Positions 1 to 64,000 of a DNA stretch of 64,000 nucleotides are shown one piece after another. Within the stretch, counting starts at the first letter, position 1; the number at the start of each line of letters is the position of its first letter. The position numbers were made by a program, and so were the translations under genes. Below the pieces are notes generated by a model. The model saw nothing but the letters and a program-made list of their open reading frames with translations. It was not told the origin of the DNA and ran no database searches. Origin of the DNA: Candidatus Kapaibacterium sp. Lineage in GTDB: Bacteria; Bacteroidota; Ignavibacteria; Kapaibacteriales; UBA2268. The DNA lies in assembly GCA_963664875.1 (NCBI GenBank), contig OY761611.1:3200001-3264000 (forward strand), written 5' to 3'.

Positions 1-2757
1 ACCAAAGCCATAATATGTTCCGCTTTTAATATTTTTAATTACACAATTATCAATATTAGATTCGCCTCTTGATTGGATTGCTGTATTGATTGTATTAGTT
101 TGACCATCTATTGTCAAGTTGCTCATACCAAAAGTTGCATCTGGCGCTACATAGAACCATGCAGCTGATTGCGTGTAAGAAGAATTTGTTGTAGCATAAT
201 CAGTATTAATAACTGTCAAATCTTTACCTGCACCCTTAATTGCAAGGTTTTTATCAATTACGAATTGTCCTGATTCAAGGAAAGTACCGTCTCCTAATAG
301 GATAGTGCTTCCTGCAGGTGTTAAAGCTATATTATCTTGAAGATTTGTATTGATTCTAACAGAATTTGGATATGTGCCAAGCATCAAATCTGCAGGAACG
401 AAGTTTGCGTAGTCAGAAAGTGCAATTACTTTGTTTCCGAAAGTGTTTTGATTCCAAATTTGTGCCCAGTCTAATTGCCCTGCAATTACACCACCCACAT
501 TACCGCGAGCGTTGATATAATCATCTACATTTGTAACACCGGAAAAATCATTACCTGTGATTACTGCACCACCAACAGGTTTAACAATCCATCCTTGAAC
601 AGGATTTTCACCATTCCAACCACGGAAGCTGATTAGATAGTATTCTCTCTCGCCTGTGAAAGTGTTATTTGTAATTTGTCTATTTGCAACATCGCCGGTT
701 TTTCCAACGCCATTGTTTATCGATACGAGTGCATTATGGAAAATGTTATTATTGATTGTATAATGTGTAATTGGATGAGTTAAATCCCATTCGCCAAAAT
801 ATAAAGAACCTTGATTGGCAACTGTATTAAAGTAGCAATTAGAGATTGTAAAATTATTACCTACTACTTCAATTGTTTTGTTATTGTCCATAACTCCGTT
901 TTTGAAGTTATCGCCAATTTTCAGACCTTCTAAAGTTACACCGTTTGCCTGAACAAAAATACCTGAAGAACCAAATGAGTTTGTTGCATTGGTTGTGAAT
1001 GTAACAGCTGCATTTGCAGGATCTGTAACAACATTACCATTAACATCTAAACCTCTGATTTTAAGATTGTCCTTATCGATGAACATACCGAATTGATATC
1101 CGTTTGCAGGCCCGTGTGTACCAAACACCATTCGACCGGTTGCTGCTATCATACCGTAGTCACCTGCTTCAACGAGAATAGTATTGCCCGGAGCTGCTGC
1201 GTCAATTGCAGCTTGAATTGACAATAGTGGCATTACATGATATACAGAGTTGTTATCTTTAACTACTGAAGCAGTGTTGCCTAAGCGAGTATTTAGATAA
1301 GTTGCAAAACCATAAGCTTCGAGTAGGTCACCGTCTGTGTAGAATGTATATTCTGTCAGAGGCGTGTTTGCTGTTTCATAAGTCCAATTTGAAATATTGA
1401 TATTGGTAGAAACAAAACCGAACTCATTTTGAATATAAACTGCATCTTCGACATTATTAGCTGCAAAGTCAAAGTTTACGTTATTAGATGCTCTGTTATA
1501 ATAAGTCGGTTTAGAGCAATAAACAGCGATACCACCCCAAGCGTTGTTCGAAGAGGTAACACCTGTGATAGTTACATTATTACAGCCGGTTAGACTGATT
1601 GCATTGCCACCTACTGTATTAGTAGCAGTTAGGTTTGTCAAAGTCAAATTCGTAACTGCATGAAAATCAAAAGGTGTTTTCTTAGAAGCATTTGCTGTAA
1701 TATTTTCGAGAGTAATATTTGCAATATCATCACTCACTTTGAACAAATAACTTCCGTTCGCAGTATTTGGTATGGTTGTAAAGTTTTTGATTGTTACATC
1801 TGAAGCACCAACTTTAATTCCATAGGCTGGGCCATTAACTGCAGAAACATCAATGAAACATCCTGCTTCTGAATCACCTATGATTGTCAAGGCTTTGTTT
1901 ATACTTAATGTATTAGTTTGTACAAAAGTACCCTCTAATACTCTAAGATAGTCACCCGCTGTGGCTGCATTAACTGCCGGCTGGATATTTTCATGAGTCG
2001 TAGTTTGAGTTATATTATAGACTCTATCAGTTGCACTATGAACTGCAATATCGTCCCAATAAATGTCATAGTCGTCATTAAATACTTGTTCTGCTGCTGG
2101 TAGAGTTAGATCACCAAAGTTATAACCTTGTACCCAAATATAACCCACAGATGCTGCTGCTGGAATACTTGTAGCAACATTATCTGTATATACAAGATTG
2201 CCATTGATATAAAACTCAGATTGTTGAGGATATAAGCGCATTTCAAGCTCATACCACTGGTCATAAGTTATTGTTGTTGAAAGATTTGCCCATGCATCAG
2301 CGTGCGTCCAAACTCTAAATGTAGGATTTGTACCTTCAGTATTAGCAAAACCTATAATAGGATAGTTGTCTGTTTTAGCATCACTTGCGTCGTAAGTTAA
2401 TGACCATAAGTCACTACGTCTGTGGTTTGTTTGCCAATCTTGAGGAATATATAGTTTTCCTTTAATGACAGCTGCATCATTAGCTGTGATTGGTATGTCT
2501 GTAAGAAACTTTCTGCCATGAGTATTTTTGTGTGTTGTTTGTGAGCTTGATTCTCTATCAGCCCAATCATCAGTGATTAGTAGATGCAGGCGAGCATCGT
2601 TTTGGAAAGTTGCCTGCTCGAATAGATTTGGGGCGTACCTGTCGGTACTCCATTCAGAGAGGTCATTAAATTCTGAGAAATACCGTCCACCAGCGACGGC
2701 ATCAAGACTTGCTACTATTATAGCGAGAAGTAGCAAGAAAATCTTGGTAGATTTCAT
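1..2757 (-). CDS. Large secreted right-handed beta-helix (pectin-lyase-fold) repeat protein, 3' end outside window
   Basis: Manual translation from ATG 2757 (AGGAG SD upstream) is open to the window edge (919 codons): MKSTKIFLLLLAIIVASLDAVAG signal peptide, repeated IQxAxxAAxxGxxIxVxxG caps and Asn-rich NNTF/GNDF beta-helix repeats. Not in the ORF track because no stop is reached. Confidence 0.85.
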   Translation of the reverse strand, partial: MKSTKIFLLLLAIIVASLDAVAGGRYFSEFNDLSEWSTDRYAPNLFEQATFQNDARLHLLITDDWADRESSSQTTHKNTHGRKFLTDIPITANDAAVIKGKLYIPQDWQTNHRRSDLWSLTYDASDAKTDNYPIIGFANTEGTNPTFRVWTHADAWANLSTTITYDQWYELEMRLYPQQSEFYINGNLVYTDNVATSIPAAASVGYIWVQGYNFGDLTLPAAEQVFNDDYDIYWDDIAVHSATDRVYNITQTTTHENIQPAVNAATAGDYLRVLEGTFVQTNTLSINKALTIIGDSEAGCFIDVSAVNGPAYGIKVGASDVTIKNFTTIPNTANGSYLFKVSDDIANITLENITANASKKTPFDFHAVTNLTLTNLTATNTVGGNAISLTGCNNVTITGVTSSNNAWGGIAVYCSKPTYYNRASNNVNFDFAANNVEDAVYIQNEFGFVSTNINISNWTYETANTPLTEYTFYTDGDLLEAYGFATYLNTRLGNTASVVKDNNSVYHVMPLLSIQAAIDAAAPGNTILVEAGDYGMIAATGRMVFGTHGPANGYQFGMFIDKDNLKIRGLDVNGNVVTDPANAAVTFTTNATNSFGSSGIFVQANGVTLEGLKIGDNFKNGVMDNNKTIEVVGNNFTISNCYFNTVANQGSLYFGEWDLTHPITHYTINNNIFHNALVSINNGVGKTGDVANRQITNNTFTGEREYYLISFRGWNGENPVQGWIVKPVGGAVITGNDFSGVTNVDDYINARGNVGGVIAGQLDWAQIWNQNTFGNKVIALSDYANFVPADLMLGTYPNSVRINTNLQDNIALTPAGSTILLGDGTFLESGQFVIDKNLAIKGAGKDLTVINTDYATTNSSYTQSAAWFYVAPDATFGMSNLTIDGQTNTINTAIQSRGESNIDNCVIKNIKSGTYYGFG

Positions 2758-3564
2758 CGGATTAACTCCTAATATGTTAAAAACGAAACAGAGACATTTT
2801 TTAAGTTGGGCAAGATGAAGTGATTTATCAAGTATTGAGCGAAAATACTTAATGATGAGCGAGCGCGAGCAGAGATGTCTTGCCTTTCTTATCTAATTAC
2901 TTATTTTGGATATTGTACTCACTTTATAATTTTTAATTATACTATTGCGTTATTTACAACATAGGGTAAAAATGATTCATAAACAATAGCATGATATACG
3001 TATTTTTATGTATCCCAATTATTACAAGATTAGCTTACCTATTATTGCGTATGTGTGTTTTTCTCGAGAATCAGACTAACCGATGATAGTAAACATATAA
3101 CATTGATAATAATCTATTTACTTGATATTTGATTTTTAAAAAATGGCAATATAAAGTGTTTTTTTATATAGCTGTTTTTAGGTATTACTATGGAATATTC
3201 CAGACTCTTGTTATAGTTTTTAGAAGCTCTCAGGAAGCTGAATTTTCATGCTCTTAGGTTGCCAATTTCAAAAACTATATATTGAGTGGCTGTCTTCTTC
3301 TAGATAAGTCTGTTTTTCTGAGAATAGTATTCAATTATTTTATCAAATATTGTGGTAAATATTTGCGCGGGATTCTTATAATAATTACGAGAACTTAACT
3401 TGATATGATTCTATCCCAAAACTATCAAGAGTATATATTAATATAACCATCCTTCTACTGTGCCTTACTCGTCATATCAAGCTGCCATATAGAATTCAAA
3501 TACACTTTTCTTTGACTTGTTTCTTCTTAGATTTTATAGATTAAAATTAGTTTGGTGCAAAACA

Positions 3565-5775
3565 ATGAAAATTTTCAGGTCAATATTTTTCATAATATTT
3601 ATACTTTCATGCAGTTTACATACTACTTCAGCTGCTGTGCTTCAGAAGTCATTAGATACTCAAGATATTACAAGCATGAGTATCGAAGAGTTGATGGATG
3701 TTAAAGTCGTAAGTGTTTCAAATTTTGTAGAAACTAAAAAAAATGCCCCCGGAAATATTATTTACATAGAAAAATCTGAACTAATTCATCGTGGTTACAA
3801 TGATTTGGTCGAAATATTCAACGATTTGCCCGGAATTGATTTTGCTCAAACTTGGGGGGATTTGTATTATAAAACATATTGGCGAGGCTATCGGCAGGGA
3901 CTTTCTTCGCCTTTCCTTTTGATGCTTGATGGTAAAGTTATAAACCATCTCTATTACCATTGGACAGACATTTTAGTTTCCATCCCGATTTCAATGGTGG
4001 ATCACATTGAAATTGTATATGGTCCGGTTTCGTCTGTTTATGGAGCCAATGCTTTAATGGGAGTGTTCAATATTATTACTCAAACTGAAAAGGTTGAAAA
4101 CGGTACCTCTGTCAATGCTAAATTCTCTATCGGAAGCTTTGAGTCAAAAAATACTGACATTACTATCTTCCATAAAATAAACGATTTTTCTCTGAGAGTA
4201 AGTGCATTCCTTAATTATGGTGATTTGGATACAGATAAGCTCGAAGAATACGAATATACAAAGTCTAAATATGTAACTGATCCTAAACTTTGGGGTGAGT
4301 TTATAAATTCAGGTTTTTTCCCCGGAGAGTATAGCTCATTAAGAGAAAATAAAGGTCTGGCTCTTTCTGCATTTGTTGGGAACACAGAAATAGGGTTACA
4401 GTATTTCAGAGTAGATAATAAGTATGGTGTCAATTATGCTTATGACAAAGCACCTCCGGGTTGCGAATGGATGGAAGATGATTATTTTATGTTTGTAAGT
4501 AGTAAAAACGAAATTAGCTCAGAGATAACTTCTAATTCTTACGTCCGATTCAGACAATCTGATTTGCCGAGTGCAAGTGCTTCACTTGAGCAAGTTTCTG
4601 ACTATGGCGAGAAAAGACTTATCAAGTTTGGATATTGGCAACTAACTAACGATAGCTGGTCAGTCTATCAAGACTTTGATCTTAATTTTTTTGAGACTGT
4701 AAATCTAAAAGTAGGTTTCAATTATGAAATGCAGCAACTTCAAAAAGCTTATGAAATTAACTGGGGTGAAACAGTCTCGCCTGAAAACTCTTCGAATTAC
4801 AGCTATCCAAATCCACCTGGTAATATTACAAGAACAGAGAACTCTATGCTTTGGCAATATACAGGGGCTTATTTTCAATCTAAATATGATTTGTCAGATT
4901 TATTATCTTCTGATTTTCAGCACTATTTATCTTTGGGTCTAAGGTTTGATGATAACTCAGAGTTTGATTCGTATATAACTTATCGTTTAGCCTATATATT
5001 GAACTACAATCGTTTTGGTTTCAAACTAATGTATGGAACAGCCATACAGGAGCCGGCACCAAGACAGCTCTACGGGGCGTGGGCTGGAAGTAGTGATAAC
5101 GCAGGTTTAGTCCCTGAAGAATCTAAGAATCTGGAATCTGTTCTGTTCTATTCTGATCATTTGTTTTATATCTCTTTCAATCCCTACTACAGTATTATCG
5201 AAAATGCAATTAACAACATAAATTCTATCCCAATGAACATTTCCGAAAGAGAAATGCTCGGGATTGATCTACATTTTACCATGAAGTATGTACTTTCTGC
5301 TGAGCTTGACCTGAAGGTGTGGTCATATTTTTCTTATATTCACACCAGTGAAGAACGATACAACAACGATGCCGAGCATATAGGAAACAGCAAAATAGGG
5401 GATATAGCTCCGTATAAAGTATATTTTGGAACCAATATCGGATACAATAAATTCAATCTAAACTTGAGAGCACGATTCATTAGTGAAAGAGATAATTATC
5501 AAAGTAATCCTGTACCACATACACCCGAATACTTTACCTTAGATCTAAATCTAATTGCGAAAAATATATTGAAAAATGTTTCTTTGGGTCTGAAAGTAAA
5601 CAACATTTTTGATAAGACTTATTATCATCCGGGCATAAGAGACGCAAATGCAGGGATTATCCCCGGCTATTTCGATGCTGACGATAACTGGTACGGCAGC
5701 AGGGGTTGGATGAATTCACTTTTGCCACAACCCGGACGAGCTGTCTATCTCCAACTTATGCTCGATATAAAGTAA
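3565..5775 (+). CDS. TonB-dependent outer membrane receptor
   Basis: Signal peptide, MSIEELMDVKV and IEIVYGPVSSVYGANALMGVFNIIT plug motifs, C-terminal NNIFDKTY...PGR; ATG 3565 preferred over TTG 3517. Confidence 0.92.
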   Translation: MKIFRSIFFIIFILSCSLHTTSAAVLQKSLDTQDITSMSIEELMDVKVVSVSNFVETKKNAPGNIIYIEKSELIHRGYNDLVEIFNDLPGIDFAQTWGDLYYKTYWRGYRQGLSSPFLLMLDGKVINHLYYHWTDILVSIPISMVDHIEIVYGPVSSVYGANALMGVFNIITQTEKVENGTSVNAKFSIGSFESKNTDITIFHKINDFSLRVSAFLNYGDLDTDKLEEYEYTKSKYVTDPKLWGEFINSGFFPGEYSSLRENKGLALSAFVGNTEIGLQYFRVDNKYGVNYAYDKAPPGCEWMEDDYFMFVSSKNEISSEITSNSYVRFRQSDLPSASASLEQVSDYGEKRLIKFGYWQLTNDSWSVYQDFDLNFFETVNLKVGFNYEMQQLQKAYEINWGETVSPENSSNYSYPNPPGNITRTENSMLWQYTGAYFQSKYDLSDLLSSDFQHYLSLGLRFDDNSEFDSYITYRLAYILNYNRFGFKLMYGTAIQEPAPRQLYGAWAGSSDNAGLVPEESKNLESVLFYSDHLFYISFNPYYSIIENAINNINSIPMNISEREMLGIDLHFTMKYVLSAELDLKVWSYFSYIHTSEERYNNDAEHIGNSKIGDIAPYKVYFGTNIGYNKFNLNLRARFISERDNYQSNPVPHTPEYFTLDLNLIAKNILKNVSLGLKVNNIFDKTYYHPGIRDANAGIIPGYFDADDNWYGSRGWMNSLLPQPGRAVYLQLMLDIK

Positions 5776-5961
5776 GCTCCTATATTTTTTTACACTGGTG
5801 TAGCTTCGTTGGTGTGTCCTTCTAAAAGAAATTGGTAATAGAAAATCTCTTGTTATCTCGTATTCTGTAAACCATTTTTCACACATTTTGTTAGGTGTGA
5901 AATTTCTTTCCTATTTTCTGAGTAATATTTAAAAAATAATTGCAAAATTTGAAAAAAGTAT

Positions 5962-5990
5962 TTGCACGACTATTAGGATTATGTTACATT
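5962..5990 (+). promoter_or_regulatory. sigma70-type promoter (TTGCAC-17bp-TACATT with extended -10 TG)
   Basis: ttgcac 5962-5967, 17-nt spacer, TGn-tacatt 5985-5990, upstream of the methyltransferase leader. Confidence 0.6.
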
Positions 5991-6004
5991 TACATACCTA
6001 TTTG

Positions 6005-6120
6005 ATGCAAAATGATGATAACCTACACACATATAACCCGCTAAGCATTTACAGCTTTTTTCCTATTAAAGCTGTTGCTTCTCTGACGGTATCGCTTAAG
6101 CCTAAGCGATAGACTTTTAC
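6005..6120 (+). promoter_or_regulatory. Putative attenuator leader (uORFs plus two hairpins)
   Basis: uORF MMITYTHITR* 6012-6044; hairpin aagca/acagcttt..aaagctgt/tgctt 6043-6080; hairpin tatcgctta-agcc-taagcgata 6090-6111 followed by a T-rich tail. Confidence 0.5.
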
Positions 6121-6153
6121 TTATATCAATTTAGAATCAAGGACTTAATCCAA

Positions 6154-6900
6154 ATGGAACAGGTTTTCTATGAGCTGTTCGATGATGTGCCACGTCAGGG
6201 CCCGGGAAGCGATGCATCTACTCTCAAAGCTTTGAGCGAAGTAAAAGATTCGTTACCTAAATGCCCACGCATATTAGACTTGGGATGCGGCACCGGCAAG
6301 CAGACACTTAACATCGCACAGCAAGTGCAAGACTCTCTGATAACAGCTATTGACAATTACGAACCTTTTTTGCAGAAGCTCTCAGAGGCTTCTGAAATGC
6401 AAGGACTAAGCCGAAATGTAACTCCACTTCTCGGAGATATGGGCAGACTTCCTTTTTATCCCAATTCGTTTGATTTGATGTGGGCTGAAGGTTCGATATT
6501 TATTCTTGGAGTAGAAAAAGCTTTGGAGCATTGGACTCCTCTGCTTAGTAAAGGCGGACAGATTTGTTTCTCAGAAATGGTAATGACAAGCGACTTACCA
6601 CACGAAGAATGCTCAAAGTATTTCTCTGAAATTTATCCGGGAATGCCGAGCAAAGAGCAGATTAGAAAAGCTCTCGAAACAAACGGATACGAGCTCAAAT
6701 CTGAATTTTTGTCGCCTTACTCAGACTGGTGGGACGAATATTACACTCCGATACTCGGGAATCTCGAGAAAATGAAGAGTAAATATTCAGACAACAAAAC
6801 AGCAGATGAAATAATTAAAGGAATGGAAACAGAAATCGAAATTCACCGTAAATACGGGGATCAATATGGTTATATGTTCTTTATTGCAGTAAAAAAATAG
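6154..6900 (+). CDS. Class I SAM-dependent methyltransferase
   Basis: ILDLGCGTG motif I, PRQGPGS N-terminus, FDLMWAEGS. Confidence 0.92.
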   Translation: MEQVFYELFDDVPRQGPGSDASTLKALSEVKDSLPKCPRILDLGCGTGKQTLNIAQQVQDSLITAIDNYEPFLQKLSEASEMQGLSRNVTPLLGDMGRLPFYPNSFDLMWAEGSIFILGVEKALEHWTPLLSKGGQICFSEMVMTSDLPHEECSKYFSEIYPGMPSKEQIRKALETNGYELKSEFLSPYSDWWDEYYTPILGNLEKMKSKYSDNKTADEIIKGMETEIEIHRKYGDQYGYMFFIAVKK

Positions 6901-7132
6901 GTTGTCATCAGGTACTGCATCAATTAGAAATGACCTTGGTAGGAAATTGTGCTATACCAAGGCAAAATCAAAATCTTTTATAAAAAAATTAACATCTTAG
7001 GAGAAAAAACATGTTTACATTTACTAAACCTATAATTGCAGCCACGGACTTTGTCGTCAGTTTAGAGTTATCAAACAGATCATCAAATAGGTTAAAAGAA
7101 AAAATTGTAACACATAAAAAGCGAAAACGAAA

Positions 7133-8563
7133 ATGGGGAAATTAGACTCTCAAAAAGCAATAGATAGATTTTCTTTCTTCAAAAAAATATACTCATCAGC
7201 CTATCAGGCTATTATCGGGTCGAATATTGACTTTACCGAAGTAAGCGTCAGGCACGCTATATTTCTTCTCGCAGTGCCAATGGTGCTCGAGATGCTCGGG
7301 GAGTCTATGTTCGGAATTTTCGACATCTTCTTTGTGTCAAAATTAGGAGCCGATGCAGTAGCTGTAGTAGGTATTACTGAGTCACTCATCACAATAATAT
7401 ATGCCATCGGCATTGGTTTCAGCATGGCTACCGGTGCGATTGTCGCACGAAGAGTCGGCGAGAAGAAACCTGTGGAAGCCGCAAAATCGGGTTTTCAGGC
7501 GATACTTACAGGGATAGTTGTTTCCATTATTATTTCTATACCCGGAGCTATCTTCGCTAAAGATATATTGCTTATGATGGGCTTAAGTGCAGAAATAGCT
7601 GCAGAATATTACTCTTATACTGCAATTATTTTCGGCTCGAATATGACTATCATGCTCATATTCATCATAAATGCAATATTTCGTAGCGCAGGTGATGCTA
7701 CACGCTCTATGCAGGTACTTTGGTTTGCCAATATTATCAATATTATCTTAGACCCGATATTGATATTCGGCTTAGGGCCAATTCCGGCTATGGGAATAAA
7801 AGGTGCTGCTATTGCGACTGCTATTGGTCGAGGTCTTGGCATATTACTTCAGCTATATTTGCTTCTCAGCGATAAAAGCAGAATTAAATTTACAAAAGAC
7901 ATATTGGTATTTGACTTTGCTATAATCAAAAATCTGATAAATATATCCATTGGTGGGATTGGTCAGTATCTGATAGCAACTGCGAGCTGGATAGTGCTTG
8001 TGCGTATTCTGTCAGAATTCGGCAGCGACATTGTCGCAGGCTACACTATTGCAATACGAATAATGCTGTTTGCTATGCTGCCTTCGCTTGGTATAAGCAA
8101 TTCTGCAGCAACTCTTGTGGGGCAGAATCTCGGAGCAGTCAAGCCCGACAGAGCAGAGCAATCTGTATGGATAACAAGCAAAATAAATATCTTAGTTTTA
8201 GGTAGTATCGGGATAATATTTCTTGCCGTTCCGGAATTTTGGATAAGCTTCTTTATAGACGATCCAAATGTATTAAGCGCAGGTGCGACTTGCCTACGAA
8301 TAGTCAGTATAGGTTTCTTTGCCTATGGACTTGGTATGGTCATAATGAGTGCTTTCAACGGAGCAGGCGATACAAAAACACCAACTTACCTAAACATATT
8401 GTGCTTTTGGATGATCGAAATTCCGCTTGCATACACTCTTGCAGTCTTCCTTGACTGGAGAGAATACGGTGTTTTCTGGTCGATAGTAATCGCAGAAACG
8501 ATACTAACGCTACTCGCAGTATTCACCTTCAAAAAAGGCAACTGGAAGCTCAAACAGGTATAA
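7133..8563 (+). CDS. MATE family efflux transporter
   Basis: About 12 hydrophobic segments, FRSAGD / FNGAGDT duplicated halves, NIILDPILIFG..GIKGAAIAT motif. Confidence 0.95.
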   Translation: MGKLDSQKAIDRFSFFKKIYSSAYQAIIGSNIDFTEVSVRHAIFLLAVPMVLEMLGESMFGIFDIFFVSKLGADAVAVVGITESLITIIYAIGIGFSMATGAIVARRVGEKKPVEAAKSGFQAILTGIVVSIIISIPGAIFAKDILLMMGLSAEIAAEYYSYTAIIFGSNMTIMLIFIINAIFRSAGDATRSMQVLWFANIINIILDPILIFGLGPIPAMGIKGAAIATAIGRGLGILLQLYLLLSDKSRIKFTKDILVFDFAIIKNLINISIGGIGQYLIATASWIVLVRILSEFGSDIVAGYTIAIRIMLFAMLPSLGISNSAATLVGQNLGAVKPDRAEQSVWITSKINILVLGSIGIIFLAVPEFWISFFIDDPNVLSAGATCLRIVSIGFFAYGLGMVIMSAFNGAGDTKTPTYLNILCFWMIEIPLAYTLAVFLDWREYGVFWSIVIAETILTLLAVFTFKKGNWKLKQV

Positions 8564-8585
8564 ATCAAAACTTCTCCGCACTAAT

Positions 8586-8625
8586 ACTCCCTGAAAAGTC
8601 AATAAAGAGCGAATTTTCGGGGAGT
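8586..8625 (+). terminator. Hairpin downstream of the MATE gene
   Basis: actccctgaaaa ... ttttcggggagt inverted repeat; no clear poly-T tail. Confidence 0.4.
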
Positions 8626-8691
8626 GTGTGGGGGAGAAATATCCAATTTGACATATAATGATTTATGTAAAAAAATGTTCAAGAGTGAATC

Positions 8692-9759
8692 ATGATTTTT
8701 GAAAAATATGGAATCCCGAATTATATATCCTCTGAGATTTCATCAGGGAAAATTACTGCAACTGAATTAGGCAGAGTTATTGCAGAACACAAAGAAAGAT
8801 ATGCTGTTGCTATGGAATCCGGTATTGTAGATGCTGAAATAACCGGCAATATGCGTTTTGCTGCCGAGTCTCGTGAAGATTTCCCTGCTGTTGGTGATTG
8901 GGTGTTGCTCACAGCTTACGACCCGGATTTTGCTATTATCAGAGAAATTCTGCCACGAGTTTCTAAATTGTCGCGCCAGGCAGTGGGACAGTTCGGTGAA
9001 GTGCAGCTTATAGCAACAAATATTGACTTTGCTTTTCTCGTGCAGGCTGTTGATAGAGATTTTAATATAAACAGATTCGAACGCTATCTGTCCTTATGCT
9101 ATAACGGCAAAGTTACGCCCATAATTCTGCTTACTAAAACTGACCTTATTGATGATACCGAATTAGAGGAAATAATCAGTAGCATCAGGGAAAGAATCAA
9201 AGACGTAGATGTCCTTGCTGTAAGCAATGAGACCGGTATCGGCATCGACGTACTTTTAAACAAAATGGAAAAAGGCAAGTCGTACTGCCTGCTCGGCTCC
9301 TCGGGGGTAGGCAAGTCAACCTTGCTTAATACATTGATGGGCGAAGAAGTTATGAAAACAAGCTCTATAAGCACAAGTACCAACAAAGGTCGCCACACTA
9401 CCAGCCACAGAGAACTTATCTTACTCCAAAACGGTGCAATTATTATAGATACCCCCGGTATGCGGGAAGTCGGTGTAGTCAATCAGGAGCAGGGGATAGA
9501 AACCACTTTCGATTGGCTCTATACCTACGCAGAACACTGCAAATATCGTGACTGCACTCACACAAACGAAAAAGGTTGCGCAATTATAGAAGCAGTCGAA
9601 GCCGGCGAAATCAACCGAAAATCCTACGAAAACTACCTCAAAATGGAAAAGGAAAGTGCTCATTTCGAAGCTAGCAGTGCAGATAAGAAACGAAAAGGCA
9701 AATCGCTCGCTAAGTTAGTTAAGAATATGCACAAGATAGATCCTAAGCAGAAGAAGTAG
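8692..9759 (+). CDS. rsgA: Ribosome small subunit-dependent GTPase A
   Basis: AVGDWV OB fold, TKTD, GSSGVGKS, GRHTT, DTPG, CxYxDCxHxxExGC Zn finger. Confidence 0.95.
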   Translation: MIFEKYGIPNYISSEISSGKITATELGRVIAEHKERYAVAMESGIVDAEITGNMRFAAESREDFPAVGDWVLLTAYDPDFAIIREILPRVSKLSRQAVGQFGEVQLIATNIDFAFLVQAVDRDFNINRFERYLSLCYNGKVTPIILLTKTDLIDDTELEEIISSIRERIKDVDVLAVSNETGIGIDVLLNKMEKGKSYCLLGSSGVGKSTLLNTLMGEEVMKTSSISTSTNKGRHTTSHRELILLQNGAIIIDTPGMREVGVVNQEQGIETTFDWLYTYAEHCKYRDCTHTNEKGCAIIEAVEAGEINRKSYENYLKMEKESAHFEASSADKKRKGKSLAKLVKNMHKIDPKQKK

Positions 9760-9958
9760 GGGAGAGAGCTATTTTTAAGTAGTCTATTTTGTAAATACAA
9801 ATATGATGATTATAAGTCTGGAGAAGTATCGAACTTGTGATATGAAGAAACTTATACTTCGATACTTTATCTCGACTTTTGGAAGAATAAACACTGCTTA
9901 AGATATAGATAAATCCGGTTATAATTTCAATATTGAAAAAATAAGAGATCGTATTGGC

Positions 9959-10948
9959 GTGCCTTACAGACGCAATAGTGGAGATTTGGATACAAATCAT
10001 AATGTTGTATTTATTTATCCTGCTGAGTTCAATCCACATCCGGGAATTAGCTATAGACCAATAAAAAATCAATATTATGCTGCTGATTGGACAAAAAATA
10101 TTATCTTGACAGACAGAATGGGGTCAACAAAGTTGGTGATTGGGCATGATTTTGAAGAAGGGTTCCGATATCTTCCATTCGGAAAGCAGATACCTATGGG
10201 AGACGACGACCAGCGCACCGCCTACATCGGCAAGGAACTTGACCGAGAAAGTGAACTGGGCGACCACGGCGTGCGTAAAGTAGATTACGGGCTGGGCAGG
10301 TTTACTACGATAGATCCTCTGTGGGAGAAATATTATGCCTGGTCACCGTACCAGTATAGTATGAATAATCCGGTGAGTTTTTTGGATGAGAATGGATTAT
10401 TTAAAGAAGTTGCAGGAGGAGATGGTGATGGAAAAGGATATGATTTAGTTAATTTAGATAAAAATGGTAAAAGGTTGCCAATCGCCATGCCAATTGACAA
10501 TCTAGGTTCAGTCTGGGATGTAGATCTAACAACTGAAAGTGGGACAACTATTCCAACAACAAGAAGGATGGCCATGCATGATGCAGGTCCAGATAATTGT
10601 GTTGGATTTGCTTTTACTGAAACTCAAGTTTATCAAATAGATCCATCCTTCACAGATAAAATTCTTAAGGGCGATAAATATGAAAATATAGATAAAATAT
10701 CAGAAGTGCAAACTGGTGACGTTGTAGTTTTTAGGAATACTGATAATGTAGTTACTCATGCAGGCATTGTGTCAAAAGTTATTAAAGATAAAGATGGCAA
10801 TGTGAAAGATGTGATTTATAAATGGAGAGATGCAAATACAATGAAATATGATAAAACTGATCCTAAAAATGGGGACATAAAATATAACGAAACATCCGTA
10901 AATGACGGAACTCATGGGAAAGAAAAAAAATCATACTATAGAAAATAG
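9959..10948 (+). CDS. Orphan Rhs core fragment plus C-terminal toxin (papain/NlpC-P60-like), 5'-truncated
   Basis: TDRMGS..YLPFG..YIGKELDRES..GRFTTIDP..SPYQYSMNNPVSFLDENG Rhs core; C-terminus has NCVGFA and THAGIV; frame open from a stop at ~9899 with no convincing start. Confidence 0.85.
   Translation: MPYRRNSGDLDTNHNVVFIYPAEFNPHPGISYRPIKNQYYAADWTKNIILTDRMGSTKLVIGHDFEEGFRYLPFGKQIPMGDDDQRTAYIGKELDRESELGDHGVRKVDYGLGRFTTIDPLWEKYYAWSPYQYSMNNPVSFLDENGLFKEVAGGDGDGKGYDLVNLDKNGKRLPIAMPIDNLGSVWDVDLTTESGTTIPTTRRMAMHDAGPDNCVGFAFTETQVYQIDPSFTDKILKGDKYENIDKISEVQTGDVVVFRNTDNVVTHAGIVSKVIKDKDGNVKDVIYKWRDANTMKYDKTDPKNGDIKYNETSVNDGTHGKEKKSYYRK
10171..10396 (+). repeat. Rhs-core direct repeat, copy 1
   Basis: Near-identical to 12748-12978 and 14029-14125 (cgcctacatcggcaa.gaacttgaccgagaaag.gaactgggc...tttactacgatagat); visibly GC-richer than flanks. 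Confidence 0.95.
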
Positions 10949-11020
10949 TACGACGCTAGAATGATGCAAAGATATTCACTGTAAAATATTTACTATTCTT
11001 ATAAATAAATAGGAACAGAT

Positions 11021-12646
11021 ATGAAATACATACATATATTATACTTATCGTTATTAGGATTAGTTATTACATCCTGCGATAAACTGCTGCATTATTCAAT
11101 GGATAACAAAGTATTACCTATTCACAAAGATGGTAAGTATGGATTTATAGATCCACTTGGGAATTTGCTTATAGATTATAGGTACTTTGAGCCAATAGAA
11201 TTTCACTATGGGCCAATAGAATTTTACGATGAATATGCTATTGTAAAAGAAGATAGTAAGTATGGAATAATAGATATGCATGGAGATTTTGTACTGGAAC
11301 CCAGATATTCTGAAATACATTACATAGCAAGATACCCAAACTACTTTACAAAATTGGAAGTATCAAATTTTGAAATAATGGATGATAGTATTAGATATAT
11401 TTTTTGTGCAAATACTAGGGAACTTATAAAAACCAGTTTTCATCACTTCAGATATTGGAAAAATCAGAAGTTTATAGCAGAAAATGACTCAAATAATGAT
11501 GGTGTAGTTGGTTTCTATGGAGATACAATTGTTCCATTTAAATATAGAGAAATAGAAGCTTTGGATTCAAACAGTGTTAATCATGAGCCACTACATATTT
11601 TTAGAAAGAAAATAAATATGGATTATGCTATAACTGAGAAAAATGGAAAAGACGGTATAATTCATATTTCTGGAAGAGAAATTGTACCAACTAAATATGA
11701 TAACATTGGCTCATTTGTAGATAATTTAGCTTTTGTTATCAATAATAATAAAATAGGTGTAATTGATACCAGCGGAAAAGAGATTATTGAGTGTAAATAT
11801 GACAACATCCAAGGTGATAGGAATTTATCTTATTCAAGTTTAAGAAATGGTTTCTTCCTAACCAGTATCGGTAATAATCCGATTAAGGCAAGATTGGGCG
11901 ACTACTGGGGATATATCAATTTGAAGGGCGAAACTGTGATTGATTTTGAGTTTGAAGAAGGGCATACATTTTATGATGGCATAACAAGTGTAAAGAAAAA
12001 TGGTAAATGGGGAGTTATTGATTCCTTAGGCAAAACAATCATACCTTTTATATATGATGATGCCGGTTCTCCTGCTGAAAATAGAGTACCTGTAAAAATA
12101 AATGATAAGTGGGGATTGATTGATCTATATGGCAAAATTATACTTCCTTTTGAATATGACTATATACGATTTAGAGTAGATAATAGATATCCTTATTTAG
12201 AAACAAAAGTGGTCGTGCATAAGAAAAACATTGGAAAAGTTTTTGATGTGAAAAAGGATGTATTTTTTACACAAGAATCAACCGGAATTGATTTCTGGCC
12301 CTGCTATTATCTAAACTATTCTGACAAAGGTATAAATTATTTATATTTTGACTCTCATAACCAACCAGGATTAGTGGATTTGGAAGGTAATCTAATCATA
12401 GATCCGAAAGATGATTTTAAAAAAATATATACATGGCACATTGACGAAGGATTTTTAATACTTTCAAAAAAAGACAGTTCAGATAGATATTATAATCAAA
12501 TATATGATTTGGAAGAAAATAGATTGCTTAAAAATAGATATTTAGAAGCCAGGTACGAAGGTAACGGAGTTATAAAGGTTGAGTTATTTGACAGCACAAT
12601 GGGTTATATAAATACCAAAGGCAAGTGGATATGGAAACCAGAGTAG
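11021..12646 (+). CDS. WG-repeat lipoprotein, probable immunity protein
   Basis: Lipobox LVITSC; multiple KYGFID/KWGVID/YWGYIN WG repeats; directly follows Rhs-CT 1. Confidence 0.85.
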   Translation: MKYIHILYLSLLGLVITSCDKLLHYSMDNKVLPIHKDGKYGFIDPLGNLLIDYRYFEPIEFHYGPIEFYDEYAIVKEDSKYGIIDMHGDFVLEPRYSEIHYIARYPNYFTKLEVSNFEIMDDSIRYIFCANTRELIKTSFHHFRYWKNQKFIAENDSNNDGVVGFYGDTIVPFKYREIEALDSNSVNHEPLHIFRKKINMDYAITEKNGKDGIIHISGREIVPTKYDNIGSFVDNLAFVINNNKIGVIDTSGKEIIECKYDNIQGDRNLSYSSLRNGFFLTSIGNNPIKARLGDYWGYINLKGETVIDFEFEEGHTFYDGITSVKKNGKWGVIDSLGKTIIPFIYDDAGSPAENRVPVKINDKWGLIDLYGKIILPFEYDYIRFRVDNRYPYLETKVVVHKKNIGKVFDVKKDVFFTQESTGIDFWPCYYLNYSDKGINYLYFDSHNQPGLVDLEGNLIIDPKDDFKKIYTWHIDEGFLILSKKDSSDRYYNQIYDLEENRLLKNRYLEARYEGNGVIKVELFDSTMGYINTKGKWIWKPE

Positions 12647-12688
12647 TTATTATGTATGAATATATTTTACAAAGTATAAAATATATTC

Positions 12689-12724
12689 AAAGACTCAAGC
12701 CCAAAAAAGCTTGAGTCTTTTTAT
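12689..12724 (+). terminator. Rho-independent terminator
   Basis: aaagactcaagc-loop-gcttgagtcttt followed by T-run. Confidence 0.8.
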
Positions 12725-12747
12725 TAAATAAACCGAAAATATGTTCA

Positions 12748-12978
12748 TCTTCCATTCGAAAAAAAAGCAGTAACTTCTGTAGTGACGCCAACCAGCGCAC
12801 CGCCTACATCGGCAAAGAACTTGACCGAGAAAGCGAACTGGGCGTCCACGGCGTGCGTAAAGTAGATTACGCACTGGGCAGGTTTACTACGATAGATCCA
12901 CTGTGGGAGAAGTACTACGCGTGGTCTCCGTACCAGTATAGTATGAATAATCCTATTAGCTTTTTGGATGAGAATGGA
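12748..12978 (+). repeat. Rhs-core direct repeat, copy 2
   Basis: Matches copy 1; the 5' LPF(G/E)K part is out of frame with the downstream core across an A8 run. Confidence 0.95.
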
Positions 12979-13587
12979 ATGAATCCTATTTATGGTCAAG
13001 ATGGTGTATTATTGGGAACTGATGATAATGGACTTCAGGGCGATGCCATTATCATGCATGAAGCTGATTTTAAACAAGGGATGTCCTATAATGATGCAAT
13101 GAAGTATAATTTGGGATTGAATGGTTTAGTAGATCAAGAAGCTATAGACAAATATACTGCAAGCTTTGAAGGATTAAAGGATCGTCCAGATTGGGATGGT
13201 TATTTGACATTGGAAGAAGCAAATGACTGGTATCAAAATGGAGATGGTCAGCCCCTGTTTACTGCATTAGACAAAATTGATCTTTCCGGTATTTTTTCAT
13301 TTGGTGATAAATATGTAGGAGAAGAAAAAACTTTTAATTTATTGTTTAATAGCTGTTCTTTAAATGATGGCTTAGTCTATGGAAATATTACATTAAAACG
13401 CTACCCAAATAATTCAGTGAGAGCTTATGCGGATACTTACGATTTTGATATGAAATCTTGGTGGAATCCATTGAATTGGGCAAGAAATTATGAAGCAAAA
13501 ATTGGAAACATTGTTGCTGGTCAAGGTAAAGCTTATCAAATTAATATCTATGGCAGTAAAAAATTAACTACTTTATTTGGTGGATAA
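12853..13587 (+). CDS. Orphan Rhs C-terminal toxin, colicin M-like
   Basis: Rhs core end (SFLDENG) then a domain with GNITLK, VRAYADTYDF and GKAYQINIYG, resembling the colicin M catalytic domain; no proper start. Confidence 0.75.
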   Translation: MRKVDYALGRFTTIDPLWEKYYAWSPYQYSMNNPISFLDENGMNPIYGQDGVLLGTDDNGLQGDAIIMHEADFKQGMSYNDAMKYNLGLNGLVDQEAIDKYTASFEGLKDRPDWDGYLTLEEANDWYQNGDGQPLFTALDKIDLSGIFSFGDKYVGEEKTFNLLFNSCSLNDGLVYGNITLKRYPNNSVRAYADTYDFDMKSWWNPLNWARNYEAKIGNIVAGQGKAYQINIYGSKKLTTLFGG

Positions 13588-13975
13588 AATGAAAAATTGG
13601 AAAATATGGATTGGCAGTCTTATATTGTTTCTATACTTAATGTTATCACTAACCTGTGATTTCGATAGTACGGATTTAGGCAGTAATTTTATTTATAATG
13701 ACGAACATAGACATATTATTGGCAAAGTAGATATTCCCCCAAGAATTATTTCTTATGATTATGATAATCAGTTTATAATCGTTAAGCAAAAGCCTGATAA
13801 ATATAATAACGTTATTTATGATAAAAGAGAATATGTATATCCATTAGGACGAGACACTATCTATTATTGGATAATTATAAAAGCTAAAGAAAAAGTTATT
13901 GGACCTTTAGATTTTGACAAATACAAAGAACTCAAAAAAGAATATCATGTATCTAAAGATTTGATTTTAGAATAG
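13577..13975 (+). CDS. Probable immunity protein (DUF3997-like, N-terminal membrane anchor)
   Basis: Overlaps toxin stop; hydrophobic N-terminus ending LSLTC; IPPRIISY..FIIVKQKP..YYWII..VIGPL pattern. Confidence 0.7.
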   Translation: MVDKMKNWKIWIGSLILFLYLMLSLTCDFDSTDLGSNFIYNDEHRHIIGKVDIPPRIISYDYDNQFIIVKQKPDKYNNVIYDKREYVYPLGRDTIYYWIIIKAKEKVIGPLDFDKYKELKKEYHVSKDLILE

Positions 13976-14028
13976 TTGATACAGGTCAAAACTCAAATAC
14001 TTCAAAGATGGAGTTTTGTATTATTTAT

Positions 14029-14125
14029 CGCCTACATCGGCAAAGAACTTGACCGAGAAAGCGAACTGGGCGACCACGGCGTACGTAAAGTAGATTACGA
14101 GCTAGGTAGGTTTACTACGATAGAT
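14029..14125 (+). pseudogene. Rhs-core direct repeat, copy 3 (empty cassette, no toxin)
   Basis: Encodes AYIGKELDRESELGDHGVRKVDYELGRFTTID, then runs directly into a terminator. Confidence 0.9.
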
Positions 14126-14130
14126 AGTAT

Positions 14131-14182
14131 AAAAACAGCTAACAGGGAATTGAAATAGATTCTTGTTAGCTGTTTTTTTTTT
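14131..14182 (+). terminator. Rho-independent terminator
   Basis: aaaaacagctaacag...cttgttagctgttttt followed by a long T-run. Confidence 0.8.
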
Positions 14183-14293
14183 ACTTCCCAAAAATTTTAC
14201 TAAAACTCTCTATTGCCTTATCTCTGCTCACTTGGGGCTGAACCACGGCACTTCTTCATCATCTGCCGTAAATTCAGATATACAGTCTGTCAG

Positions 14294-14308
14294 TTTTGAG
14301 ACAGCCTC
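14294..14308. mobile_element. Solo IS/MITE terminal inverted repeat
   Basis: ttttgagacagcctc differs by one base from the ttatgagacagcctc right ends at 19190 and 24035. Confidence 0.55.
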
Positions 14309-14634
14309 CCAAGAAACAAGATAGGACATGTATTGATTTGTCTGATGACTGTATAGGTTAAATCATATTTGAGATAATTCTTCGCAAAATTCAAACTAAA
14401 CTTGATTCCCCTAAATAATGAAATAACGATCTTTTCCTTCTCCTCAACCTTCACTCTCCCAATAAACTGCACTCCAATATTTTTGGTATAGTTTATGCAT
14501 GAAAACAGTTGCGTAGTGTAATGTGGAAAACTTTTCATACTTATACCGCTAAATTCCTTGTGAATAATGTGTTAAATGTACTATCTTTGGATTGGGGACT
14601 TATGTACTTAATAAGAGAATCAGTGATAAGTACC

Positions 14635-17600
14635 GTGAAAATCGGAAAACTCAAATATGACCTATCTTGTTTGATAGCAATGGTTTTTGCTCTTCCATTT
14701 CTTTTTATGGAGGCAAATGCTCAGGTGAATAATGCCAGCCCTGTGAATTGGCGTTATCCTAATGGCAATCCTGAAGCCACCAAATTTATTTCTGCAAAAT
14801 CCGAAAAGCAGGATATTGACTCTTTCCTTGTAAAATGGTCAAGCCCTGACATCTCTGGCGATGTACAGCCACTTATCGGCAATGTGGTCAATAACGGTAA
14901 GCTTATGAGCGAATTTCGATACGCTCCTAATGAGATTGCCGCTGTGATTGGCGACGAACTTGTCGTCATTTCCGGAACCGGTCGCCTACTGAGTAAGGCT
15001 TCTTTCTCCGACGGCATGGAGGGCGTAACTCCTCAGGGGATTAAAGGGATCTCGCTGCTTTTTGACTCTACCTCCGCCGGAGTTGGACTCCAAGAGCAGG
15101 GGATAATGCTAATGGCTCTTGAGACCATCGAGTATCAAAACGAAGATACTTTGGCTTACTCCTACGTAGCGGGCTATGATGCTGTGAATAACAATCTTAA
15201 AATGCTTCGCAGACTTGCAATAGATTTGAGAGAATTCGATCCAAATGTTTCTGCAAGTATCAAACCGGTTTTCGCTAAAACAGAAAACGGTGAGCATTTG
15301 ATATATGCCACTGTAAACATGGCTTATCCTCAAATTTCAGGTTCCGGCAATCCTGCAAACGCTCCTTATTTCAGAGGACTGACTGTATTCAATACGGGTG
15401 GCAACTTAAACTCATTCCCGCTTCCTAATGTGGGAGATGACCTTGACTACCGATTAAATCTCGGACCGGAAGTTTCTTTTGCAACGCCTTCGATTTCTTA
15501 TGTTAGTGGACAAAATTCCATTTTGCTTCCTGTTTTTAATTCAACAGAGCTGCAGGAGGGAATAGATGCCAATCCAAATGTTACCGACATAGGAATTACC
15601 TATTCAGATAGACCTTATTTGCTTGGATTTAACACATTGTCGAACGGATTGGGACAGAGTGTATTCCCTCAGGATTTATCATTTATCGCAGACGGAATCA
15701 CTCGTCCGGTAATTATTCCTTATTACATAGATTTGCAAGATCCGACTTCCAATCAGGATAAATTTATTCTTCTGACGGAACAATACAAAGGAATAGACGG
15801 TTCATTCGGAACTTCTCGCCTCCATCTTTACTATGCAAAAGACGATGGAAGCGGTATTATGGCAGGGGATCCGATTACTATAGTAGATGATTTGTTCAAT
15901 CCACCTTTCAAAGGCGGAAAAAATCATTTTTGGTCAGTGGCAGTAGGTAATGTAGATGGTAATGCAACCAATACATGGGACGAATACTACCCTAATAATC
16001 CCGGCAAAGAGCTGATAATTACTCAGAGCTCCAAAGAGTTCGCTTATGCTTCTTCAAAATTATATATAATGAGATATAATTCCGGGCCTGCTATTCCAAA
16101 GGCAAATCTTCCAAATGAATACCTGTTCCCATTTGATACAATAGCAACTACAAAAATAAACGGTTGGGTTGCAGCGGTCAATGATTTAGATGGAGCAGAT
16201 GACGGAAAAGACGAAATTGTACTTGTCGATGGATCAAAATTATTAGTAGTTCGCTTGAGAGACTATACTGACAAACGATTCCAAACAGGTAAAATATTAG
16301 ATACTCTCTTTATAAAAGAGTTTTCTATGCAGACTATTTCATCGGTGGCTATCGCAGATTTGGAAGGCGACGAGCTTAATGACATTATCGTTACCACATA
16401 CGACAGCACTTATGCCATTGGACTAAATAAAATCAAACCGCTGAAAGTATTATACCCGAGTGAATATCAGGAGCCCGGCTTAGAGATATGCTATGGCGAT
16501 ACACTCGACATAATCTGGGAAAACCTGCTTGGTAACACGTTTGACGTGATTATGAAGTTTCAGGAATATTTAGGCGACGAGCCGGTCAATAATGCAATTT
16601 TAATTGATGACGAAATAAAGAACTTGACTGATACCTTAGTTTATTTGTATATTGCAGATACATTAGTTGCCGGAAAAACAGGAAGATTCATTTTAGAGTC
16701 AGCATCCAACCCCGGCGTACTTTGCGACACTACTACATTGCTGAGTTTCGGCTATCCTGATATAGTATTTGACGAATTGTCGGAAGATTACTACAGAGTT
16801 GGCGAAATAATTACTCTCACAGGCACGGTTTCCTGCGTAGATTCAGCAGAAGTAGAGTGGAGCGAAGATAATTTAACATGGAATAAAATATGTGACTTAG
16901 ATAATTGTCATATACATATGGGAGAAATTTCACAATTTGCAATAAATTTCGAAATTCCATGCGTTAATTTATATAATTGTTCGTCTCCCGATGTAGATAG
17001 CATTATTTATGTTAGATTAAATCTCAAAAAAGCAGATTACCAGAGCTTTTCGGAAGCTCTACCTATAAAAGTAAAACCGGCACTTGCTCCGGTAGAATTT
17101 GAAAAATCTGAAACTGCCTGTCCAAATGTTCGTATATCTTGGCAGGCAAACGATATAGAATATACTTGCGATACAATTTCAGTCTCCATTTCAGCAGATT
17201 TGGGGCAGACCTTTACAATGATTGACAGAGTGGCTACTATTCAGGAGGAATATATCTGGAATGTACCTCTTAATATGCCCGACACATTGGTATTACGTGT
17301 TTGCTGCGAAAGCTCCTGCGTAAGGACTGACACAGTAATAACTGACTATAAACCAAAATACATTGAAATTGTAGCACCTAACCCGTTTAGACCTCCTCTC
17401 GAAGAAGCCAGAGTAGTCTATAGGGTACCCGAAGAAACTAACGTAACTCTACGAATATATGACCAAAGCGACAGACTTGTAGCAGAACCTATTGCTAATG
17501 TGCCACGTTCGCCCGGAATTGCTTATTGTGAAACTTGGGATGGTACTAAAGAAAACGGTTCCCCTGCCGCTAACGGTATGTACTACATAAGCTTAGAGTT

Positions 17601-17646
17601 TTCGAGCGGAGCGAAAGAAATATATCCGCTGTACTTAGTAAAATGA
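14635..17646 (+). CDS. Large secreted protein with FG-GAP-like Ca-binding repeats and T9SS/FlgD-Ig C-terminal domain
   Basis: Signal ..FLFMEANA|Q; GNVDG, DLDGADDGKDEIV, ADLEGDELNDIIV repeats; C-term APNPF..IYD..WDG..NGMYY. Start uncertain (14509-14680). Confidence 0.8.
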   Translation: MKIGKLKYDLSCLIAMVFALPFLFMEANAQVNNASPVNWRYPNGNPEATKFISAKSEKQDIDSFLVKWSSPDISGDVQPLIGNVVNNGKLMSEFRYAPNEIAAVIGDELVVISGTGRLLSKASFSDGMEGVTPQGIKGISLLFDSTSAGVGLQEQGIMLMALETIEYQNEDTLAYSYVAGYDAVNNNLKMLRRLAIDLREFDPNVSASIKPVFAKTENGEHLIYATVNMAYPQISGSGNPANAPYFRGLTVFNTGGNLNSFPLPNVGDDLDYRLNLGPEVSFATPSISYVSGQNSILLPVFNSTELQEGIDANPNVTDIGITYSDRPYLLGFNTLSNGLGQSVFPQDLSFIADGITRPVIIPYYIDLQDPTSNQDKFILLTEQYKGIDGSFGTSRLHLYYAKDDGSGIMAGDPITIVDDLFNPPFKGGKNHFWSVAVGNVDGNATNTWDEYYPNNPGKELIITQSSKEFAYASSKLYIMRYNSGPAIPKANLPNEYLFPFDTIATTKINGWVAAVNDLDGADDGKDEIVLVDGSKLLVVRLRDYTDKRFQTGKILDTLFIKEFSMQTISSVAIADLEGDELNDIIVTTYDSTYAIGLNKIKPLKVLYPSEYQEPGLEICYGDTLDIIWENLLGNTFDVIMKFQEYLGDEPVNNAILIDDEIKNLTDTLVYLYIADTLVAGKTGRFILESASNPGVLCDTTTLLSFGYPDIVFDELSEDYYRVGEIITLTGTVSCVDSAEVEWSEDNLTWNKICDLDNCHIHMGEISQFAINFEIPCVNLYNCSSPDVDSIIYVRLNLKKADYQSFSEALPIKVKPALAPVEFEKSETACPNVRISWQANDIEYTCDTISVSISADLGQTFTMIDRVATIQEEYIWNVPLNMPDTLVLRVCCESSCVRTDTVITDYKPKYIEIVAPNPFRPPLEEARVVYRVPEETNVTLRIYDQSDRLVAEPIANVPRSPGIAYCETWDGTKENGSPAANGMYYISLEFSSGAKEIYPLYLVK

Positions 17647-17685
17647 TTTTTCAGTTTTCACATTCATAAATAAAAAGGTATTGTC

Positions 17686-18387
17686 ATGAGAATTTTGGTT
17701 ATCGAAGACGAAAGAAAAGTAGCCAGCTTTATCAAACATGGTTTGGAAGAAGAACGCTACATCGTTGAAACTGCTGCAGATGGTGTTTCAGGTCTTGAAA
17801 TGGCTATGAACAACCACTTTGACGCTATTTTGCTTGATGTTATGCTTCCTGGTAAAGATGGTTTTACAGTATTGCAGGAATTGCGTGATGCAGGTGTTGC
17901 TACTCCTGTATTGATGCTTACTGCTCGCGGCACAACTGAAGATCGCGTTGCCGGTCTTGACCTTGGTGCTGACGACTATTTGCCAAAACCATTTAGCTTC
18001 GAAGAGCTTGCTGCTCGCTTGAGATCTATCTTGCGCCGCTCAAGTCCTGAAAAATCAACTAAATTGCGTTGCGGCGATTTGATTCTTGATACTGTATCTC
18101 ACTTAGCTTACCGTTTCGGTAAAGAAATCGAGTTGACTACAAAAGAGTATGCTCTTTTAGAGTACTTGATGAGAAACAAAAACCGCATCTTGAGCCGTTC
18201 TACAATCACTCAGCATGTTTGGAAACACAACTTTGACCCTGAATCAAACATCATCGACGTATATATCAAACGTCTTCGCTCTAAAATTGAATCTGATGAT
18301 GCTAAACCATTGATCCAGTCAATCCGTGGTGTTGGTTACAGAATGAGAGAAACTTCTACAGACGAAGAAGTTAATCTTGGACGCTAA
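17686..18387 (+). CDS. OmpR/CusR-family response regulator
   Basis: ILVIEDE, LLDVMLP, GADDYLPKPF receiver; LTTKEYALL..IDVYIKRLR..IRGVGY winged helix. Confidence 0.96.
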   Translation: MRILVIEDERKVASFIKHGLEEERYIVETAADGVSGLEMAMNNHFDAILLDVMLPGKDGFTVLQELRDAGVATPVLMLTARGTTEDRVAGLDLGADDYLPKPFSFEELAARLRSILRRSSPEKSTKLRCGDLILDTVSHLAYRFGKEIELTTKEYALLEYLMRNKNRILSRSTITQHVWKHNFDPESNIIDVYIKRLRSKIESDDAKPLIQSIRGVGYRMRETSTDEEVNLGR

Positions 18388-18408
18388 AATTAAGCGATTT
18401 CATATATT

Positions 18409-18446
18409 AAAAGGGGAACTTTGATTAAAGCTCCCCTTTCTTTTTG
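18409..18446 (+). terminator. Rho-independent terminator
   Basis: aaaaggggaacttt-gatt-aaagctcccctttc followed by T-run. Confidence 0.8.
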
Positions 18447-18849
18447 AATGAACTTTAACCGCTCACGTAATATATTACATTTCGCAATTCAATAGCTATT
18501 CTTCAAAATTAAGTCCCAAATCCTTGAATATTTTTTATTATAAAATATTTTTGAGTTTAATTAGCTTTTATTTTAACGTTTAAAATTGAAAAAAACACAG
18601 TATCTTAGCACAAACTCTCGTTTGATATTTGTTACTCAATCTCTTTTAATTAAAGGGTTTGCAGCAATTTTAATATCAAACTCGATTTATTAGCTCAGTT
18701 TTATAAGCCAAATCTCGTTCTTTGATTTAACCCTGATTTGTCATTAGAATAATAGCAAATTCAATATAACTTCCTATTTATAAGTGAATTATCACATTAA
18801 AAAGACAATCGAATTAGTAAGATTTCCTTGCCATTGTTAGGGAAGTTTT

Positions 18850-19255
18850 TAATCATAAGGGGTCAACTACACTTCGGCAGGCTCAGTGCATCGCCCCGCC
18901 CTTCGGGCACCCATTCTTCCCAAGAAGGGGAATGAAAATTGGGGCTGTCTCATAAGTACCCTCTATATTTTTTTAGACTTATTTCGTGCGAAAAATATTA
19001 ATACAATAGGAGGCTGAAAGCCTCAAATATATTAGCCCGGGGCAACGCCCCGGGAAAGATAAGTCATTGAAATATAGAGCCCTGTAAGGGCGACCAGCTT
19101 GAGACGCAATCATTGCGTCTCTACATTTTGCTTAACTCAGATCACATACTGTATTGAGTAATCGTCAAGATAATATAGATTGTTTTGATTTATGAGACAG
19201 CCTCTGGCAGGTCGAAGACGTGACGGGGTGTTCAAATACCACAGGCTTATGATTA
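18850..19255. repeat. Composite REP-like palindrome cluster enclosing a MITE
   Basis: Outer IR taatcataag/cttatgatta; cacttcggcaggctcagtg; ccccgcccttcgggcacc..aaggggaa; tggcaggtcgaagacgtgacggggtg. Confidence 0.65.
18941..19204. mobile_element. MITE-like element, 264 bp, TIR (g/a)ggctgtctcataa
   Basis: Terminal inverted repeats ggggctgtctcataa / ttatgagacagcctc; non-coding; near-identical copy at 23757-24049; internal palindromes ggctgaaagcc, cccggggcaacgccccggg, gccctgtaagggc, gagacgcaatcattgcgtctc. Confidence 0.8.
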
Positions 19256-19382
19256 GAATCTACTATTTCAAAATTTTCTAATGACATTTTTGGGTTTAAG
19301 AGCTATACACAAAAAAAAGACGCCACATTTTGTGCGTCTTTATCGATATCATAAAAATTTTAGTGGGAAATGGTTTACAAGC

Positions 19383-20021
19383 TTACTTACCGAAAATGCA
19401 CTTCTCCCAAAAATCAATGTAGCCTGTCTGCAAATCGTAGTAAGCTCCGACTATTGCTACTTTTTCTTCTAAAACAGCATTCCGCAAAATTTCGCTTTTG
19501 TTGTAGGCTTCTATCATCTGATTTTTAACATTTTCTTGTGCTGTGAGTATTTGCGTTTTCTGCTGGTTGGAGCTTTTGCCTTCAGCTTCTTCCACAGCCG
19601 GTTTGAGTTTTTCTATTAAAGGTATAAGCGATGGGATGTCTTTTTCGTTGCGTATAGCAGCCTGGACCATTCCGCAGTTTGAATGTCCCATTATTACAAG
19701 CAGCTTCACATCAAATGTTTTCACTGCAAAGTCTATACCTGCAATGGCATCTTCATTTGCCATATTCCCGGGATTTCGTAAAATAAATAAATCTCCGAGA
19801 GTAGCATCAAAGACATGATGAGACATCAATCGCGAATCTGCACAAGTTAATAAAATGATTGGAGGATTTTGATTAGCATAAGAATCCTCTCGCAATTTGC
19901 AGTAATCACGTTCCAGCAAATCGTCTTCAACAAATCGTTTATTGCCCTCGATTAAGGCATCTAATTCGGTGCCGACCTGCTCCGGCAAATCGGCGATACT
20001 CTTTAAATAGATATCGTCCAT
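19383..20021 (-). CDS. Beta-class carbonic anhydrase
   Basis: CADSR and GHSNCG zinc ligands, GDLFILRNPGN. Confidence 0.93.
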   Translation of the reverse strand: MDDIYLKSIADLPEQVGTELDALIEGNKRFVEDDLLERDYCKLREDSYANQNPPIILLTCADSRLMSHHVFDATLGDLFILRNPGNMANEDAIAGIDFAVKTFDVKLLVIMGHSNCGMVQAAIRNEKDIPSLIPLIEKLKPAVEEAEGKSSNQQKTQILTAQENVKNQMIEAYNKSEILRNAVLEEKVAIVGAYYDLQTGYIDFWEKCIFGK

Positions 20022-20022
20022 A

Positions 20023-21561
20023 CTATTTCCAGTACTCCCTGTCTAAACTTCTATATTGTATTGCTTCACTTATATGTTCACTTTTTATATTTTCAGCAGA
20101 TGCGAGGTCTGCTATTGTTCTGGCTACTTTCAAAATTCGGTCATAAGCCCTGGCAGACAGTCCGAGTTTAGTCATCGCCATTTTCAAAAGTTCCTTAGAG
20201 GCATCATCTAATTTACAAAATTCTCTAATTTCACTACTCGACATATCTGCATTTTTGAAAGATTTAGAGTTTTTGAACCTATCTTCCTGTAGCTTGCGAG
20301 CGTGAATTACTCTTCTTCTTACATCTGACGAATCTTCCCCTTTTCTGTTTGAGGATAATTCCTGGTATTTTACAGTCGGTACTTCGCAGTGGATATCTAT
20401 CCGGTCAAGTAATGGACCGGAAATCTTACCGGAATATCTTTGGATCTGCTGCGGTGTACAGGAACATTCTTTGACAGGGTCTCCGAAGTTTCCACATGGG
20501 CAGGGATTCATAGAGCACACAAGCATGAAGTTTGCCGGATATTCAACTGTCATTTTAGTTCTTGAGATTGAAATTCTCTTTTCTTCTAATGGCTGCCTCA
20601 GTACTTCGAGTACGTTCCTTGCAAATTCAGGTAATTCATCTAAAAATAAAACACCGTGATGAGAAAGTGAAATTTCTCCCGGTCTGATTTTGTTCATACC
20701 TCCACCTACTAATGCCGCATCCGAAATAGTATGATGAGGAGAGCGAAATGGTCGCACTGCTACAATTGCATCGCCTGCGGGAAGTAAACCGGCTACAGAA
20801 TGTATTTTGGTCGTCTCCAAGGATTCTTCTAAACTTAGGCCGGGAAGAATGGAAGGAATACGTTTTGCTAGCATTGTTTTTCCGGAGCCCGGCGGGCCTA
20901 TCATTAGCATATTGTGTCCGCCTGCAGCCGCTACTTCCAATGCTCTTTTTACATTTTCCTGCCCTTTGACGTCAGACAAATTATAAAGATAATCCTTTTC
21001 GCCTTCGCTAAATAGCTTTTCTATATCTACCTGTCTCGGAGCTATATCCAATTCACCGTTCAAATATCCTACAGCTTCACTAAGCGAAGACACAGGAATT
21101 ACTTCTAACTTATTGACCAAAGCAGCCTCGTCGGAGTTTTCTTCAGGCAATAGTATTCTCTTGAATTTTTCTTTTATCGCATCCAATGTAATAGAAAGAG
21201 TGCCGTGAATTGGTCGCAAAGTTCCGTCTAAAGCAAGTTCCCCGAGTATTACTGTTTCGCTGAGCAAATCCGCGCGAACTACTCCCATTGCAGATAGGAC
21301 ACCTATAGCAACAGGCAAATCAAAAGCACTGCCTTCTTTGCGTATATCTGCAGGGGCGAGATTTATAGTTATTCTTTTATTAGGGAATATAAAATTTGAA
21401 TTTTTAATTGCGGCAGAAACTCGTTCCCTCGATTCTTTCACTGCCGAATCCGGCAATCCTACAATCGACATAGCCGGAACAGCGTTATCCATGTGTGTTT
21501 CTATTTCAACAATAAAAGCATTTATTCCAAAAACAGAAGCAGAGTTCAATCGCGAATACAT
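20023..21561 (-). CDS. comM: YifB/ComM Mg-chelatase-like AAA+ ATPase
   Basis: GLPDSAVKES, NLAPAD, GPPGSGKT, PFRSPHH, FLDELPEF, NPCPCG, SGPLLDRID. Confidence 0.95.
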   Translation of the reverse strand: MYSRLNSASVFGINAFIVEIETHMDNAVPAMSIVGLPDSAVKESRERVSAAIKNSNFIFPNKRITINLAPADIRKEGSAFDLPVAIGVLSAMGVVRADLLSETVILGELALDGTLRPIHGTLSITLDAIKEKFKRILLPEENSDEAALVNKLEVIPVSSLSEAVGYLNGELDIAPRQVDIEKLFSEGEKDYLYNLSDVKGQENVKRALEVAAAGGHNMLMIGPPGSGKTMLAKRIPSILPGLSLEESLETTKIHSVAGLLPAGDAIVAVRPFRSPHHTISDAALVGGGMNKIRPGEISLSHHGVLFLDELPEFARNVLEVLRQPLEEKRISISRTKMTVEYPANFMLVCSMNPCPCGNFGDPVKECSCTPQQIQRYSGKISGPLLDRIDIHCEVPTVKYQELSSNRKGEDSSDVRRRVIHARKLQEDRFKNSKSFKNADMSSSEIREFCKLDDASKELLKMAMTKLGLSARAYDRILKVARTIADLASAENIKSEHISEAIQYRSLDREYWK

Positions 21562-21898
21562 AATGCCTCAAATTTATAGACTATGACTCATATAATAATG
21601 TAATAAAAATTAGGATACTATACAATATTTATTTAAACCCTAAACTCATTATTGATATACTTCTAAGGTAAGTAAAGATAAGCATCAACACAAAATTGTC
21701 AAAAGAACTAAAATACTCTAATAATTACATTGATCCGAAATTGTCAATGGAAGTCTCACTTGTTTGCTACTTCACATATCGTCTGCAAAGAAACAAGATA
21801 TAGACTATATTTGGTTTTAAAATGACTTTTTGGGGGGTAAAGAAGCATTTGAAACAACCTTAACAGTGTTTTTTGGGGGATCAAGCGACTCCAAACAA

Positions 21899-21930
21899 TA
21901 AAGGCTTTCTCCATAGATAAGAAAGCCTTT
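21899..21930 (-). terminator. Terminator after slyD
   Basis: aaaggctttct ... agaaagccttt inverted repeat. Confidence 0.7.
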
Positions 21931-21958
21931 ACATGATTTATTTATTTCAGCATTGAGA

Positions 21959-22384
21959 CTAAACAATTTCGACTAACTCGAGGTCAAAGATCAAATCTTT
22001 GCCGGCAAGTCCATGATTAGCATCAAGCATAATAGTATCTTCAGTTATTTCTTTAACAGTAACCGGGAATACATGACCTTGAGGATCATTCATAGTTAGC
22101 TGCATACCCACTTCAGGATTGATTTCTGCAGGAATTCTGTCTTTGCCGATGGGGAAAATCAATTCTTCACGATACGGACCGTAAGCATCATCCACAGGGA
22201 TTTCTACAGTTTTTTTATCGCCTATTTCCATACCTTCAATTCCGTTTTCAAATCCAGGAATAACCTGACCGCCACCAATAGCAAATTGGATAGGCTCTCT
22301 TCCTTCTGAAGAGTCAAATACTTCACCGGAAGTCAGTCTTCCTGTATAATGAACTCTTACTGTGTCCCCTTGTTTTGCACTCAT
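21959..22384 (-). CDS. slyD: FKBP-type peptidyl-prolyl isomerase (SlyD/SlpA-like)
   Basis: GDTVRVHYTG, FDSS, GQVIPGFE, DANHGLAGKDLIF; ATG 22384 with AGGAG SD. Confidence 0.92.
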   Translation of the reverse strand: MSAKQGDTVRVHYTGRLTSGEVFDSSEGREPIQFAIGGGQVIPGFENGIEGMEIGDKKTVEIPVDDAYGPYREELIFPIGKDRIPAEINPEVGMQLTMNDPQGHVFPVTVKEITEDTIMLDANHGLAGKDLIFDLELVEIV

Positions 22385-22394
22385 AGCATTTCTC

Positions 22395-23270
22395 CTAATC
22401 TTGTTTTTGTGTAAAATTGACAATTAAACCTACCACAATAAGCATCAACCCCAAGACTGCAGACATTTCTATCGCCTCTTTTAACACTGCATTTATCAAG
22501 ATAAGTGACAGAAAAGGGGACAAATAAATTATATTACTTATTTTCGCAGTATTATTTGAGTAATATAAGGCTTTTCCCCATAATATAAAAGTAAAGCCCA
22601 TTTCAAAAGCACCTATGTAGGCTGAATATAATATCAATTTTGTATTAAAAGTAAGCATATCAGGCTCAATCAGAGAGTATATCAGCAAAAAAAGGAAAGA
22701 AACAAAAAAGTTCCAAAATAGCTTTTCTTTTTCCTCACGTCGATCTTTCATGTTGATTATCCAATAAATTGCCCAAAGAAAAGCACTCCCGAAAGCAAGC
22801 AAATATCCAAAGGGATTCTTATCGCCTGACTCATTTGTGCTTCCAAAAATCACAAAAGCAGTACCACAAAAACTAATCATAATTCCCAGAAGAGACATCA
22901 TTCGTAGCTTTCTCCTGAATACTATAGCTGAAACAACAGCAAGAATTATTCCCCATGAGTAATTTATTATCTGTGCGTGTGCAGCCGGAAGCAAATCGTA
23001 GGAATTAAACAGAACAATATAGTAAACAAACGGATTTATCAACCCCGGAAGAAGTGAAGACCTAATATTCTTTATTGTCTCTGCTTTCCGGTATTTCCTA
23101 ATATTTGGATAATTTACTATCGCTAAAAATAGCAACGAAAATAGTGAAGCATAAAAAACAAGGCTAATCGGAGAACCATGCTCCAATGCAAGTTTAAAGG
23201 CAGTTGCAACTGTTGACCAGGCTAAAATAGCTAGCAAAGCAAATACAATTGCTTTATTATCATTTTGCAT
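22395..23270 (-). CDS. DMT/EamA family transporter
   Basis: About 10 TM segments in duplicated halves; WSTVATAFK, GAFEMGFTF. Confidence 0.92.
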   Translation of the reverse strand: MQNDNKAIVFALLAILAWSTVATAFKLALEHGSPISLVFYASLFSLLFLAIVNYPNIRKYRKAETIKNIRSSLLPGLINPFVYYIVLFNSYDLLPAAHAQIINYSWGIILAVVSAIVFRRKLRMMSLLGIMISFCGTAFVIFGSTNESGDKNPFGYLLAFGSAFLWAIYWIINMKDRREEKEKLFWNFFVSFLFLLIYSLIEPDMLTFNTKLILYSAYIGAFEMGFTFILWGKALYYSNNTAKISNIIYLSPFLSLILINAVLKEAIEMSAVLGLMLIVVGLIVNFTQKQD

Positions 23271-23596
23271 AAATCAATATACCTGATGTATAAAACGTCA
23301 ATCTCATAGTTTTGCTAAAACTAAGAAAGAAAAATGGGAAAAAAGAATAAAAGTTTGGACAAATTAAAGTGCAAAGGCACTTTGTGTGAAGGCAAATGTA
23401 ATGGTGCCTGCAAGAAAAAAGTTAAAAAGAAAAAATAAGCAAATTTGCACTCCTTGCTTGGAGCAGTGTATTATAGCAGTGGATTTAATATTATCCCAGA
23501 TTTTCATTAGAACTCTAAAATACCTGCAATTTCCATTTTTGCAAAGAAGAATTCAATTCGTAAATCTAAGAAAAACTTACAAATTGTATCTTTGAA

Positions 23597-24049
23597 GAGG
23601 CTGTCTCATAAGTACCCTCTATATTTTATTAGACTTATTTCGTGCGAAAAATATTAATACAATAGGAGGCTGAAAGCCTCAAATATATTAGCCCGGGGCA
23701 ACGCCCCGGGAAAGATAAGTCATTGTAATATAGAGCCCTGTAAGGGCGACAAGCTTGGAGCTGTCTCATAAGTATCCTCTATATTTTATTAGACTTATTT
23801 CGTGCGAAAAATATTAATACAATAGGAGGCTGAAAGCCTCAAATATATTAGCCCGGGGCAACGCCCCGGGAAAGATAAGTCATTGAAATATAGAGCCCTG
23901 TAAGGGCGACCAGCTTGAGACGCTAAAGGTCACTGAGCGAGTGAAACGAGCCGAAGTGTGAGTCTCAACATTTTGCTTAACTCAGATCACATACTGTATT
24001 GAGTAATCGTCAAGATAATATAGATTGTTTTGATTTATGAGACAGCCTC
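23597..24049. mobile_element. MITE-like element with tandemly duplicated left part (23597-23756 plus 23757-24049)
   Basis: Two left ends (gaggctgtctcataa 23597, ggagctgtctcataa 23757) and one right end ttatgagacagcctc 24035-24049; near-identical to 18941-19204. Confidence 0.85.
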
Positions 24050-24244
24050 TGGCACGTCGAAGACGTGACGGTACTATTGCATCATAGATATAAATAGCTA
24101 TACTTAAATTAGTTATGTAATTTTGAAATATTTATAGCTAACACATGGCTAACACTTATATCTTTACACTATTGGCATTTAAGGTCTTAAGCTTGCCTTC
24201 TTTGTATCTCAATTTACAAAATATTTACAAAAGTCTATTATATT

Positions 24245-24279
24245 AAAAGCGATTAGAATTTAGCACTCTAATCGCTTTT
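24245..24279 (-). terminator. Terminator
   Basis: aaaagcgattaga ... tctaatcgctttt inverted repeat. Confidence 0.75.
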
Positions 24280-24298
24280 ATCTATCTGAAAATAAATA

Positions 24299-25630
24299 TT
24301 ACCTTACATTTAAGATTTTGCCGGTGGAAACTAATATGTCGCCGCAGTTTACTATATAAACGTAAGCTCCTGAGTTTAGATTAAGTAGATTTATAGGTGT
24401 TGATATACTTTGACTTATAGTGTTTATATCTTCCTCTAATATGATTTTACCGTCTAAGGAAGCTATGGTTAAGTCATATTGTCTATGTTTTGGATCGTTT
24501 ATCTCTATGAAGAAGTCTGTTTGGCTTTGGTATGGTATGATTTCTATTTCTTCTAATATATTTTCGTTTACTCCTGAGTACTCTTCATACCTGTATATAC
24601 CGCAAGCTTGCCCCCAAATGATTGGATACTCACCGCACATTGTGCTAGACCAGAAGGCTGATAACCAATATTGTCTCGGCCCATTATGATATTCCCAGGT
24701 TTCTCCTCCATTAGAAGTAAGTATAACTTTGCCTCCTGGTCCAAAAGCCATTCCATTTAAACTATCTGAGAAATGAACACGTTCTAATCCCCACATTGGC
24801 TCTTTACAATTTTCGAAGATAATATTCCAATTTTTTCCGGTATCTGTACTTCTCCAGATAACATCATCTGACCAATTTGTAGAATCATTATCTTGTCTTC
24901 CAACTCCAAATAGAAGACTATCGTTGATAAAACATATATCATTGATGCTTTTTGTAATTTCTCCTTCAGGAGCTGGAATCATAGGACTGTACTCTTCGAG
25001 CTGGTCAGTATATATATTATATACCATAAAAGAATTGCTATAAGCACTACTTTTATTCATAACAACATGAGCAGAATCAATAAAAAACATAGGTGCAGAG
25101 TAATATGTTGTATCTGCATAGTTGTATCTGAAAACTTTGTAAGTTTCCCAATTATCGGTTGTTGAAGCAATGTTGTAATATGAGACTGCAGCACCAATGT
25201 TTTTATTATACATAGAAATACATCTAAAATTATCATATTTATCTGCAGAAAGTTCTCCGAATTCAACCCTCTTAAATGATTTTCCTCCATCAGTACTTCT
25301 ATCTATAATTGCTCTCTCAACAAAAGAGAAGTAAATATTGCTTGTGTCAGAACAAAAACATGCTCTACCTACATTTCCAACTGAATCGTTATGTTCTATT
25401 GAATTATATTCATATATGCAATTCCAAGTGTTACCTGCATCATTTGTATTATAAATTTTAATAACTCCAATATTGGTGGTCATTGCTACCACTGTATTTG
25501 AATCGAGAGAAAACATAGCGGAAGCATCTTCATTATATACGTAGTGCTTCTTTCTCCATGCTTTTTTTGAAGTAGCAATATTTGGAATAAGAAATAATAA
25601 AGTAAGAATAAGTATAAAAATATTTCGCAT
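24299..25630 (-). CDS. Secreted BNR/Asp-box (YCF48-like) propeller protein with T9SS type A CTD
   Basis: Signal peptide; STDGGKSF, STDTGKNW, TSNGGETW Asp boxes; C-term LNSGAYVY..TGKILNVR. Confidence 0.82.
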   Translation of the reverse strand: MRNIFILILTLLFLIPNIATSKKAWRKKHYVYNEDASAMFSLDSNTVVAMTTNIGVIKIYNTNDAGNTWNCIYEYNSIEHNDSVGNVGRACFCSDTSNIYFSFVERAIIDRSTDGGKSFKRVEFGELSADKYDNFRCISMYNKNIGAAVSYYNIASTTDNWETYKVFRYNYADTTYYSAPMFFIDSAHVVMNKSSAYSNSFMVYNIYTDQLEEYSPMIPAPEGEITKSINDICFINDSLLFGVGRQDNDSTNWSDDVIWRSTDTGKNWNIIFENCKEPMWGLERVHFSDSLNGMAFGPGGKVILTSNGGETWEYHNGPRQYWLSAFWSSTMCGEYPIIWGQACGIYRYEEYSGVNENILEEIEIIPYQSQTDFFIEINDPKHRQYDLTIASLDGKIILEEDINTISQSISTPINLLNLNSGAYVYIVNCGDILVSTGKILNVR

Positions 25631-25653
25631 TGGTTGGTTCTCCGTATCATAAG

Positions 25654-25685
25654 ATGCACTGAGTAGAATTAACTACTCAGTGCAT
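25654..25685 (-). terminator. Perfect hairpin between the two T9SS-cargo ORFs
   Basis: atgcactgagtag-aattaa-ctactcagtgcat. Confidence 0.6.
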
Positions 25686-25705
25686 TAAATATCAATATAT
25701 AAATG

Positions 25706-26206
25706 TTATTTTACAATAACAAATTTACCGGTATTGACTTCTTTATCAGAAGATATTACGCTATAAACATAAGTACCCGAATTCAGCTTAGAAATATCAA
25801 TATTTACAACTTGATATTTACCTGTCAAATTTATATCAGAACTAATTAGTTCCTGACCAAGTAAATTAAACACTTTAAATACTATATTTCCTGCTTGTGA
25901 TTCCGCTATAGTTAGTGTAAGTTTATCAATATCCTGTTTCACCTGATACATCATATAGAATTCAGTATCAGAAAGGCTAATTCTAGGCTGACCAATATAT
26001 ATAAATTTTGACTTTCCTTCATCATAAGGCTTATAAACATCCTCTCTGAAGTCACTCACACTAACGTGATTATTGTAAATATCACAACCTTTTTGATAGC
26101 ATCCGTTTGAAATATTGTTATCTAATGGTGGATAAAAATCGTAAGGATTAGGATATGTTGCGTCATCGCATGAATAACCATTTTTGGGATTATCAAATCC
26201 ATGCTT
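25706..26206 (-). pseudogene. 5'-truncated remnant of a T9SS-sorted protein
   Basis: Frame open from a TAG just after the lon terminator with no start or signal peptide; ends in CTD VFNLLGQEL..LNSGTYVY..TGKFVIVK. Confidence 0.65.
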
Positions 26207-26216
26207 CTATTTGTAA

Positions 26217-26253
26217 ACAAAGCTCACCAGATTAGTCTCCAAGTGAGCTTTGT
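26217..26253 (-). terminator. lon terminator
   Basis: acaaagctcac ... gtgagctttgt inverted repeat. Confidence 0.7.
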
Positions 26254-26274
26254 TTGTATTAGTATTGTTTGAGT

Positions 26275-28773
26275 CTATATTGATTCGTTTTTTTTAGTTG
26301 CTTTCAAAAGCGGCGTTTCATCACTGTTCCATCTGACAAAAGCATGCTGCAGAGCATCTTCGATTTTCGAAACAGGTATAATTTCTAAACCGTCTTTTAT
26401 TTCTGATGCAATGTCCTCTACGTCTCTTATGTTATCCTCCGGTACAAGCACAGTTTTGATGCCCATACGTTTGGCTGCAAGTAACTTTTCTTTAAGTCCT
26501 CCAATTGGAAGCACATTCCCTCTAAGTGTAACTTCACCTGTCATTGCCACATCGCCGCGTAGTGCTTTGCCTGTCAACGCCGAGATAAGAGCTAAAGTCA
26601 TAGTTATACCGGCAGAAGGTCCGTCTTTAGGAATAGCACCTTCGGGTACGTGAATATGTATTTCATTTTTAGAATTAAAACCGGCTTTGATTCCGAAAGT
26701 CTTGTGATTGGCTCTAATATAAGAAAGAGCAGCCATACCGGATTCTTTCATTACGTCGCCGAGCTTACCTGTCAGAGTTAGCCTTTCAGGGCCTGGCATG
26801 ATATTGACTTCAATAGGCAAAATATCTCCACCCACACTTGTCCAAGCCAACCCGGTAGCTACGCCAACTTTATCGCTTAGGTTTTCGCGTTTATTTTTGT
26901 ATTTCGGAGCTTTTAGATATTCTTCTATCTTAGATTCATCAATCACAAAGGAAGATTTTTTTATCATCGCTTTGAATTCTTTATCATCTTTCAAAGCTAC
27001 ACGCTCTTTGCTGCTACCGTTTTTGCGAACTTTCTCGAAATCGCTTATTACACCTTTAGCAAATTTTCTCAGCACTCCTCCGATTTCTCTTTCAAGATTA
27101 CGGACTCCCGCTTCGCGGGTATATTGATTGATAAGTTTGAGTAATGCCTCATCTTTGAAATCGATGTTAAAGTTATCCAAACCGTATTCCGTAATAACTT
27201 TAGGTATTATATGTCTTTTGGCAATTTCTAATTTTTCCGGTTCCAGATAGCTGTGCAGCTCAATAATTTCCATTCTGTCAAGAAGCGGAAGCGGAATATC
27301 GTACTTTACGTTTGCAGTAGTAATAAAAAGCACATTGGACAAATCGTAATCTATTTCGATATAGTGGTCATTGAAATTGACATTTTGCTCAGGGTCAAGC
27401 ACTTCAAGCAAAGCTGAAGTTGGGTCGCCTCTGAAATCCATAGCCATCTTATCTATTTCATCTAAAAGAATCACGGGATTTACCGTGCCGGCTTTTTTCA
27501 TCGACTGCATGATTTTGCCTGGCATAGCACCGATATATGTTCGTCTGTGTCCTCTGATTTCGGCTTCATCACGCACTCCGCCCAGAGAAAATCTTACAAA
27601 TTTTCTACCAAGAGCTCGAGCTATTGATTTCGCAAGTGAAGTTTTACCAACACCCGGAGGGCCTACAAAGCAGAGGATTTGTTTTTTTAGATTGCCTACG
27701 AGGTTTAGTATTGCTATGTATTCGAGTATTCTGTCTTTTGGTTTATCTAAAGCATAGTGATCTTCGTTCAATATCTCTTTTACATGATCTATATCAAGAT
27801 TATCATCAGTCCTCTCTTGCCAGGGCAGAGCAGTCAGCATTTCGAGATAAGTCCTATTTACTGAGTACTCCGGAGACATGGTAGGAGTTTTTTTGAGTTT
27901 TTCGAACTCTTCCAGTGCTTTAGCTTTTATTTCTTCCGGCATTCCGGCTTTTTCTATCATCTCTTTGATTCCGGCGAGTTCCGGTACTACTTCATCGTCC
28001 TCACCAAGCTCATTTTGCAAGGCTCGAATTTGCTCTTGTATATAGAATTTTTTTTGTGTTTTTTGAATAGTGTCATGAATTTTAGAATCAATTTCATCTT
28101 CAAGTTCGAGGAGTTCGAGCTCAGAGCTCAAAATCGAAGCAAGCTTGAAATATTGTTTTTTGAGGAAACGTTCTTCCAAAATTTCCTGTTTGACTGCAAT
28201 TTTTGATTTAATATTTGCCGCAGCATAATACAGTTTGCGAACAGGATCATCAATATTATCAAATGCCGTCATGATTTCAGGCGGCATGTTGCGATTTGTT
28301 TTGATATATTCGTCAAACAAATCCGTAGTGTGACGGATTAGAGCCTGAAGCTCTTTGTTGTTTTCATTGTATTTGACATCTACTCTTTTGATTTTGGCTT
28401 CGAGGTATTCATCGTGGTTAATCTTTTTTTCGATTTTTCCTTGGAAAATCCCCTCAACAAGCACTTTTAGCAGATTGTTTGGCAGTCTGAGTACCTGAAG
28501 TATTTTGCAGGTTGTGCCGTATTGGTAAATATCTTCAAAACCTGCATCTTCCACAAGCGGATCTATCTGAGACGCTACAAATATAAATTTATCTCTCTCG
28601 ACCGCCTCAGCGACAGCCTTTAGAGAGGAATTCCTTCCAATCAGTACCGGAAATATCATATTTGGGAATATGATCAAATCCCTAAGAGGCAGCACGGTTA
28701 GTTTTTCCGGGATGCTTGTGTTTTCTTTGTCCGTAATTTCCAAATTGTTCAATAAATCTTCTTTTTCTGACAT
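26275..28773 (-). CDS. lon: ATP-dependent protease La
   Basis: LPLRD N-domain, GPPGVGKTS, LLDEIDK, PKDGPSAG, GGLKEK; ATG 28773. Confidence 0.98.
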   Translation of the reverse strand: MSEKEDLLNNLEITDKENTSIPEKLTVLPLRDLIIFPNMIFPVLIGRNSSLKAVAEAVERDKFIFVASQIDPLVEDAGFEDIYQYGTTCKILQVLRLPNNLLKVLVEGIFQGKIEKKINHDEYLEAKIKRVDVKYNENNKELQALIRHTTDLFDEYIKTNRNMPPEIMTAFDNIDDPVRKLYYAAANIKSKIAVKQEILEERFLKKQYFKLASILSSELELLELEDEIDSKIHDTIQKTQKKFYIQEQIRALQNELGEDDEVVPELAGIKEMIEKAGMPEEIKAKALEEFEKLKKTPTMSPEYSVNRTYLEMLTALPWQERTDDNLDIDHVKEILNEDHYALDKPKDRILEYIAILNLVGNLKKQILCFVGPPGVGKTSLAKSIARALGRKFVRFSLGGVRDEAEIRGHRRTYIGAMPGKIMQSMKKAGTVNPVILLDEIDKMAMDFRGDPTSALLEVLDPEQNVNFNDHYIEIDYDLSNVLFITTANVKYDIPLPLLDRMEIIELHSYLEPEKLEIAKRHIIPKVITEYGLDNFNIDFKDEALLKLINQYTREAGVRNLEREIGGVLRKFAKGVISDFEKVRKNGSSKERVALKDDKEFKAMIKKSSFVIDESKIEEYLKAPKYKNKRENLSDKVGVATGLAWTSVGGDILPIEVNIMPGPERLTLTGKLGDVMKESGMAALSYIRANHKTFGIKAGFNSKNEIHIHVPEGAIPKDGPSAGITMTLALISALTGKALRGDVAMTGEVTLRGNVLPIGGLKEKLLAAKRMGIKTVLVPEDNIRDVEDIASEIKDGLEIIPVSKIEDALQHAFVRWNSDETPLLKATKKNESI

Positions 28774-28855
28774 TATCCACCTTTTTTCTGATTGCTGTCT
28801 GTTCTCTAAATAAAATATGTACAAAAAACCTTTCCGTTTTTTGGTGCGATTAAGT

Positions 28856-30157
28856 CTAATAGTCTATTCGTTTTATAGCATAGGAATGACCATCTATAGG
28901 TTTTTCCAATTTATAAGCTATAAACGTAATAATTCTGTTTTTCGGCAAATCTATTTCTCTTACATTCGAAAGAGTGTCGTTGTTCTCATTTCGTAGTGTA
29001 AAGTTATATTTTTCAGCTTCAATTTCCAAAAAGTCGCTTGATTCTTTGCTGTTTACATTACTTATCAGAGAACTCTCAAAATTGAAAAGACTGATGACAG
29101 GAAGATCTGTCATATTAATCAGTCTGATTTTCGATTTGCCGAATGCAGGATAAGTAGTATTATCATCAAAGACTTTGAAGGTATTTGTTTCGCCGTCTTT
29201 GTAGGCGATAAATGTTTTTCTTAAATCTTCGCCAAGATCCAAATCAAAATTGAATACAGAAGTCGTAGTATTTCTGTAAAATACCGAAATGCTGTTTGTA
29301 TTCTTATTGCCGATAATATAATTCGAGTTTTCTGCAAAATTGATGGAAGCGCCTTTGACGCCGTTCACATAAACATCTACACTGTCAGCAGATGACAACA
29401 TATTGACTGCTAAAACTTTCGGTACAGGTTGTTTCATTTCAATATACTGCCCCGGTTCGTCGTTTGAGGAGAGAAATGCTCTTGCAAAAAGAGTCTGATT
29501 AAGATTGGCATTATCCCCAAATAAAGAAATATAATAAACTTTACCTGCTTCGAGATAAATGGGGTCATATTCTACATATACACCGGAGCCGTCTGTTTTA
29601 GTAATTGTAAATTTATGATTGCCCTCATCTAATGCATAGCTGTTAATAATCTCTTTGTTGCCGTAAGGAATACTGTCAAAAAGGATTTCACCGGCTTCGT
29701 TTCCAAGTCTAAAATCAAGTTCAGGAGAGCCAAACACAAAATTAAAGAATCTGATATCCGCCTTAGACGGGTCAGAATTTGCTATGTCAGCGACATAATA
29801 TGTGTAGCTTGTGTCTAAAGTTCTTTTGAGTAAATACAAAGTGTGATGTTTTTTATCTTTATTAAATTTGATTAAGTCACGAAATATAATATTATTCCCG
29901 TTTTTGAATGTATATATGCTTGCTACAGTATCCATTTCCTTATAATTAGTTAAAGATGCATAGGCAATACTCGATTGGAACACTTCATAATCAACAGTAA
30001 GAGAAACGTCCCTATTGTCTATGTCTGCATTCAAAATACGTATATGCAGCATTTGGTCTGCAGACGTAGGTGGCATAGCCGGATCTGTTATGCTACATGA
30101 AACCAACGAACCAACTGCCAGCAAAACGAGAAATATTCTATAATAAATACTATTCAT
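28856..30157 (-). CDS. DUF4397-like repeat lipoprotein
   Basis: Lipobox LVSC; four repeats beginning IRILNA/IRFFNF/VLAVNM/IRLINM. Confidence 0.75.
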   Translation of the reverse strand: MNSIYYRIFLVLLAVGSLVSCSITDPAMPPTSADQMLHIRILNADIDNRDVSLTVDYEVFQSSIAYASLTNYKEMDTVASIYTFKNGNNIIFRDLIKFNKDKKHHTLYLLKRTLDTSYTYYVADIANSDPSKADIRFFNFVFGSPELDFRLGNEAGEILFDSIPYGNKEIINSYALDEGNHKFTITKTDGSGVYVEYDPIYLEAGKVYYISLFGDNANLNQTLFARAFLSSNDEPGQYIEMKQPVPKVLAVNMLSSADSVDVYVNGVKGASINFAENSNYIIGNKNTNSISVFYRNTTTSVFNFDLDLGEDLRKTFIAYKDGETNTFKVFDDNTTYPAFGKSKIRLINMTDLPVISLFNFESSLISNVNSKESSDFLEIEAEKYNFTLRNENNDTLSNVREIDLPKNRIITFIAYKLEKPIDGHSYAIKRIDY

Positions 30158-30318
30158 CTCAGAGTTCCTTTTTTTTTATAATATCTATTGTACAAATATT
30201 ATAGACTCGAAAAATACTAAAAAGTGTAAAGACTTTTTTTGCAAAATAACTTATTTCGATGTAAATATTAAGTATTATTTGGATTTGACTGCAATTTGAG
30301 TCAGGTAAACCGAAGAAA

Positions 30319-30507
30319 TTATATCTGGTTCCTTTCTTCAAATCTCGGTATCCTGAGCGGTTTTCTACGTAACGTATAATCAGGAGTTCTTTTAATCTGA
30401 TAAATAATAGCCGGCTTGTTTTGTGAAGACATATATCGATTGTCCGCAGCACTAACTGCAAGAATTGTATAAAATATCAATGCTATAAATATTTTTTTCA
30501 GTCTCAT
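30319..30507 (-). CDS. Small secreted hypothetical protein (62 aa)
   Basis: Signal peptide MRLKKIFIALIFYTILAVSA; ATG overlaps the arfB stop (TAATG). Confidence 0.5.
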   Translation of the reverse strand: MRLKKIFIALIFYTILAVSAADNRYMSSQNKPAIIYQIKRTPDYTLRRKPLRIPRFEERNQI

Positions 30508-30938
30508 TAGCTTCCAAATATATCTAATTGATTATTATGACGCATTTTTTTTGTATCTGCTCTTCTCTTTTTATCTTCAAGCCGTTTTCTTTTTTGTGCG
30601 GCACTGATTTTGGTAGCCAGCCTCTTTTTGGGAATTTCTACCGCCTTTAAAATAAGAGAGGTTAATCTTGCAATAGCATCTTGTCTGTTTTTTAGTTGAG
30701 AGCGAAACTTCTTAGCTTCAATTATCAGTATTCCTGCCTCAGTGATTCTGTTCTTTGCCAAATCCCTGATTCTTGCTTTTACATCATCAGGCAGAGATTT
30801 TGTGTTAGCAATATCGAAACGCAGTTGCACTGCCGTCGATACTTTATTTACGTTCTGACCACCGGGACCGGAAGACCTGACAAAATCCAACAGTAACTCG
30901 TTTTCGTCTATTTGTATTTCTTTGCTTATATATATCAT
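30507..30938 (-). CDS. arfB: Alternative ribosome rescue factor B
   Basis: RSSGPGGQNVNKVSTAVQLRF, RSQLKNR, basic tail. Confidence 0.96.
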   Translation of the reverse strand: MIYISKEIQIDENELLLDFVRSSGPGGQNVNKVSTAVQLRFDIANTKSLPDDVKARIRDLAKNRITEAGILIIEAKKFRSQLKNRQDAIARLTSLILKAVEIPKKRLATKISAAQKRKRLEDKKRRADTKKMRHNNQLDIFGS

Positions 30939-31050
30939 TCGAATATTTTATATCTTAAAAAATAAGTCTAAAAATTTGCTACAAAGATAAGAATGAATTA
31001 TCTTGATGTTTGTAAAATAGCAATTTATATCCAAAAAGGAAGCGAAATAG

Positions 31051-32670
31051 ATGAAATTACTTTATACACTGTTTATATTGCTTTGTGTTGCTGCTTCAGC
31101 CAATGCTCTTGAACTCGAAATCTTTGGTGCTGACGGCAACGAACTCGATATCTCACATATCCGAATCATAAACGCAGAAACAGGCGAACTTGTTGCAGCT
31201 GAACTCAAAACAGATGACAACAGCTATTCTTTTAAGCTTGAAGCTAAAAAACTTTTTATTGAAGTAGATTCACCCAATCACACCAAATATTTCCTTCCTT
31301 TAGAAATCAACAATAATGACGCTTCCATAGAGATTTACCTTGAAGCTGTTAAAATCAATCCGGCTGCAAAAGATGCCAAATTGCTGGTTTATGAATCTGA
31401 GTGCCAAAGACTAATGACTCACAGTATGAATAAGGACAATCAACTGTTTTCTGTGTCTTTTGACAACACACAAGAACCGGTCAAATCAGTTGTTTACAGG
31501 CTTGCTGTAGGCAATGATCTGCTTGTGCCTACAAATGCAGACGGCTATATTTATGATTGCGACAGATTTTATGCAGTAAATAACATTCGTGACAGTAAGG
31601 TCAATGTTGAATTTGATTTAGCAAAATTTCCTGTCTATTCGGAAAGCAAGAAAATCAAATCAGAAAATAATATCGAAAAACAGATTGAATTTTTAAGCAA
31701 AATAAATGTGATTGAAGAAAAAATGGCGAATGCTTATGCTTCAATCTCAGGTGGTAGCACAACTAAAATTACAGCAGATGATTTGCAACCTGATTTTAAC
31801 AAAATCACAAAAATGCTTGCCGAACCTCCCTGCGAGTTCTACAAACAAATCACTTATGCTTCGTATATCAAAATAGCGGGCAGTGCTTTTATGACTGCCA
31901 ATTCAGAGCTGATTGACAAAAAGATACTTGCTGCTGCTATCGCATCTATCGATTTCAAGTCTCCTCTTTGGAAGTATTATATCGGTAGCATGGGTGTCGC
32001 GGTAACTGCTAAGCAGGTGCTAGGCGAAGATTATTCTAATTATTTTGATTCTCTCATGCTGAGCAATCCGTACCCCGAAATCAGAGAAGACTTCGTTTTT
32101 CAAAGTTTGGTTTTTGCTTACACCAGAGGCGAAAAAACAAAGGTACGCAGCTTATACGAACATCTTTTTGTTTATTTTCCCGAATCACAATATCTAAGCT
32201 CTGCTAAGCAGCTCTTGGATAAAATAGAAGATAGTATGGTAGGAGAAAAAGCACCCATATTTAATATAGATGCTTTAGACGACAGTAAGATAAAACTATC
32301 AAATGAACATTTCAAAGGAAAATATCTTCTTATTGATTTCTGGGCTACTTGGTGCGGCCCCTGCGTCAGAGAAATGCCTCATTTACATGATGCCTACGAA
32401 AAATACAATGGGAAAATTGAGTTTTTGAGTATGTCGCTCGACAAAACTACCGCTCAGATAGCAGAGTTCCGTGGCAAAAAGTGGAAAATGCCTTGGAATC
32501 ACGCTTTTCTGCCGAGCGGTTTCAGTAATATAATAGCTACCAGATTTAAAGTAAAATCTATTCCGAAGCCGGTACTGATTAATCCTGATGGTATTATTGT
32601 TGCCGAGGGTGCAGCACTACGAGGCGCTAATCTTATCAATACATTAAAGATGCACTTGGAAGGAAAATGA
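31051..32670 (+). CDS. Exported TlpA-family thiol-disulfide oxidoreductase
   Basis: Signal peptide; C-terminal LIDFWATWCGPC ... SIP thioredoxin domain. Confidence 0.9.
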   Translation: MKLLYTLFILLCVAASANALELEIFGADGNELDISHIRIINAETGELVAAELKTDDNSYSFKLEAKKLFIEVDSPNHTKYFLPLEINNNDASIEIYLEAVKINPAAKDAKLLVYESECQRLMTHSMNKDNQLFSVSFDNTQEPVKSVVYRLAVGNDLLVPTNADGYIYDCDRFYAVNNIRDSKVNVEFDLAKFPVYSESKKIKSENNIEKQIEFLSKINVIEEKMANAYASISGGSTTKITADDLQPDFNKITKMLAEPPCEFYKQITYASYIKIAGSAFMTANSELIDKKILAAAIASIDFKSPLWKYYIGSMGVAVTAKQVLGEDYSNYFDSLMLSNPYPEIREDFVFQSLVFAYTRGEKTKVRSLYEHLFVYFPESQYLSSAKQLLDKIEDSMVGEKAPIFNIDALDDSKIKLSNEHFKGKYLLIDFWATWCGPCVREMPHLHDAYEKYNGKIEFLSMSLDKTTAQIAEFRGKKWKMPWNHAFLPSGFSNIIATRFKVKSIPKPVLINPDGIIVAEGAALRGANLINTLKMHLEGK

Positions 32671-33215
32671 GAATAATTAGTGGCATTTACGGTGGCAGAC
32701 GTTACAAAGGTAAGATACCTGAAGGTGTACGCCCAACTTTGGATCAAGCTCGTGAAAGTATCTTTAATATTCTTACCGGTTTGACCGACACGGAAGATGC
32801 AGTAATAGCAGACATCTGTGCAGGCACAGGAGCCTTAGGTTTGGAGGCACTCAGCAGAGGCGGAAAACATATAACTTTTGTTGAGAAAAGTAGAAAAGTA
32901 ATAGATATGATTCGCAAAATCACAGAAGAGTTTAACGTCCCAAAAGAAGATTTTGAGATAATAAACGCTGATGCCCTTAAATTTTGCAAGCAAACAGAGA
33001 AAAAATTTGACATTATATTTTCAGACCCCCCTTACAAAGCAGGGTTTACAAATGAAATGCTTCAAATTATATCAGAAAGAAATATTCTTTCGACAAATGG
33101 TATAATGGTTCTGGAATACAGTAAAAATTACGGTATAGTGCTGCCGGAAAATATGTCTTTAATAAAAGAAAAATCCTTTGGTGAAACAATAGTAGCTTTC
33201 CTTGAGCAAAGTTAG
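32667..33215 (+). CDS. rsmD: 16S rRNA (guanine966-N2) methyltransferase
   Basis: MRIISG..RPT..RESIFN, AGTGALGLEALSRG, DPPY. Confidence 0.95.
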   Translation: MRIISGIYGGRRYKGKIPEGVRPTLDQARESIFNILTGLTDTEDAVIADICAGTGALGLEALSRGGKHITFVEKSRKVIDMIRKITEEFNVPKEDFEIINADALKFCKQTEKKFDIIFSDPPYKAGFTNEMLQIISERNILSTNGIMVLEYSKNYGIVLPENMSLIKEKSFGETIVAFLEQS

Positions 33216-33230
33216 ACCTCTCGGGAGCAA

Positions 33231-33878
33231 TTATTTCAAAATCTCCCCAGTTTCATAGCTCCAGAAGAGCAAATCTAATTCATCTATTGGGATATTAACA
33301 TAAGCAGCAAATTCAAGGAATTTTTCTTCGACTTCAAGGTATCTCTTTTTTCCGGAGATATTTGGTACTTCGTCATATACATTGCAACTTACAAGGTGTT
33401 TTAGTATATGCCTGTCGAGTATTCCGAGTTCTCTGTATCCGATATTTCTTAGGTAATGTGCACTTTCTTTCAAGCCCATACCTTTGACATTATCAAAGAG
33501 CCAAAATCGCTTTTCTGTGGCTTTCATATTGCTATCTAACACAGATTTTATCTGGTTCCACTGTTCTCTTATCTCTAAAAGTCTTTTCGCCTTTTGGTTG
33601 TGAAACCTGATATAATGCTGCTTGTCATTTAGAATATCAACAGGATTAAATGGCTTCTCTAAAAAGTTGAGTTCGGTAAGTTTTTGCTGAACCTGCCATG
33701 CATGTGCTGCTTTTGACTGTGGCGTACAAATACAAAAACATAGCTCATAAAAATAATCACACTCAGGTACAGCGGCAAATTCTTCCAAACGCTTACGAAT
33801 AGCTTCTTTATTTCCTTCGTATCCTTTTTGTATTGCATCCGGCAATTTATACATTCTCTTTTCCATAATCGTTGTCAT
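33231..33878 (-). CDS. ogg: 8-oxoguanine DNA glycosylase/AP lyase (Ogg2 type)
   Basis: ELCFCICTPQ, IRFHNQKA, HhH VKGMGLKESAHYLRNIG, ILDRH, C-terminal DLLFW..TGEILK. Confidence 0.88.
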   Translation of the reverse strand: MTTIMEKRMYKLPDAIQKGYEGNKEAIRKRLEEFAAVPECDYFYELCFCICTPQSKAAHAWQVQQKLTELNFLEKPFNPVDILNDKQHYIRFHNQKAKRLLEIREQWNQIKSVLDSNMKATEKRFWLFDNVKGMGLKESAHYLRNIGYRELGILDRHILKHLVSCNVYDEVPNISGKKRYLEVEEKFLEFAAYVNIPIDELDLLFWSYETGEILK

Positions 33879-33971
33879 AAAAAATCAAATAAAAGTCGTA
33901 TGATGATAAATAATATTTGCTTATATTCGCCATGTATTATAATCAGAATAATTTATCCGAAATAGGCACGT

Positions 33972-35504
33972 ATGAAGAAAATACATAAGTGGGTTGGTAT
34001 ATTTATTAGCTTGATAGTAATTTGGATGTCAGTCAGTGGTATAATGCTCAATCATCCTGAGCTAATCGATAAGTTTAGCATCGCCTCTGATTACATACCT
34101 GAACATTATAATCTTAAAAATTGGAATCGTTCAACTCTAGTTGGCAATTTGAACTTGGGCAATCATATTTATTTCTATGGCAGACAGGGGATTTATAGCA
34201 CAACAAATAATGGTAGAAGTTTTAAAGAATTATCTGTCAACGGTTATCCGGAATATGCACGCCTAAAAAGAACAAATCATCTTACAGCTTATATCGAAGC
34301 AAATGATACAAGTTTCCTAGCCTCAACCAACGGCGGTTTATACAAAATGAGCCAGCAGACAAACACTTGGCAGAGTGTTAAAGTGCCAACCGAAAGACCG
34401 ATATTGAAGGCTATATGCAAACAAGACGGCATTTATGTTTTTACTGATTCGGAAGCATTCAAGTATAACCCCAATACCCAAAATGTAGCTCCTTTAGAGT
34501 TGAAAAGGAACAATACCAAAGAATCAATGCCATTAGTAGATTTTTTCTTTCTACTTCACGACGGGAGTGCTTGGGGGCTTACGGGCAAATTGATATTTGA
34601 TTTTGCAGGTCTGGTACTTATTTTTCTATCTTTCAGCGGCATTTATATATGGCTCAAACCTAAAAGTATCAAAAAAAGAAAAAACAAAAAAGCAGTCAGC
34701 AGTTTACGCTTCTTTTTCAAAAATCATCTTAAATATGGTATATGGCTCGCACTTCCTATTTTAATTATTTCAACAACGGGAATTTTTATGAGACCCCCTT
34801 TGATTATGGTGCTAACCGGCGAAATTCCATTGAAATATTATCCGGGCATACAAAAAAACAACCCATGGCACCATAAAATTAGAAACATATTATGGGATAG
34901 CTCTCGAGATGTATTTGTAATTGATGCGAAAGACGGATACTATGTTGGACAATTCGGTAAAGGTTTTGACAAAACAAATCCTCCTGTTCCGATTTTCCCA
35001 ATGGGGGCTACCGTATTTGAGGAGAAAGACGGGAAATATATTATAGGTTCTTTTCTCGGACTTTTCGAATGCGACATTACAACAGGCTCTGTAAAGGATA
35101 TGGTAAGCATGGAAAACGCAAATATTATCAATCCTTTTATGCCCGGGAAAAATATGATAACGGGGGCAGCCTTTCTGCCAAACGGAGAAATTATAATAGC
35201 TACCCACGAAATTGGAGTAATCAATTCAGAAAAATATCAAATGCCGGAAGTTATCTCCAAAAATTACCGCATGCCTCTGTGGAATTTTATGTTCGAACTA
35301 CATAACGGAAGATTATTCAAATCTCTTATCGGCTCAGGATATATTTTACTTGTTCCTTTGAGTGGTATTTTGCTTTTGCTCGTCAGTCTAAGTGGAGTTT
35401 ACAGATACATCGTCAAAAAAGTGAGATTGAAAGGTAATAGCAAGTCGCCTGTAAAGAGGATAAAAAAACAGAAAGGAATTTCGATTGATAAAGAGCCGGT
35501 CTGA
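33972..35504 (+). CDS. PepSY-associated TM helix protein (iron-regulated membrane protein-like)
   Basis: HKWVG, SGIMLNH, LLHDG, ELHNG motifs with TM helices. Confidence 0.85.
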   Translation: MKKIHKWVGIFISLIVIWMSVSGIMLNHPELIDKFSIASDYIPEHYNLKNWNRSTLVGNLNLGNHIYFYGRQGIYSTTNNGRSFKELSVNGYPEYARLKRTNHLTAYIEANDTSFLASTNGGLYKMSQQTNTWQSVKVPTERPILKAICKQDGIYVFTDSEAFKYNPNTQNVAPLELKRNNTKESMPLVDFFFLLHDGSAWGLTGKLIFDFAGLVLIFLSFSGIYIWLKPKSIKKRKNKKAVSSLRFFFKNHLKYGIWLALPILIISTTGIFMRPPLIMVLTGEIPLKYYPGIQKNNPWHHKIRNILWDSSRDVFVIDAKDGYYVGQFGKGFDKTNPPVPIFPMGATVFEEKDGKYIIGSFLGLFECDITTGSVKDMVSMENANIINPFMPGKNMITGAAFLPNGEIIIATHEIGVINSEKYQMPEVISKNYRMPLWNFMFELHNGRLFKSLIGSGYILLVPLSGILLLLVSLSGVYRYIVKKVRLKGNSKSPVKRIKKQKGISIDKEPV

Positions 35505-35652
35505 TATTAGCTCAAAGACAATGCTAAATAATACTCCAACTATTATTTATACCTCGTCAAAATATCAAAATACATTTTAAAAACTGTTAAAAAGTCAAGA
35601 ACGCATTGCCGACTCTGTCAAATTTCGTAACTACGCTTAAACTATTTATACT

Positions 35653-35660
35653 TATCTTTG
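35653..35660 (+). promoter_or_regulatory. Bacteroidota-type -7 element TAnnTTTG
   Basis: TATCTTTG 27 nt before the SemiSWEET ATG; same motif before nadE (40002-40009), arfB (30982-30989, minus) and the S74 gene (TATTTTTG 42738-42745). Confidence 0.5.
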
Positions 35661-35686
35661 CATTACAGTAATTGTGAGTTAGCTAA

Positions 35687-35938
35687 ATGACTATAGAGCT
35701 TTTCGGATATATCGCTGCTTTTTGTACAACTCTTGCTTTTGTGCCGCAGGCAGCAAAAACTATTAAAGAAAAGCAGACAAAAGATATTTCTCTGGCTATG
35801 TATGTCATTTTTACCATAGGCATTGCGTTTTGGCTGGTCTATGGATTGCTTATCAATTCTATGCCTATAATAGCAGCAAATATTGTTACATTGTTGCTCG
35901 CAGGCACTATCTTAATTATGAAAATCAAATATAAATAG
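35687..35938 (+). CDS. SemiSWEET (PQ-loop) transporter
   Basis: TTLAFVPQ, TKDIS, WLVYG, PIIAAN; 3 TM, 83 aa. Confidence 0.93.
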   Translation: MTIELFGYIAAFCTTLAFVPQAAKTIKEKQTKDISLAMYVIFTIGIAFWLVYGLLINSMPIIAANIVTLLLAGTILIMKIKYK

Positions 35939-35951
35939 GCAATACGCTAAT

Positions 35952-37121
35952 ATGTTTCCAAATCAAGAATCTTTCGATATAACTATCAAAACTCTTTCAG
36001 GATTGGAAGATGTGCTAATGCAGGAAATTGAAGAGCTCGGCGGAAAAGAAGTAGAAGTGCTCAATCGTGCTGTCAGATGCAAAGGCGATAAAGAATTTGT
36101 ATATCGGGCGAACTATCTTCTAAGGACAGCGCTACGTGTTCTAATCCCTTTCCACGAATTTGTTTGTACAGATGAAGATGAGCTATACAAAGGGATATAC
36201 GATATCGAATGGGAAAATATTTTTGAACTCGATATGACTTTTGCTATTGATAGTGTGATTAGCTATTCTGCTTTTAATCATACCAATTATGTAGCTCTAA
36301 AAGCGAAAGATGCTATTGTAGATAGATTTCGGGATAAGTTGGATAAACGACCTAACGTAGATAATTCTACCCCTGATATTAGATTGAATATCCACATATT
36401 TCGTGATAAATGTACTGTATCGCTGGACAGTAGCGGCGATTCTCTCCACAAAAGAGGATACAGAGAGGCACAAACTATTGCTCCTCTTAACGAAGTATTG
36501 GCTGCAGGAATGCTCTTGCTTGCGGGCTGGGGCAAAGAAGAAAAGGCTTTTATGGATCCAATGTGCGGAAGTGGCACTCTTGTAGTCGAAGCAGCTTTGA
36601 TTGCAAATAATATTGCATCTGGAAAGCTGAGGAGATTCGGATTCCAAACTTGGAACGACTACGACCGCAAAATGTTTAACGCTATCAAAGAAGAAGCAAA
36701 AAATGCCGAAAAAGAATATGCTTCTCAGATTATCGGTTCTGATAAAAGCAAAGACGCCATATTTATAGCTGCAAATAATGCTAAACGTGCCGGGTTGGCA
36801 GGAAAAATTGCTTTGGAGATTACAAAATTTGAGGATCAAACTAAGTCTGACGATGCCGGAATTATTGTTACAAATCCGCCTTATGGCGAACGTATCAAAG
36901 ATAATTCGATTTTGGATTTATACAAAATGATAGGCGACAAGCTAAAACAGGAATTTACAGGGTACGAAGCCTGGGTGATAAGCTCGAATGTGTCTGCTTT
37001 GAAAAACGTAGGTCTGAAGCCGGCTAAGAAATATACTCTTTTTAACGGTTCATTGGAGTGTAAGTACCACAAGTTTGAACTATATCAGGGAAGCAGAAAA
37101 ACTAAGTATCAAAATCAGTAA
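35952..37121 (+). CDS. THUMP-domain rRNA methyltransferase (RlmL-like)
   Basis: SLHKRGYR, APLNE.LAA, DPMCGSGT, NPPYGER. Confidence 0.93.
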   Translation: MFPNQESFDITIKTLSGLEDVLMQEIEELGGKEVEVLNRAVRCKGDKEFVYRANYLLRTALRVLIPFHEFVCTDEDELYKGIYDIEWENIFELDMTFAIDSVISYSAFNHTNYVALKAKDAIVDRFRDKLDKRPNVDNSTPDIRLNIHIFRDKCTVSLDSSGDSLHKRGYREAQTIAPLNEVLAAGMLLLAGWGKEEKAFMDPMCGSGTLVVEAALIANNIASGKLRRFGFQTWNDYDRKMFNAIKEEAKNAEKEYASQIIGSDKSKDAIFIAANNAKRAGLAGKIALEITKFEDQTKSDDAGIIVTNPPYGERIKDNSILDLYKMIGDKLKQEFTGYEAWVISSNVSALKNVGLKPAKKYTLFNGSLECKYHKFELYQGSRKTKYQNQ

Positions 37122-37792
37122 ACTGACGAATTGGAAAGAGTTCCTTCTTAAAAACTTTTTCCATTTTGAGCATGAATAAAAAAATTCTTCACAAGCTCGC
37201 AAAAAATATAAAAAAAACAAACAACTGCAAAGAAAACTTCTATTTTCTAATGAAATAAGCTGATTTTGTGTACAGTGTGTTGTTTTTTTGCTCAAATAAG
37301 TAACATCTATTCATCTGTATAATTGTAAAATTAGCCTTAAACTTTGCTAATTTATGCACACTCTTTATTAGTGCTTCTTTTATTGCATTACAATCTTTTT
37401 AATAGAGAAAAATTTCTCTACTTGCCAAAAATGCTATTCATAATCTTGTTTTCTGTAATATGCTTGAAATCTAAGAAATTACGGCATTTCTAAAAAAAAT
37501 ATAGTAACACTCGTTTTTTAAGTACTTGCATTATATGATATTTGAGACATAAAACTATCGGAAAACTTACTTGCCTCTTATTCGTTTTATATTAGGAAAT
37601 ATCTTGCGTAATAAATAAATTTGTTGAGTCGATTGAAAGATTGGTAAGCCTAAAAATGAGTTGTATAAAGTCTTTTTTCTCAGACGCTCTCATCTTCAAT
37701 GGCAATCCTGCTCCGAAAGAGACAAATCAGTATAAAAAGCATATTTTCAAACATTGATATCAATACAATCAATAAAAAACATGAGGCAGAAG

Positions 37793-39706
37793 ATGCAAAA
37801 GAAAAAAGTTCAGTTTATGTGCACTGCATTCCGTGATGGTTTCCAGTCTGTTTACGGAGCAAGAGTTCAAACAAAAGACTTCTTGCCGGCAGTTGCAGCA
37901 GCTAAAGAGGCAGGTATCACATACTTCGAAGCAGGCGGTGGTGCCCGATTCCAATCTCTTTACTTCTATTGCCAGGAAGACGCATTTGACATGATGGATC
38001 AGTTTCGTGCTACTGCAGGGCCGGACGCCAATCTACAGACCCTTGCAAGAGGTGTGAATGTTGTTGGTTTAGATTCTCAATCAAGTGATATTATAGATTT
38101 GCATGCCAAAATGTTTAAAAAACACGGCATGACTACTATCAGAAACTTTGACGCTCTTAATGACGTTAACAACCTAATCTACAGCGGTCAGGCTATCACT
38201 GACGCAGGATTGAAACATCAGGTTTGCGTTACTCTTATGGCTTTGCCTCCGGGCTGCGAAGGTGCACACACTCCTGAGTTTTACGAAAAAACTTTGAGAG
38301 ACATTTTAGATGCTGAGGTGCCTTACGATTCTGTATGTTTCAAAGATGCATCTGGTACTGCTACGCCACGCGTGGTTTATGAAACTATAAAACGTGCAAG
38401 AAAAATGTTGCCGGAAGGCACTCAAATCTCTTACCACACTCATGACACAGCAGGCACTGCAGTGGCTTGTAATCTTGCTGCCTTAGATGCAGGTGCCGAT
38501 TTGATAGATTTGTCCATGAAACCTTGCTCCGGTGGTACTTGCCAACCTGACATACTGACTATGTGGCACGCTCTCAGAGGTAGCGATTACGAATTGGATG
38601 TGGATATTGACAAAGTTCTTGTAGCTGAGGATGTTTTTGTAGATTGTATGAAAGATTACTTCCTACCGCCTGAAGCTATTGCTGTCGAACCTCTTATTCC
38701 TTGGTCTCCAATGCCTGGTGGTGCTTTGACTGCAAATACTCAGATGATGCGCGATAATAACATCATGGATAGATACCCTGAAGTTATCAAAGCTATGGGC
38801 GAAGTTGTACGAAAGGGCGGTTTTGGCTCTTCTGTTACTCCTGTTTCACAATTCTATTTCCAACAGGCATTTAATAACGTATTTTTTGGTCCTTGGAAAA
38901 AAATTGCGGACAGCTATGGCAAAATGGTGCTTGGTTATTTCGGTAAAACTCCTGTTTCTCCGGATCCGCAAGTTGTTCAGATTGCAGCAGAACAGCTCAA
39001 TTTGGAACCAACAACAGAAAAAGTGCTTACTTTGAACGATCAAGACCCTAAAAAAGGTATTGCTCCTGCAAAACAAGCTCTTCAGGAAGCAAATCTGCCT
39101 ATGACTGACGAAAATATCTTTATCGCTGCTACATGTAAAGAAAAAGGTATTGCTTTCTTAAAAGGTGAAGCTCCTCTTGGTATTAGAAAGAAAGAGCCTG
39201 AAGCACCAAAAACTGCAGGTAAACTTTGCGATGTTAATTTGGAATCTGCAAGAATAGTCTTGACTGTTGGCGGTAAAGATTACTCAATAAATATCGGCGA
39301 AGGTATAATGGAAGGTGCTTTGATAGGCGGCCCTGTTTACCAAAGCGATAAACCAATGCCGGTGCCTAATGCAAAACGCAACCTTGTAAGAATAGCTAAT
39401 TCTGTGAATACTGCTGCTATGACAAAAGCTACAGGTGCTGCTAAAACTACTAAAAAAGCAAAAGATGAAGAGATTGCTGATTCAGGAAACGGAGAAGCTC
39501 TTACTTCACCTATGCCGGGCAAAATCTGGAAAGTTATGAAAAAAGCCGGAGATAAAGTTGCAGCAGGAGATGTAGTGCTTGTGCTTGAAGCTATGAAAAT
39601 GGAAAACGAAATCAAAGCCACAAAAGCAGGCACTGTTACCGAAGTGCTTGTCAAAGAAGGTGATGCCGTAGATGGCAATGCCGTTCTTGCAAGAATCGGT
39701 GACTAA
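37793..39706 (+). CDS. Biotin-dependent carboxyltransferase plus biotinyl domain (pyruvate carboxylase subunit B / oxaloacetate decarboxylase alpha)
   Basis: AFRDGFQS, FKDASG, HTH metal motif, PGG, VTPVSQ, C-terminal EAMKMENE. Confidence 0.93.
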   Translation: MQKKKVQFMCTAFRDGFQSVYGARVQTKDFLPAVAAAKEAGITYFEAGGGARFQSLYFYCQEDAFDMMDQFRATAGPDANLQTLARGVNVVGLDSQSSDIIDLHAKMFKKHGMTTIRNFDALNDVNNLIYSGQAITDAGLKHQVCVTLMALPPGCEGAHTPEFYEKTLRDILDAEVPYDSVCFKDASGTATPRVVYETIKRARKMLPEGTQISYHTHDTAGTAVACNLAALDAGADLIDLSMKPCSGGTCQPDILTMWHALRGSDYELDVDIDKVLVAEDVFVDCMKDYFLPPEAIAVEPLIPWSPMPGGALTANTQMMRDNNIMDRYPEVIKAMGEVVRKGGFGSSVTPVSQFYFQQAFNNVFFGPWKKIADSYGKMVLGYFGKTPVSPDPQVVQIAAEQLNLEPTTEKVLTLNDQDPKKGIAPAKQALQEANLPMTDENIFIAATCKEKGIAFLKGEAPLGIRKKEPEAPKTAGKLCDVNLESARIVLTVGGKDYSINIGEGIMEGALIGGPVYQSDKPMPVPNAKRNLVRIANSVNTAAMTKATGAAKTTKKAKDEEIADSGNGEALTSPMPGKIWKVMKKAGDKVAAGDVVLVLEAMKMENEIKATKAGTVTEVLVKEGDAVDGNAVLARIGD

Positions 39707-39736
39707 ATCTGACTAAACACTATTAATGCGTATATA

Positions 39737-39780
39737 AACAAGGGAGTCTGTTTTTTATTAAATAGACTCCCTTGTTATTT
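39737..39780 (+). terminator. Terminator
   Basis: aacaagggagtct ... agactcccttgtt. Confidence 0.8.
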
Positions 39781-40049
39781 AGTATTCTAAACAGTTGTAG
39801 TAGATATAACAAGCTACCGAGGAGACAAATATTGTTAACTGTTGTGGCTCGCAACATAATATACATTGGACTCTTTATGGCAAAAACTATTCCCACCTTT
39901 TTCCATATCAAAATCTCCGCAAAAACAGGTATAAACAAATCTACACAAAACTTTAATAAAATATTATGCCTCAAAAGTGTGGTTTTTTCAATACATTGTT
40001 ATATCTTTGCTATATGTACAGATGCAATCATATTTAAAGTGATACAATC

Positions 40050-41990
40050 ATGGCGTTGAGATTAGCAGATTTTGGAATTGTTCGTGTTGCGACTATAGCT
40101 CCGGAGCTTAAAGTTGCTGATATTGACTATAATATAGATAAGATAATGGAGGCAGCTTCGGATGCAGCCAATAACGGAGCAAACATTGTGCTGTTCCCTG
40201 AGTTAGCAGTTACAGGCTACACTTGCGGTGATTTGTTTTTCCAGCGCGATTTTGTGAAGGCAGCGGAGCAGTCTCTTTTAGACCTTGCTGAGTTCACATC
40301 CGGCAGCGGAGTTACTCTTATTGTCGGAGTGCCTGTGGAAGATAGTGGCAAGCTTTTTAACTGTGCTGCTGTTATTTCGCAGGGAAGCATTTTAGGGATC
40401 ATCCCAAAATCGTTTTTGTGCAATACATCACAATATTACGAAGAAAGATGGTTCTCTGCTGCACGCGATTCTGTCTCAACAGAGATAATTATCGGTGATT
40501 TTGATGTTCCATTTGGAACTGATATGCTGTTTGAAAACGAGCTTGTATCGGGATTGCGATTTGGAGTAGAAATATGCGAAGACCTTTGGGCAGTAACCCC
40601 ACCATCCAATTCGATGGCAGCTGCCGGAGCAACAGTCATCTTCAATCTTTCTGCCAGCGATGAATATATCGGCAAATATAGTAGCAGATTGGACATTGTA
40701 GCCCATCAGTCTATGCGTTGCATGGCAGCTTACGTGTATTCATCTTGCGGTGCTAATGAATCAACATCAGAACTGTTGTACTCCGGGGCGACTTTGGTTG
40801 CAGAAAACGGTGTAATAACAGCAGAAGGTGATAGATTTTCTTTCTCTACTGAGATATGCTATGCAGATATAGATATAGAAAGAATAATAAATCGAAGGAT
40901 GAAAAACAACACTTATGGTTCATCTCATCCTGATATAGATTATAGAATAATAGATGTAGAATTTTCCTATCGCGAGGTTAGCAAGCTGCTAAGCGAAGTG
41001 ACGCCCGATCCGTTTTTACCTAAGGAAGAAGATAAATCACAGTTTTTCGAAGAAATATTGAATATCCAATCCACAGCTTTGGCTCGTAGGATTCGTCATA
41101 TAGGAATAAAATCGGTAGTGGTGGGAGTTTCAGGCGGTTTGGATTCTACTATGGCTTTGCTGGCAATCTGTGCTGCATTCGATAAACTGGGGCTCGATAG
41201 AAAAGGCATTTATGCAGTTTCTATGCCCGGCTTTGGTACCAGCAACAGAACAAAAAGCAATGCTGAGATACTTTGCGAATGTTTGGAAGTAAACTACGAA
41301 CTGATAGATATTACTGACTCTACAAGTGTGCATTTCAAAGATATAAAACACGATGAAAGTAATATTAACGTCGTATTTGAGAATGCTCAGGCAAGACGCA
41401 GGACTCACATCTTGATGGACAAGTCAAATCAGGTTGGAGGCATAGTAATCGGCACAGGAGACTTGAGCGAAATTGCACAGGGTTGGAGTACCTACAACGG
41501 CGACCAAATGTCTATGTATGGTATCAATGCAGGTCTGCCAAAAACTTTGATTCAGGCACTGATTGCATGGATAGCAGAATCAAAATTTAAGGGAACAACA
41601 GCAAAAGTACTTAAAGATATAGTTGATACACCTGTCTCTCCTGAATTGCTTCCTTTGGACAAAGAAGGTGATATCGAACAAAAGACAGAAGAGAAGATAG
41701 GGCCTTACCGTCTGCATGACTTCTTCTTATACTATATGATTATGTATTCCTTTGCTCCCGATAAAATATTTTTGTACGCAAATGAAGCCTTTGATGGTAT
41801 ATATAGCAGAGCCGAAATTAAAAAATGGCTGGCGTCTTTTTATAGGCGGTTTTTCTCACAACAATTTAAGAGATCGAGCATGCCCGATGGTATCAAAATA
41901 TCGGAAGTTTCGCTTTCTCCGAAAGCTGATTGGAGAATGCCGAGCGATGCTTCTTTGAATTGGTGGATGAAAATAATTGAACAACTCTAA
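40050..41990 (+). CDS. nadE: Glutamine-dependent NAD+ synthetase
   Basis: Nitrilase domain FPE/PK/EICED; SGGLDS, ENAQARRR, GTGDLSE, SPELLP, QFKRS. Confidence 0.97.
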   Translation: MALRLADFGIVRVATIAPELKVADIDYNIDKIMEAASDAANNGANIVLFPELAVTGYTCGDLFFQRDFVKAAEQSLLDLAEFTSGSGVTLIVGVPVEDSGKLFNCAAVISQGSILGIIPKSFLCNTSQYYEERWFSAARDSVSTEIIIGDFDVPFGTDMLFENELVSGLRFGVEICEDLWAVTPPSNSMAAAGATVIFNLSASDEYIGKYSSRLDIVAHQSMRCMAAYVYSSCGANESTSELLYSGATLVAENGVITAEGDRFSFSTEICYADIDIERIINRRMKNNTYGSSHPDIDYRIIDVEFSYREVSKLLSEVTPDPFLPKEEDKSQFFEEILNIQSTALARRIRHIGIKSVVVGVSGGLDSTMALLAICAAFDKLGLDRKGIYAVSMPGFGTSNRTKSNAEILCECLEVNYELIDITDSTSVHFKDIKHDESNINVVFENAQARRRTHILMDKSNQVGGIVIGTGDLSEIAQGWSTYNGDQMSMYGINAGLPKTLIQALIAWIAESKFKGTTAKVLKDIVDTPVSPELLPLDKEGDIEQKTEEKIGPYRLHDFFLYYMIMYSFAPDKIFLYANEAFDGIYSRAEIKKWLASFYRRFFSQQFKRSSMPDGIKISEVSLSPKADWRMPSDASLNWWMKIIEQL

Positions 41991-42020
41991 GATTATGGAA
42001 AAAAATGGAATAGGTGATTG

Positions 42021-42674
42021 ATGGAAATTTTTAGTGAAGAAAACCCTCTTAGAATTATATTAGCTGATGACCACGAAGTAGTCCGAGCAGGTTTGCGTAG
42101 GATACTGTCAATTGATAAATCTATAAAAATCATGGGTGAAGCCTCTAACGGTGCAGAAGCAGTCGAGCTGGTAAAATATCACAAACCTGATGTGGCTCTT
42201 CTGGATATACTTATGCCAGTGCAATCAGGAATAGAAGCAACTGAGGCAATCAAAAAATTAGTACCAGAGACATTGATTCTGATGTTGACTGCCTTTGAAG
42301 ATTCGCAACACGTAGAGCTTGCTGTGGCAGCAGGTGCTGACGGATATCTAACTAAAGATATCGACGCCAAAGAGCTTGTTCGCTCTATACACAGACTAAT
42401 CAAAGGCGAAAGGGTATTCAGCAAAAATATAATCAATATAATACAGAAGAAGTATATACCCGATTACGACACAACACCCGAAGCGATAGTAATCACAAAA
42501 CGTGAGCAGCAGGTACTTAATTTGGTTGCGGTCGGCAAAACTTCAGCAGAAATAGCAGATGAATTAAATGTTTCAATAAGGACTGTAGAATCACACAGAT
42601 ATAATCTGATGCAAAAACTCGGAGTAAAAAACACTGCAGGATTAGTTAGGTATGCTGTACTTAAAAGTACTTAG
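42021..42674 (+). CDS. NarL/FixJ-family response regulator
   Basis: LADDH, LLDILMP, GADGYLTK; LuxR HTH ITKRE..IADELNVSIRTVESHRYNLMQKL. Confidence 0.96.
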   Translation: MEIFSEENPLRIILADDHEVVRAGLRRILSIDKSIKIMGEASNGAEAVELVKYHKPDVALLDILMPVQSGIEATEAIKKLVPETLILMLTAFEDSQHVELAVAAGADGYLTKDIDAKELVRSIHRLIKGERVFSKNIINIIQKKYIPDYDTTPEAIVITKREQQVLNLVAVGKTSAEIADELNVSIRTVESHRYNLMQKLGVKNTAGLVRYAVLKST

Positions 42675-42698
42675 CAAATGTTACGTAGTCTGCAAAAT

Positions 42699-42714
42699 TA
42701 GGTAGTATTACCTA
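42699..42714. promoter_or_regulatory. Palindromic operator candidate TAGGTAgtatTACCTA
   Basis: Perfect 6-4-6 inverted repeat just upstream of a TAnnTTTG element; similar site at 57311-57326. Confidence 0.45.
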
Positions 42715-42888
42715 TTTTATCCTTGTATTGTAGTTACTATTTTTGTAATGTCAGTAATTATTGTTCCTCTAAGTCAAAATTGCTGAAAACAAATAAAATT
42801 TTAGTCTATCTTAAATGGTGAATATAATTAGTGGCACGGTTTTTCGTCCATGTGTGTATTACTAAAACTACAAATCGGATAAATAGTG

Positions 42889-44376
42889 ATGAATAAGATA
42901 TTTACAGCTTTTATATTGTCTTTTTTTATGAGTGCATTGGCACATTCGCAGACGGAAAATGTAGGGATAGGCACTAACTCTCCGGACAATTCCGCCGTGT
43001 TGCATGTAGCTTTTGATGCCATCACCGGACCAAAAGGTTTGCTTATTCCTCGCATGTCCACTGCTCAAAGAACGTCAATTCCGGCACCTTTAGCAAACGG
43101 ACTTCTAATCTTTAATACTGATAATAATCAATTCGAATTTTACAACTCGTCAACAACAAGTTGGTTGCCTTTGCTAAGTACAAGTAATTTGGCCCTCCCT
43201 TCAGGTAATATTTTTGTCGGCAACGGATCAAATATTGCAACTGCAGTTTCTATGAGTGGCGACGCCGTGATTACAAATACAGGTGTGCTGACCATTCAGG
43301 ATAATTCAATCGACGGTAGCGATATTTCTATAGCTGGCGAAGCACTTGGCTCTTTAGCATATTATAATGGTACCGACTGGGTTACTCTTGCTGCAGGGAA
43401 TAATGGGGACTTACTTGCTGTTTCTGCAGGCGTACCCGCATGGCAGAATGATAATTCCGTATCTGCTACTCTCAGTGCAGGTAATATATATGTCGGTAAC
43501 GCAACAAATGTTGCCACCGGAGTCGCAATGAGTGGCGATATTTTAATGGATGCAACCGGGCTTACAACTATTCAGGATGGTTCAGTTGATGGTAATGATT
43601 TGAGTTTGGCAGCTCAGGCGAGTGGTTCTCTCACTTACTATAACGGGACAGAATGGGTAACTCTTGGAGTAGGTACAGATGGACAGTTTCTTTCTTTGTC
43701 AGGTGGCGGTGTTCCTGTCTGGGCAGATGTTGCAGGCGGGAGTGGAAGCTTAAATGATGCATATACAAACGGACAGTCTATAACCTTGGCTCCTGCAAAT
43801 GGGAGTGTAGTTATAGCCGGTACTCTCGATGGTGATGCTGCACTTGAGCTTTCTAACAATGGTACAAATGGTATTGGTTTATTAGTAACCGACGGACTTT
43901 CAAGGTTTGGCAATACATATACAGTTACTCAGGCTACAGGCACAGGAGATTTAGTAGTTGATAATGTTTTAGAAGTTGGTGCTGATGTTTATCTTCCCAA
44001 TACTCAAGTTGCACCAAATTTAAATAACGTGTCAATAGTAGTTGATAACGTAACCGGTATTTTATACAAAGAAGTTTCTTCTCGTCGCTATAAAGATAAT
44101 ATCAAAGAATATAAATTTGCTTTCGATAGAGTTTTAGATGCATCTGTGAAAGAATATACCATAAAAGGTAGCAAAGCAAAGCAGATTGGTCTTATTGCGG
44201 AAGAGTTGGACTCACTTGGGCTCAAATACCTCGTTGCCTACGACAAAGACGGCAGACCTGATGCGGTTCATTACTCTAAAGTGTCTTTATATCTATTAGA
44301 AGTAGTAAAACAACAGCAAAAAGAAATAGAATCTTTACGCTCAGAAATAGAAAGTATCAAAGAAAAGATTAAATAG
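42889..44376 (+). CDS. Secreted tail-fibre-like protein with peptidase S74 intramolecular chaperone
   Basis: Signal ..AHS|Q; VGIGT..KGLLIPRM..GLLIFNT head; ~92-aa internal duplication; SSRRYKDNI..IGLIAEE..coiled-coil S74 domain. Confidence 0.88.
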   Translation: MNKIFTAFILSFFMSALAHSQTENVGIGTNSPDNSAVLHVAFDAITGPKGLLIPRMSTAQRTSIPAPLANGLLIFNTDNNQFEFYNSSTTSWLPLLSTSNLALPSGNIFVGNGSNIATAVSMSGDAVITNTGVLTIQDNSIDGSDISIAGEALGSLAYYNGTDWVTLAAGNNGDLLAVSAGVPAWQNDNSVSATLSAGNIYVGNATNVATGVAMSGDILMDATGLTTIQDGSVDGNDLSLAAQASGSLTYYNGTEWVTLGVGTDGQFLSLSGGGVPVWADVAGGSGSLNDAYTNGQSITLAPANGSVVIAGTLDGDAALELSNNGTNGIGLLVTDGLSRFGNTYTVTQATGTGDLVVDNVLEVGADVYLPNTQVAPNLNNVSIVVDNVTGILYKEVSSRRYKDNIKEYKFAFDRVLDASVKEYTIKGSKAKQIGLIAEELDSLGLKYLVAYDKDGRPDAVHYSKVSLYLLEVVKQQQKEIESLRSEIESIKEKIK

Positions 44377-44398
44377 TACTTTTTGCACAAAAAAAAAT

Positions 44399-47300
44399 AT
44401 GCTAAAAAACAAAATAATATATATAATCATTATTTTGCTTATGCCTTTAGGTTTTCTCCAAGGCCAGAGCAATTTGATAAATCTTGGAAATAACGCCGTT
44501 GTTTCCGTGAGGGATAATGCCCTTATAAAAGTCAATGGCAATATAGTTGTTTCCACAGGTGCTGCTTTGACTGAAACTGGAGACAGCCGTATAAATGTAA
44601 CAGGTGACCTTGAAAATAACGGAACAATAGACTCCGATGCCGGCGAAATATCGTTTGTTGGTGCAGGCGATAGTGAAATCAAAGGAAGTGTCTCGCCAAA
44701 TTTGAATGATGTAACTTTAAATAAAGACAACTCTACAGACAATCTTTTTCTTGATAACAATGCAAATCTTACCGGAGATTTATCTGTAAATTCCGGTATT
44801 TTCCAGTTTGTCAATACTCAGGCAAGAGCACTCGATGTAGATGGGAGCTTGTCCATAGCGGCTGCAGGTCAGATAAATGTGCAGTCTTCTTTCAGGACGC
44901 ACAATTTCAATCTCGCAGGCAATTTGACTAACAACGGCATTTTAGACTTCCATGTTTTAAATGGCAACGTAACTCTCACTTTTGATGGCTCAGGAAATTC
45001 TATTATATCGGGTACGGGAGCTACAACTGATTTTGCATCCATTATTGTCAATAAGGCAAATCCTACTGACGAGGTACAGGTATCTCCTGCTGGTCAAAAT
45101 TTGACTAATTTCAATGCGATAGATGGATTTCTTACTTTGACACAGGGTATATTCCATTTTCTTGGTCAAGGTGTACTTTCCTTTACGAATTCGTTTTTTA
45201 CTCCGTCTGCCAATCTTTATTATGTACCTTCAGGTAGTGGACTTTGGATTGAAAATACAGGAGTAACTGTTTCTGCTCAAGATGCATCTTTAGTTCTTGG
45301 TGGATTGCTCCGCATGAATGGTGGTAACTTTAATGTTGGTGCCGGTAGCTCAGAAAGAAGTATATTTTATACCGACGGTTCAGAGTTGCATTTAGAAGCA
45401 GGGAATATATATATAAGTAATGCATTATGCCGTGATTTACTTCAGGATAATTCTGCAATTACTTTTACAATGTCGGGTGGCGACTTAAGCCTTGGCTATA
45501 ACAGGGCTGTTGTGAATACCCGTGCAATATTCGATATAGGCTATTCAAATTCGACATTCAACTGGTCAGGTGGTGATATTACCTTACCATTGAATTCAGG
45601 TATTTTTGCAAATGGCGATTTTTATGTAAAAACTGTAAACGGTACCGTAACAGGCGGTAGATTAGTAATCGAATCAGCCACTGCAAACGACCTTTTGCAA
45701 CAGTTCTCCATAAACAGCGATATGCCTATAGGCGAATTGCTAATGACTACAGATAATAACCCAAGAGTTGATTTATTAGATGACTTGGTTGTGCTGGGTA
45801 ATGTTACATTAACCAATAGAGCTATAAGAGCTTCTTCTTATTCTCTTACCGTTGGTGGACAGTGGATAAATAATTCTGCAACTCCGGCTTCATTTGATTA
45901 CGGCTCGGGGAATGTAATCTTTAACGGTTCAACAGATCAGACCATAGGCGGTTCACAAAGTACTGATTTTAATCAGCTTTCTGCCAACAAAACCGGTGGA
46001 AACCTTATTCTAAATCATGATGTGAATATTGCTTCTGCTTTGAGATTGGTTTCGAATACTATCTTAGATATGCAGTCAAATGATATTACTATTGCTCAGG
46101 GAGCTGATATCTTTTCAGATTTTTCTACAAATCAGGATTTTTCTGACACTAAATATATTATGAATTCAGGTGGTGCAACAGGTGGTAGGCTTATAAGAAA
46201 TCTTCAGAACAATCCTACTCTCCCTATGTCCGAGTTTATAATATTCCCTGTTGGTACTCCCGGGGCATATACATTTGCATGGGTCAGACTTTTAAGCGGT
46301 ACTTACAATTCTAATCCGGGAATTATAGTCCGACCGATAGCACAAGAGCATCCGCAAGTAAAGAAAAACAATGTCTCGCTCACAAAGTACTGGGAAATTT
46401 CTACATTTGGTAATTTCTCGCCCGGAGTAGAGGGCACTACACTAAGATTCCTTTATGATCAGGCAGAAGTGCAGGGCTCAGAAGGTAACTATCACATTAT
46501 CAAGTACCTTGGTGGTGGCTGGGACTTTGATCCGGCTTTGAGTAATAATATTGATTTTGGTAATAATTTTATCAAACCTGAACGATTTTCTAATGATATT
46601 TCAGGGGATTGGACTGCGGGCGAAGAAGACGCAGTAGCCGCAAAATATTACAGCATTGCTGATGGCAACTTCAGCGATCCTAATACATGGTCTCGAACTT
46701 CTTATGGTGATTTGACTCCTGCTACGACTGCACCAAACAGTAATACAGATTTGGTATTTATCGGAGATGGGAAAACAGTTACTCTTACTGCAAATACTTC
46801 GGCTGCAAGAAGAATTCAAATCGACAGTACCGGTACTCTAATGTGCAATGACTATTTAGTAAGTTCAACTGTAGATACTTTACTACTGAAAGCAGGTGGC
46901 GGCATTGGTATTGGACATTCCGGTAGTATTGCATTATCTGCAAATGACGGTAATGTACGTGCAGGTTACAGATTCTACAGCGATGATGCAATGTACATTT
47001 TTACCGGTAACAATAACCAAAGTGTAAGAGATATTCCTGCGAGAGTAAGTGCATTAGTATTAAATAAGACTCAAAACTCAAATATTGTTACCTTGAATAA
47101 GAGTATCGTTATAGGCGACTCTTTAATCATTAACGAAGGTACTTTAGATCAGGTTAATGACAGCTACTTTATAGATGGCGAAGCCCCGGGTAAATTCTTT
47201 ACTATGCGTGGCGGAACTCTTATACTTAAAGATGAATTTCCAACTAACTACCTTCCTGCAACTATGGAAGGCGGTACGCTTGATTTCTTCGGGATTTCCG

Positions 47301-50300
47301 GCATCAATGTTCCGAGCAATACCAGCAGTCCTGCTGTTTTAAGATACAATAATCTGACTTTCAGAGGTAACAGAGGTTATAATAAAATTACCTTTAGTCC
47401 TTCTGGTCAAATCAATATTGCCGGAAATCTAAGTATCACCGGAGCAACATTTTCCAACTTCCCTGAGACATGGATTGCTACAAACGGCTCGACCATTGCA
47501 TTTATCGGTGACGGCAATCAGAATATACCAAGACTTTCAGGATTAAATAATCAATGGGGAAGATTGAATTACTATAATCTTGTTATTGGCGGAACAGGTG
47601 TAAAAACTATCAATGATAATATTGATTATGTAGTTACAAATAATCTTACCATCAATTCTGCCACTTTAAGAATGGCAAATGGTGGAAACGAATTAGAAGT
47701 TTACGGGAACTGGTTAAATACCGGTGGTGGTTTTGATTATGGAAGCAATCAGACCGTTATATTTAAAACTATAAGCGGCGACGAAAACACTATTGCTCCG
47801 AACAATGTTCCATTCTACAGAGTTGAAATTGACGGTGCAGGTACTGCAAGATTTATTGATGAAATGACCGTTGAAAATGAGATTCAAATCAATTCCGGTG
47901 CTACTTTCGCAGGCGGTAATGCTGCAACCTTACATGTACTTGGGTTGTGGGATAATAATGGTAATCAATTCTCTCCGGGCAATTCGACTGTTTCATTCGA
48001 TGGTAATGCTGCCCAGATTATAGATATAGCAAACTCAACAGAAGAAAAATTTTATAATTTGACAATTAATTCCGGAAACAATGTAGGAGCTTTTACAAAT
48101 GGTACTCCTACTGCAAACAGACTTTGGGTAGAAAACAATCTTCATTTGGAGCGAGGTTATCTATATTTACCAAATTCAGATGATTATATAAGAGTTGATG
48201 GCAACGCTACCCGCAATGCAACCAATAACAGCTCTGCTTTTGTGCATGGTAATTACAGACAATATATTGAAAGAGATGCTGCCACTTATTTCATTCCTGT
48301 AGGTTACGAAGCAGGAACTGATGCATTTACCGGAATTGAATTAGAAATGACCGGCACAGGTGGCACAGAAGGATATTTGAATATTTATACTGACAATGTA
48401 GCTGCTAACTCACCTCGATTCAATGAAATAGACAGGAAATGGGAAATAACGATTCCAACCGGCTCTACTTTTGACCTTGGGGTTAGAAATTATGATGTGA
48501 TTTTTAATTTCCATCCTAATGATGCTGTAGGATTCAATACTGCTGTGTTTGAGACAAGAAGAAGAACTGACGGTATTAACTGGATAGCTCCAAATACCGG
48601 GGTTAGAACTGCAACTTCAACTGAGTCTCTAAATAATAATACTCTTGCCGCTATTGGTGGAGTTACAGAATTTATTGTAGGTGAATCATCTTATTCAATC
48701 TTCTATTCTGTTAATAATGGTAACTGGTCTAATCCTGCTACATGGTCAACAGTTGGTTGGGGAGGTGCTCCTGAGGCAGTTGTTACTCCATTATCTACAG
48801 ACAGCATTAGGATTGCAGATGGTTATACTGTAACATTAGATGTCAATTTTACTATAGACATTGACAAAGCGGTAGTGGTTGAAACTGCAGGTTTGACAAA
48901 TACTCCCGGCAAGTTAGAATTAGGGACAAATCAGATAAATGGTACAGGTGCATTTGTTGTCAAATCCGGTGGTATTCTCGGAATAGGCGATGCAAATGGT
49001 GTTACAGCAGCTTCAGCAAGTGGAAATATCAGAACTTCTATAAGAGATTACAACTACAACAATGCAAATAAATCATATTTTGTATATAACGGAAATGTAG
49101 CGCAGGTAACAGGTGACGGGATTCCCGATGTTGTTGGCGGATTAGTCGCAAATTCTTCAGTGGGAGTTACTCTATCTAAAGCTGTTGCTGTAGCCGATAG
49201 CTTCCTTATTCAATCGAATTATTTAGATGCAAGTGCTTCTAATTACAAACTTACGATAGGTGCGAACTGGATAAACCAAGGCACTTTTGTTCCTCGAGCC
49301 GGCACTGTCGAATTTAACGGTTCTGTCGGAAAAGAGATTACAAATACAAATATCGAAACATTTTATAATCTGATTATCAATAAAGCATCCGGAAATGTTA
49401 CTATCACTGACAACAGTGTTACTGTAACTAACAATCTAACCTTTACCAAAGGCAACTTAGATGCTCGAACTTACAGTCAGTTTGTAACTATAGATAATGG
49501 AGCAACTGTAAACAGAACCTCCGGTCATGTTGATGGAGAACTAAGAAAGTACTTAGCAACGGGCGATTTGCCGGTAGCTACCTACGAAGTAGGATTTGGT
49601 ACAGATTATACTCCTGTTGTTATTGATGTAAACGGTACGGGAGGCACTGCAGGTTTCGCAGGAGTAATATCCAATGACGGAGATCATCCTCAGTTTTTAA
49701 CTGCCGCACTCAACCCATCCAAAAATGTCCAGAGATATTGGTCTGTGAATACATACGGTTTTGACCTCGGTGCAGGCAGAACTTATGATATTACTTTAAA
49801 TTATCTTTATCCTGATGATATTAGAGGCGGGGCAGATCCTAATCTCTTTGAAGTGAGAAGATATAATCTCGGCTGGAATATACCGACTACAGGTATTAGA
49901 ACCAACTCATCAACACAGGGAACAGGAATAACTGATTTTGGTATAGATTTTATGGTAGGCGAACCGGGTGGAAGCGGTAGAGTGTTTTATTCTATTGCCT
50001 CAGGCGCTTGGAATACTGTCGGGAACTGGTCTGAAATAGGCTACGGCGGTGTAGCTTCTGCTAATTTCCCTGACTTAAATACAGATATTGTTTTTATAGG
50101 TGATAACAAATATATCGATTTGGATGCAAGCAGACAGCTGACTGCACTTACAGTTGAGAACGGTGGGAAGATTAATTTCTCCACGAATGTAATTACAGGC
50201 ACACAGTTTACATTGAAAAAAGATGGTATCATCGAAGTCGCTTCTGCTTCAGGCATTACAAATGCAACAGCTGCAGGCAATGTTCAAACTTCCATAAGAA

Positions 50301-53300
50301 ACTATAATCACTCAAATCATAATTCAGCAAGAATTATCTATTCAGGTAATGCAGCTACCACAGGTGATGGTATTCCAACTGCTTTAGCAGATGTGATTTT
50401 CAATACAAGTGGAACTATATTGCTTGAAAAGGACATTACAGTATCCGATTCTGTTTTGATTAGTTCAGGTACACTTTCTGCAAATAACTTTGATATTACT
50501 TTGAGTGGCAATTTTGTAAATAACTCTGGCTTTGTTCCTACAGCTTCGTCACTTATGTTTGAAGGTGGCAATACTCAATATTTGACAGGAAGTTCTGCCT
50601 CAGATTTGAATATATTAGAGCTCAACAAATCAGCAGGCAATCTTAATCTTGGCAATGATATTACAATAGCCTCGAATATCAATTTTACGAGCAACACTAA
50701 AATTATTCTGAATCAGAATGATATTACTATTGCTCCAAATGCCTTAATATTAGGTACTTCGCTTGGCTCAAACCAAATGATAGTTGCAGATGGTACTCTG
50801 ACTTCAGGTAGAATCATAAAGCTTTTTGCAGATGGCATTGCTGCTACAAGGAATATAGATATTCCGTTAGGAATTGGTAATGCTTACTACGGTGTTGAAA
50901 TAGATTTAGTAGCAGACTTTAGCTCTGCTCAGATGGATATCCGAGTAATAAACGGAAAGCATCCAAACAGAAGAGCAGGCTACGAAAATGTACTCAATAA
51001 ATATTGGACTATCAATACAAGTGGTATTTCAAATATACAAGAAGTTGCAGGTACAAATTATAAATTCAATTATCTACCGAGTGATGTAAATGGCACAGCT
51101 GCGTTATACGGTGCTGCCAGATATACAGGTTTTGGCTGGGATATAGATCTTGGAGCTACTTCTTCTGCCACCCCTTCACCAATAGATATTAAACAATATC
51201 AAACTCTAAATGGAGAGTGGACAGCAGGCTATCCAAATTCATTTAGATCCGGACAGATATACTATTCAATCGGCACAGGCGATTGGGACAATAACTTAGT
51301 TTGGTCTAATGTGTCACATTCCGGGGATGCGTCTCGTTTCTATCCGGGTAGATTGGAAAATGACACTGTATATATAGCCTCGAATGATTTGATATATTAT
51401 AATGTTTCCTCTTCTACGATTGGTATTTTGTCAATTGGTGATGGTTCACAAGGGCGATTAGATTTTAATGATTCACAAGATCAATCTCTTAGAATCAAAG
51501 AGGATTTTATTGTTGGAACATCAGGTCAGATGGAACAGTATAGTTCCGGCAATAGAAGAGATACTATTTATATCGAAGGTAATATTACTAATAATTCTAC
51601 CACATTAGTTAATTTTGACCATGGCGGTTCGGATTACACAATTCTCAAAATAGTAGGAACCGGCAATACGATAGTTTCAGGTACAGGGAATTGGAATTTT
51701 TACGATGTCTATCTTAACAAAACCGGAGGTCTTGCAGACACTCTTATCAATCAATCTTCCGGCTTCACCAATCAATTAGACTCTGATATTGACAATGGTA
51801 GATTTTTCTATCTGCAGTCAGGTGTCTTTAGGCATGATATAAATCTTTCTCTTCGTTTAGATGATAATAATATTACAAATGATCAGAACACATGGCCTGA
51901 TCCAGACCCCTTAGATTTCAGAATGGGTGATAATGCCGGTATAGATGTTAAACAAGGTACTATTCGTATCTGGGATGATTTGCACGCCGGCACAAACAAT
52001 AGCTTTTTGATAGATGGTGGCAGTCTTCTTGTGGGAAATGGTAATAACGAAAACTTTGTATATGGATTAAATAATAAGTTTGAAATCAGAAGCGGCACGT
52101 TTACAGTTCCAGCATGCTTCACACCAATTGTTGACCCTACTACTTATGAACCGCAGGGCACTTTGGATATGATAATAGCCGGCGGAACTATAACTGTTAT
52201 GGATATTTACTCCAATCAGACCAGAAACATTTATGGATTTGGTTTGCTTCAAAGTTCTTCTTTGACTTGGACCGGAGGAACTCTTATTTATTCTAATCCT
52301 ACAAATGGTGGTTTTGACTACGTTGTAAAAACGGGTACTTGGAGTGTTACAGGAGGGACTCTGCAGTTTGGTGAGCCGGGTAACTGGTTAGGTGCCGGAC
52401 AGAGACACTCTTGGGGCTCTGTAACTCCGGTTTACAACCTAGTGATTAACGAATGTCGCCAGAGTAGCACCGGTAACTATAGTTCGTGTATCCTTGTTGA
52501 AAACGATAATAATGTCCTCAATGATGTAATAATTGAAAGTAATGGTGTTTTGGATTTAGATGGTAATAATCTCTTTGTACAAGGTAATTTTATCAACAAT
52601 GGTAGATTTACTACTGATGGCAGGGAATGGAATTCGGGTGGTACAAAAACAGTTACTTTGAATGGTACAGGTGACCAAATATTCCAAAATGCAAATAACT
52701 ATGTAAACGCTCAATCTTCAAGCTCTATGAATAATGAGCCTTTTTATAACTTGGTTATTGATAAGCCTTCCGGTAATGTTATTCTTGGGGATTATGCAAA
52801 TTCCTATTTGAATATTAGAAATACTCTGATATTTGCTGAGAACAACACTGCTGTCATAGAGGCAAGAACAAACAGTCATTATGTTGCGATGACACCTCGA
52901 AGCTCTTCCGGTGATTTGGAAGAAGTAACAAGGCTGGGTCTTGGGCATGTAGATGGTACATTAATTCGCAATTTTTACAATGGTTCTGTAGATTACAGAT
53001 ACTTCTATGTCGGTGCAGGAGATGATTATACACCTGCGGAAGTAGAATTTAACGGTTCTTTTACAAGTGGTCCGATAGATGTTACGGCATTTGGCACTGA
53101 TCCTGCCGGATTGCCTGATAATGATGAAGATATTGATTTGACCAGAAATATTCAACGTTATTGGAGTGTTGAGGATAATGGCTCGTTCAATCTTGGCTCG
53201 GCTGATTTTGATTTGACTTTGCATTTTATAAATCCTACTGACTTTAGAAACAGTTCCAACTGGACTCTTTATAAACACTTTAGATTTCCTTTACCTCCGG

Positions 53301-56300
53301 GCCCTGCTCCGGTTAATTATGTGCAGTTAGATAATGTAGTCAGAACAGACACAACTACAAAATCGCTTGCTAATACCATATTTGGCAACTATATGATTGC
53401 CGAGCTTACAGGTACAAGATTTTATTCCATAGCTAATGGTGCGTGGGATGATCCTGCAACTTGGTCTAAAGCAGGCTATGGAGGTGTTCAGGAAACAATT
53501 GACTATCCGAATGATACAGGCGATGAAGCTTATATCGGAGATGGATTTACAGTTACTTTATCTAATCTTGTTCCTAATATCAAATCGACTGTTGTCGAAA
53601 CTCATAACGGTAAGCCGGGCTATCTTCAGATTGCTGACGATGCATGGGTAACAGGTCAATCTTTTGTCTTGAAAGACAGTTGCTATCTTGCGACTCAGCA
53701 TAATACAGGTTTGCAACCTGTAGGGATAAATGATGGATCAGTCAGAACTGTAGAAAGGATATTCGGAGTAGGGCACTATATCTTTAATTCCGATGTTGAC
53801 TTCCAGGTGACCGGTAACGCTCTACCTGACTTTATGCTTTCGTTTACAGTCAATAACACTGCTCCTTCAATTGGATTTAGAGTAGTTACAAATAATAACT
53901 CCAACGAGATTACCATATTTGATAGTTTAAATGTTGTTTCCGGTATGTTAGATGCCGGCAGCGGAATCGAAGCATTTAGTATCCGCGGAGGTATGTATTT
54001 TGGTGCTATGTCTGATTTGAGGACAAATACCAGAGTGTTTGATATCGAGGGCAACAGAACTCAATATATTACTTTAGATAAAGACGATAGCATCAGATTC
54101 AGACAGTTGAATATATATAAAACTTCTGCCCCTGATTCTGTTATCGTTTCTGCACTTGGCGATGACTCACACATCAGAGTTACAAACCGTCTTCGATTTG
54201 GTGGTGGCAACCGTGCTTTTATCAAAGTTCTTAATGATTCGCGTATCGTGATAAACGAAGGTGCATCTTTAGAACGTTTAGGAGCTACTCCATTTGGACA
54301 TATTGATGGCTATTTATCTAAGCCTATCGCTGCTGCTGCAGTTAATCAACAATTTGAAATCGGTTATGGTCTATCCTATGCTCCTGCTACTATACTATTA
54401 GATGCAGGCACTACCGGAGGCACTTACGGATTCCTAAATGCAAGAAATATTATGCCTGTACCTGATGAACCTTTCTATGGTAATAGAATGGATCCTAATG
54501 TCAGAGTACCAAGGTATTGGAATATTATAGCAGATCCTGATAACGGAATGCTGATGGGAGACAGAGAGCTCAATATTAGATTTGAAATGCCTTTGGCTGA
54601 AGCTGCTCTAATCAATCAGAATAACGGCGTTATCAGAAGAAGATCTATACCTACAGAAGTACCGGAATGGCAAGACAGAAGAGAAATTGACCTTGTATGG
54701 AGTCTTACAACTGTCGGTACAGTAGAATTGAAATCTAATCCGACTCAAAGCTGGCCGGGATTTGGTGACTTTTTCATTGGTGAAAAAGCCGCAAGGATAT
54801 TTTACAGCCAAGGCACTGGCGTTTGGAACGACCATAATTCTTGGGCTTTTGATGCTGCGGGTACTATTCCTGTTCCTGCCGGTGAATTCCCTAATCCTGA
54901 TTGGGATAGCCCTGAACTCTTTGAATTTGAATATAGAGATTCTGTAGTTATTCAAAATACTGATGTTATTACTCTAAATACTCAACCTCAGCTTGCTTAT
55001 GTTGACTTTAAAGATGACGGCAAGCTCGTAATAAGCCCGAACACATTTTTATCTCAAAGTGTTAGAGGCGAAAGTACTTTCAATATGGGTGATAATTTTA
55101 CTCTCGAGCTCAGAACTCCTGATGGAATAGAACCTTACACAGACGGAGGTGCCGGAGATGGTGTAGTCAGATTTGAAAACAGAACTTTCGAGCCGACTGT
55201 GAACTTTGGTTTTGCAGGTAATGGCAGTCACTACTTTGGTAGTGCATTCCCTGATGTGGTTAATAACATTTATGTAGATTCGGAAGGCGATGCTACATCT
55301 ATAACTGCCATAGCTCCTAAAGATGTTTCGATAAACGGCTCTCTTGACTTAATTTCAGGTAATCTCAGACCAAGGGATGCTTCAAGTGCTTTGCATTTTG
55401 CAGGAGATATTACTCTTGCTGCCGGGACAAGCTTTGATGCGACTCTTGACTATCTAAATAATCCGGTAACTACCACAAATTATATAGAAGGTAGTGGTGC
55501 AACTAATCAGACTATTTCAGGTGACGGATTTCTTGTGTTTAGTAATCTTGAGATGAATAGAGGAGCAGGCACAGGACTGCTTTATGCTGATAAAAGTCTC
55601 GAAATTGCAGGCGTTTTAGATATGCGTTCCGGAACAAATGCTAACCCGCAAATATTTGAAATAGGGAACAATGGAAATGTAAGCGTCAGCTCTGCAAATC
55701 CAAATGCGATAGTAGATTTTGGTGCAAATAATTATATACGAACTTCTGAAACTTCCGGTTCGCTCTGTAGAGAGATCACTACCGGAGAGACTTATGTATT
55801 TCCGCTTGGCTCATTAGATGCAGGTAGCAGCAACTATACGCCTGCTAACTTGATTTCCGGTGTGTCCGGCAATAACGGACAGGTATGTGTTCGCACATCA
55901 AGAGGCGCTCATGCCACTCTTGCAGGAGGGCATTCTGAATTGCCTGTAGAAAGGACGGAAGACTACCTTGCTCGCTACTGGGCAGTAACGGGAGTTACTA
56001 CTGATATTAGCGGAAGGTGGAATTTCAACTATGACAATAGTGACATTAGGACAGACGAAGCCAATATTGTCAGCATCGGCAGATGGAGCAATCCTTTTGA
56101 GACTACTCCGGGATCATGGCTTGCTGTGAGCGGCACTGTTAGCTTTGCTTCTAATATCTTTGATACTGATATAGAAATACCAAGTACTGATTTTGCAGGC
56201 GACTGGACAGCTGCAAATGAAGGTGCTTTCCGTTCAATTTTCTACAGCAGACAGTCCGGACTCTGGTCAAATGAGAACAGTTGGACTTATGCTAAAGATC

Positions 56301-57187
56301 ACATAGGACCAATTGCCGGAGTTGGATTATTCCCTGCTGCTGCAAAAGATTCAGTAGTCATAGGTGGAGGCAACAACGGCGTAGGCAATCATGTTATCAG
56401 ACTGGATGCAAATTACGAACTTGGTGGTGTACTTGTAGGTACAGGTACTTCTAACACAGGTACTCTTGATATGAGTGAATTTGTCATTACAGGTACTACT
56501 TTTAATGTTAGTCCTAATTCGACTATTAACATCGGTTCGCCTGCGGGTATCAATGCAATAGGTACCGATATTGGTAATGTGCAGACTACTGATACAAGAT
56601 ATTTTGGCGGTCTCGGCAGTGAAATCAATATAGTTATGAATGCAACGCAAGATCAGGCTCTGGGTAATGCTTTCCCTGTAGAAGTTAGGGATTTGACTAT
56701 TGCAAATACCGGTGCTGATGGCAATAATACTGTGCTTTTTGACAAAAATATCAGAATAAATAATGATTTGAACCTAAACAGCGGCACTGCAGATTTGCAA
56801 AACTTTTCGCTAAACACTGCAAACACAGGCACTGTCAATATGCTAAACGGTTCATGGCTAAGACTTAATAGTACAAACGATTTGTCCGGCGTAATCAATG
56901 GATATGCTGCTTATAACTTAGAGCTTGGTTCTGTGGTAGAATTTTACGGAGACAATCAGGTTATATCCAATCTACCTGCTAATCTTACTAATGGTTTAGC
57001 AACTGTTTGGGTAAATTTAAGCGGCACGAAATTTGTTACTTCCTCATTGCTTATTAGGGGCGATTTGTATATTCAGAATAGTGCGACTTTGCAAAATGAC
57101 CCAACAGTAGATGCACTGCAGATAAACGGAGATGTTTACAATGCAGCGCTGATAAATAACGACGGTGTGATTCAAATTTGCAATTAA
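44399..57187 (+). CDS. Giant (4262 aa) secreted modular beta-helix/Ig-like repeat protein
   Basis: Signal ..LQG|Q; seven FYS.xxGxW..xxxW caps (46646, 48701, 49985, 51260, 53420, 54800, 56240), each preceded by a (F/Y)xxG..YTP..(K/R)YW domain; ends NDGVIQICN; no T9SS CTD. Confidence 0.9.
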   Translation: MLKNKIIYIIIILLMPLGFLQGQSNLINLGNNAVVSVRDNALIKVNGNIVVSTGAALTETGDSRINVTGDLENNGTIDSDAGEISFVGAGDSEIKGSVSPNLNDVTLNKDNSTDNLFLDNNANLTGDLSVNSGIFQFVNTQARALDVDGSLSIAAAGQINVQSSFRTHNFNLAGNLTNNGILDFHVLNGNVTLTFDGSGNSIISGTGATTDFASIIVNKANPTDEVQVSPAGQNLTNFNAIDGFLTLTQGIFHFLGQGVLSFTNSFFTPSANLYYVPSGSGLWIENTGVTVSAQDASLVLGGLLRMNGGNFNVGAGSSERSIFYTDGSELHLEAGNIYISNALCRDLLQDNSAITFTMSGGDLSLGYNRAVVNTRAIFDIGYSNSTFNWSGGDITLPLNSGIFANGDFYVKTVNGTVTGGRLVIESATANDLLQQFSINSDMPIGELLMTTDNNPRVDLLDDLVVLGNVTLTNRAIRASSYSLTVGGQWINNSATPASFDYGSGNVIFNGSTDQTIGGSQSTDFNQLSANKTGGNLILNHDVNIASALRLVSNTILDMQSNDITIAQGADIFSDFSTNQDFSDTKYIMNSGGATGGRLIRNLQNNPTLPMSEFIIFPVGTPGAYTFAWVRLLSGTYNSNPGIIVRPIAQEHPQVKKNNVSLTKYWEISTFGNFSPGVEGTTLRFLYDQAEVQGSEGNYHIIKYLGGGWDFDPALSNNIDFGNNFIKPERFSNDISGDWTAGEEDAVAAKYYSIADGNFSDPNTWSRTSYGDLTPATTAPNSNTDLVFIGDGKTVTLTANTSAARRIQIDSTGTLMCNDYLVSSTVDTLLLKAGGGIGIGHSGSIALSANDGNVRAGYRFYSDDAMYIFTGNNNQSVRDIPARVSALVLNKTQNSNIVTLNKSIVIGDSLIINEGTLDQVNDSYFIDGEAPGKFFTMRGGTLILKDEFPTNYLPATMEGGTLDFFGISGINVPSNTSSPAVLRYNNLTFRGNRGYNKITFSPSGQINIAGNLSITGATFSNFPETWIATNGSTIAFIGDGNQNIPRLSGLNNQWGRLNYYNLVIGGTGVKTINDNIDYVVTNNLTINSATLRMANGGNELEVYGNWLNTGGGFDYGSNQTVIFKTISGDENTIAPNNVPFYRVEIDGAGTARFIDEMTVENEIQINSGATFAGGNAATLHVLGLWDNNGNQFSPGNSTVSFDGNAAQIIDIANSTEEKFYNLTINSGNNVGAFTNGTPTANRLWVENNLHLERGYLYLPNSDDYIRVDGNATRNATNNSSAFVHGNYRQYIERDAATYFIPVGYEAGTDAFTGIELEMTGTGGTEGYLNIYTDNVAANSPRFNEIDRKWEITIPTGSTFDLGVRNYDVIFNFHPNDAVGFNTAVFETRRRTDGINWIAPNTGVRTATSTESLNNNTLAAIGGVTEFIVGESSYSIFYSVNNGNWSNPATWSTVGWGGAPEAVVTPLSTDSIRIADGYTVTLDVNFTIDIDKAVVVETAGLTNTPGKLELGTNQINGTGAFVVKSGGILGIGDANGVTAASASGNIRTSIRDYNYNNANKSYFVYNGNVAQVTGDGIPDVVGGLVANSSVGVTLSKAVAVADSFLIQSNYLDASASNYKLTIGANWINQGTFVPRAGTVEFNGSVGKEITNTNIETFYNLIINKASGNVTITDNSVTVTNNLTFTKGNLDARTYSQFVTIDNGATVNRTSGHVDGELRKYLATGDLPVATYEVGFGTDYTPVVIDVNGTGGTAGFAGVISNDGDHPQFLTAALNPSKNVQRYWSVNTYGFDLGAGRTYDITLNYLYPDDIRGGADPNLFEVRRYNLGWNIPTTGIRTNSSTQGTGITDFGIDFMVGEPGGSGRVFYSIASGAWNTVGNWSEIGYGGVASANFPDLNTDIVFIGDNKYIDLDASRQLTALTVENGGKINFSTNVITGTQFTLKKDGIIEVASASGITNATAAGNVQTSIRNYNHSNHNSARIIYSGNAATTGDGIPTALADVIFNTSGTILLEKDITVSDSVLISSGTLSANNFDITLSGNFVNNSGFVPTASSLMFEGGNTQYLTGSSASDLNILELNKSAGNLNLGNDITIASNINFTSNTKIILNQNDITIAPNALILGTSLGSNQMIVADGTLTSGRIIKLFADGIAATRNIDIPLGIGNAYYGVEIDLVADFSSAQMDIRVINGKHPNRRAGYENVLNKYWTINTSGISNIQEVAGTNYKFNYLPSDVNGTAALYGAARYTGFGWDIDLGATSSATPSPIDIKQYQTLNGEWTAGYPNSFRSGQIYYSIGTGDWDNNLVWSNVSHSGDASRFYPGRLENDTVYIASNDLIYYNVSSSTIGILSIGDGSQGRLDFNDSQDQSLRIKEDFIVGTSGQMEQYSSGNRRDTIYIEGNITNNSTTLVNFDHGGSDYTILKIVGTGNTIVSGTGNWNFYDVYLNKTGGLADTLINQSSGFTNQLDSDIDNGRFFYLQSGVFRHDINLSLRLDDNNITNDQNTWPDPDPLDFRMGDNAGIDVKQGTIRIWDDLHAGTNNSFLIDGGSLLVGNGNNENFVYGLNNKFEIRSGTFTVPACFTPIVDPTTYEPQGTLDMIIAGGTITVMDIYSNQTRNIYGFGLLQSSSLTWTGGTLIYSNPTNGGFDYVVKTGTWSVTGGTLQFGEPGNWLGAGQRHSWGSVTPVYNLVINECRQSSTGNYSSCILVENDNNVLNDVIIESNGVLDLDGNNLFVQGNFINNGRFTTDGREWNSGGTKTVTLNGTGDQIFQNANNYVNAQSSSSMNNEPFYNLVIDKPSGNVILGDYANSYLNIRNTLIFAENNTAVIEARTNSHYVAMTPRSSSGDLEEVTRLGLGHVDGTLIRNFYNGSVDYRYFYVGAGDDYTPAEVEFNGSFTSGPIDVTAFGTDPAGLPDNDEDIDLTRNIQRYWSVEDNGSFNLGSADFDLTLHFINPTDFRNSSNWTLYKHFRFPLPPGPAPVNYVQLDNVVRTDTTTKSLANTIFGNYMIAELTGTRFYSIANGAWDDPATWSKAGYGGVQETIDYPNDTGDEAYIGDGFTVTLSNLVPNIKSTVVETHNGKPGYLQIADDAWVTGQSFVLKDSCYLATQHNTGLQPVGINDGSVRTVERIFGVGHYIFNSDVDFQVTGNALPDFMLSFTVNNTAPSIGFRVVTNNNSNEITIFDSLNVVSGMLDAGSGIEAFSIRGGMYFGAMSDLRTNTRVFDIEGNRTQYITLDKDDSIRFRQLNIYKTSAPDSVIVSALGDDSHIRVTNRLRFGGGNRAFIKVLNDSRIVINEGASLERLGATPFGHIDGYLSKPIAAAAVNQQFEIGYGLSYAPATILLDAGTTGGTYGFLNARNIMPVPDEPFYGNRMDPNVRVPRYWNIIADPDNGMLMGDRELNIRFEMPLAEAALINQNNGVIRRRSIPTEVPEWQDRREIDLVWSLTTVGTVELKSNPTQSWPGFGDFFIGEKAARIFYSQGTGVWNDHNSWAFDAAGTIPVPAGEFPNPDWDSPELFEFEYRDSVVIQNTDVITLNTQPQLAYVDFKDDGKLVISPNTFLSQSVRGESTFNMGDNFTLELRTPDGIEPYTDGGAGDGVVRFENRTFEPTVNFGFAGNGSHYFGSAFPDVVNNIYVDSEGDATSITAIAPKDVSINGSLDLISGNLRPRDASSALHFAGDITLAAGTSFDATLDYLNNPVTTTNYIEGSGATNQTISGDGFLVFSNLEMNRGAGTGLLYADKSLEIAGVLDMRSGTNANPQIFEIGNNGNVSVSSANPNAIVDFGANNYIRTSETSGSLCREITTGETYVFPLGSLDAGSSNYTPANLISGVSGNNGQVCVRTSRGAHATLAGGHSELPVERTEDYLARYWAVTGVTTDISGRWNFNYDNSDIRTDEANIVSIGRWSNPFETTPGSWLAVSGTVSFASNIFDTDIEIPSTDFAGDWTAANEGAFRSIFYSRQSGLWSNENSWTYAKDHIGPIAGVGLFPAAAKDSVVIGGGNNGVGNHVIRLDANYELGGVLVGTGTSNTGTLDMSEFVITGTTFNVSPNSTINIGSPAGINAIGTDIGNVQTTDTRYFGGLGSEINIVMNATQDQALGNAFPVEVRDLTIANTGADGNNTVLFDKNIRINNDLNLNSGTADLQNFSLNTANTGTVNMLNGSWLRLNSTNDLSGVINGYAAYNLELGSVVEFYGDNQVISNLPANLTNGLATVWVNLSGTKFVTSSLLIRGDLYIQNSATLQNDPTVDALQINGDVYNAALINNDGVIQICN

Positions 57188-57310
57188 ATAGTATAACAAT
57201 GACTAAGATATGATTTAAAGATATTAAGATATACAATAAACTAACAATACGTACTTTTGACAAGAGTCTGTATTATTACTGTAAGTATTTGAAATCAAAA
57301 GGATTAGAAA

Positions 57311-57326
57311 TAAGTAGAACTACTGA
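57311..57326. promoter_or_regulatory. Second operator candidate TAAGTAGaacTACTGA
   Basis: Matches TA-GTAG---TAC--A of 42699-42714; lies in the 233-bp gap upstream of the 762-aa gene. Confidence 0.4.
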
Positions 57327-57420
57327 ATTTTAAATAGAAAACTATCGTTACATTGTATTACGTATAAAAACCGAAGTTGACTAATTTTACGTATATATTC
57401 AATAAATAGGGAGATATCCT

Positions 57421-59709
57421 ATGAAATTTTTTACAAAAAACTGGCGAAGGTACAGTGCTATAGCTGCTTTAGCACTTGGTCTTCTCGTAGTTGACGGCCA
57501 GTCTCAGACTTTGAAAAATCAAAGTACTGGTCGTATCGTTAATAATGGTTCAATCAAGTTTACTTGTGAGGCAGGTCAATTCCAAAATGCAGCAGATCCT
57601 ACAGTTGCTACCACTTTGGTAAACAATGGTACAATTGAATTTGAAGAAAATGCATCTGCAACAGGTAAATTACAATTTACAGATTTGACCGGTGCAGCTG
57701 CAGGCAATTCTTTTGGATTGGCACCTACAAGCAGAGTACCCGGTACTGTTATTTTCAATGGTGGTGGTGCTCAGGTAATTCAGTCAGACTTATACTTAAC
57801 CAACTTAGATTTAGGTGGTTCAGGAAATAAGACTTATGATGGCGACATCTATGTTGCAGGAGCTTATACTGTTACTACAGGTACCCCTGTTTACGCCAAT
57901 GCAGGCGGAAGCGGTGGCGGAATGACTTTCTATTATGATGGTGCTACTGATCAGACTATCTATGCAACTGCCGGCGGACACACATACTATAACTTAGGTT
58001 TCTTAGATGCGGGTGTTAAAACTTTAGCCGGTGCTACGCTTGCTACTACAACAAATGACGCAACAATTGGTGGTACTCCTAGTACTCGTGCTTCCGGAAA
58101 TGTTATAATCGATGGTCAGTTAACAGTCAACCATTCTTTACTTCAAGAAGCAGGTGCAGGTAACTTGATTATTGATAATATCACAGATGCAAACACAGGT
58201 ACTGTTCTATTAGCAGGTACTAATGCAGGAACAGGTAACTCACTATTAGAAGCAACTACCAATATCGGAAATGGTGGTGTTTTGAGAACTACAGGTGACG
58301 GTGTTTTGACTGTAGCAACCGGAGCTAATTTGAATGTTAATGCCGGTACATTTAACTTAAATGCAGGTAATGCTGATATTGACGGTACTTTAGCTGCTGC
58401 TGCTACTGCAGGTGTCATTGATGTAGATCAATCAAGAACTTTAACAATATCCGGTACATTTACAAATGCAGGTGATGGCACAAACTTACTGTTTGCTGAT
58501 GAAACAGTAGCAGGTGATGGACTTGCTTCTACAGTAATTTATGATGGCGGTGCGGCTCAAGCTGTTGTTACTACTATCGCATCTAATCCTTATGCTAACT
58601 TGCAGGTAATAAATGCTGGTGCTAAAGTTCCGGGTGGAAATATTTATGTAGCTAACGACTGGACTCTTGGCGATGCTGACTTTGCAATGGGTGCTAACAC
58701 TTTATTTATGACAGATAATGCTGCAACAGCAACATACAATACCGATCACGAGGTTACAGGTCGTATGAATCGTACTATGGGTGTTGGTGGTCCTTTGACA
58801 TTCAACAACTCATCTACAACTGTAGCTGTTACTGCTAATACTGCAAGCTTGACTGACTTGACATTAAATGTTCAACCGGGAGGCTATTCAACAGACGCAA
58901 CTTATTCTGCGCATTATGATGGTACAACTGACGTTGACCGTTTGATTACTTATGATTATTCTCAAACAGCTGCAGACTGGGTAGCTATATTTGAATTTGG
59001 TTACAAGAAAGCTGAAGAACCTGCTTACGCTCCAAATCCAGCTGGTGGTAACTACGACCACACTTCTCTTCGCTTCCGTGAGTTGACAGCTGCTGATGTT
59101 TCTGAAAAAGTTGCAACAGGTTCTGCTACTGGTGACGATTATGCTGCTGCAGTCTTTGCTTCCAGATCATTGCCGGGCATCCAACCGGGTACTGCAACAT
59201 TAGCCCAGATTGATGATCCTGCTCCGTTATTCCTACGTGGCGGTCCAACAACTTTCATCTCTATCACAGATGGTCGTTGGTCTAACCCTAATACTTGGGA
59301 TGAAGGTGCTGAACCTGGACCAGGTGACTTTACAATCATCGCTACAGGTACTCAGGTACACGCAGGTGGTATAGGTTCCGGTGGACGTGACCCTTTTGCA
59401 GGCGATGAAACATACCCTGATGAATTAACAGCTGGCTGTACAGTTCAGACAGGAGCTGCTTTGATCTTTGGTAATAATATCAATCAGAATTTTGCTTTAA
59501 GTACAGGTGCTTCTATGACAATCGAATCAGGTGCAGATGCTGATCCAAATCAGGCAACATTTGCAACATTCTTGTCTTCAACACCTGCATCTTATACTGG
59601 TAGAGGTTTGTTCATCTATGAAGGTACAAACCCAACTGTTTTAAAAACTCCATTATTTGATAACGCCGGTTTATTCTATAACGACGGCGAACTTCAAGTG
59701 TGCGACTAA
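57421..59709 (+). CDS. Single-module paralogue of the giant protein; candidate major filament subunit
   Basis: Signal ..GQS|Q; beta-helix, Ig-like domain, FISITDGRWSNPNTW cap (59254); ends NDGELQVCD; AGGGAG SD; CGT/GGT/ACT/GCT-rich codons. Confidence 0.85.
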   Translation: MKFFTKNWRRYSAIAALALGLLVVDGQSQTLKNQSTGRIVNNGSIKFTCEAGQFQNAADPTVATTLVNNGTIEFEENASATGKLQFTDLTGAAAGNSFGLAPTSRVPGTVIFNGGGAQVIQSDLYLTNLDLGGSGNKTYDGDIYVAGAYTVTTGTPVYANAGGSGGGMTFYYDGATDQTIYATAGGHTYYNLGFLDAGVKTLAGATLATTTNDATIGGTPSTRASGNVIIDGQLTVNHSLLQEAGAGNLIIDNITDANTGTVLLAGTNAGTGNSLLEATTNIGNGGVLRTTGDGVLTVATGANLNVNAGTFNLNAGNADIDGTLAAAATAGVIDVDQSRTLTISGTFTNAGDGTNLLFADETVAGDGLASTVIYDGGAAQAVVTTIASNPYANLQVINAGAKVPGGNIYVANDWTLGDADFAMGANTLFMTDNAATATYNTDHEVTGRMNRTMGVGGPLTFNNSSTTVAVTANTASLTDLTLNVQPGGYSTDATYSAHYDGTTDVDRLITYDYSQTAADWVAIFEFGYKKAEEPAYAPNPAGGNYDHTSLRFRELTAADVSEKVATGSATGDDYAAAVFASRSLPGIQPGTATLAQIDDPAPLFLRGGPTTFISITDGRWSNPNTWDEGAEPGPGDFTIIATGTQVHAGGIGSGGRDPFAGDETYPDELTAGCTVQTGAALIFGNNINQNFALSTGASMTIESGADADPNQATFATFLSSTPASYTGRGLFIYEGTNPTVLKTPLFDNAGLFYNDGELQVCD

Positions 59710-59717
59710 TATATTTT

Positions 59718-59751
59718 ATAAAGAGGCAAGCCTATCGGCTTGTCTCTTTAT
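59718..59751 (+). terminator. Strong hairpin after the 762-aa gene
   Basis: ataaagaggcaagcc-tatc-ggcttgtctctttat. Confidence 0.8.
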
Positions 59752-59811
59752 ATATAATACAAAATATTCATGATTTAAGAACTTTAAAAATATACCAAAA
59801 ATATAGTAAAA

Positions 59812-61911
59812 ATGACTACCCGAATATACATATTGATTTTGATGTTTGTAATGCTTTTTGGCTCTGTTGATGCACAGAGACTTAAAAGCACGGGTACGAT
59901 ACGTAATAACGGAAAAGGCAAGATTAAAGTAGAAGGTGCTCTCCAATCTAAAGATAATGGGGCTGTCATAGAGAACGAAGGCAAAATCATCATAGAGGGC
60001 AATGCTGAAATCAATCAGGACACTCTTGGTGGGTATGTCGAATATAATTGGAATGAAAATGTAGCTTATCAGTATGTACCGTCTTTGCATTATAAAAATG
60101 TGCATTTTTACGGTACAACTAAGAAACTACTGGATACCACCTACAAGAGAAATTTTGTAGCTATGGATACATTTTTTGTGAATAATGATGTGGAGATTCG
60201 TACTGATTCTTCGCATTATATCTATACTCAAGGCAGAGTAACACACAACGGATACATCAATAAAACAAGTCTGAAAGGTAAGCTGATTTACAAAGGCGAC
60301 GAAGTTCAAAATGTGGATGGTAAAGGCGAATACAAAGAGCTTGTTTTAGATAACCCCACATCCGCCAAGGTTATAAATGAGGGTGGCTTTAAAGTGGTTA
60401 CCTCTCTCGAATTGAAACAAGGTGAATTCCAAAATACAGATTCTACTAATTTCATTATGGGCAATAAAAGCAATCTTATCCGACATGTCGGTGCTTCTAT
60501 CGCTTATGAGCCGCAATTAGAAGGGCAACTTTCTGTAACGTACAAAGGTCAGGGCTCGCTTATCACTGGTGCCGAAATACCGAAAGGTACAAACGACCTT
60601 GCAAATCTGGAAATAAGTAATACGGATACTTTGTTTTTAGATAGAAATGTGGATGTGAATGACTCTCTATGGGTCAATGCTAATGTTGTAACAAACGATG
60701 ATACGCTTTCTCTCAGAAACAGAGTTAATCCGTTTTATGGTGCTTCTCCTGATTTAGAGATAGCAGGTAATTTCAGAAGAACTGTCATTGAAGTTGGTGA
60801 CACAATCCTTCTCAATAACAAATACACCTTTGCATTGTTTGAGTCTTTAGAAGACAAAGGCGATGTGGCTGAACTTACATTCCATATTTTACCATTAACT
60901 CAGCCTGATAACGGCAAAAAAAAGGTTAGTAGGCGTATAAATATTTCCGGTAGAGATTTAGCCGGAAATGAAATAGCAGACAAATTTAAAATGCAGTTCC
61001 GTTATGCATGGAGACATGCTCCGGGCGAAGATTATGATGAAACAAATAATCTAAAAGTAAGCGAACTTGTGCTTCAGAGGTGGAAAGATAATAACTGGAT
61101 TAATTTCCAATCCGACGAGCCTTTTATTTTGTCTGATGAATCTTGGGCTTATGGCTTTAGCAGTGTAGTAAATTCTACAGGTGTATTTGCCATAGGCGGG
61201 CCGGACTTCGAGTTGCTTGTTTTCAGAGCTAAAGTAATGCTGGAAGGTGCTTACCGCACCGGTAAATTTGCAACAATGGCTATGGATTTGAATAAGCGAA
61301 ACGAGATTCCATTGACTCCTCCGTCAAATTCTTATCCTTACAATTTAGATCCAAAACTTCCGACCTTGTCAGCAATTCCTGATTCTGTAGTGGACTGGGT
61401 TGTGCTCGAATTTAGAAAAGAAAAAGTAAATGCTGCAGAAAGATTTTTCAAAACTGCGTTTATCCGTTATGACGGTAGTATAGTCGGCATAGACGGCAAA
61501 AACGATATAGTGTTTGATTATGCAGATGGCATAGATTCCGGTGGCGGAGATTATTATGTATTTATTCGTCATAGAAATCACTTAATGCTTAGGTCTAAAA
61601 ATCCGTTACCGATTTACCCTGACAGCAATAACGTACTTTATGATTTCACTTCTAACAGTGATTTGATAGAGGGCGGTGTGCAGTCACTCAAACTGCTTGA
61701 TATTGACAAAGACGGCAATAGACTTTTTGGTTTGCGGGGTGGGTATAAGTTTGACCAAGTCGAAGACGATTTTAGATTCACATTAGATCCGGACAGATTG
61801 GCTGCCTATAAAGAATTTACTCTAATCGGTTATCTTTGGGGCGATTACAATATGGACGGTATAGTAAACACTAAAGATTTTAATATTAGCTGGAATAATA
61901 GACTCAAATAG
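59812..61911 (+). CDS. Secreted beta-helix/Ig module protein with C-terminal dockerin-like domain
   Basis: Signal ..VDA|Q; N-terminus resembles the 762-aa protein; C-terminal KVMLEGAY..DWVVLEFR..RHRNHL..GDYNMDGIVNTKDF. Confidence 0.8.
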   Translation: MTTRIYILILMFVMLFGSVDAQRLKSTGTIRNNGKGKIKVEGALQSKDNGAVIENEGKIIIEGNAEINQDTLGGYVEYNWNENVAYQYVPSLHYKNVHFYGTTKKLLDTTYKRNFVAMDTFFVNNDVEIRTDSSHYIYTQGRVTHNGYINKTSLKGKLIYKGDEVQNVDGKGEYKELVLDNPTSAKVINEGGFKVVTSLELKQGEFQNTDSTNFIMGNKSNLIRHVGASIAYEPQLEGQLSVTYKGQGSLITGAEIPKGTNDLANLEISNTDTLFLDRNVDVNDSLWVNANVVTNDDTLSLRNRVNPFYGASPDLEIAGNFRRTVIEVGDTILLNNKYTFALFESLEDKGDVAELTFHILPLTQPDNGKKKVSRRINISGRDLAGNEIADKFKMQFRYAWRHAPGEDYDETNNLKVSELVLQRWKDNNWINFQSDEPFILSDESWAYGFSSVVNSTGVFAIGGPDFELLVFRAKVMLEGAYRTGKFATMAMDLNKRNEIPLTPPSNSYPYNLDPKLPTLSAIPDSVVDWVVLEFRKEKVNAAERFFKTAFIRYDGSIVGIDGKNDIVFDYADGIDSGGGDYYVFIRHRNHLMLRSKNPLPIYPDSNNVLYDFTSNSDLIEGGVQSLKLLDIDKDGNRLFGLRGGYKFDQVEDDFRFTLDPDRLAAYKEFTLIGYLWGDYNMDGIVNTKDFNISWNNRLK

Positions 61912-61950
61912 AAAAATGAAGCTACAATATCTATTGAGTAATATAATGAA

Positions 61951-63231
61951 ATGAAAAAACTTCTCCTCTACATATTGGCATTTTTTGCATTCATTGGCAG
62001 CTTGCGTTCGCAAGAGCAGGCAGCTTTTGTGCAAATATATAATACATACAGAATATCTTCTGATGTACTCTCTTTCCAATTAATCATGGGTAGAAGCAAT
62101 GAAAACTGGTACAAATTTGCAAACGGCACTTATCAGCTACAGTTTTCAGACGGCTCTCTAATAAATTCGACTTTGTACAGAATCGATTTGATATCATCGG
62201 ATCTTAAGCTTGCAACAGTAGCCGGTGGAGATGATTTGCAAAAAGATGCTTACACGATTGATCCGGTAGTCTTTAATGACAGATTCAGCATTACAATAGT
62301 CGGACCTGAAACATTAGATGATTGTGCTACCATACCTACTGATGAGACAGTGTTGCTCGGCGAATTTCAAATCTCTTCCAAAGATGGTGCGACTGTTCCT
62401 GATGTATTAGTCTGGAAAACACCTTTGCTTTTTTATCAGGCTTGTGCTTACAAAACTGATAAAGATTCACTTGATGGTTTTATCACACGCTTTACCATCG
62501 AGGACAATATAGAGATGCACGACGAAATTTCGTCTTATGTAGATTTTAAAACTGATGATTCTGAGCGGCCTGCCATGCGTCTTGTCGAATTTACTGCACA
62601 GTATGTAGGTGGTAAAAATGTAAAATTAGATTGGAGAACTGACGAAGAAGCATATAACAAAGGCTTTATAGTCAGAAGAGCTCCAAGACCTGATATGTTC
62701 CAGCAGAGCAATGAACTGGTTTATAATCATGAAGTCTCCTCTTTTACTTATGATAATCGTTTGCTTGGAGCCGGCACGACAAAGCAGCCTCAGACTTACG
62801 AATATTATTATGATTCTGTCGAATATAGAGGTGGCGATTATTGCTATGAGTTGCTATATGAAGATTTCGAAGGCAATGTAACTACTTTGGCTTATGCCTG
62901 TGCACCTGTGCCGAATGCAGTAATCGTATATGCAGCACCTTCGGAAAATCCATTTAGAGAATCAACACGAATAGATTATATTGTAGATGATGATGTTACG
63001 ATGACCGTAACAGTCTATGAGCTTGGTGGCAAAGAGATTACCAAACTTTCCGACGAATCAGGTCAATTGTTAGATGGTGTAGTTGTCAAAAAAGGAGAAC
63101 ACAGCACCACCTTTAATGCGTCAGAATTATCATCGCAGGGTATGTATGATGTAATATTTATAGCATATCCGATAGACGACCCATCGGTAGAACTCTCAAG
63201 AGCGGTTGTAAAACTTCAACTAATGAGGTAG
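61951..63231 (+). CDS. T9SS-sorted protein with N-terminal beta-sandwich (cohesin-like?) domain
   Basis: Signal ..LRS|Q; LVEFTA..LDWRT..NKGFIVRR domain; CTD PSENPF..TRIDY..VYELGGKEI..LSSQGMY..KLQLMR. Confidence 0.78.
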   Translation: MKKLLLYILAFFAFIGSLRSQEQAAFVQIYNTYRISSDVLSFQLIMGRSNENWYKFANGTYQLQFSDGSLINSTLYRIDLISSDLKLATVAGGDDLQKDAYTIDPVVFNDRFSITIVGPETLDDCATIPTDETVLLGEFQISSKDGATVPDVLVWKTPLLFYQACAYKTDKDSLDGFITRFTIEDNIEMHDEISSYVDFKTDDSERPAMRLVEFTAQYVGGKNVKLDWRTDEEAYNKGFIVRRAPRPDMFQQSNELVYNHEVSSFTYDNRLLGAGTTKQPQTYEYYYDSVEYRGGDYCYELLYEDFEGNVTTLAYACAPVPNAVIVYAAPSENPFRESTRIDYIVDDDVTMTVTVYELGGKEITKLSDESGQLLDGVVVKKGEHSTTFNASELSSQGMYDVIFIAYPIDDPSVELSRAVVKLQLMR

Positions 63232-63236
63232 CCGGC

Positions 63237-64000
63237 ATGTTGCTCAAAAATATCGCATTATTATTTTTAGTTTTAGCAAGTACTAAGTTACTTGCTATTG
63301 ATTTTATTACTCCGCAAGCAGATGAAACAATAATCGCAGGCAGTACCTATAAGCTGACTTGGGAGGAAAAACCCGGTTCCTCGTACAACTTATTCTACTC
63401 TGAAGACGGCGGTGAAAATTATACCCAAATTGCCGAAAATGTAACTACCAACGAATATGATTGGCAAGTTCCCGAATTGAACGAATTGAATATTAAACTA
63501 CTTTGTGTAGCTAATTATTTTGTAGAACCACAGCTTTTGTATTCAGAAGATTTGCAATCGGGTAGAGTAAACTCCATATCTTATTCAGAAGATGGTAAGC
63601 AAATACTGATTACTACATTTGATAATAATATCTACGTCTATTCTCCAACATTTACGAGAGTGCAAGTCTTTCCGTTCCCTACTTTAGAAACCATTTTTGA
63701 TGCTGATTTCATAGGGCACGGCACAATAATATTTAGTTCCGGTGGCAGAGTATATTCTTTTCAAATAATGGATGGCATACCACATGAAATTGCAGCAGGG
63801 AATTTTGATATAAACGAAAACATAGAAAAACTGGAATATGGCAGTTCTCGTTTGGAAATTGCGGCAGCTTCTTATGACGGATCTTTCAAAGTGATAGATT
63901 ATCTGACAGGTATTGCAAAAAAAAGCTTTAATTCGGTAGATGGGCATGAATTTTATAGCCTGAAATATTCAAAATACGAAAAATACATTGCTGCCGGCGA
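63237..64000 (+). CDS. Secreted protein with Ig-like domain and WD40-like propeller, 3' end outside window
   Basis: Manual translation MLLKNIALLFLVLASTKLLA..YKLTW..YSEDGGENY..YDWQVP..VNSISYSEDGKQIL..AASYDGSFKVID, open to the edge. Confidence 0.75.
   Translation, partial: MLLKNIALLFLVLASTKLLAIDFITPQADETIIAGSTYKLTWEEKPGSSYNLFYSEDGGENYTQIAENVTTNEYDWQVPELNELNIKLLCVANYFVEPQLLYSEDLQSGRVNSISYSEDGKQILITTFDNNIYVYSPTFTRVQVFPFPTLETIFDADFIGHGTIIFSSGGRVYSFQIMDGIPHEIAAGNFDINENIEKLEYGSSRLEIAAASYDGSFKVIDYLTGIAKKSFNSVDGHEFYSLKYSKYEKYIAAG

Follow-up and report, generated by a model that had tools for sequence, protein, structure and literature searches.

How could three large secreted proteins, encoded one after the other, be joined into a single structure? 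This question is raised by a locus of Candidatus Kapaibacterium sp. (assembly GCA_963664875.1, contig OY761611.1), of which we analysed positions 3,200,001–3,264,000 (the window, a stretch of 64,000 nt) and, within it, the feature at 44399–61911. An earlier note on this DNA had proposed that beta-helices are split across chains here, with the open helix at the C-terminus of one protein stacking on the open helix at the N-terminus of its successor. The features needed below are given in window coordinates, and all structural statements on the giant, 762-aa and 699-aa proteins are predictor output.

44399–57187, + strand: giant secreted protein, 4262 aa (open reading frame, translation)
56240–57184, + strand: last module of the giant, residues 3948–4262 (cap and helix, C-end motif)
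57421–59709, + strand: 762-aa protein (open reading frame)
57505–57576, + strand: N-end of the 762-aa protein, residues 29–52, QTLKNQSTGRIVNNGSIKFTCEAG, including Cys49 (N-end HMM)
59254–59706, + strand: cap and C-terminal open helix of the 762-aa protein, residues 612–762 (complex prediction, C-end HMM)
59727–59742, no strand: GC-rich hairpin just 3' of the stop codon of the 762-aa gene (pattern match only)
59812–61911, + strand: 699-aa protein (open reading frame)
59875–59937, + strand: N-end of the 699-aa protein, residues 22–42, QRLKSTGTIRNNGKGKIKVEG (modelled interface, N-end HMM, fusion joint)
61951–63231, + strand: 426-aa protein, directly after the 699-type gene (synteny)
63237–63998, + strand: first part of a WD40 beta-propeller protein whose gene continues beyond the window (window search, orthologues)

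The giant protein opens with a signal peptide, an uncapped N-terminal helix and an inter-helix domain. Six modules follow, each a capped helix with an inter-helix domain behind it, and the chain closes with a capped helix that has no such domain. A motif scan of the giant placed the cap, [FY][FYI]S..G.W, at residues 1435, 1863, 2288, 3008, 3468 and 3948, and a variant with F for W, KYYSIADGNF, was read from the translation at residue 750; together these positions reproduce the cap spacings of 685, 428, 425, 720, 460 and 480 aa that had been claimed. In the DNA these caps start at 46646 (the GNF variant), 48701, 49985, 51260, 53420, 54800 and 56240. The Pfam G8 domain (PF10162) was matched at residues 778–841, just past the first cap, with a whole-protein score of 39.7 bits against a cut-off of 22.9, no single stretch passing alone; neither the 762-aa protein (its cap included) nor the 699-aa protein had a match in this search. 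The caps resemble G8 in being a W....W region where a beta-helix begins, but differ in that one alone of the eight scores in Pfam, and that without any matched stretch being sufficient by itself. As the earlier note had it, the giant ends in a helix after a cap: residues 3948–4262 align to the first ~270–300 residues of the internal modules and stop before the inter-helix domain. This last module was present in 23 of 41 related genomes, where it reaches the protein end every time, and was 77–78% identical within the genus and 34–50% identical in other families. It closes on ...NNDGVIQICN, a conserved C-end motif, and is the proposed stacking end for the N-end of the 762-aa protein.

Behind its signal peptide, the 762-aa protein has an N-terminal helix without a cap (~29–470), an inter-helix domain, a cap motif at residue 612 (none earlier in the motif scan) and a short, open-ended helix to residue 762. 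AlphaFold2 predicted regular short strands over residues 30–470, with pLDDT mostly 75–95, and strands from residue 30 up to 760, in agreement with the claim that this protein, too, ends in helix rungs. Homologues were found in 33 of the 41 related genomes, and the family comprised 1922 representative proteins at E ≤ 1e-3. In the 699-aa protein, the signal peptide is followed by an uncapped N-terminal helix, then by an inter-helix domain and finally by a C-terminal domain (~466–699) whose conservation is evident in an alignment of 18 orthologues; a motif scan and HMM search found neither the cap motif nor the C-end motif in it. The N-terminal strings quoted in the earlier note for all three proteins lie immediately behind signal-peptide-like leaders, in which no lipobox cysteine was read. 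Its statement that the proteins start mid-helix without a cap stands in part: the cap is missing and rungs follow straight after the signal peptide, but the N-terminal helices are full-length.

No Pfam or NCBIfam match was obtained for the 699-aa protein, and none for its C-terminal domain even at E ≤ 5. By eye, the C-terminal end carries a dockerin-like stretch, D.N.DG...D...WNNR (also read as D.N.DG..N..D), and in one cluster of language-model look-alikes 15% of the members bear a dockerin. Assignment to the dockerin family (PF00404) was rejected, there being no Pfam match at E ≤ 5. Alignment showed the inter-helix domain (~140 aa) to be a genuine repeat, of which the giant contains seven copies and the 762-aa and 699-aa proteins one apiece. 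No match to it was found in Pfam or among PDB sequences, and AlphaFold2 modelled this region of the 762-aa protein poorly (pLDDT <50 for residues 512–630), so that "Ig-like", as it had been called, is a label only.

Evidence on how the chains meet came from proteins in which they are fused. Five representatives of 1451–1509 aa (P0097, P0128, P0141, P0149 and P0155) are collinear 762–699 fusions, and two loci also encode a fusion, one (L032) being P0097 itself (100%) and the other (L031) 82% identical to it; all of these may be the offspring of one fusion event. Such collinear fusions in other genomes mark the 762-type and 699-type proteins as a Rosetta-stone interacting pair. At the joint, ...NGGRIEVSQ|SLVSTGLIRNNG..., the last residue of the 762-type part stands directly against the first mature residue of the 699-type part, the junction falling at 699 residue 21/22 with both signal peptide and linker absent. 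AlphaFold2 modelled a 516-aa fused segment (junction at local residue 196) with a mean pLDDT of 87.9 and a pTM of 0.88, local residues 181–440 reaching pLDDT 94–98. The junction was continuous, with pLDDT 95, 97, 95 and 97 in the ten-residue blocks of 181–220 and a strand (191–200) spanning it; in the underlying alignment, the 699-type N-terminal rows are displaced by about one rung at this point. VIA-align identified the segment as a right-handed parallel beta-helix (pectate-lyase-like solenoid), with 69 chains at Z ≥ 8 and polygalacturonase (1bhe_A; Z 13.6, rmsd 3.9, 237 aligned) as the best structural match. Long beta-helices of single chains align over the junction itself: Fap2 (model 157–516; Z 11.6, rmsd 5.0, 341 aligned), 7jvi (173–458; Z 11.2, rmsd 4.0, 267 aligned) and VacA p55 (20–410; Z 10.7, rmsd 4.4, 259 aligned).

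The separate chains were modelled with ESMFold2 as a complex of 699 residues 22–330 and 762 residues 606–762, from self-made, unpaired alignments. The complex scored 0.94 (runs 0.94, 0.87 and 0.94) versus 0.00 for the best of three controls, which were unrelated proteins and not beta-helices, so that a predictor bias towards stacking any open solenoid ends may contribute. Of 80 solved complexes, 58 attained this score mark, as did 2 of 110 mismatched pairs; the calibration is only rough here because of the self-made alignments. The runs shared at least 98% of contacts, with partner pLDDT of at least 84. The interface places 699 residues 22–42 on 762 residues 744–762, together with 762 residues 703, 706, 708, 732 and 734, and, because the residue numbers of the two chains increase together, the register is parallel. 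The proposal that an open C-end stacks on the next open N-end is supported for the step from 762 to 699 by the fusions, the continuous AlphaFold2 junction with its aligned single-chain helices, and the controlled complex prediction, which show in silico both the contact and its seamless covalent equivalent. For the step from giant to 762, homology and cysteine placement suggest the same arrangement.

The ends that meet in these models carry recognisable motifs. Donor C-ends read ...N.G.IE[IV]G[QND]-COOH, or ...NDG..Q[IV]C[ND] within this genus, and acceptors read Q.L.N..TG.I.N.G.I... at the mature N-end. When HMMs of both ends were run against all 2165 open reading frames that encode 200 aa or more in this genome, that of the C-end was significant only in the 762-aa protein (1e-8, residues 718–762) and the giant (1.4e-4, residues 4210–4262), both at the extreme C-terminus, and the N-end HMM only in the 762-aa (7e-16) and 699-aa (3e-3) proteins. 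Across the family, the C-end HMM matched 122 of 155 proteins, 116 of them at the C-terminus; the six internal matches were four fusion proteins, P0129 and P0142 (10 aa short of the end). The last 16 residues of the giant and the 762-aa protein are 50% identical, and the N-ends of the 762-aa and 699-aa proteins share ~48% identity over 21 residues in the same profile columns (a hand count from the profile alignment). BLAST found no similarity between the 699-aa protein and any other module at E 1e-3. The terminal ends are selectively conserved, far more than the intervening helices.

Gene order tells a similar story of constancy. In 20 loci fetched from the 33 genomes with a 762 homologue, a 762-type gene is followed by a separate 699-type gene in 19, the remaining one (L030) being a hybrid open reading frame; a 426-type gene comes after the 699-type gene in all 20, and also after fused genes, and a giant with the C-end motif lies immediately upstream in nine. 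The hairpin between the 762-aa and 699-aa genes may represent a putative attenuator. The 426-aa protein had no Pfam match; its language-model look-alikes carry Por_Secre_tail (score 0.97), which is a lead only, and the protein may be an anchor or a cargo of type IX secretion. Orthologues of the WD40 protein (L012, L023, L016 and L022) bear a type IX secretion C-terminal domain (1.4e-9) and are followed by a gene for an OmpA-family outer-membrane protein. Known secretion and pilus systems were considered for the three proteins and rejected: they have no C-terminal sorting domain of type IX cargo (Por_Secre_tail or type B) in Pfam/NCBIfam at E ≤ 0.1; no beta-barrel translocator or TPS Pfam domain, as in type V secretion (autotransporter or two-partner), occurs in them or their neighbours; and the Pfam families of pilins, ushers and chaperones of chaperone-usher and type V pili are all absent from the operon.

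The explanation that we consider probable is that the giant, 762-aa and 699-aa proteins are exported separately and joined head to tail, in gene order, as one segmented beta-helix fibre. The final rungs of one right-handed parallel beta-helix would sit in parallel register on the rungs with which the following chain begins and, because this stacking is parallel and rung on rung, the solenoid would continue over the chain boundary. The giant C-end would dock on the 762 N-end in the way modelled for 762 and 699 and, in this genus, the joint would probably be locked by a disulfide from the penultimate cysteine of the donor to 762 Cys49. This cysteine aligns to 699 G42 in the profile alignment, inside the modelled interface and beside donor residues 760–762, and a penultimate cysteine is present within the genus in both the giant and the 762-aa protein, where it is Cys761. 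Elsewhere, the giant and 762 of one locus (L023) both have a cysteine at -8, the latter with an N-end cysteine as well, and in three loci (L015, L027 and L029) all ends are free of cysteine. A point against this reading is that the 699-aa protein contains no cysteine at all, leaving 762 Cys761 without a cysteine partner there. Lacking a donor end, the 699-aa protein would form the proximal end of the fibre, and its conserved C-terminal domain would tie it to the downstream envelope proteins (the 426-aa protein, the WD40 protein with its type IX domain and the OmpA-family protein). Such a fibre would serve as a cell-surface adhesin or glycan-binding filament with a length of the order of 100 nm, as estimated from residue counts at about 4.8 Å per rung. 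One or several copies of the 762-aa protein may be built in; a 1:1:1 chain that follows the order of the genes suffices, since there are exactly two C-end motifs (giant and 762) and two canonical N-end motifs (762 and 699). An unpartnered N-end is evidently tolerated, as no partner was identified for the giant N-end, nor for the 762 N-end in genomes without a giant.

It is possible, if doubtful, that the 762-aa protein instead polymerises into a (762)n shaft with the giant at the far end and the 699-aa protein ending growth, like the tip adhesin, major subunit and anchor of a pilus. The 762 N-end resembles the modelled acceptor of 699 over the 21 residues compared above, a hairpin follows the 762 stop codon, and the cysteines would fit. 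One N-end and one penultimate cysteine occur in 762 of all five orthologues of this genus, and are the sole two in P0006, P0007 and P0008. In L016, 762 has both cysteines, and their partner can only be the end of another copy or of the same one, because cysteine is absent from the giant C-end and from 699. In 135 full-length representatives, the two terminal zones hold 89 of 313 cysteines (versus 8% expected), and a cysteine at one end goes together with one at the other (odds ratio 3.0, p = 0.011; 19 representatives have cysteine at both ends, 38 at the N-end alone, 11 at the C-end alone and 67 at neither) in a test that ignores phylogeny and sets signal-peptide ends by a rough rule. This co-occurrence in 762-type proteins tends to speak for some homotypic contact. 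However, 38 of the 57 representatives with an N-end cysteine have none at the C-end, two donor and two acceptor ends fit the simple 1:1:1 chain, and the 762 C-end is not free in the fused 762–699 proteins, which means that polymerisation is not a conserved requirement.

Less likely still is that the chains make no contact, their ends being ordinary, the motif a generic rung motif and the fusions plain domain fusions. Rung-like N.G.I motifs do occur within the helices, where the HMMs also give weak internal matches, MAFFT mixed up 699 N-terminal with 762 C-terminal rungs, and the prediction controls were not beta-helices. Such a view has to contend with a residue-exact, linker-free fusion junction, ends much more conserved than the helices between them, significant HMM matches at true termini only, a gene order fixed in 20 of 20 loci, and the gap in complex score over the controls. 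We regard as very improbable that the C-end motif is a sorting or secretion signal, comparable to the C-terminal signals of other export pathways, rather than a structural joint. This might be supposed because 116 of 122 matches lie right at the C-terminus and because no type IX or type V secretion signal that would take the three proteins through the outer membrane was recognised. However, the motif is internal in the fusions and in P0129 and hence does not require a free C-terminus; the 699-aa protein, encoded in the same operon and likewise equipped with a signal peptide, has no such motif, and type IX C-terminal domains gave no match. Equally remote is a closed monomer in which the short C-terminal helix of 762 folds back to cap its own N-end, possibly with a Cys49–Cys761 disulfide, as the presence of both cysteines in one protein would allow. 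A short link would have to span ~440 helix residues (roughly 90–100 Å, an estimate), the equivalent domain-to-cap link of the giant joins successive helices in line, and the model places the 762 C-end on the 699 N-end.

A literature search found no description of such a split beta-helix fibre, and the segmented fibre that we favour is best set beside systems that share parts of it. In chaperone-usher and Bacteroidota type V pili, a terminal beta element completes or extends the fold of a neighbour, a single strand filling the incomplete groove of an Ig-like pilin. These pili likewise have separately exported subunits, a head-to-tail fibre and tip, shaft and anchor genes side by side, whereas here whole solenoid rungs would stack, neither partner is short of a strand, and no match to a chaperone, usher or pilin family was found in the operon. 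The LptC–LptA–LptD bridge is a periplasmic lipid conduit of beta-jellyroll fold; it also links different proteins, C-terminal edge to N-terminal edge and in a fixed order, into a continuous beta structure, but as a jellyroll rather than a right-handed beta-helix and as a lipid conduit rather than a giant modular fibre. Bactofilin and curli CsgA/CsgB are beta-solenoid polymers (on which see PMC4372379 and PMC12345197). Their polymer interface is also a rung-on-rung stacking of solenoid ends, but the subunits are small and homopolymeric or nucleator-driven, whereas the three proteins here are large, secreted and different from one another, and their donor ends are distinct from their acceptor ends. 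The giant, 762-aa and 699-aa proteins had no Pfam match to bactofilin or curli families. The right-handed parallel beta-helix fold itself is shared with Fap2, EtpA, Ag43, pertactin and polygalacturonase, of which Fap2, EtpA and Ag43b align over the fused junction; those helices, however, are each one polypeptide, in type V exported proteins or soluble enzymes, whereas no translocator or TPS domain is found here. Sequence identity is 4–13%, and what is shared with Ag43, pertactin, EtpA and Fap2 is the fold alone.

End-to-end helix stacking would be an unusual route to a long cell-surface fibre from separate genes. A bolder extension, which we put forward tentatively and would not bet on, is an interchangeable snap-together code in which any C-end (giant or 762) could dock any N-end (762, 699, perhaps giant), giving disulfide-locked giant–(762)n–699 filaments of variable length and composition. 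If true, bacterial surface filaments would gain a new class that is distinct from pili and amyloids alike and is widespread among Ignavibacteriota and related groups.

The earlier note had proposed that the open C-terminal beta-helix of one secreted protein stacks on the open N-terminal helix of the next, the proteins being encoded consecutively as follows.

44399-57187, forward strand: gene for the giant (4262 aa), with a signal-peptide-like leader at the N-terminus
57421-59709, forward strand: gene for 762 (762 aa), with a signal-peptide-like leader at the N-terminus
59812-61911, forward strand: gene for 699 (699 aa), with a signal-peptide-like leader at the N-terminus
61207-61908, forward strand: C-terminal domain of 699 (residues 466-699), with invariant H587-R-N-H-L591 and W694-N-N-R motifs

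A motif scan placed the cap that begins a beta-helix, [FY][FYI]S..G.W, at residue 612 of 762 and at residues 1435, 1863, 2288, 3008, 3468 and 3948 of the giant, where residue 750 carries a variant with F replacing W; these starts reproduce exactly the cap spacings reported before. Pfam places a possible G8 domain in the giant directly after the first cap, the match passing the cut-off for the protein as a whole but for no single stretch. Module-against-module BLAST resolved the giant into a series of related units that run from cap through helix to an inter-helix domain of ~140 aa, and its last unit (3948-4262) aligned to the first 270-300 residues of the others, so that the giant, as had been claimed, ends in helix after a cap, short of the inter-helix domain. 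The ends described for the other two proteins were likewise confirmed: 762 consists of uncapped helix, inter-helix domain, cap and 150 helix residues, 699 of uncapped helix, inter-helix domain and a conserved C-terminal domain, and both open with uncapped helix after the leader. Alignment A6 shows the inter-helix domain to be a true repeat, yet calling it 'Ig-like' stays a guess, since it had no match in Pfam or NCBIfam, gave only E>0.2 in a PDB sequence search and was poorly modelled by AlphaFold2 in 762. Pfam and NCBIfam also gave no match for 762, 699, the 426-aa protein or the 699 C-terminal domain; the 699 family gave only E>0.2 against PDB by sequence, and Foldseek of the 762 model against PDB returned nothing at E<=0.001 (best, Ag43, 5.4e-3). 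Language-model look-alikes of the 699 C-terminal domain were Bacteroidota clusters, one with 15% dockerin-bearing members.

The open ends carry recognizable motifs. C-termini of the giant and 762-type proteins (donor ends) read ...N.G.IE[IV]G[QND], or ...NDG..Q.C[ND] in the host genus, and mature N-termini of 762-type and 699-type proteins (acceptor ends) read Q.L.N..TG.I.N.G.I, directly after the leader. HMMs of both ends were searched against all 2165 ORFs >=200 aa of this genome; the C-end was scored by HMM, a regular expression for it missing 762. Significant matches were confined to two C-termini, those of the giant and 762, and two N-termini, those of 762 and 699, so this genome holds two donor and two acceptor ends. 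The giant and 762 share 50% identity over their last 16 residues, and 762 and 699 ~48% over the first 21 residues of the mature chain; BLAST found no similarity between 699 and any other module at E 1e-3. The ends are thus far better conserved than the intervening helices. The two donor ends of one genome are more alike (0.44) than donor ends taken from different genera (0.28), in a comparison of six independent groups only.

In five representatives of the 762 family (1451-1509 aa) and at two genome loci, a 762-type protein is fused to a 699-type protein. At the junction, ...NGGRIEVSQ/SLVSTGLIRNNG, the 762-type part ends and its final residue directly abuts the first mature 699-type residue (699 residue 21/22 aligns with residue 766 of the representative P0097). 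Because signal peptide and intergenic region are both absent at the junction, the fusions are not read-through. AlphaFold2 modelled a fused segment of 516 aa with pLDDT 87.9 and pTM 0.88, rising to pLDDT 95-97 in the 40 residues around the junction, which a single strand spans; the input was alignment A4, whose 699-type rows are displaced at the junction by roughly one rung, and A5, with misplaced 762 C-terminal rows, was left out. The long single-chain helices Fap2, 7jvi, VacA p55, EtpA and Ag43b align across the fused junction. A further representative, P0129 (911 aa), seems to be a fusion of another kind that arose independently: within residues ~103-160 a short N-terminal helix closes in the donor motif NKGIVEIGN and an acceptor-type start, QNFHNDSTATFINRGTVRF, follows 8 residues later, and the C-terminal end of the protein is 699-like. 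Two related loci place a further gene beside the fusion, and the giant, WD40 and OmpA genes were not found nearby.

L031 and L032, 14317-15651, forward strand: 426-type gene, overlapping the 3' end of the fused 762-699 gene by 4 bases

Rather than capping itself, a reading to which we attach very little credence, 762 was modelled with its C-end on the N-end of 699. The complex (699 residues 22-330 with 762 residues 606-762, our own alignments as input) scored 0.94, against 0.00 for the best of three controls, all proteins other than beta-helices; 58 of 80 solved complexes passed the score mark, as did 2 of 110 mismatched pairs, a rough guide where own alignments are used. Runs agreed in at least 98% of contacts, with partner pLDDT at least 84. 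Residues 22-42 of 699 lay on residues 744-762 of 762, together with 703, 706, 708, 732 and 734, and the numbers of paired residues rise together (699/762: 25/746, 30/752, 38/758 and 40/760 among them), which indicates a parallel register, rung laid on rung. The model supports, without proving, binding of the 762 C-end to the 699 N-end.

Two other readings concern the ends themselves. The C-end HMM matched 122 of 155 family proteins, 116 of them at the extreme C-terminus, a position that a sorting signal could also occupy; the internal matches fall in 4 fusion proteins, P0129 and P0142 (10 aa before its end), and we hold a sorting role to be highly improbable. The ends might instead be generic, on chains that make no contact, a reading that we judge unlikely.

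There are no cysteines in 699; 762 has Cys49, Cys673 and Cys761, and the last cysteine of the giant is its penultimate residue. By profile alignment, Cys49 of 762 matches G42 of 699, inside the modelled interface beside donor residues 760-762, so a donor with a penultimate cysteine, set on the 762 N-end, would place two cysteines close to each other. Within the host genus both donors have Cys at -2 and 762 an N-end Cys; locus L023 has both donors with Cys at -8 and again an N-end Cys in 762, and in other lineages every end is free of Cys. At L016 the terminal cysteine pair is present in 762 only, which suggests a 762-on-762 contact. Of the 313 cysteines in 135 representatives, 89 lie in the terminal zones, where 8% would be expected, and N-end and C-end Cys co-occur (odds ratio 3.0, p 0.011, relatedness ignored); signal-peptide ends were set by a rough rule, and Cys49 of L011 and L012 by eye. 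Repeated insertion of 762 strikes us as less likely than not.

Of 41 related genomes, 33 carry a 762 homologue and 23 the giant's C-terminal module, and a profile search returned 1922 representative proteins at E<=1e-3 (240 at E<=1e-30), mostly of 700-860 aa. A homologue search for forms of 762 with greater length, weak as evidence, returned none. Language-model look-alike clusters of the 426-aa protein point by their taxa to Ignavibacteria/Ignavibacteriota. The order 762-type, 699-type, 426-type was kept in all 20 loci sampled from related genomes, one with a hybrid ORF, and at 9 of the 20 a giant ending in the same C-terminal module lies directly upstream. Next on the 3' side of the cassette are a WD40 propeller, which bears a type IX secretion C-terminal domain, and then an OmpA-family outer-membrane protein.

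L030 7720-10104, reverse strand (also P0148): hybrid ORF, 794 aa, replacing the separate 762-type and 699-type genes

The hybrid joins a 762-type N-terminal helix (cf. 762 residues 1-532) to a 699-type C-terminal domain (cf. 699 residues 473-699). Three further features of the window adjoin the fibre genes.

42018-42674, forward strand: LuxR-type response regulator (receiver and GerE domains), directly upstream of the fibre genes
42886-44376, forward strand: 496-aa protein adjoining the giant's 5' side, Peptidase_S74, E 8.8e-6
59727-59742, unstranded: GC-rich hairpin, then T-rich stretch, directly 3' of the 762 stop codon (pattern match)

Peptidase_S74 is an intramolecular chaperone domain found in phage tail fibres and endosialidases. 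Large ORFs on the 5' side of the cassette at L017, L020, L024, L025 and L030 contain comparable stretches, so the 496-aa protein may be part of the fibre system. The response regulator might control the operon. Promoter-like sites showed no excess (68 against 62.9, sd 8.1, in shuffles); of the terminator-like sites (22 against 11.4, sd 3.0) only the hairpin after 762 is meaningfully placed, and it might reduce read-through into 699. Contigs of one wastewater metatranscriptome (X1), 90-99% alike, match 57365-59707 and 60805-61405, with no match on 56500-57235 or the remainder of 699. That sample therefore contains a close relative, in which 762 and 699 are possibly transcribed; the contigs cannot rank expression, and the library may contain DNA.

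The findings are most simply read as a chain that follows the gene order (giant, 762, 699), in which the helix would continue across each joint and 699, carrying no donor end, would be the terminal member. The C-terminal domain of 699, together with the proteins encoded 3' of it, may anchor the fibre in the envelope, and the fibre, judging from this context, may be an adhesin. Head-to-tail joining through these ends is, in our assessment, probable: the fusions and the complex model bear out the proposed stacking in silico for 762 and 699, and for the giant and 762 we infer it. Extension of one chain by the terminal beta element of another is known in pili, the Lpt bridge and small amyloid-like solenoids but is not known in giant secreted beta-helix proteins; in principle it comes nearest to the donor-strand exchange of pili, to the Lpt bridge and to solenoid polymers such as bactofilin and curli. 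The listings and abstracts returned by a full-text literature search held no description of such a system.

If the model is true, a solenoid would continue across polypeptides by means of short, recognizable end motifs, which would account for the fixed gene order of such operons and provide a means of circumventing the limits to which export of very long proteins is subject. The ends would also be natural orthogonal 'connectors' for protein-fibre design, and many 'hypothetical' proteins of 700-860 aa (1922 representative clusters, E<=1e-3) could gain an annotation.
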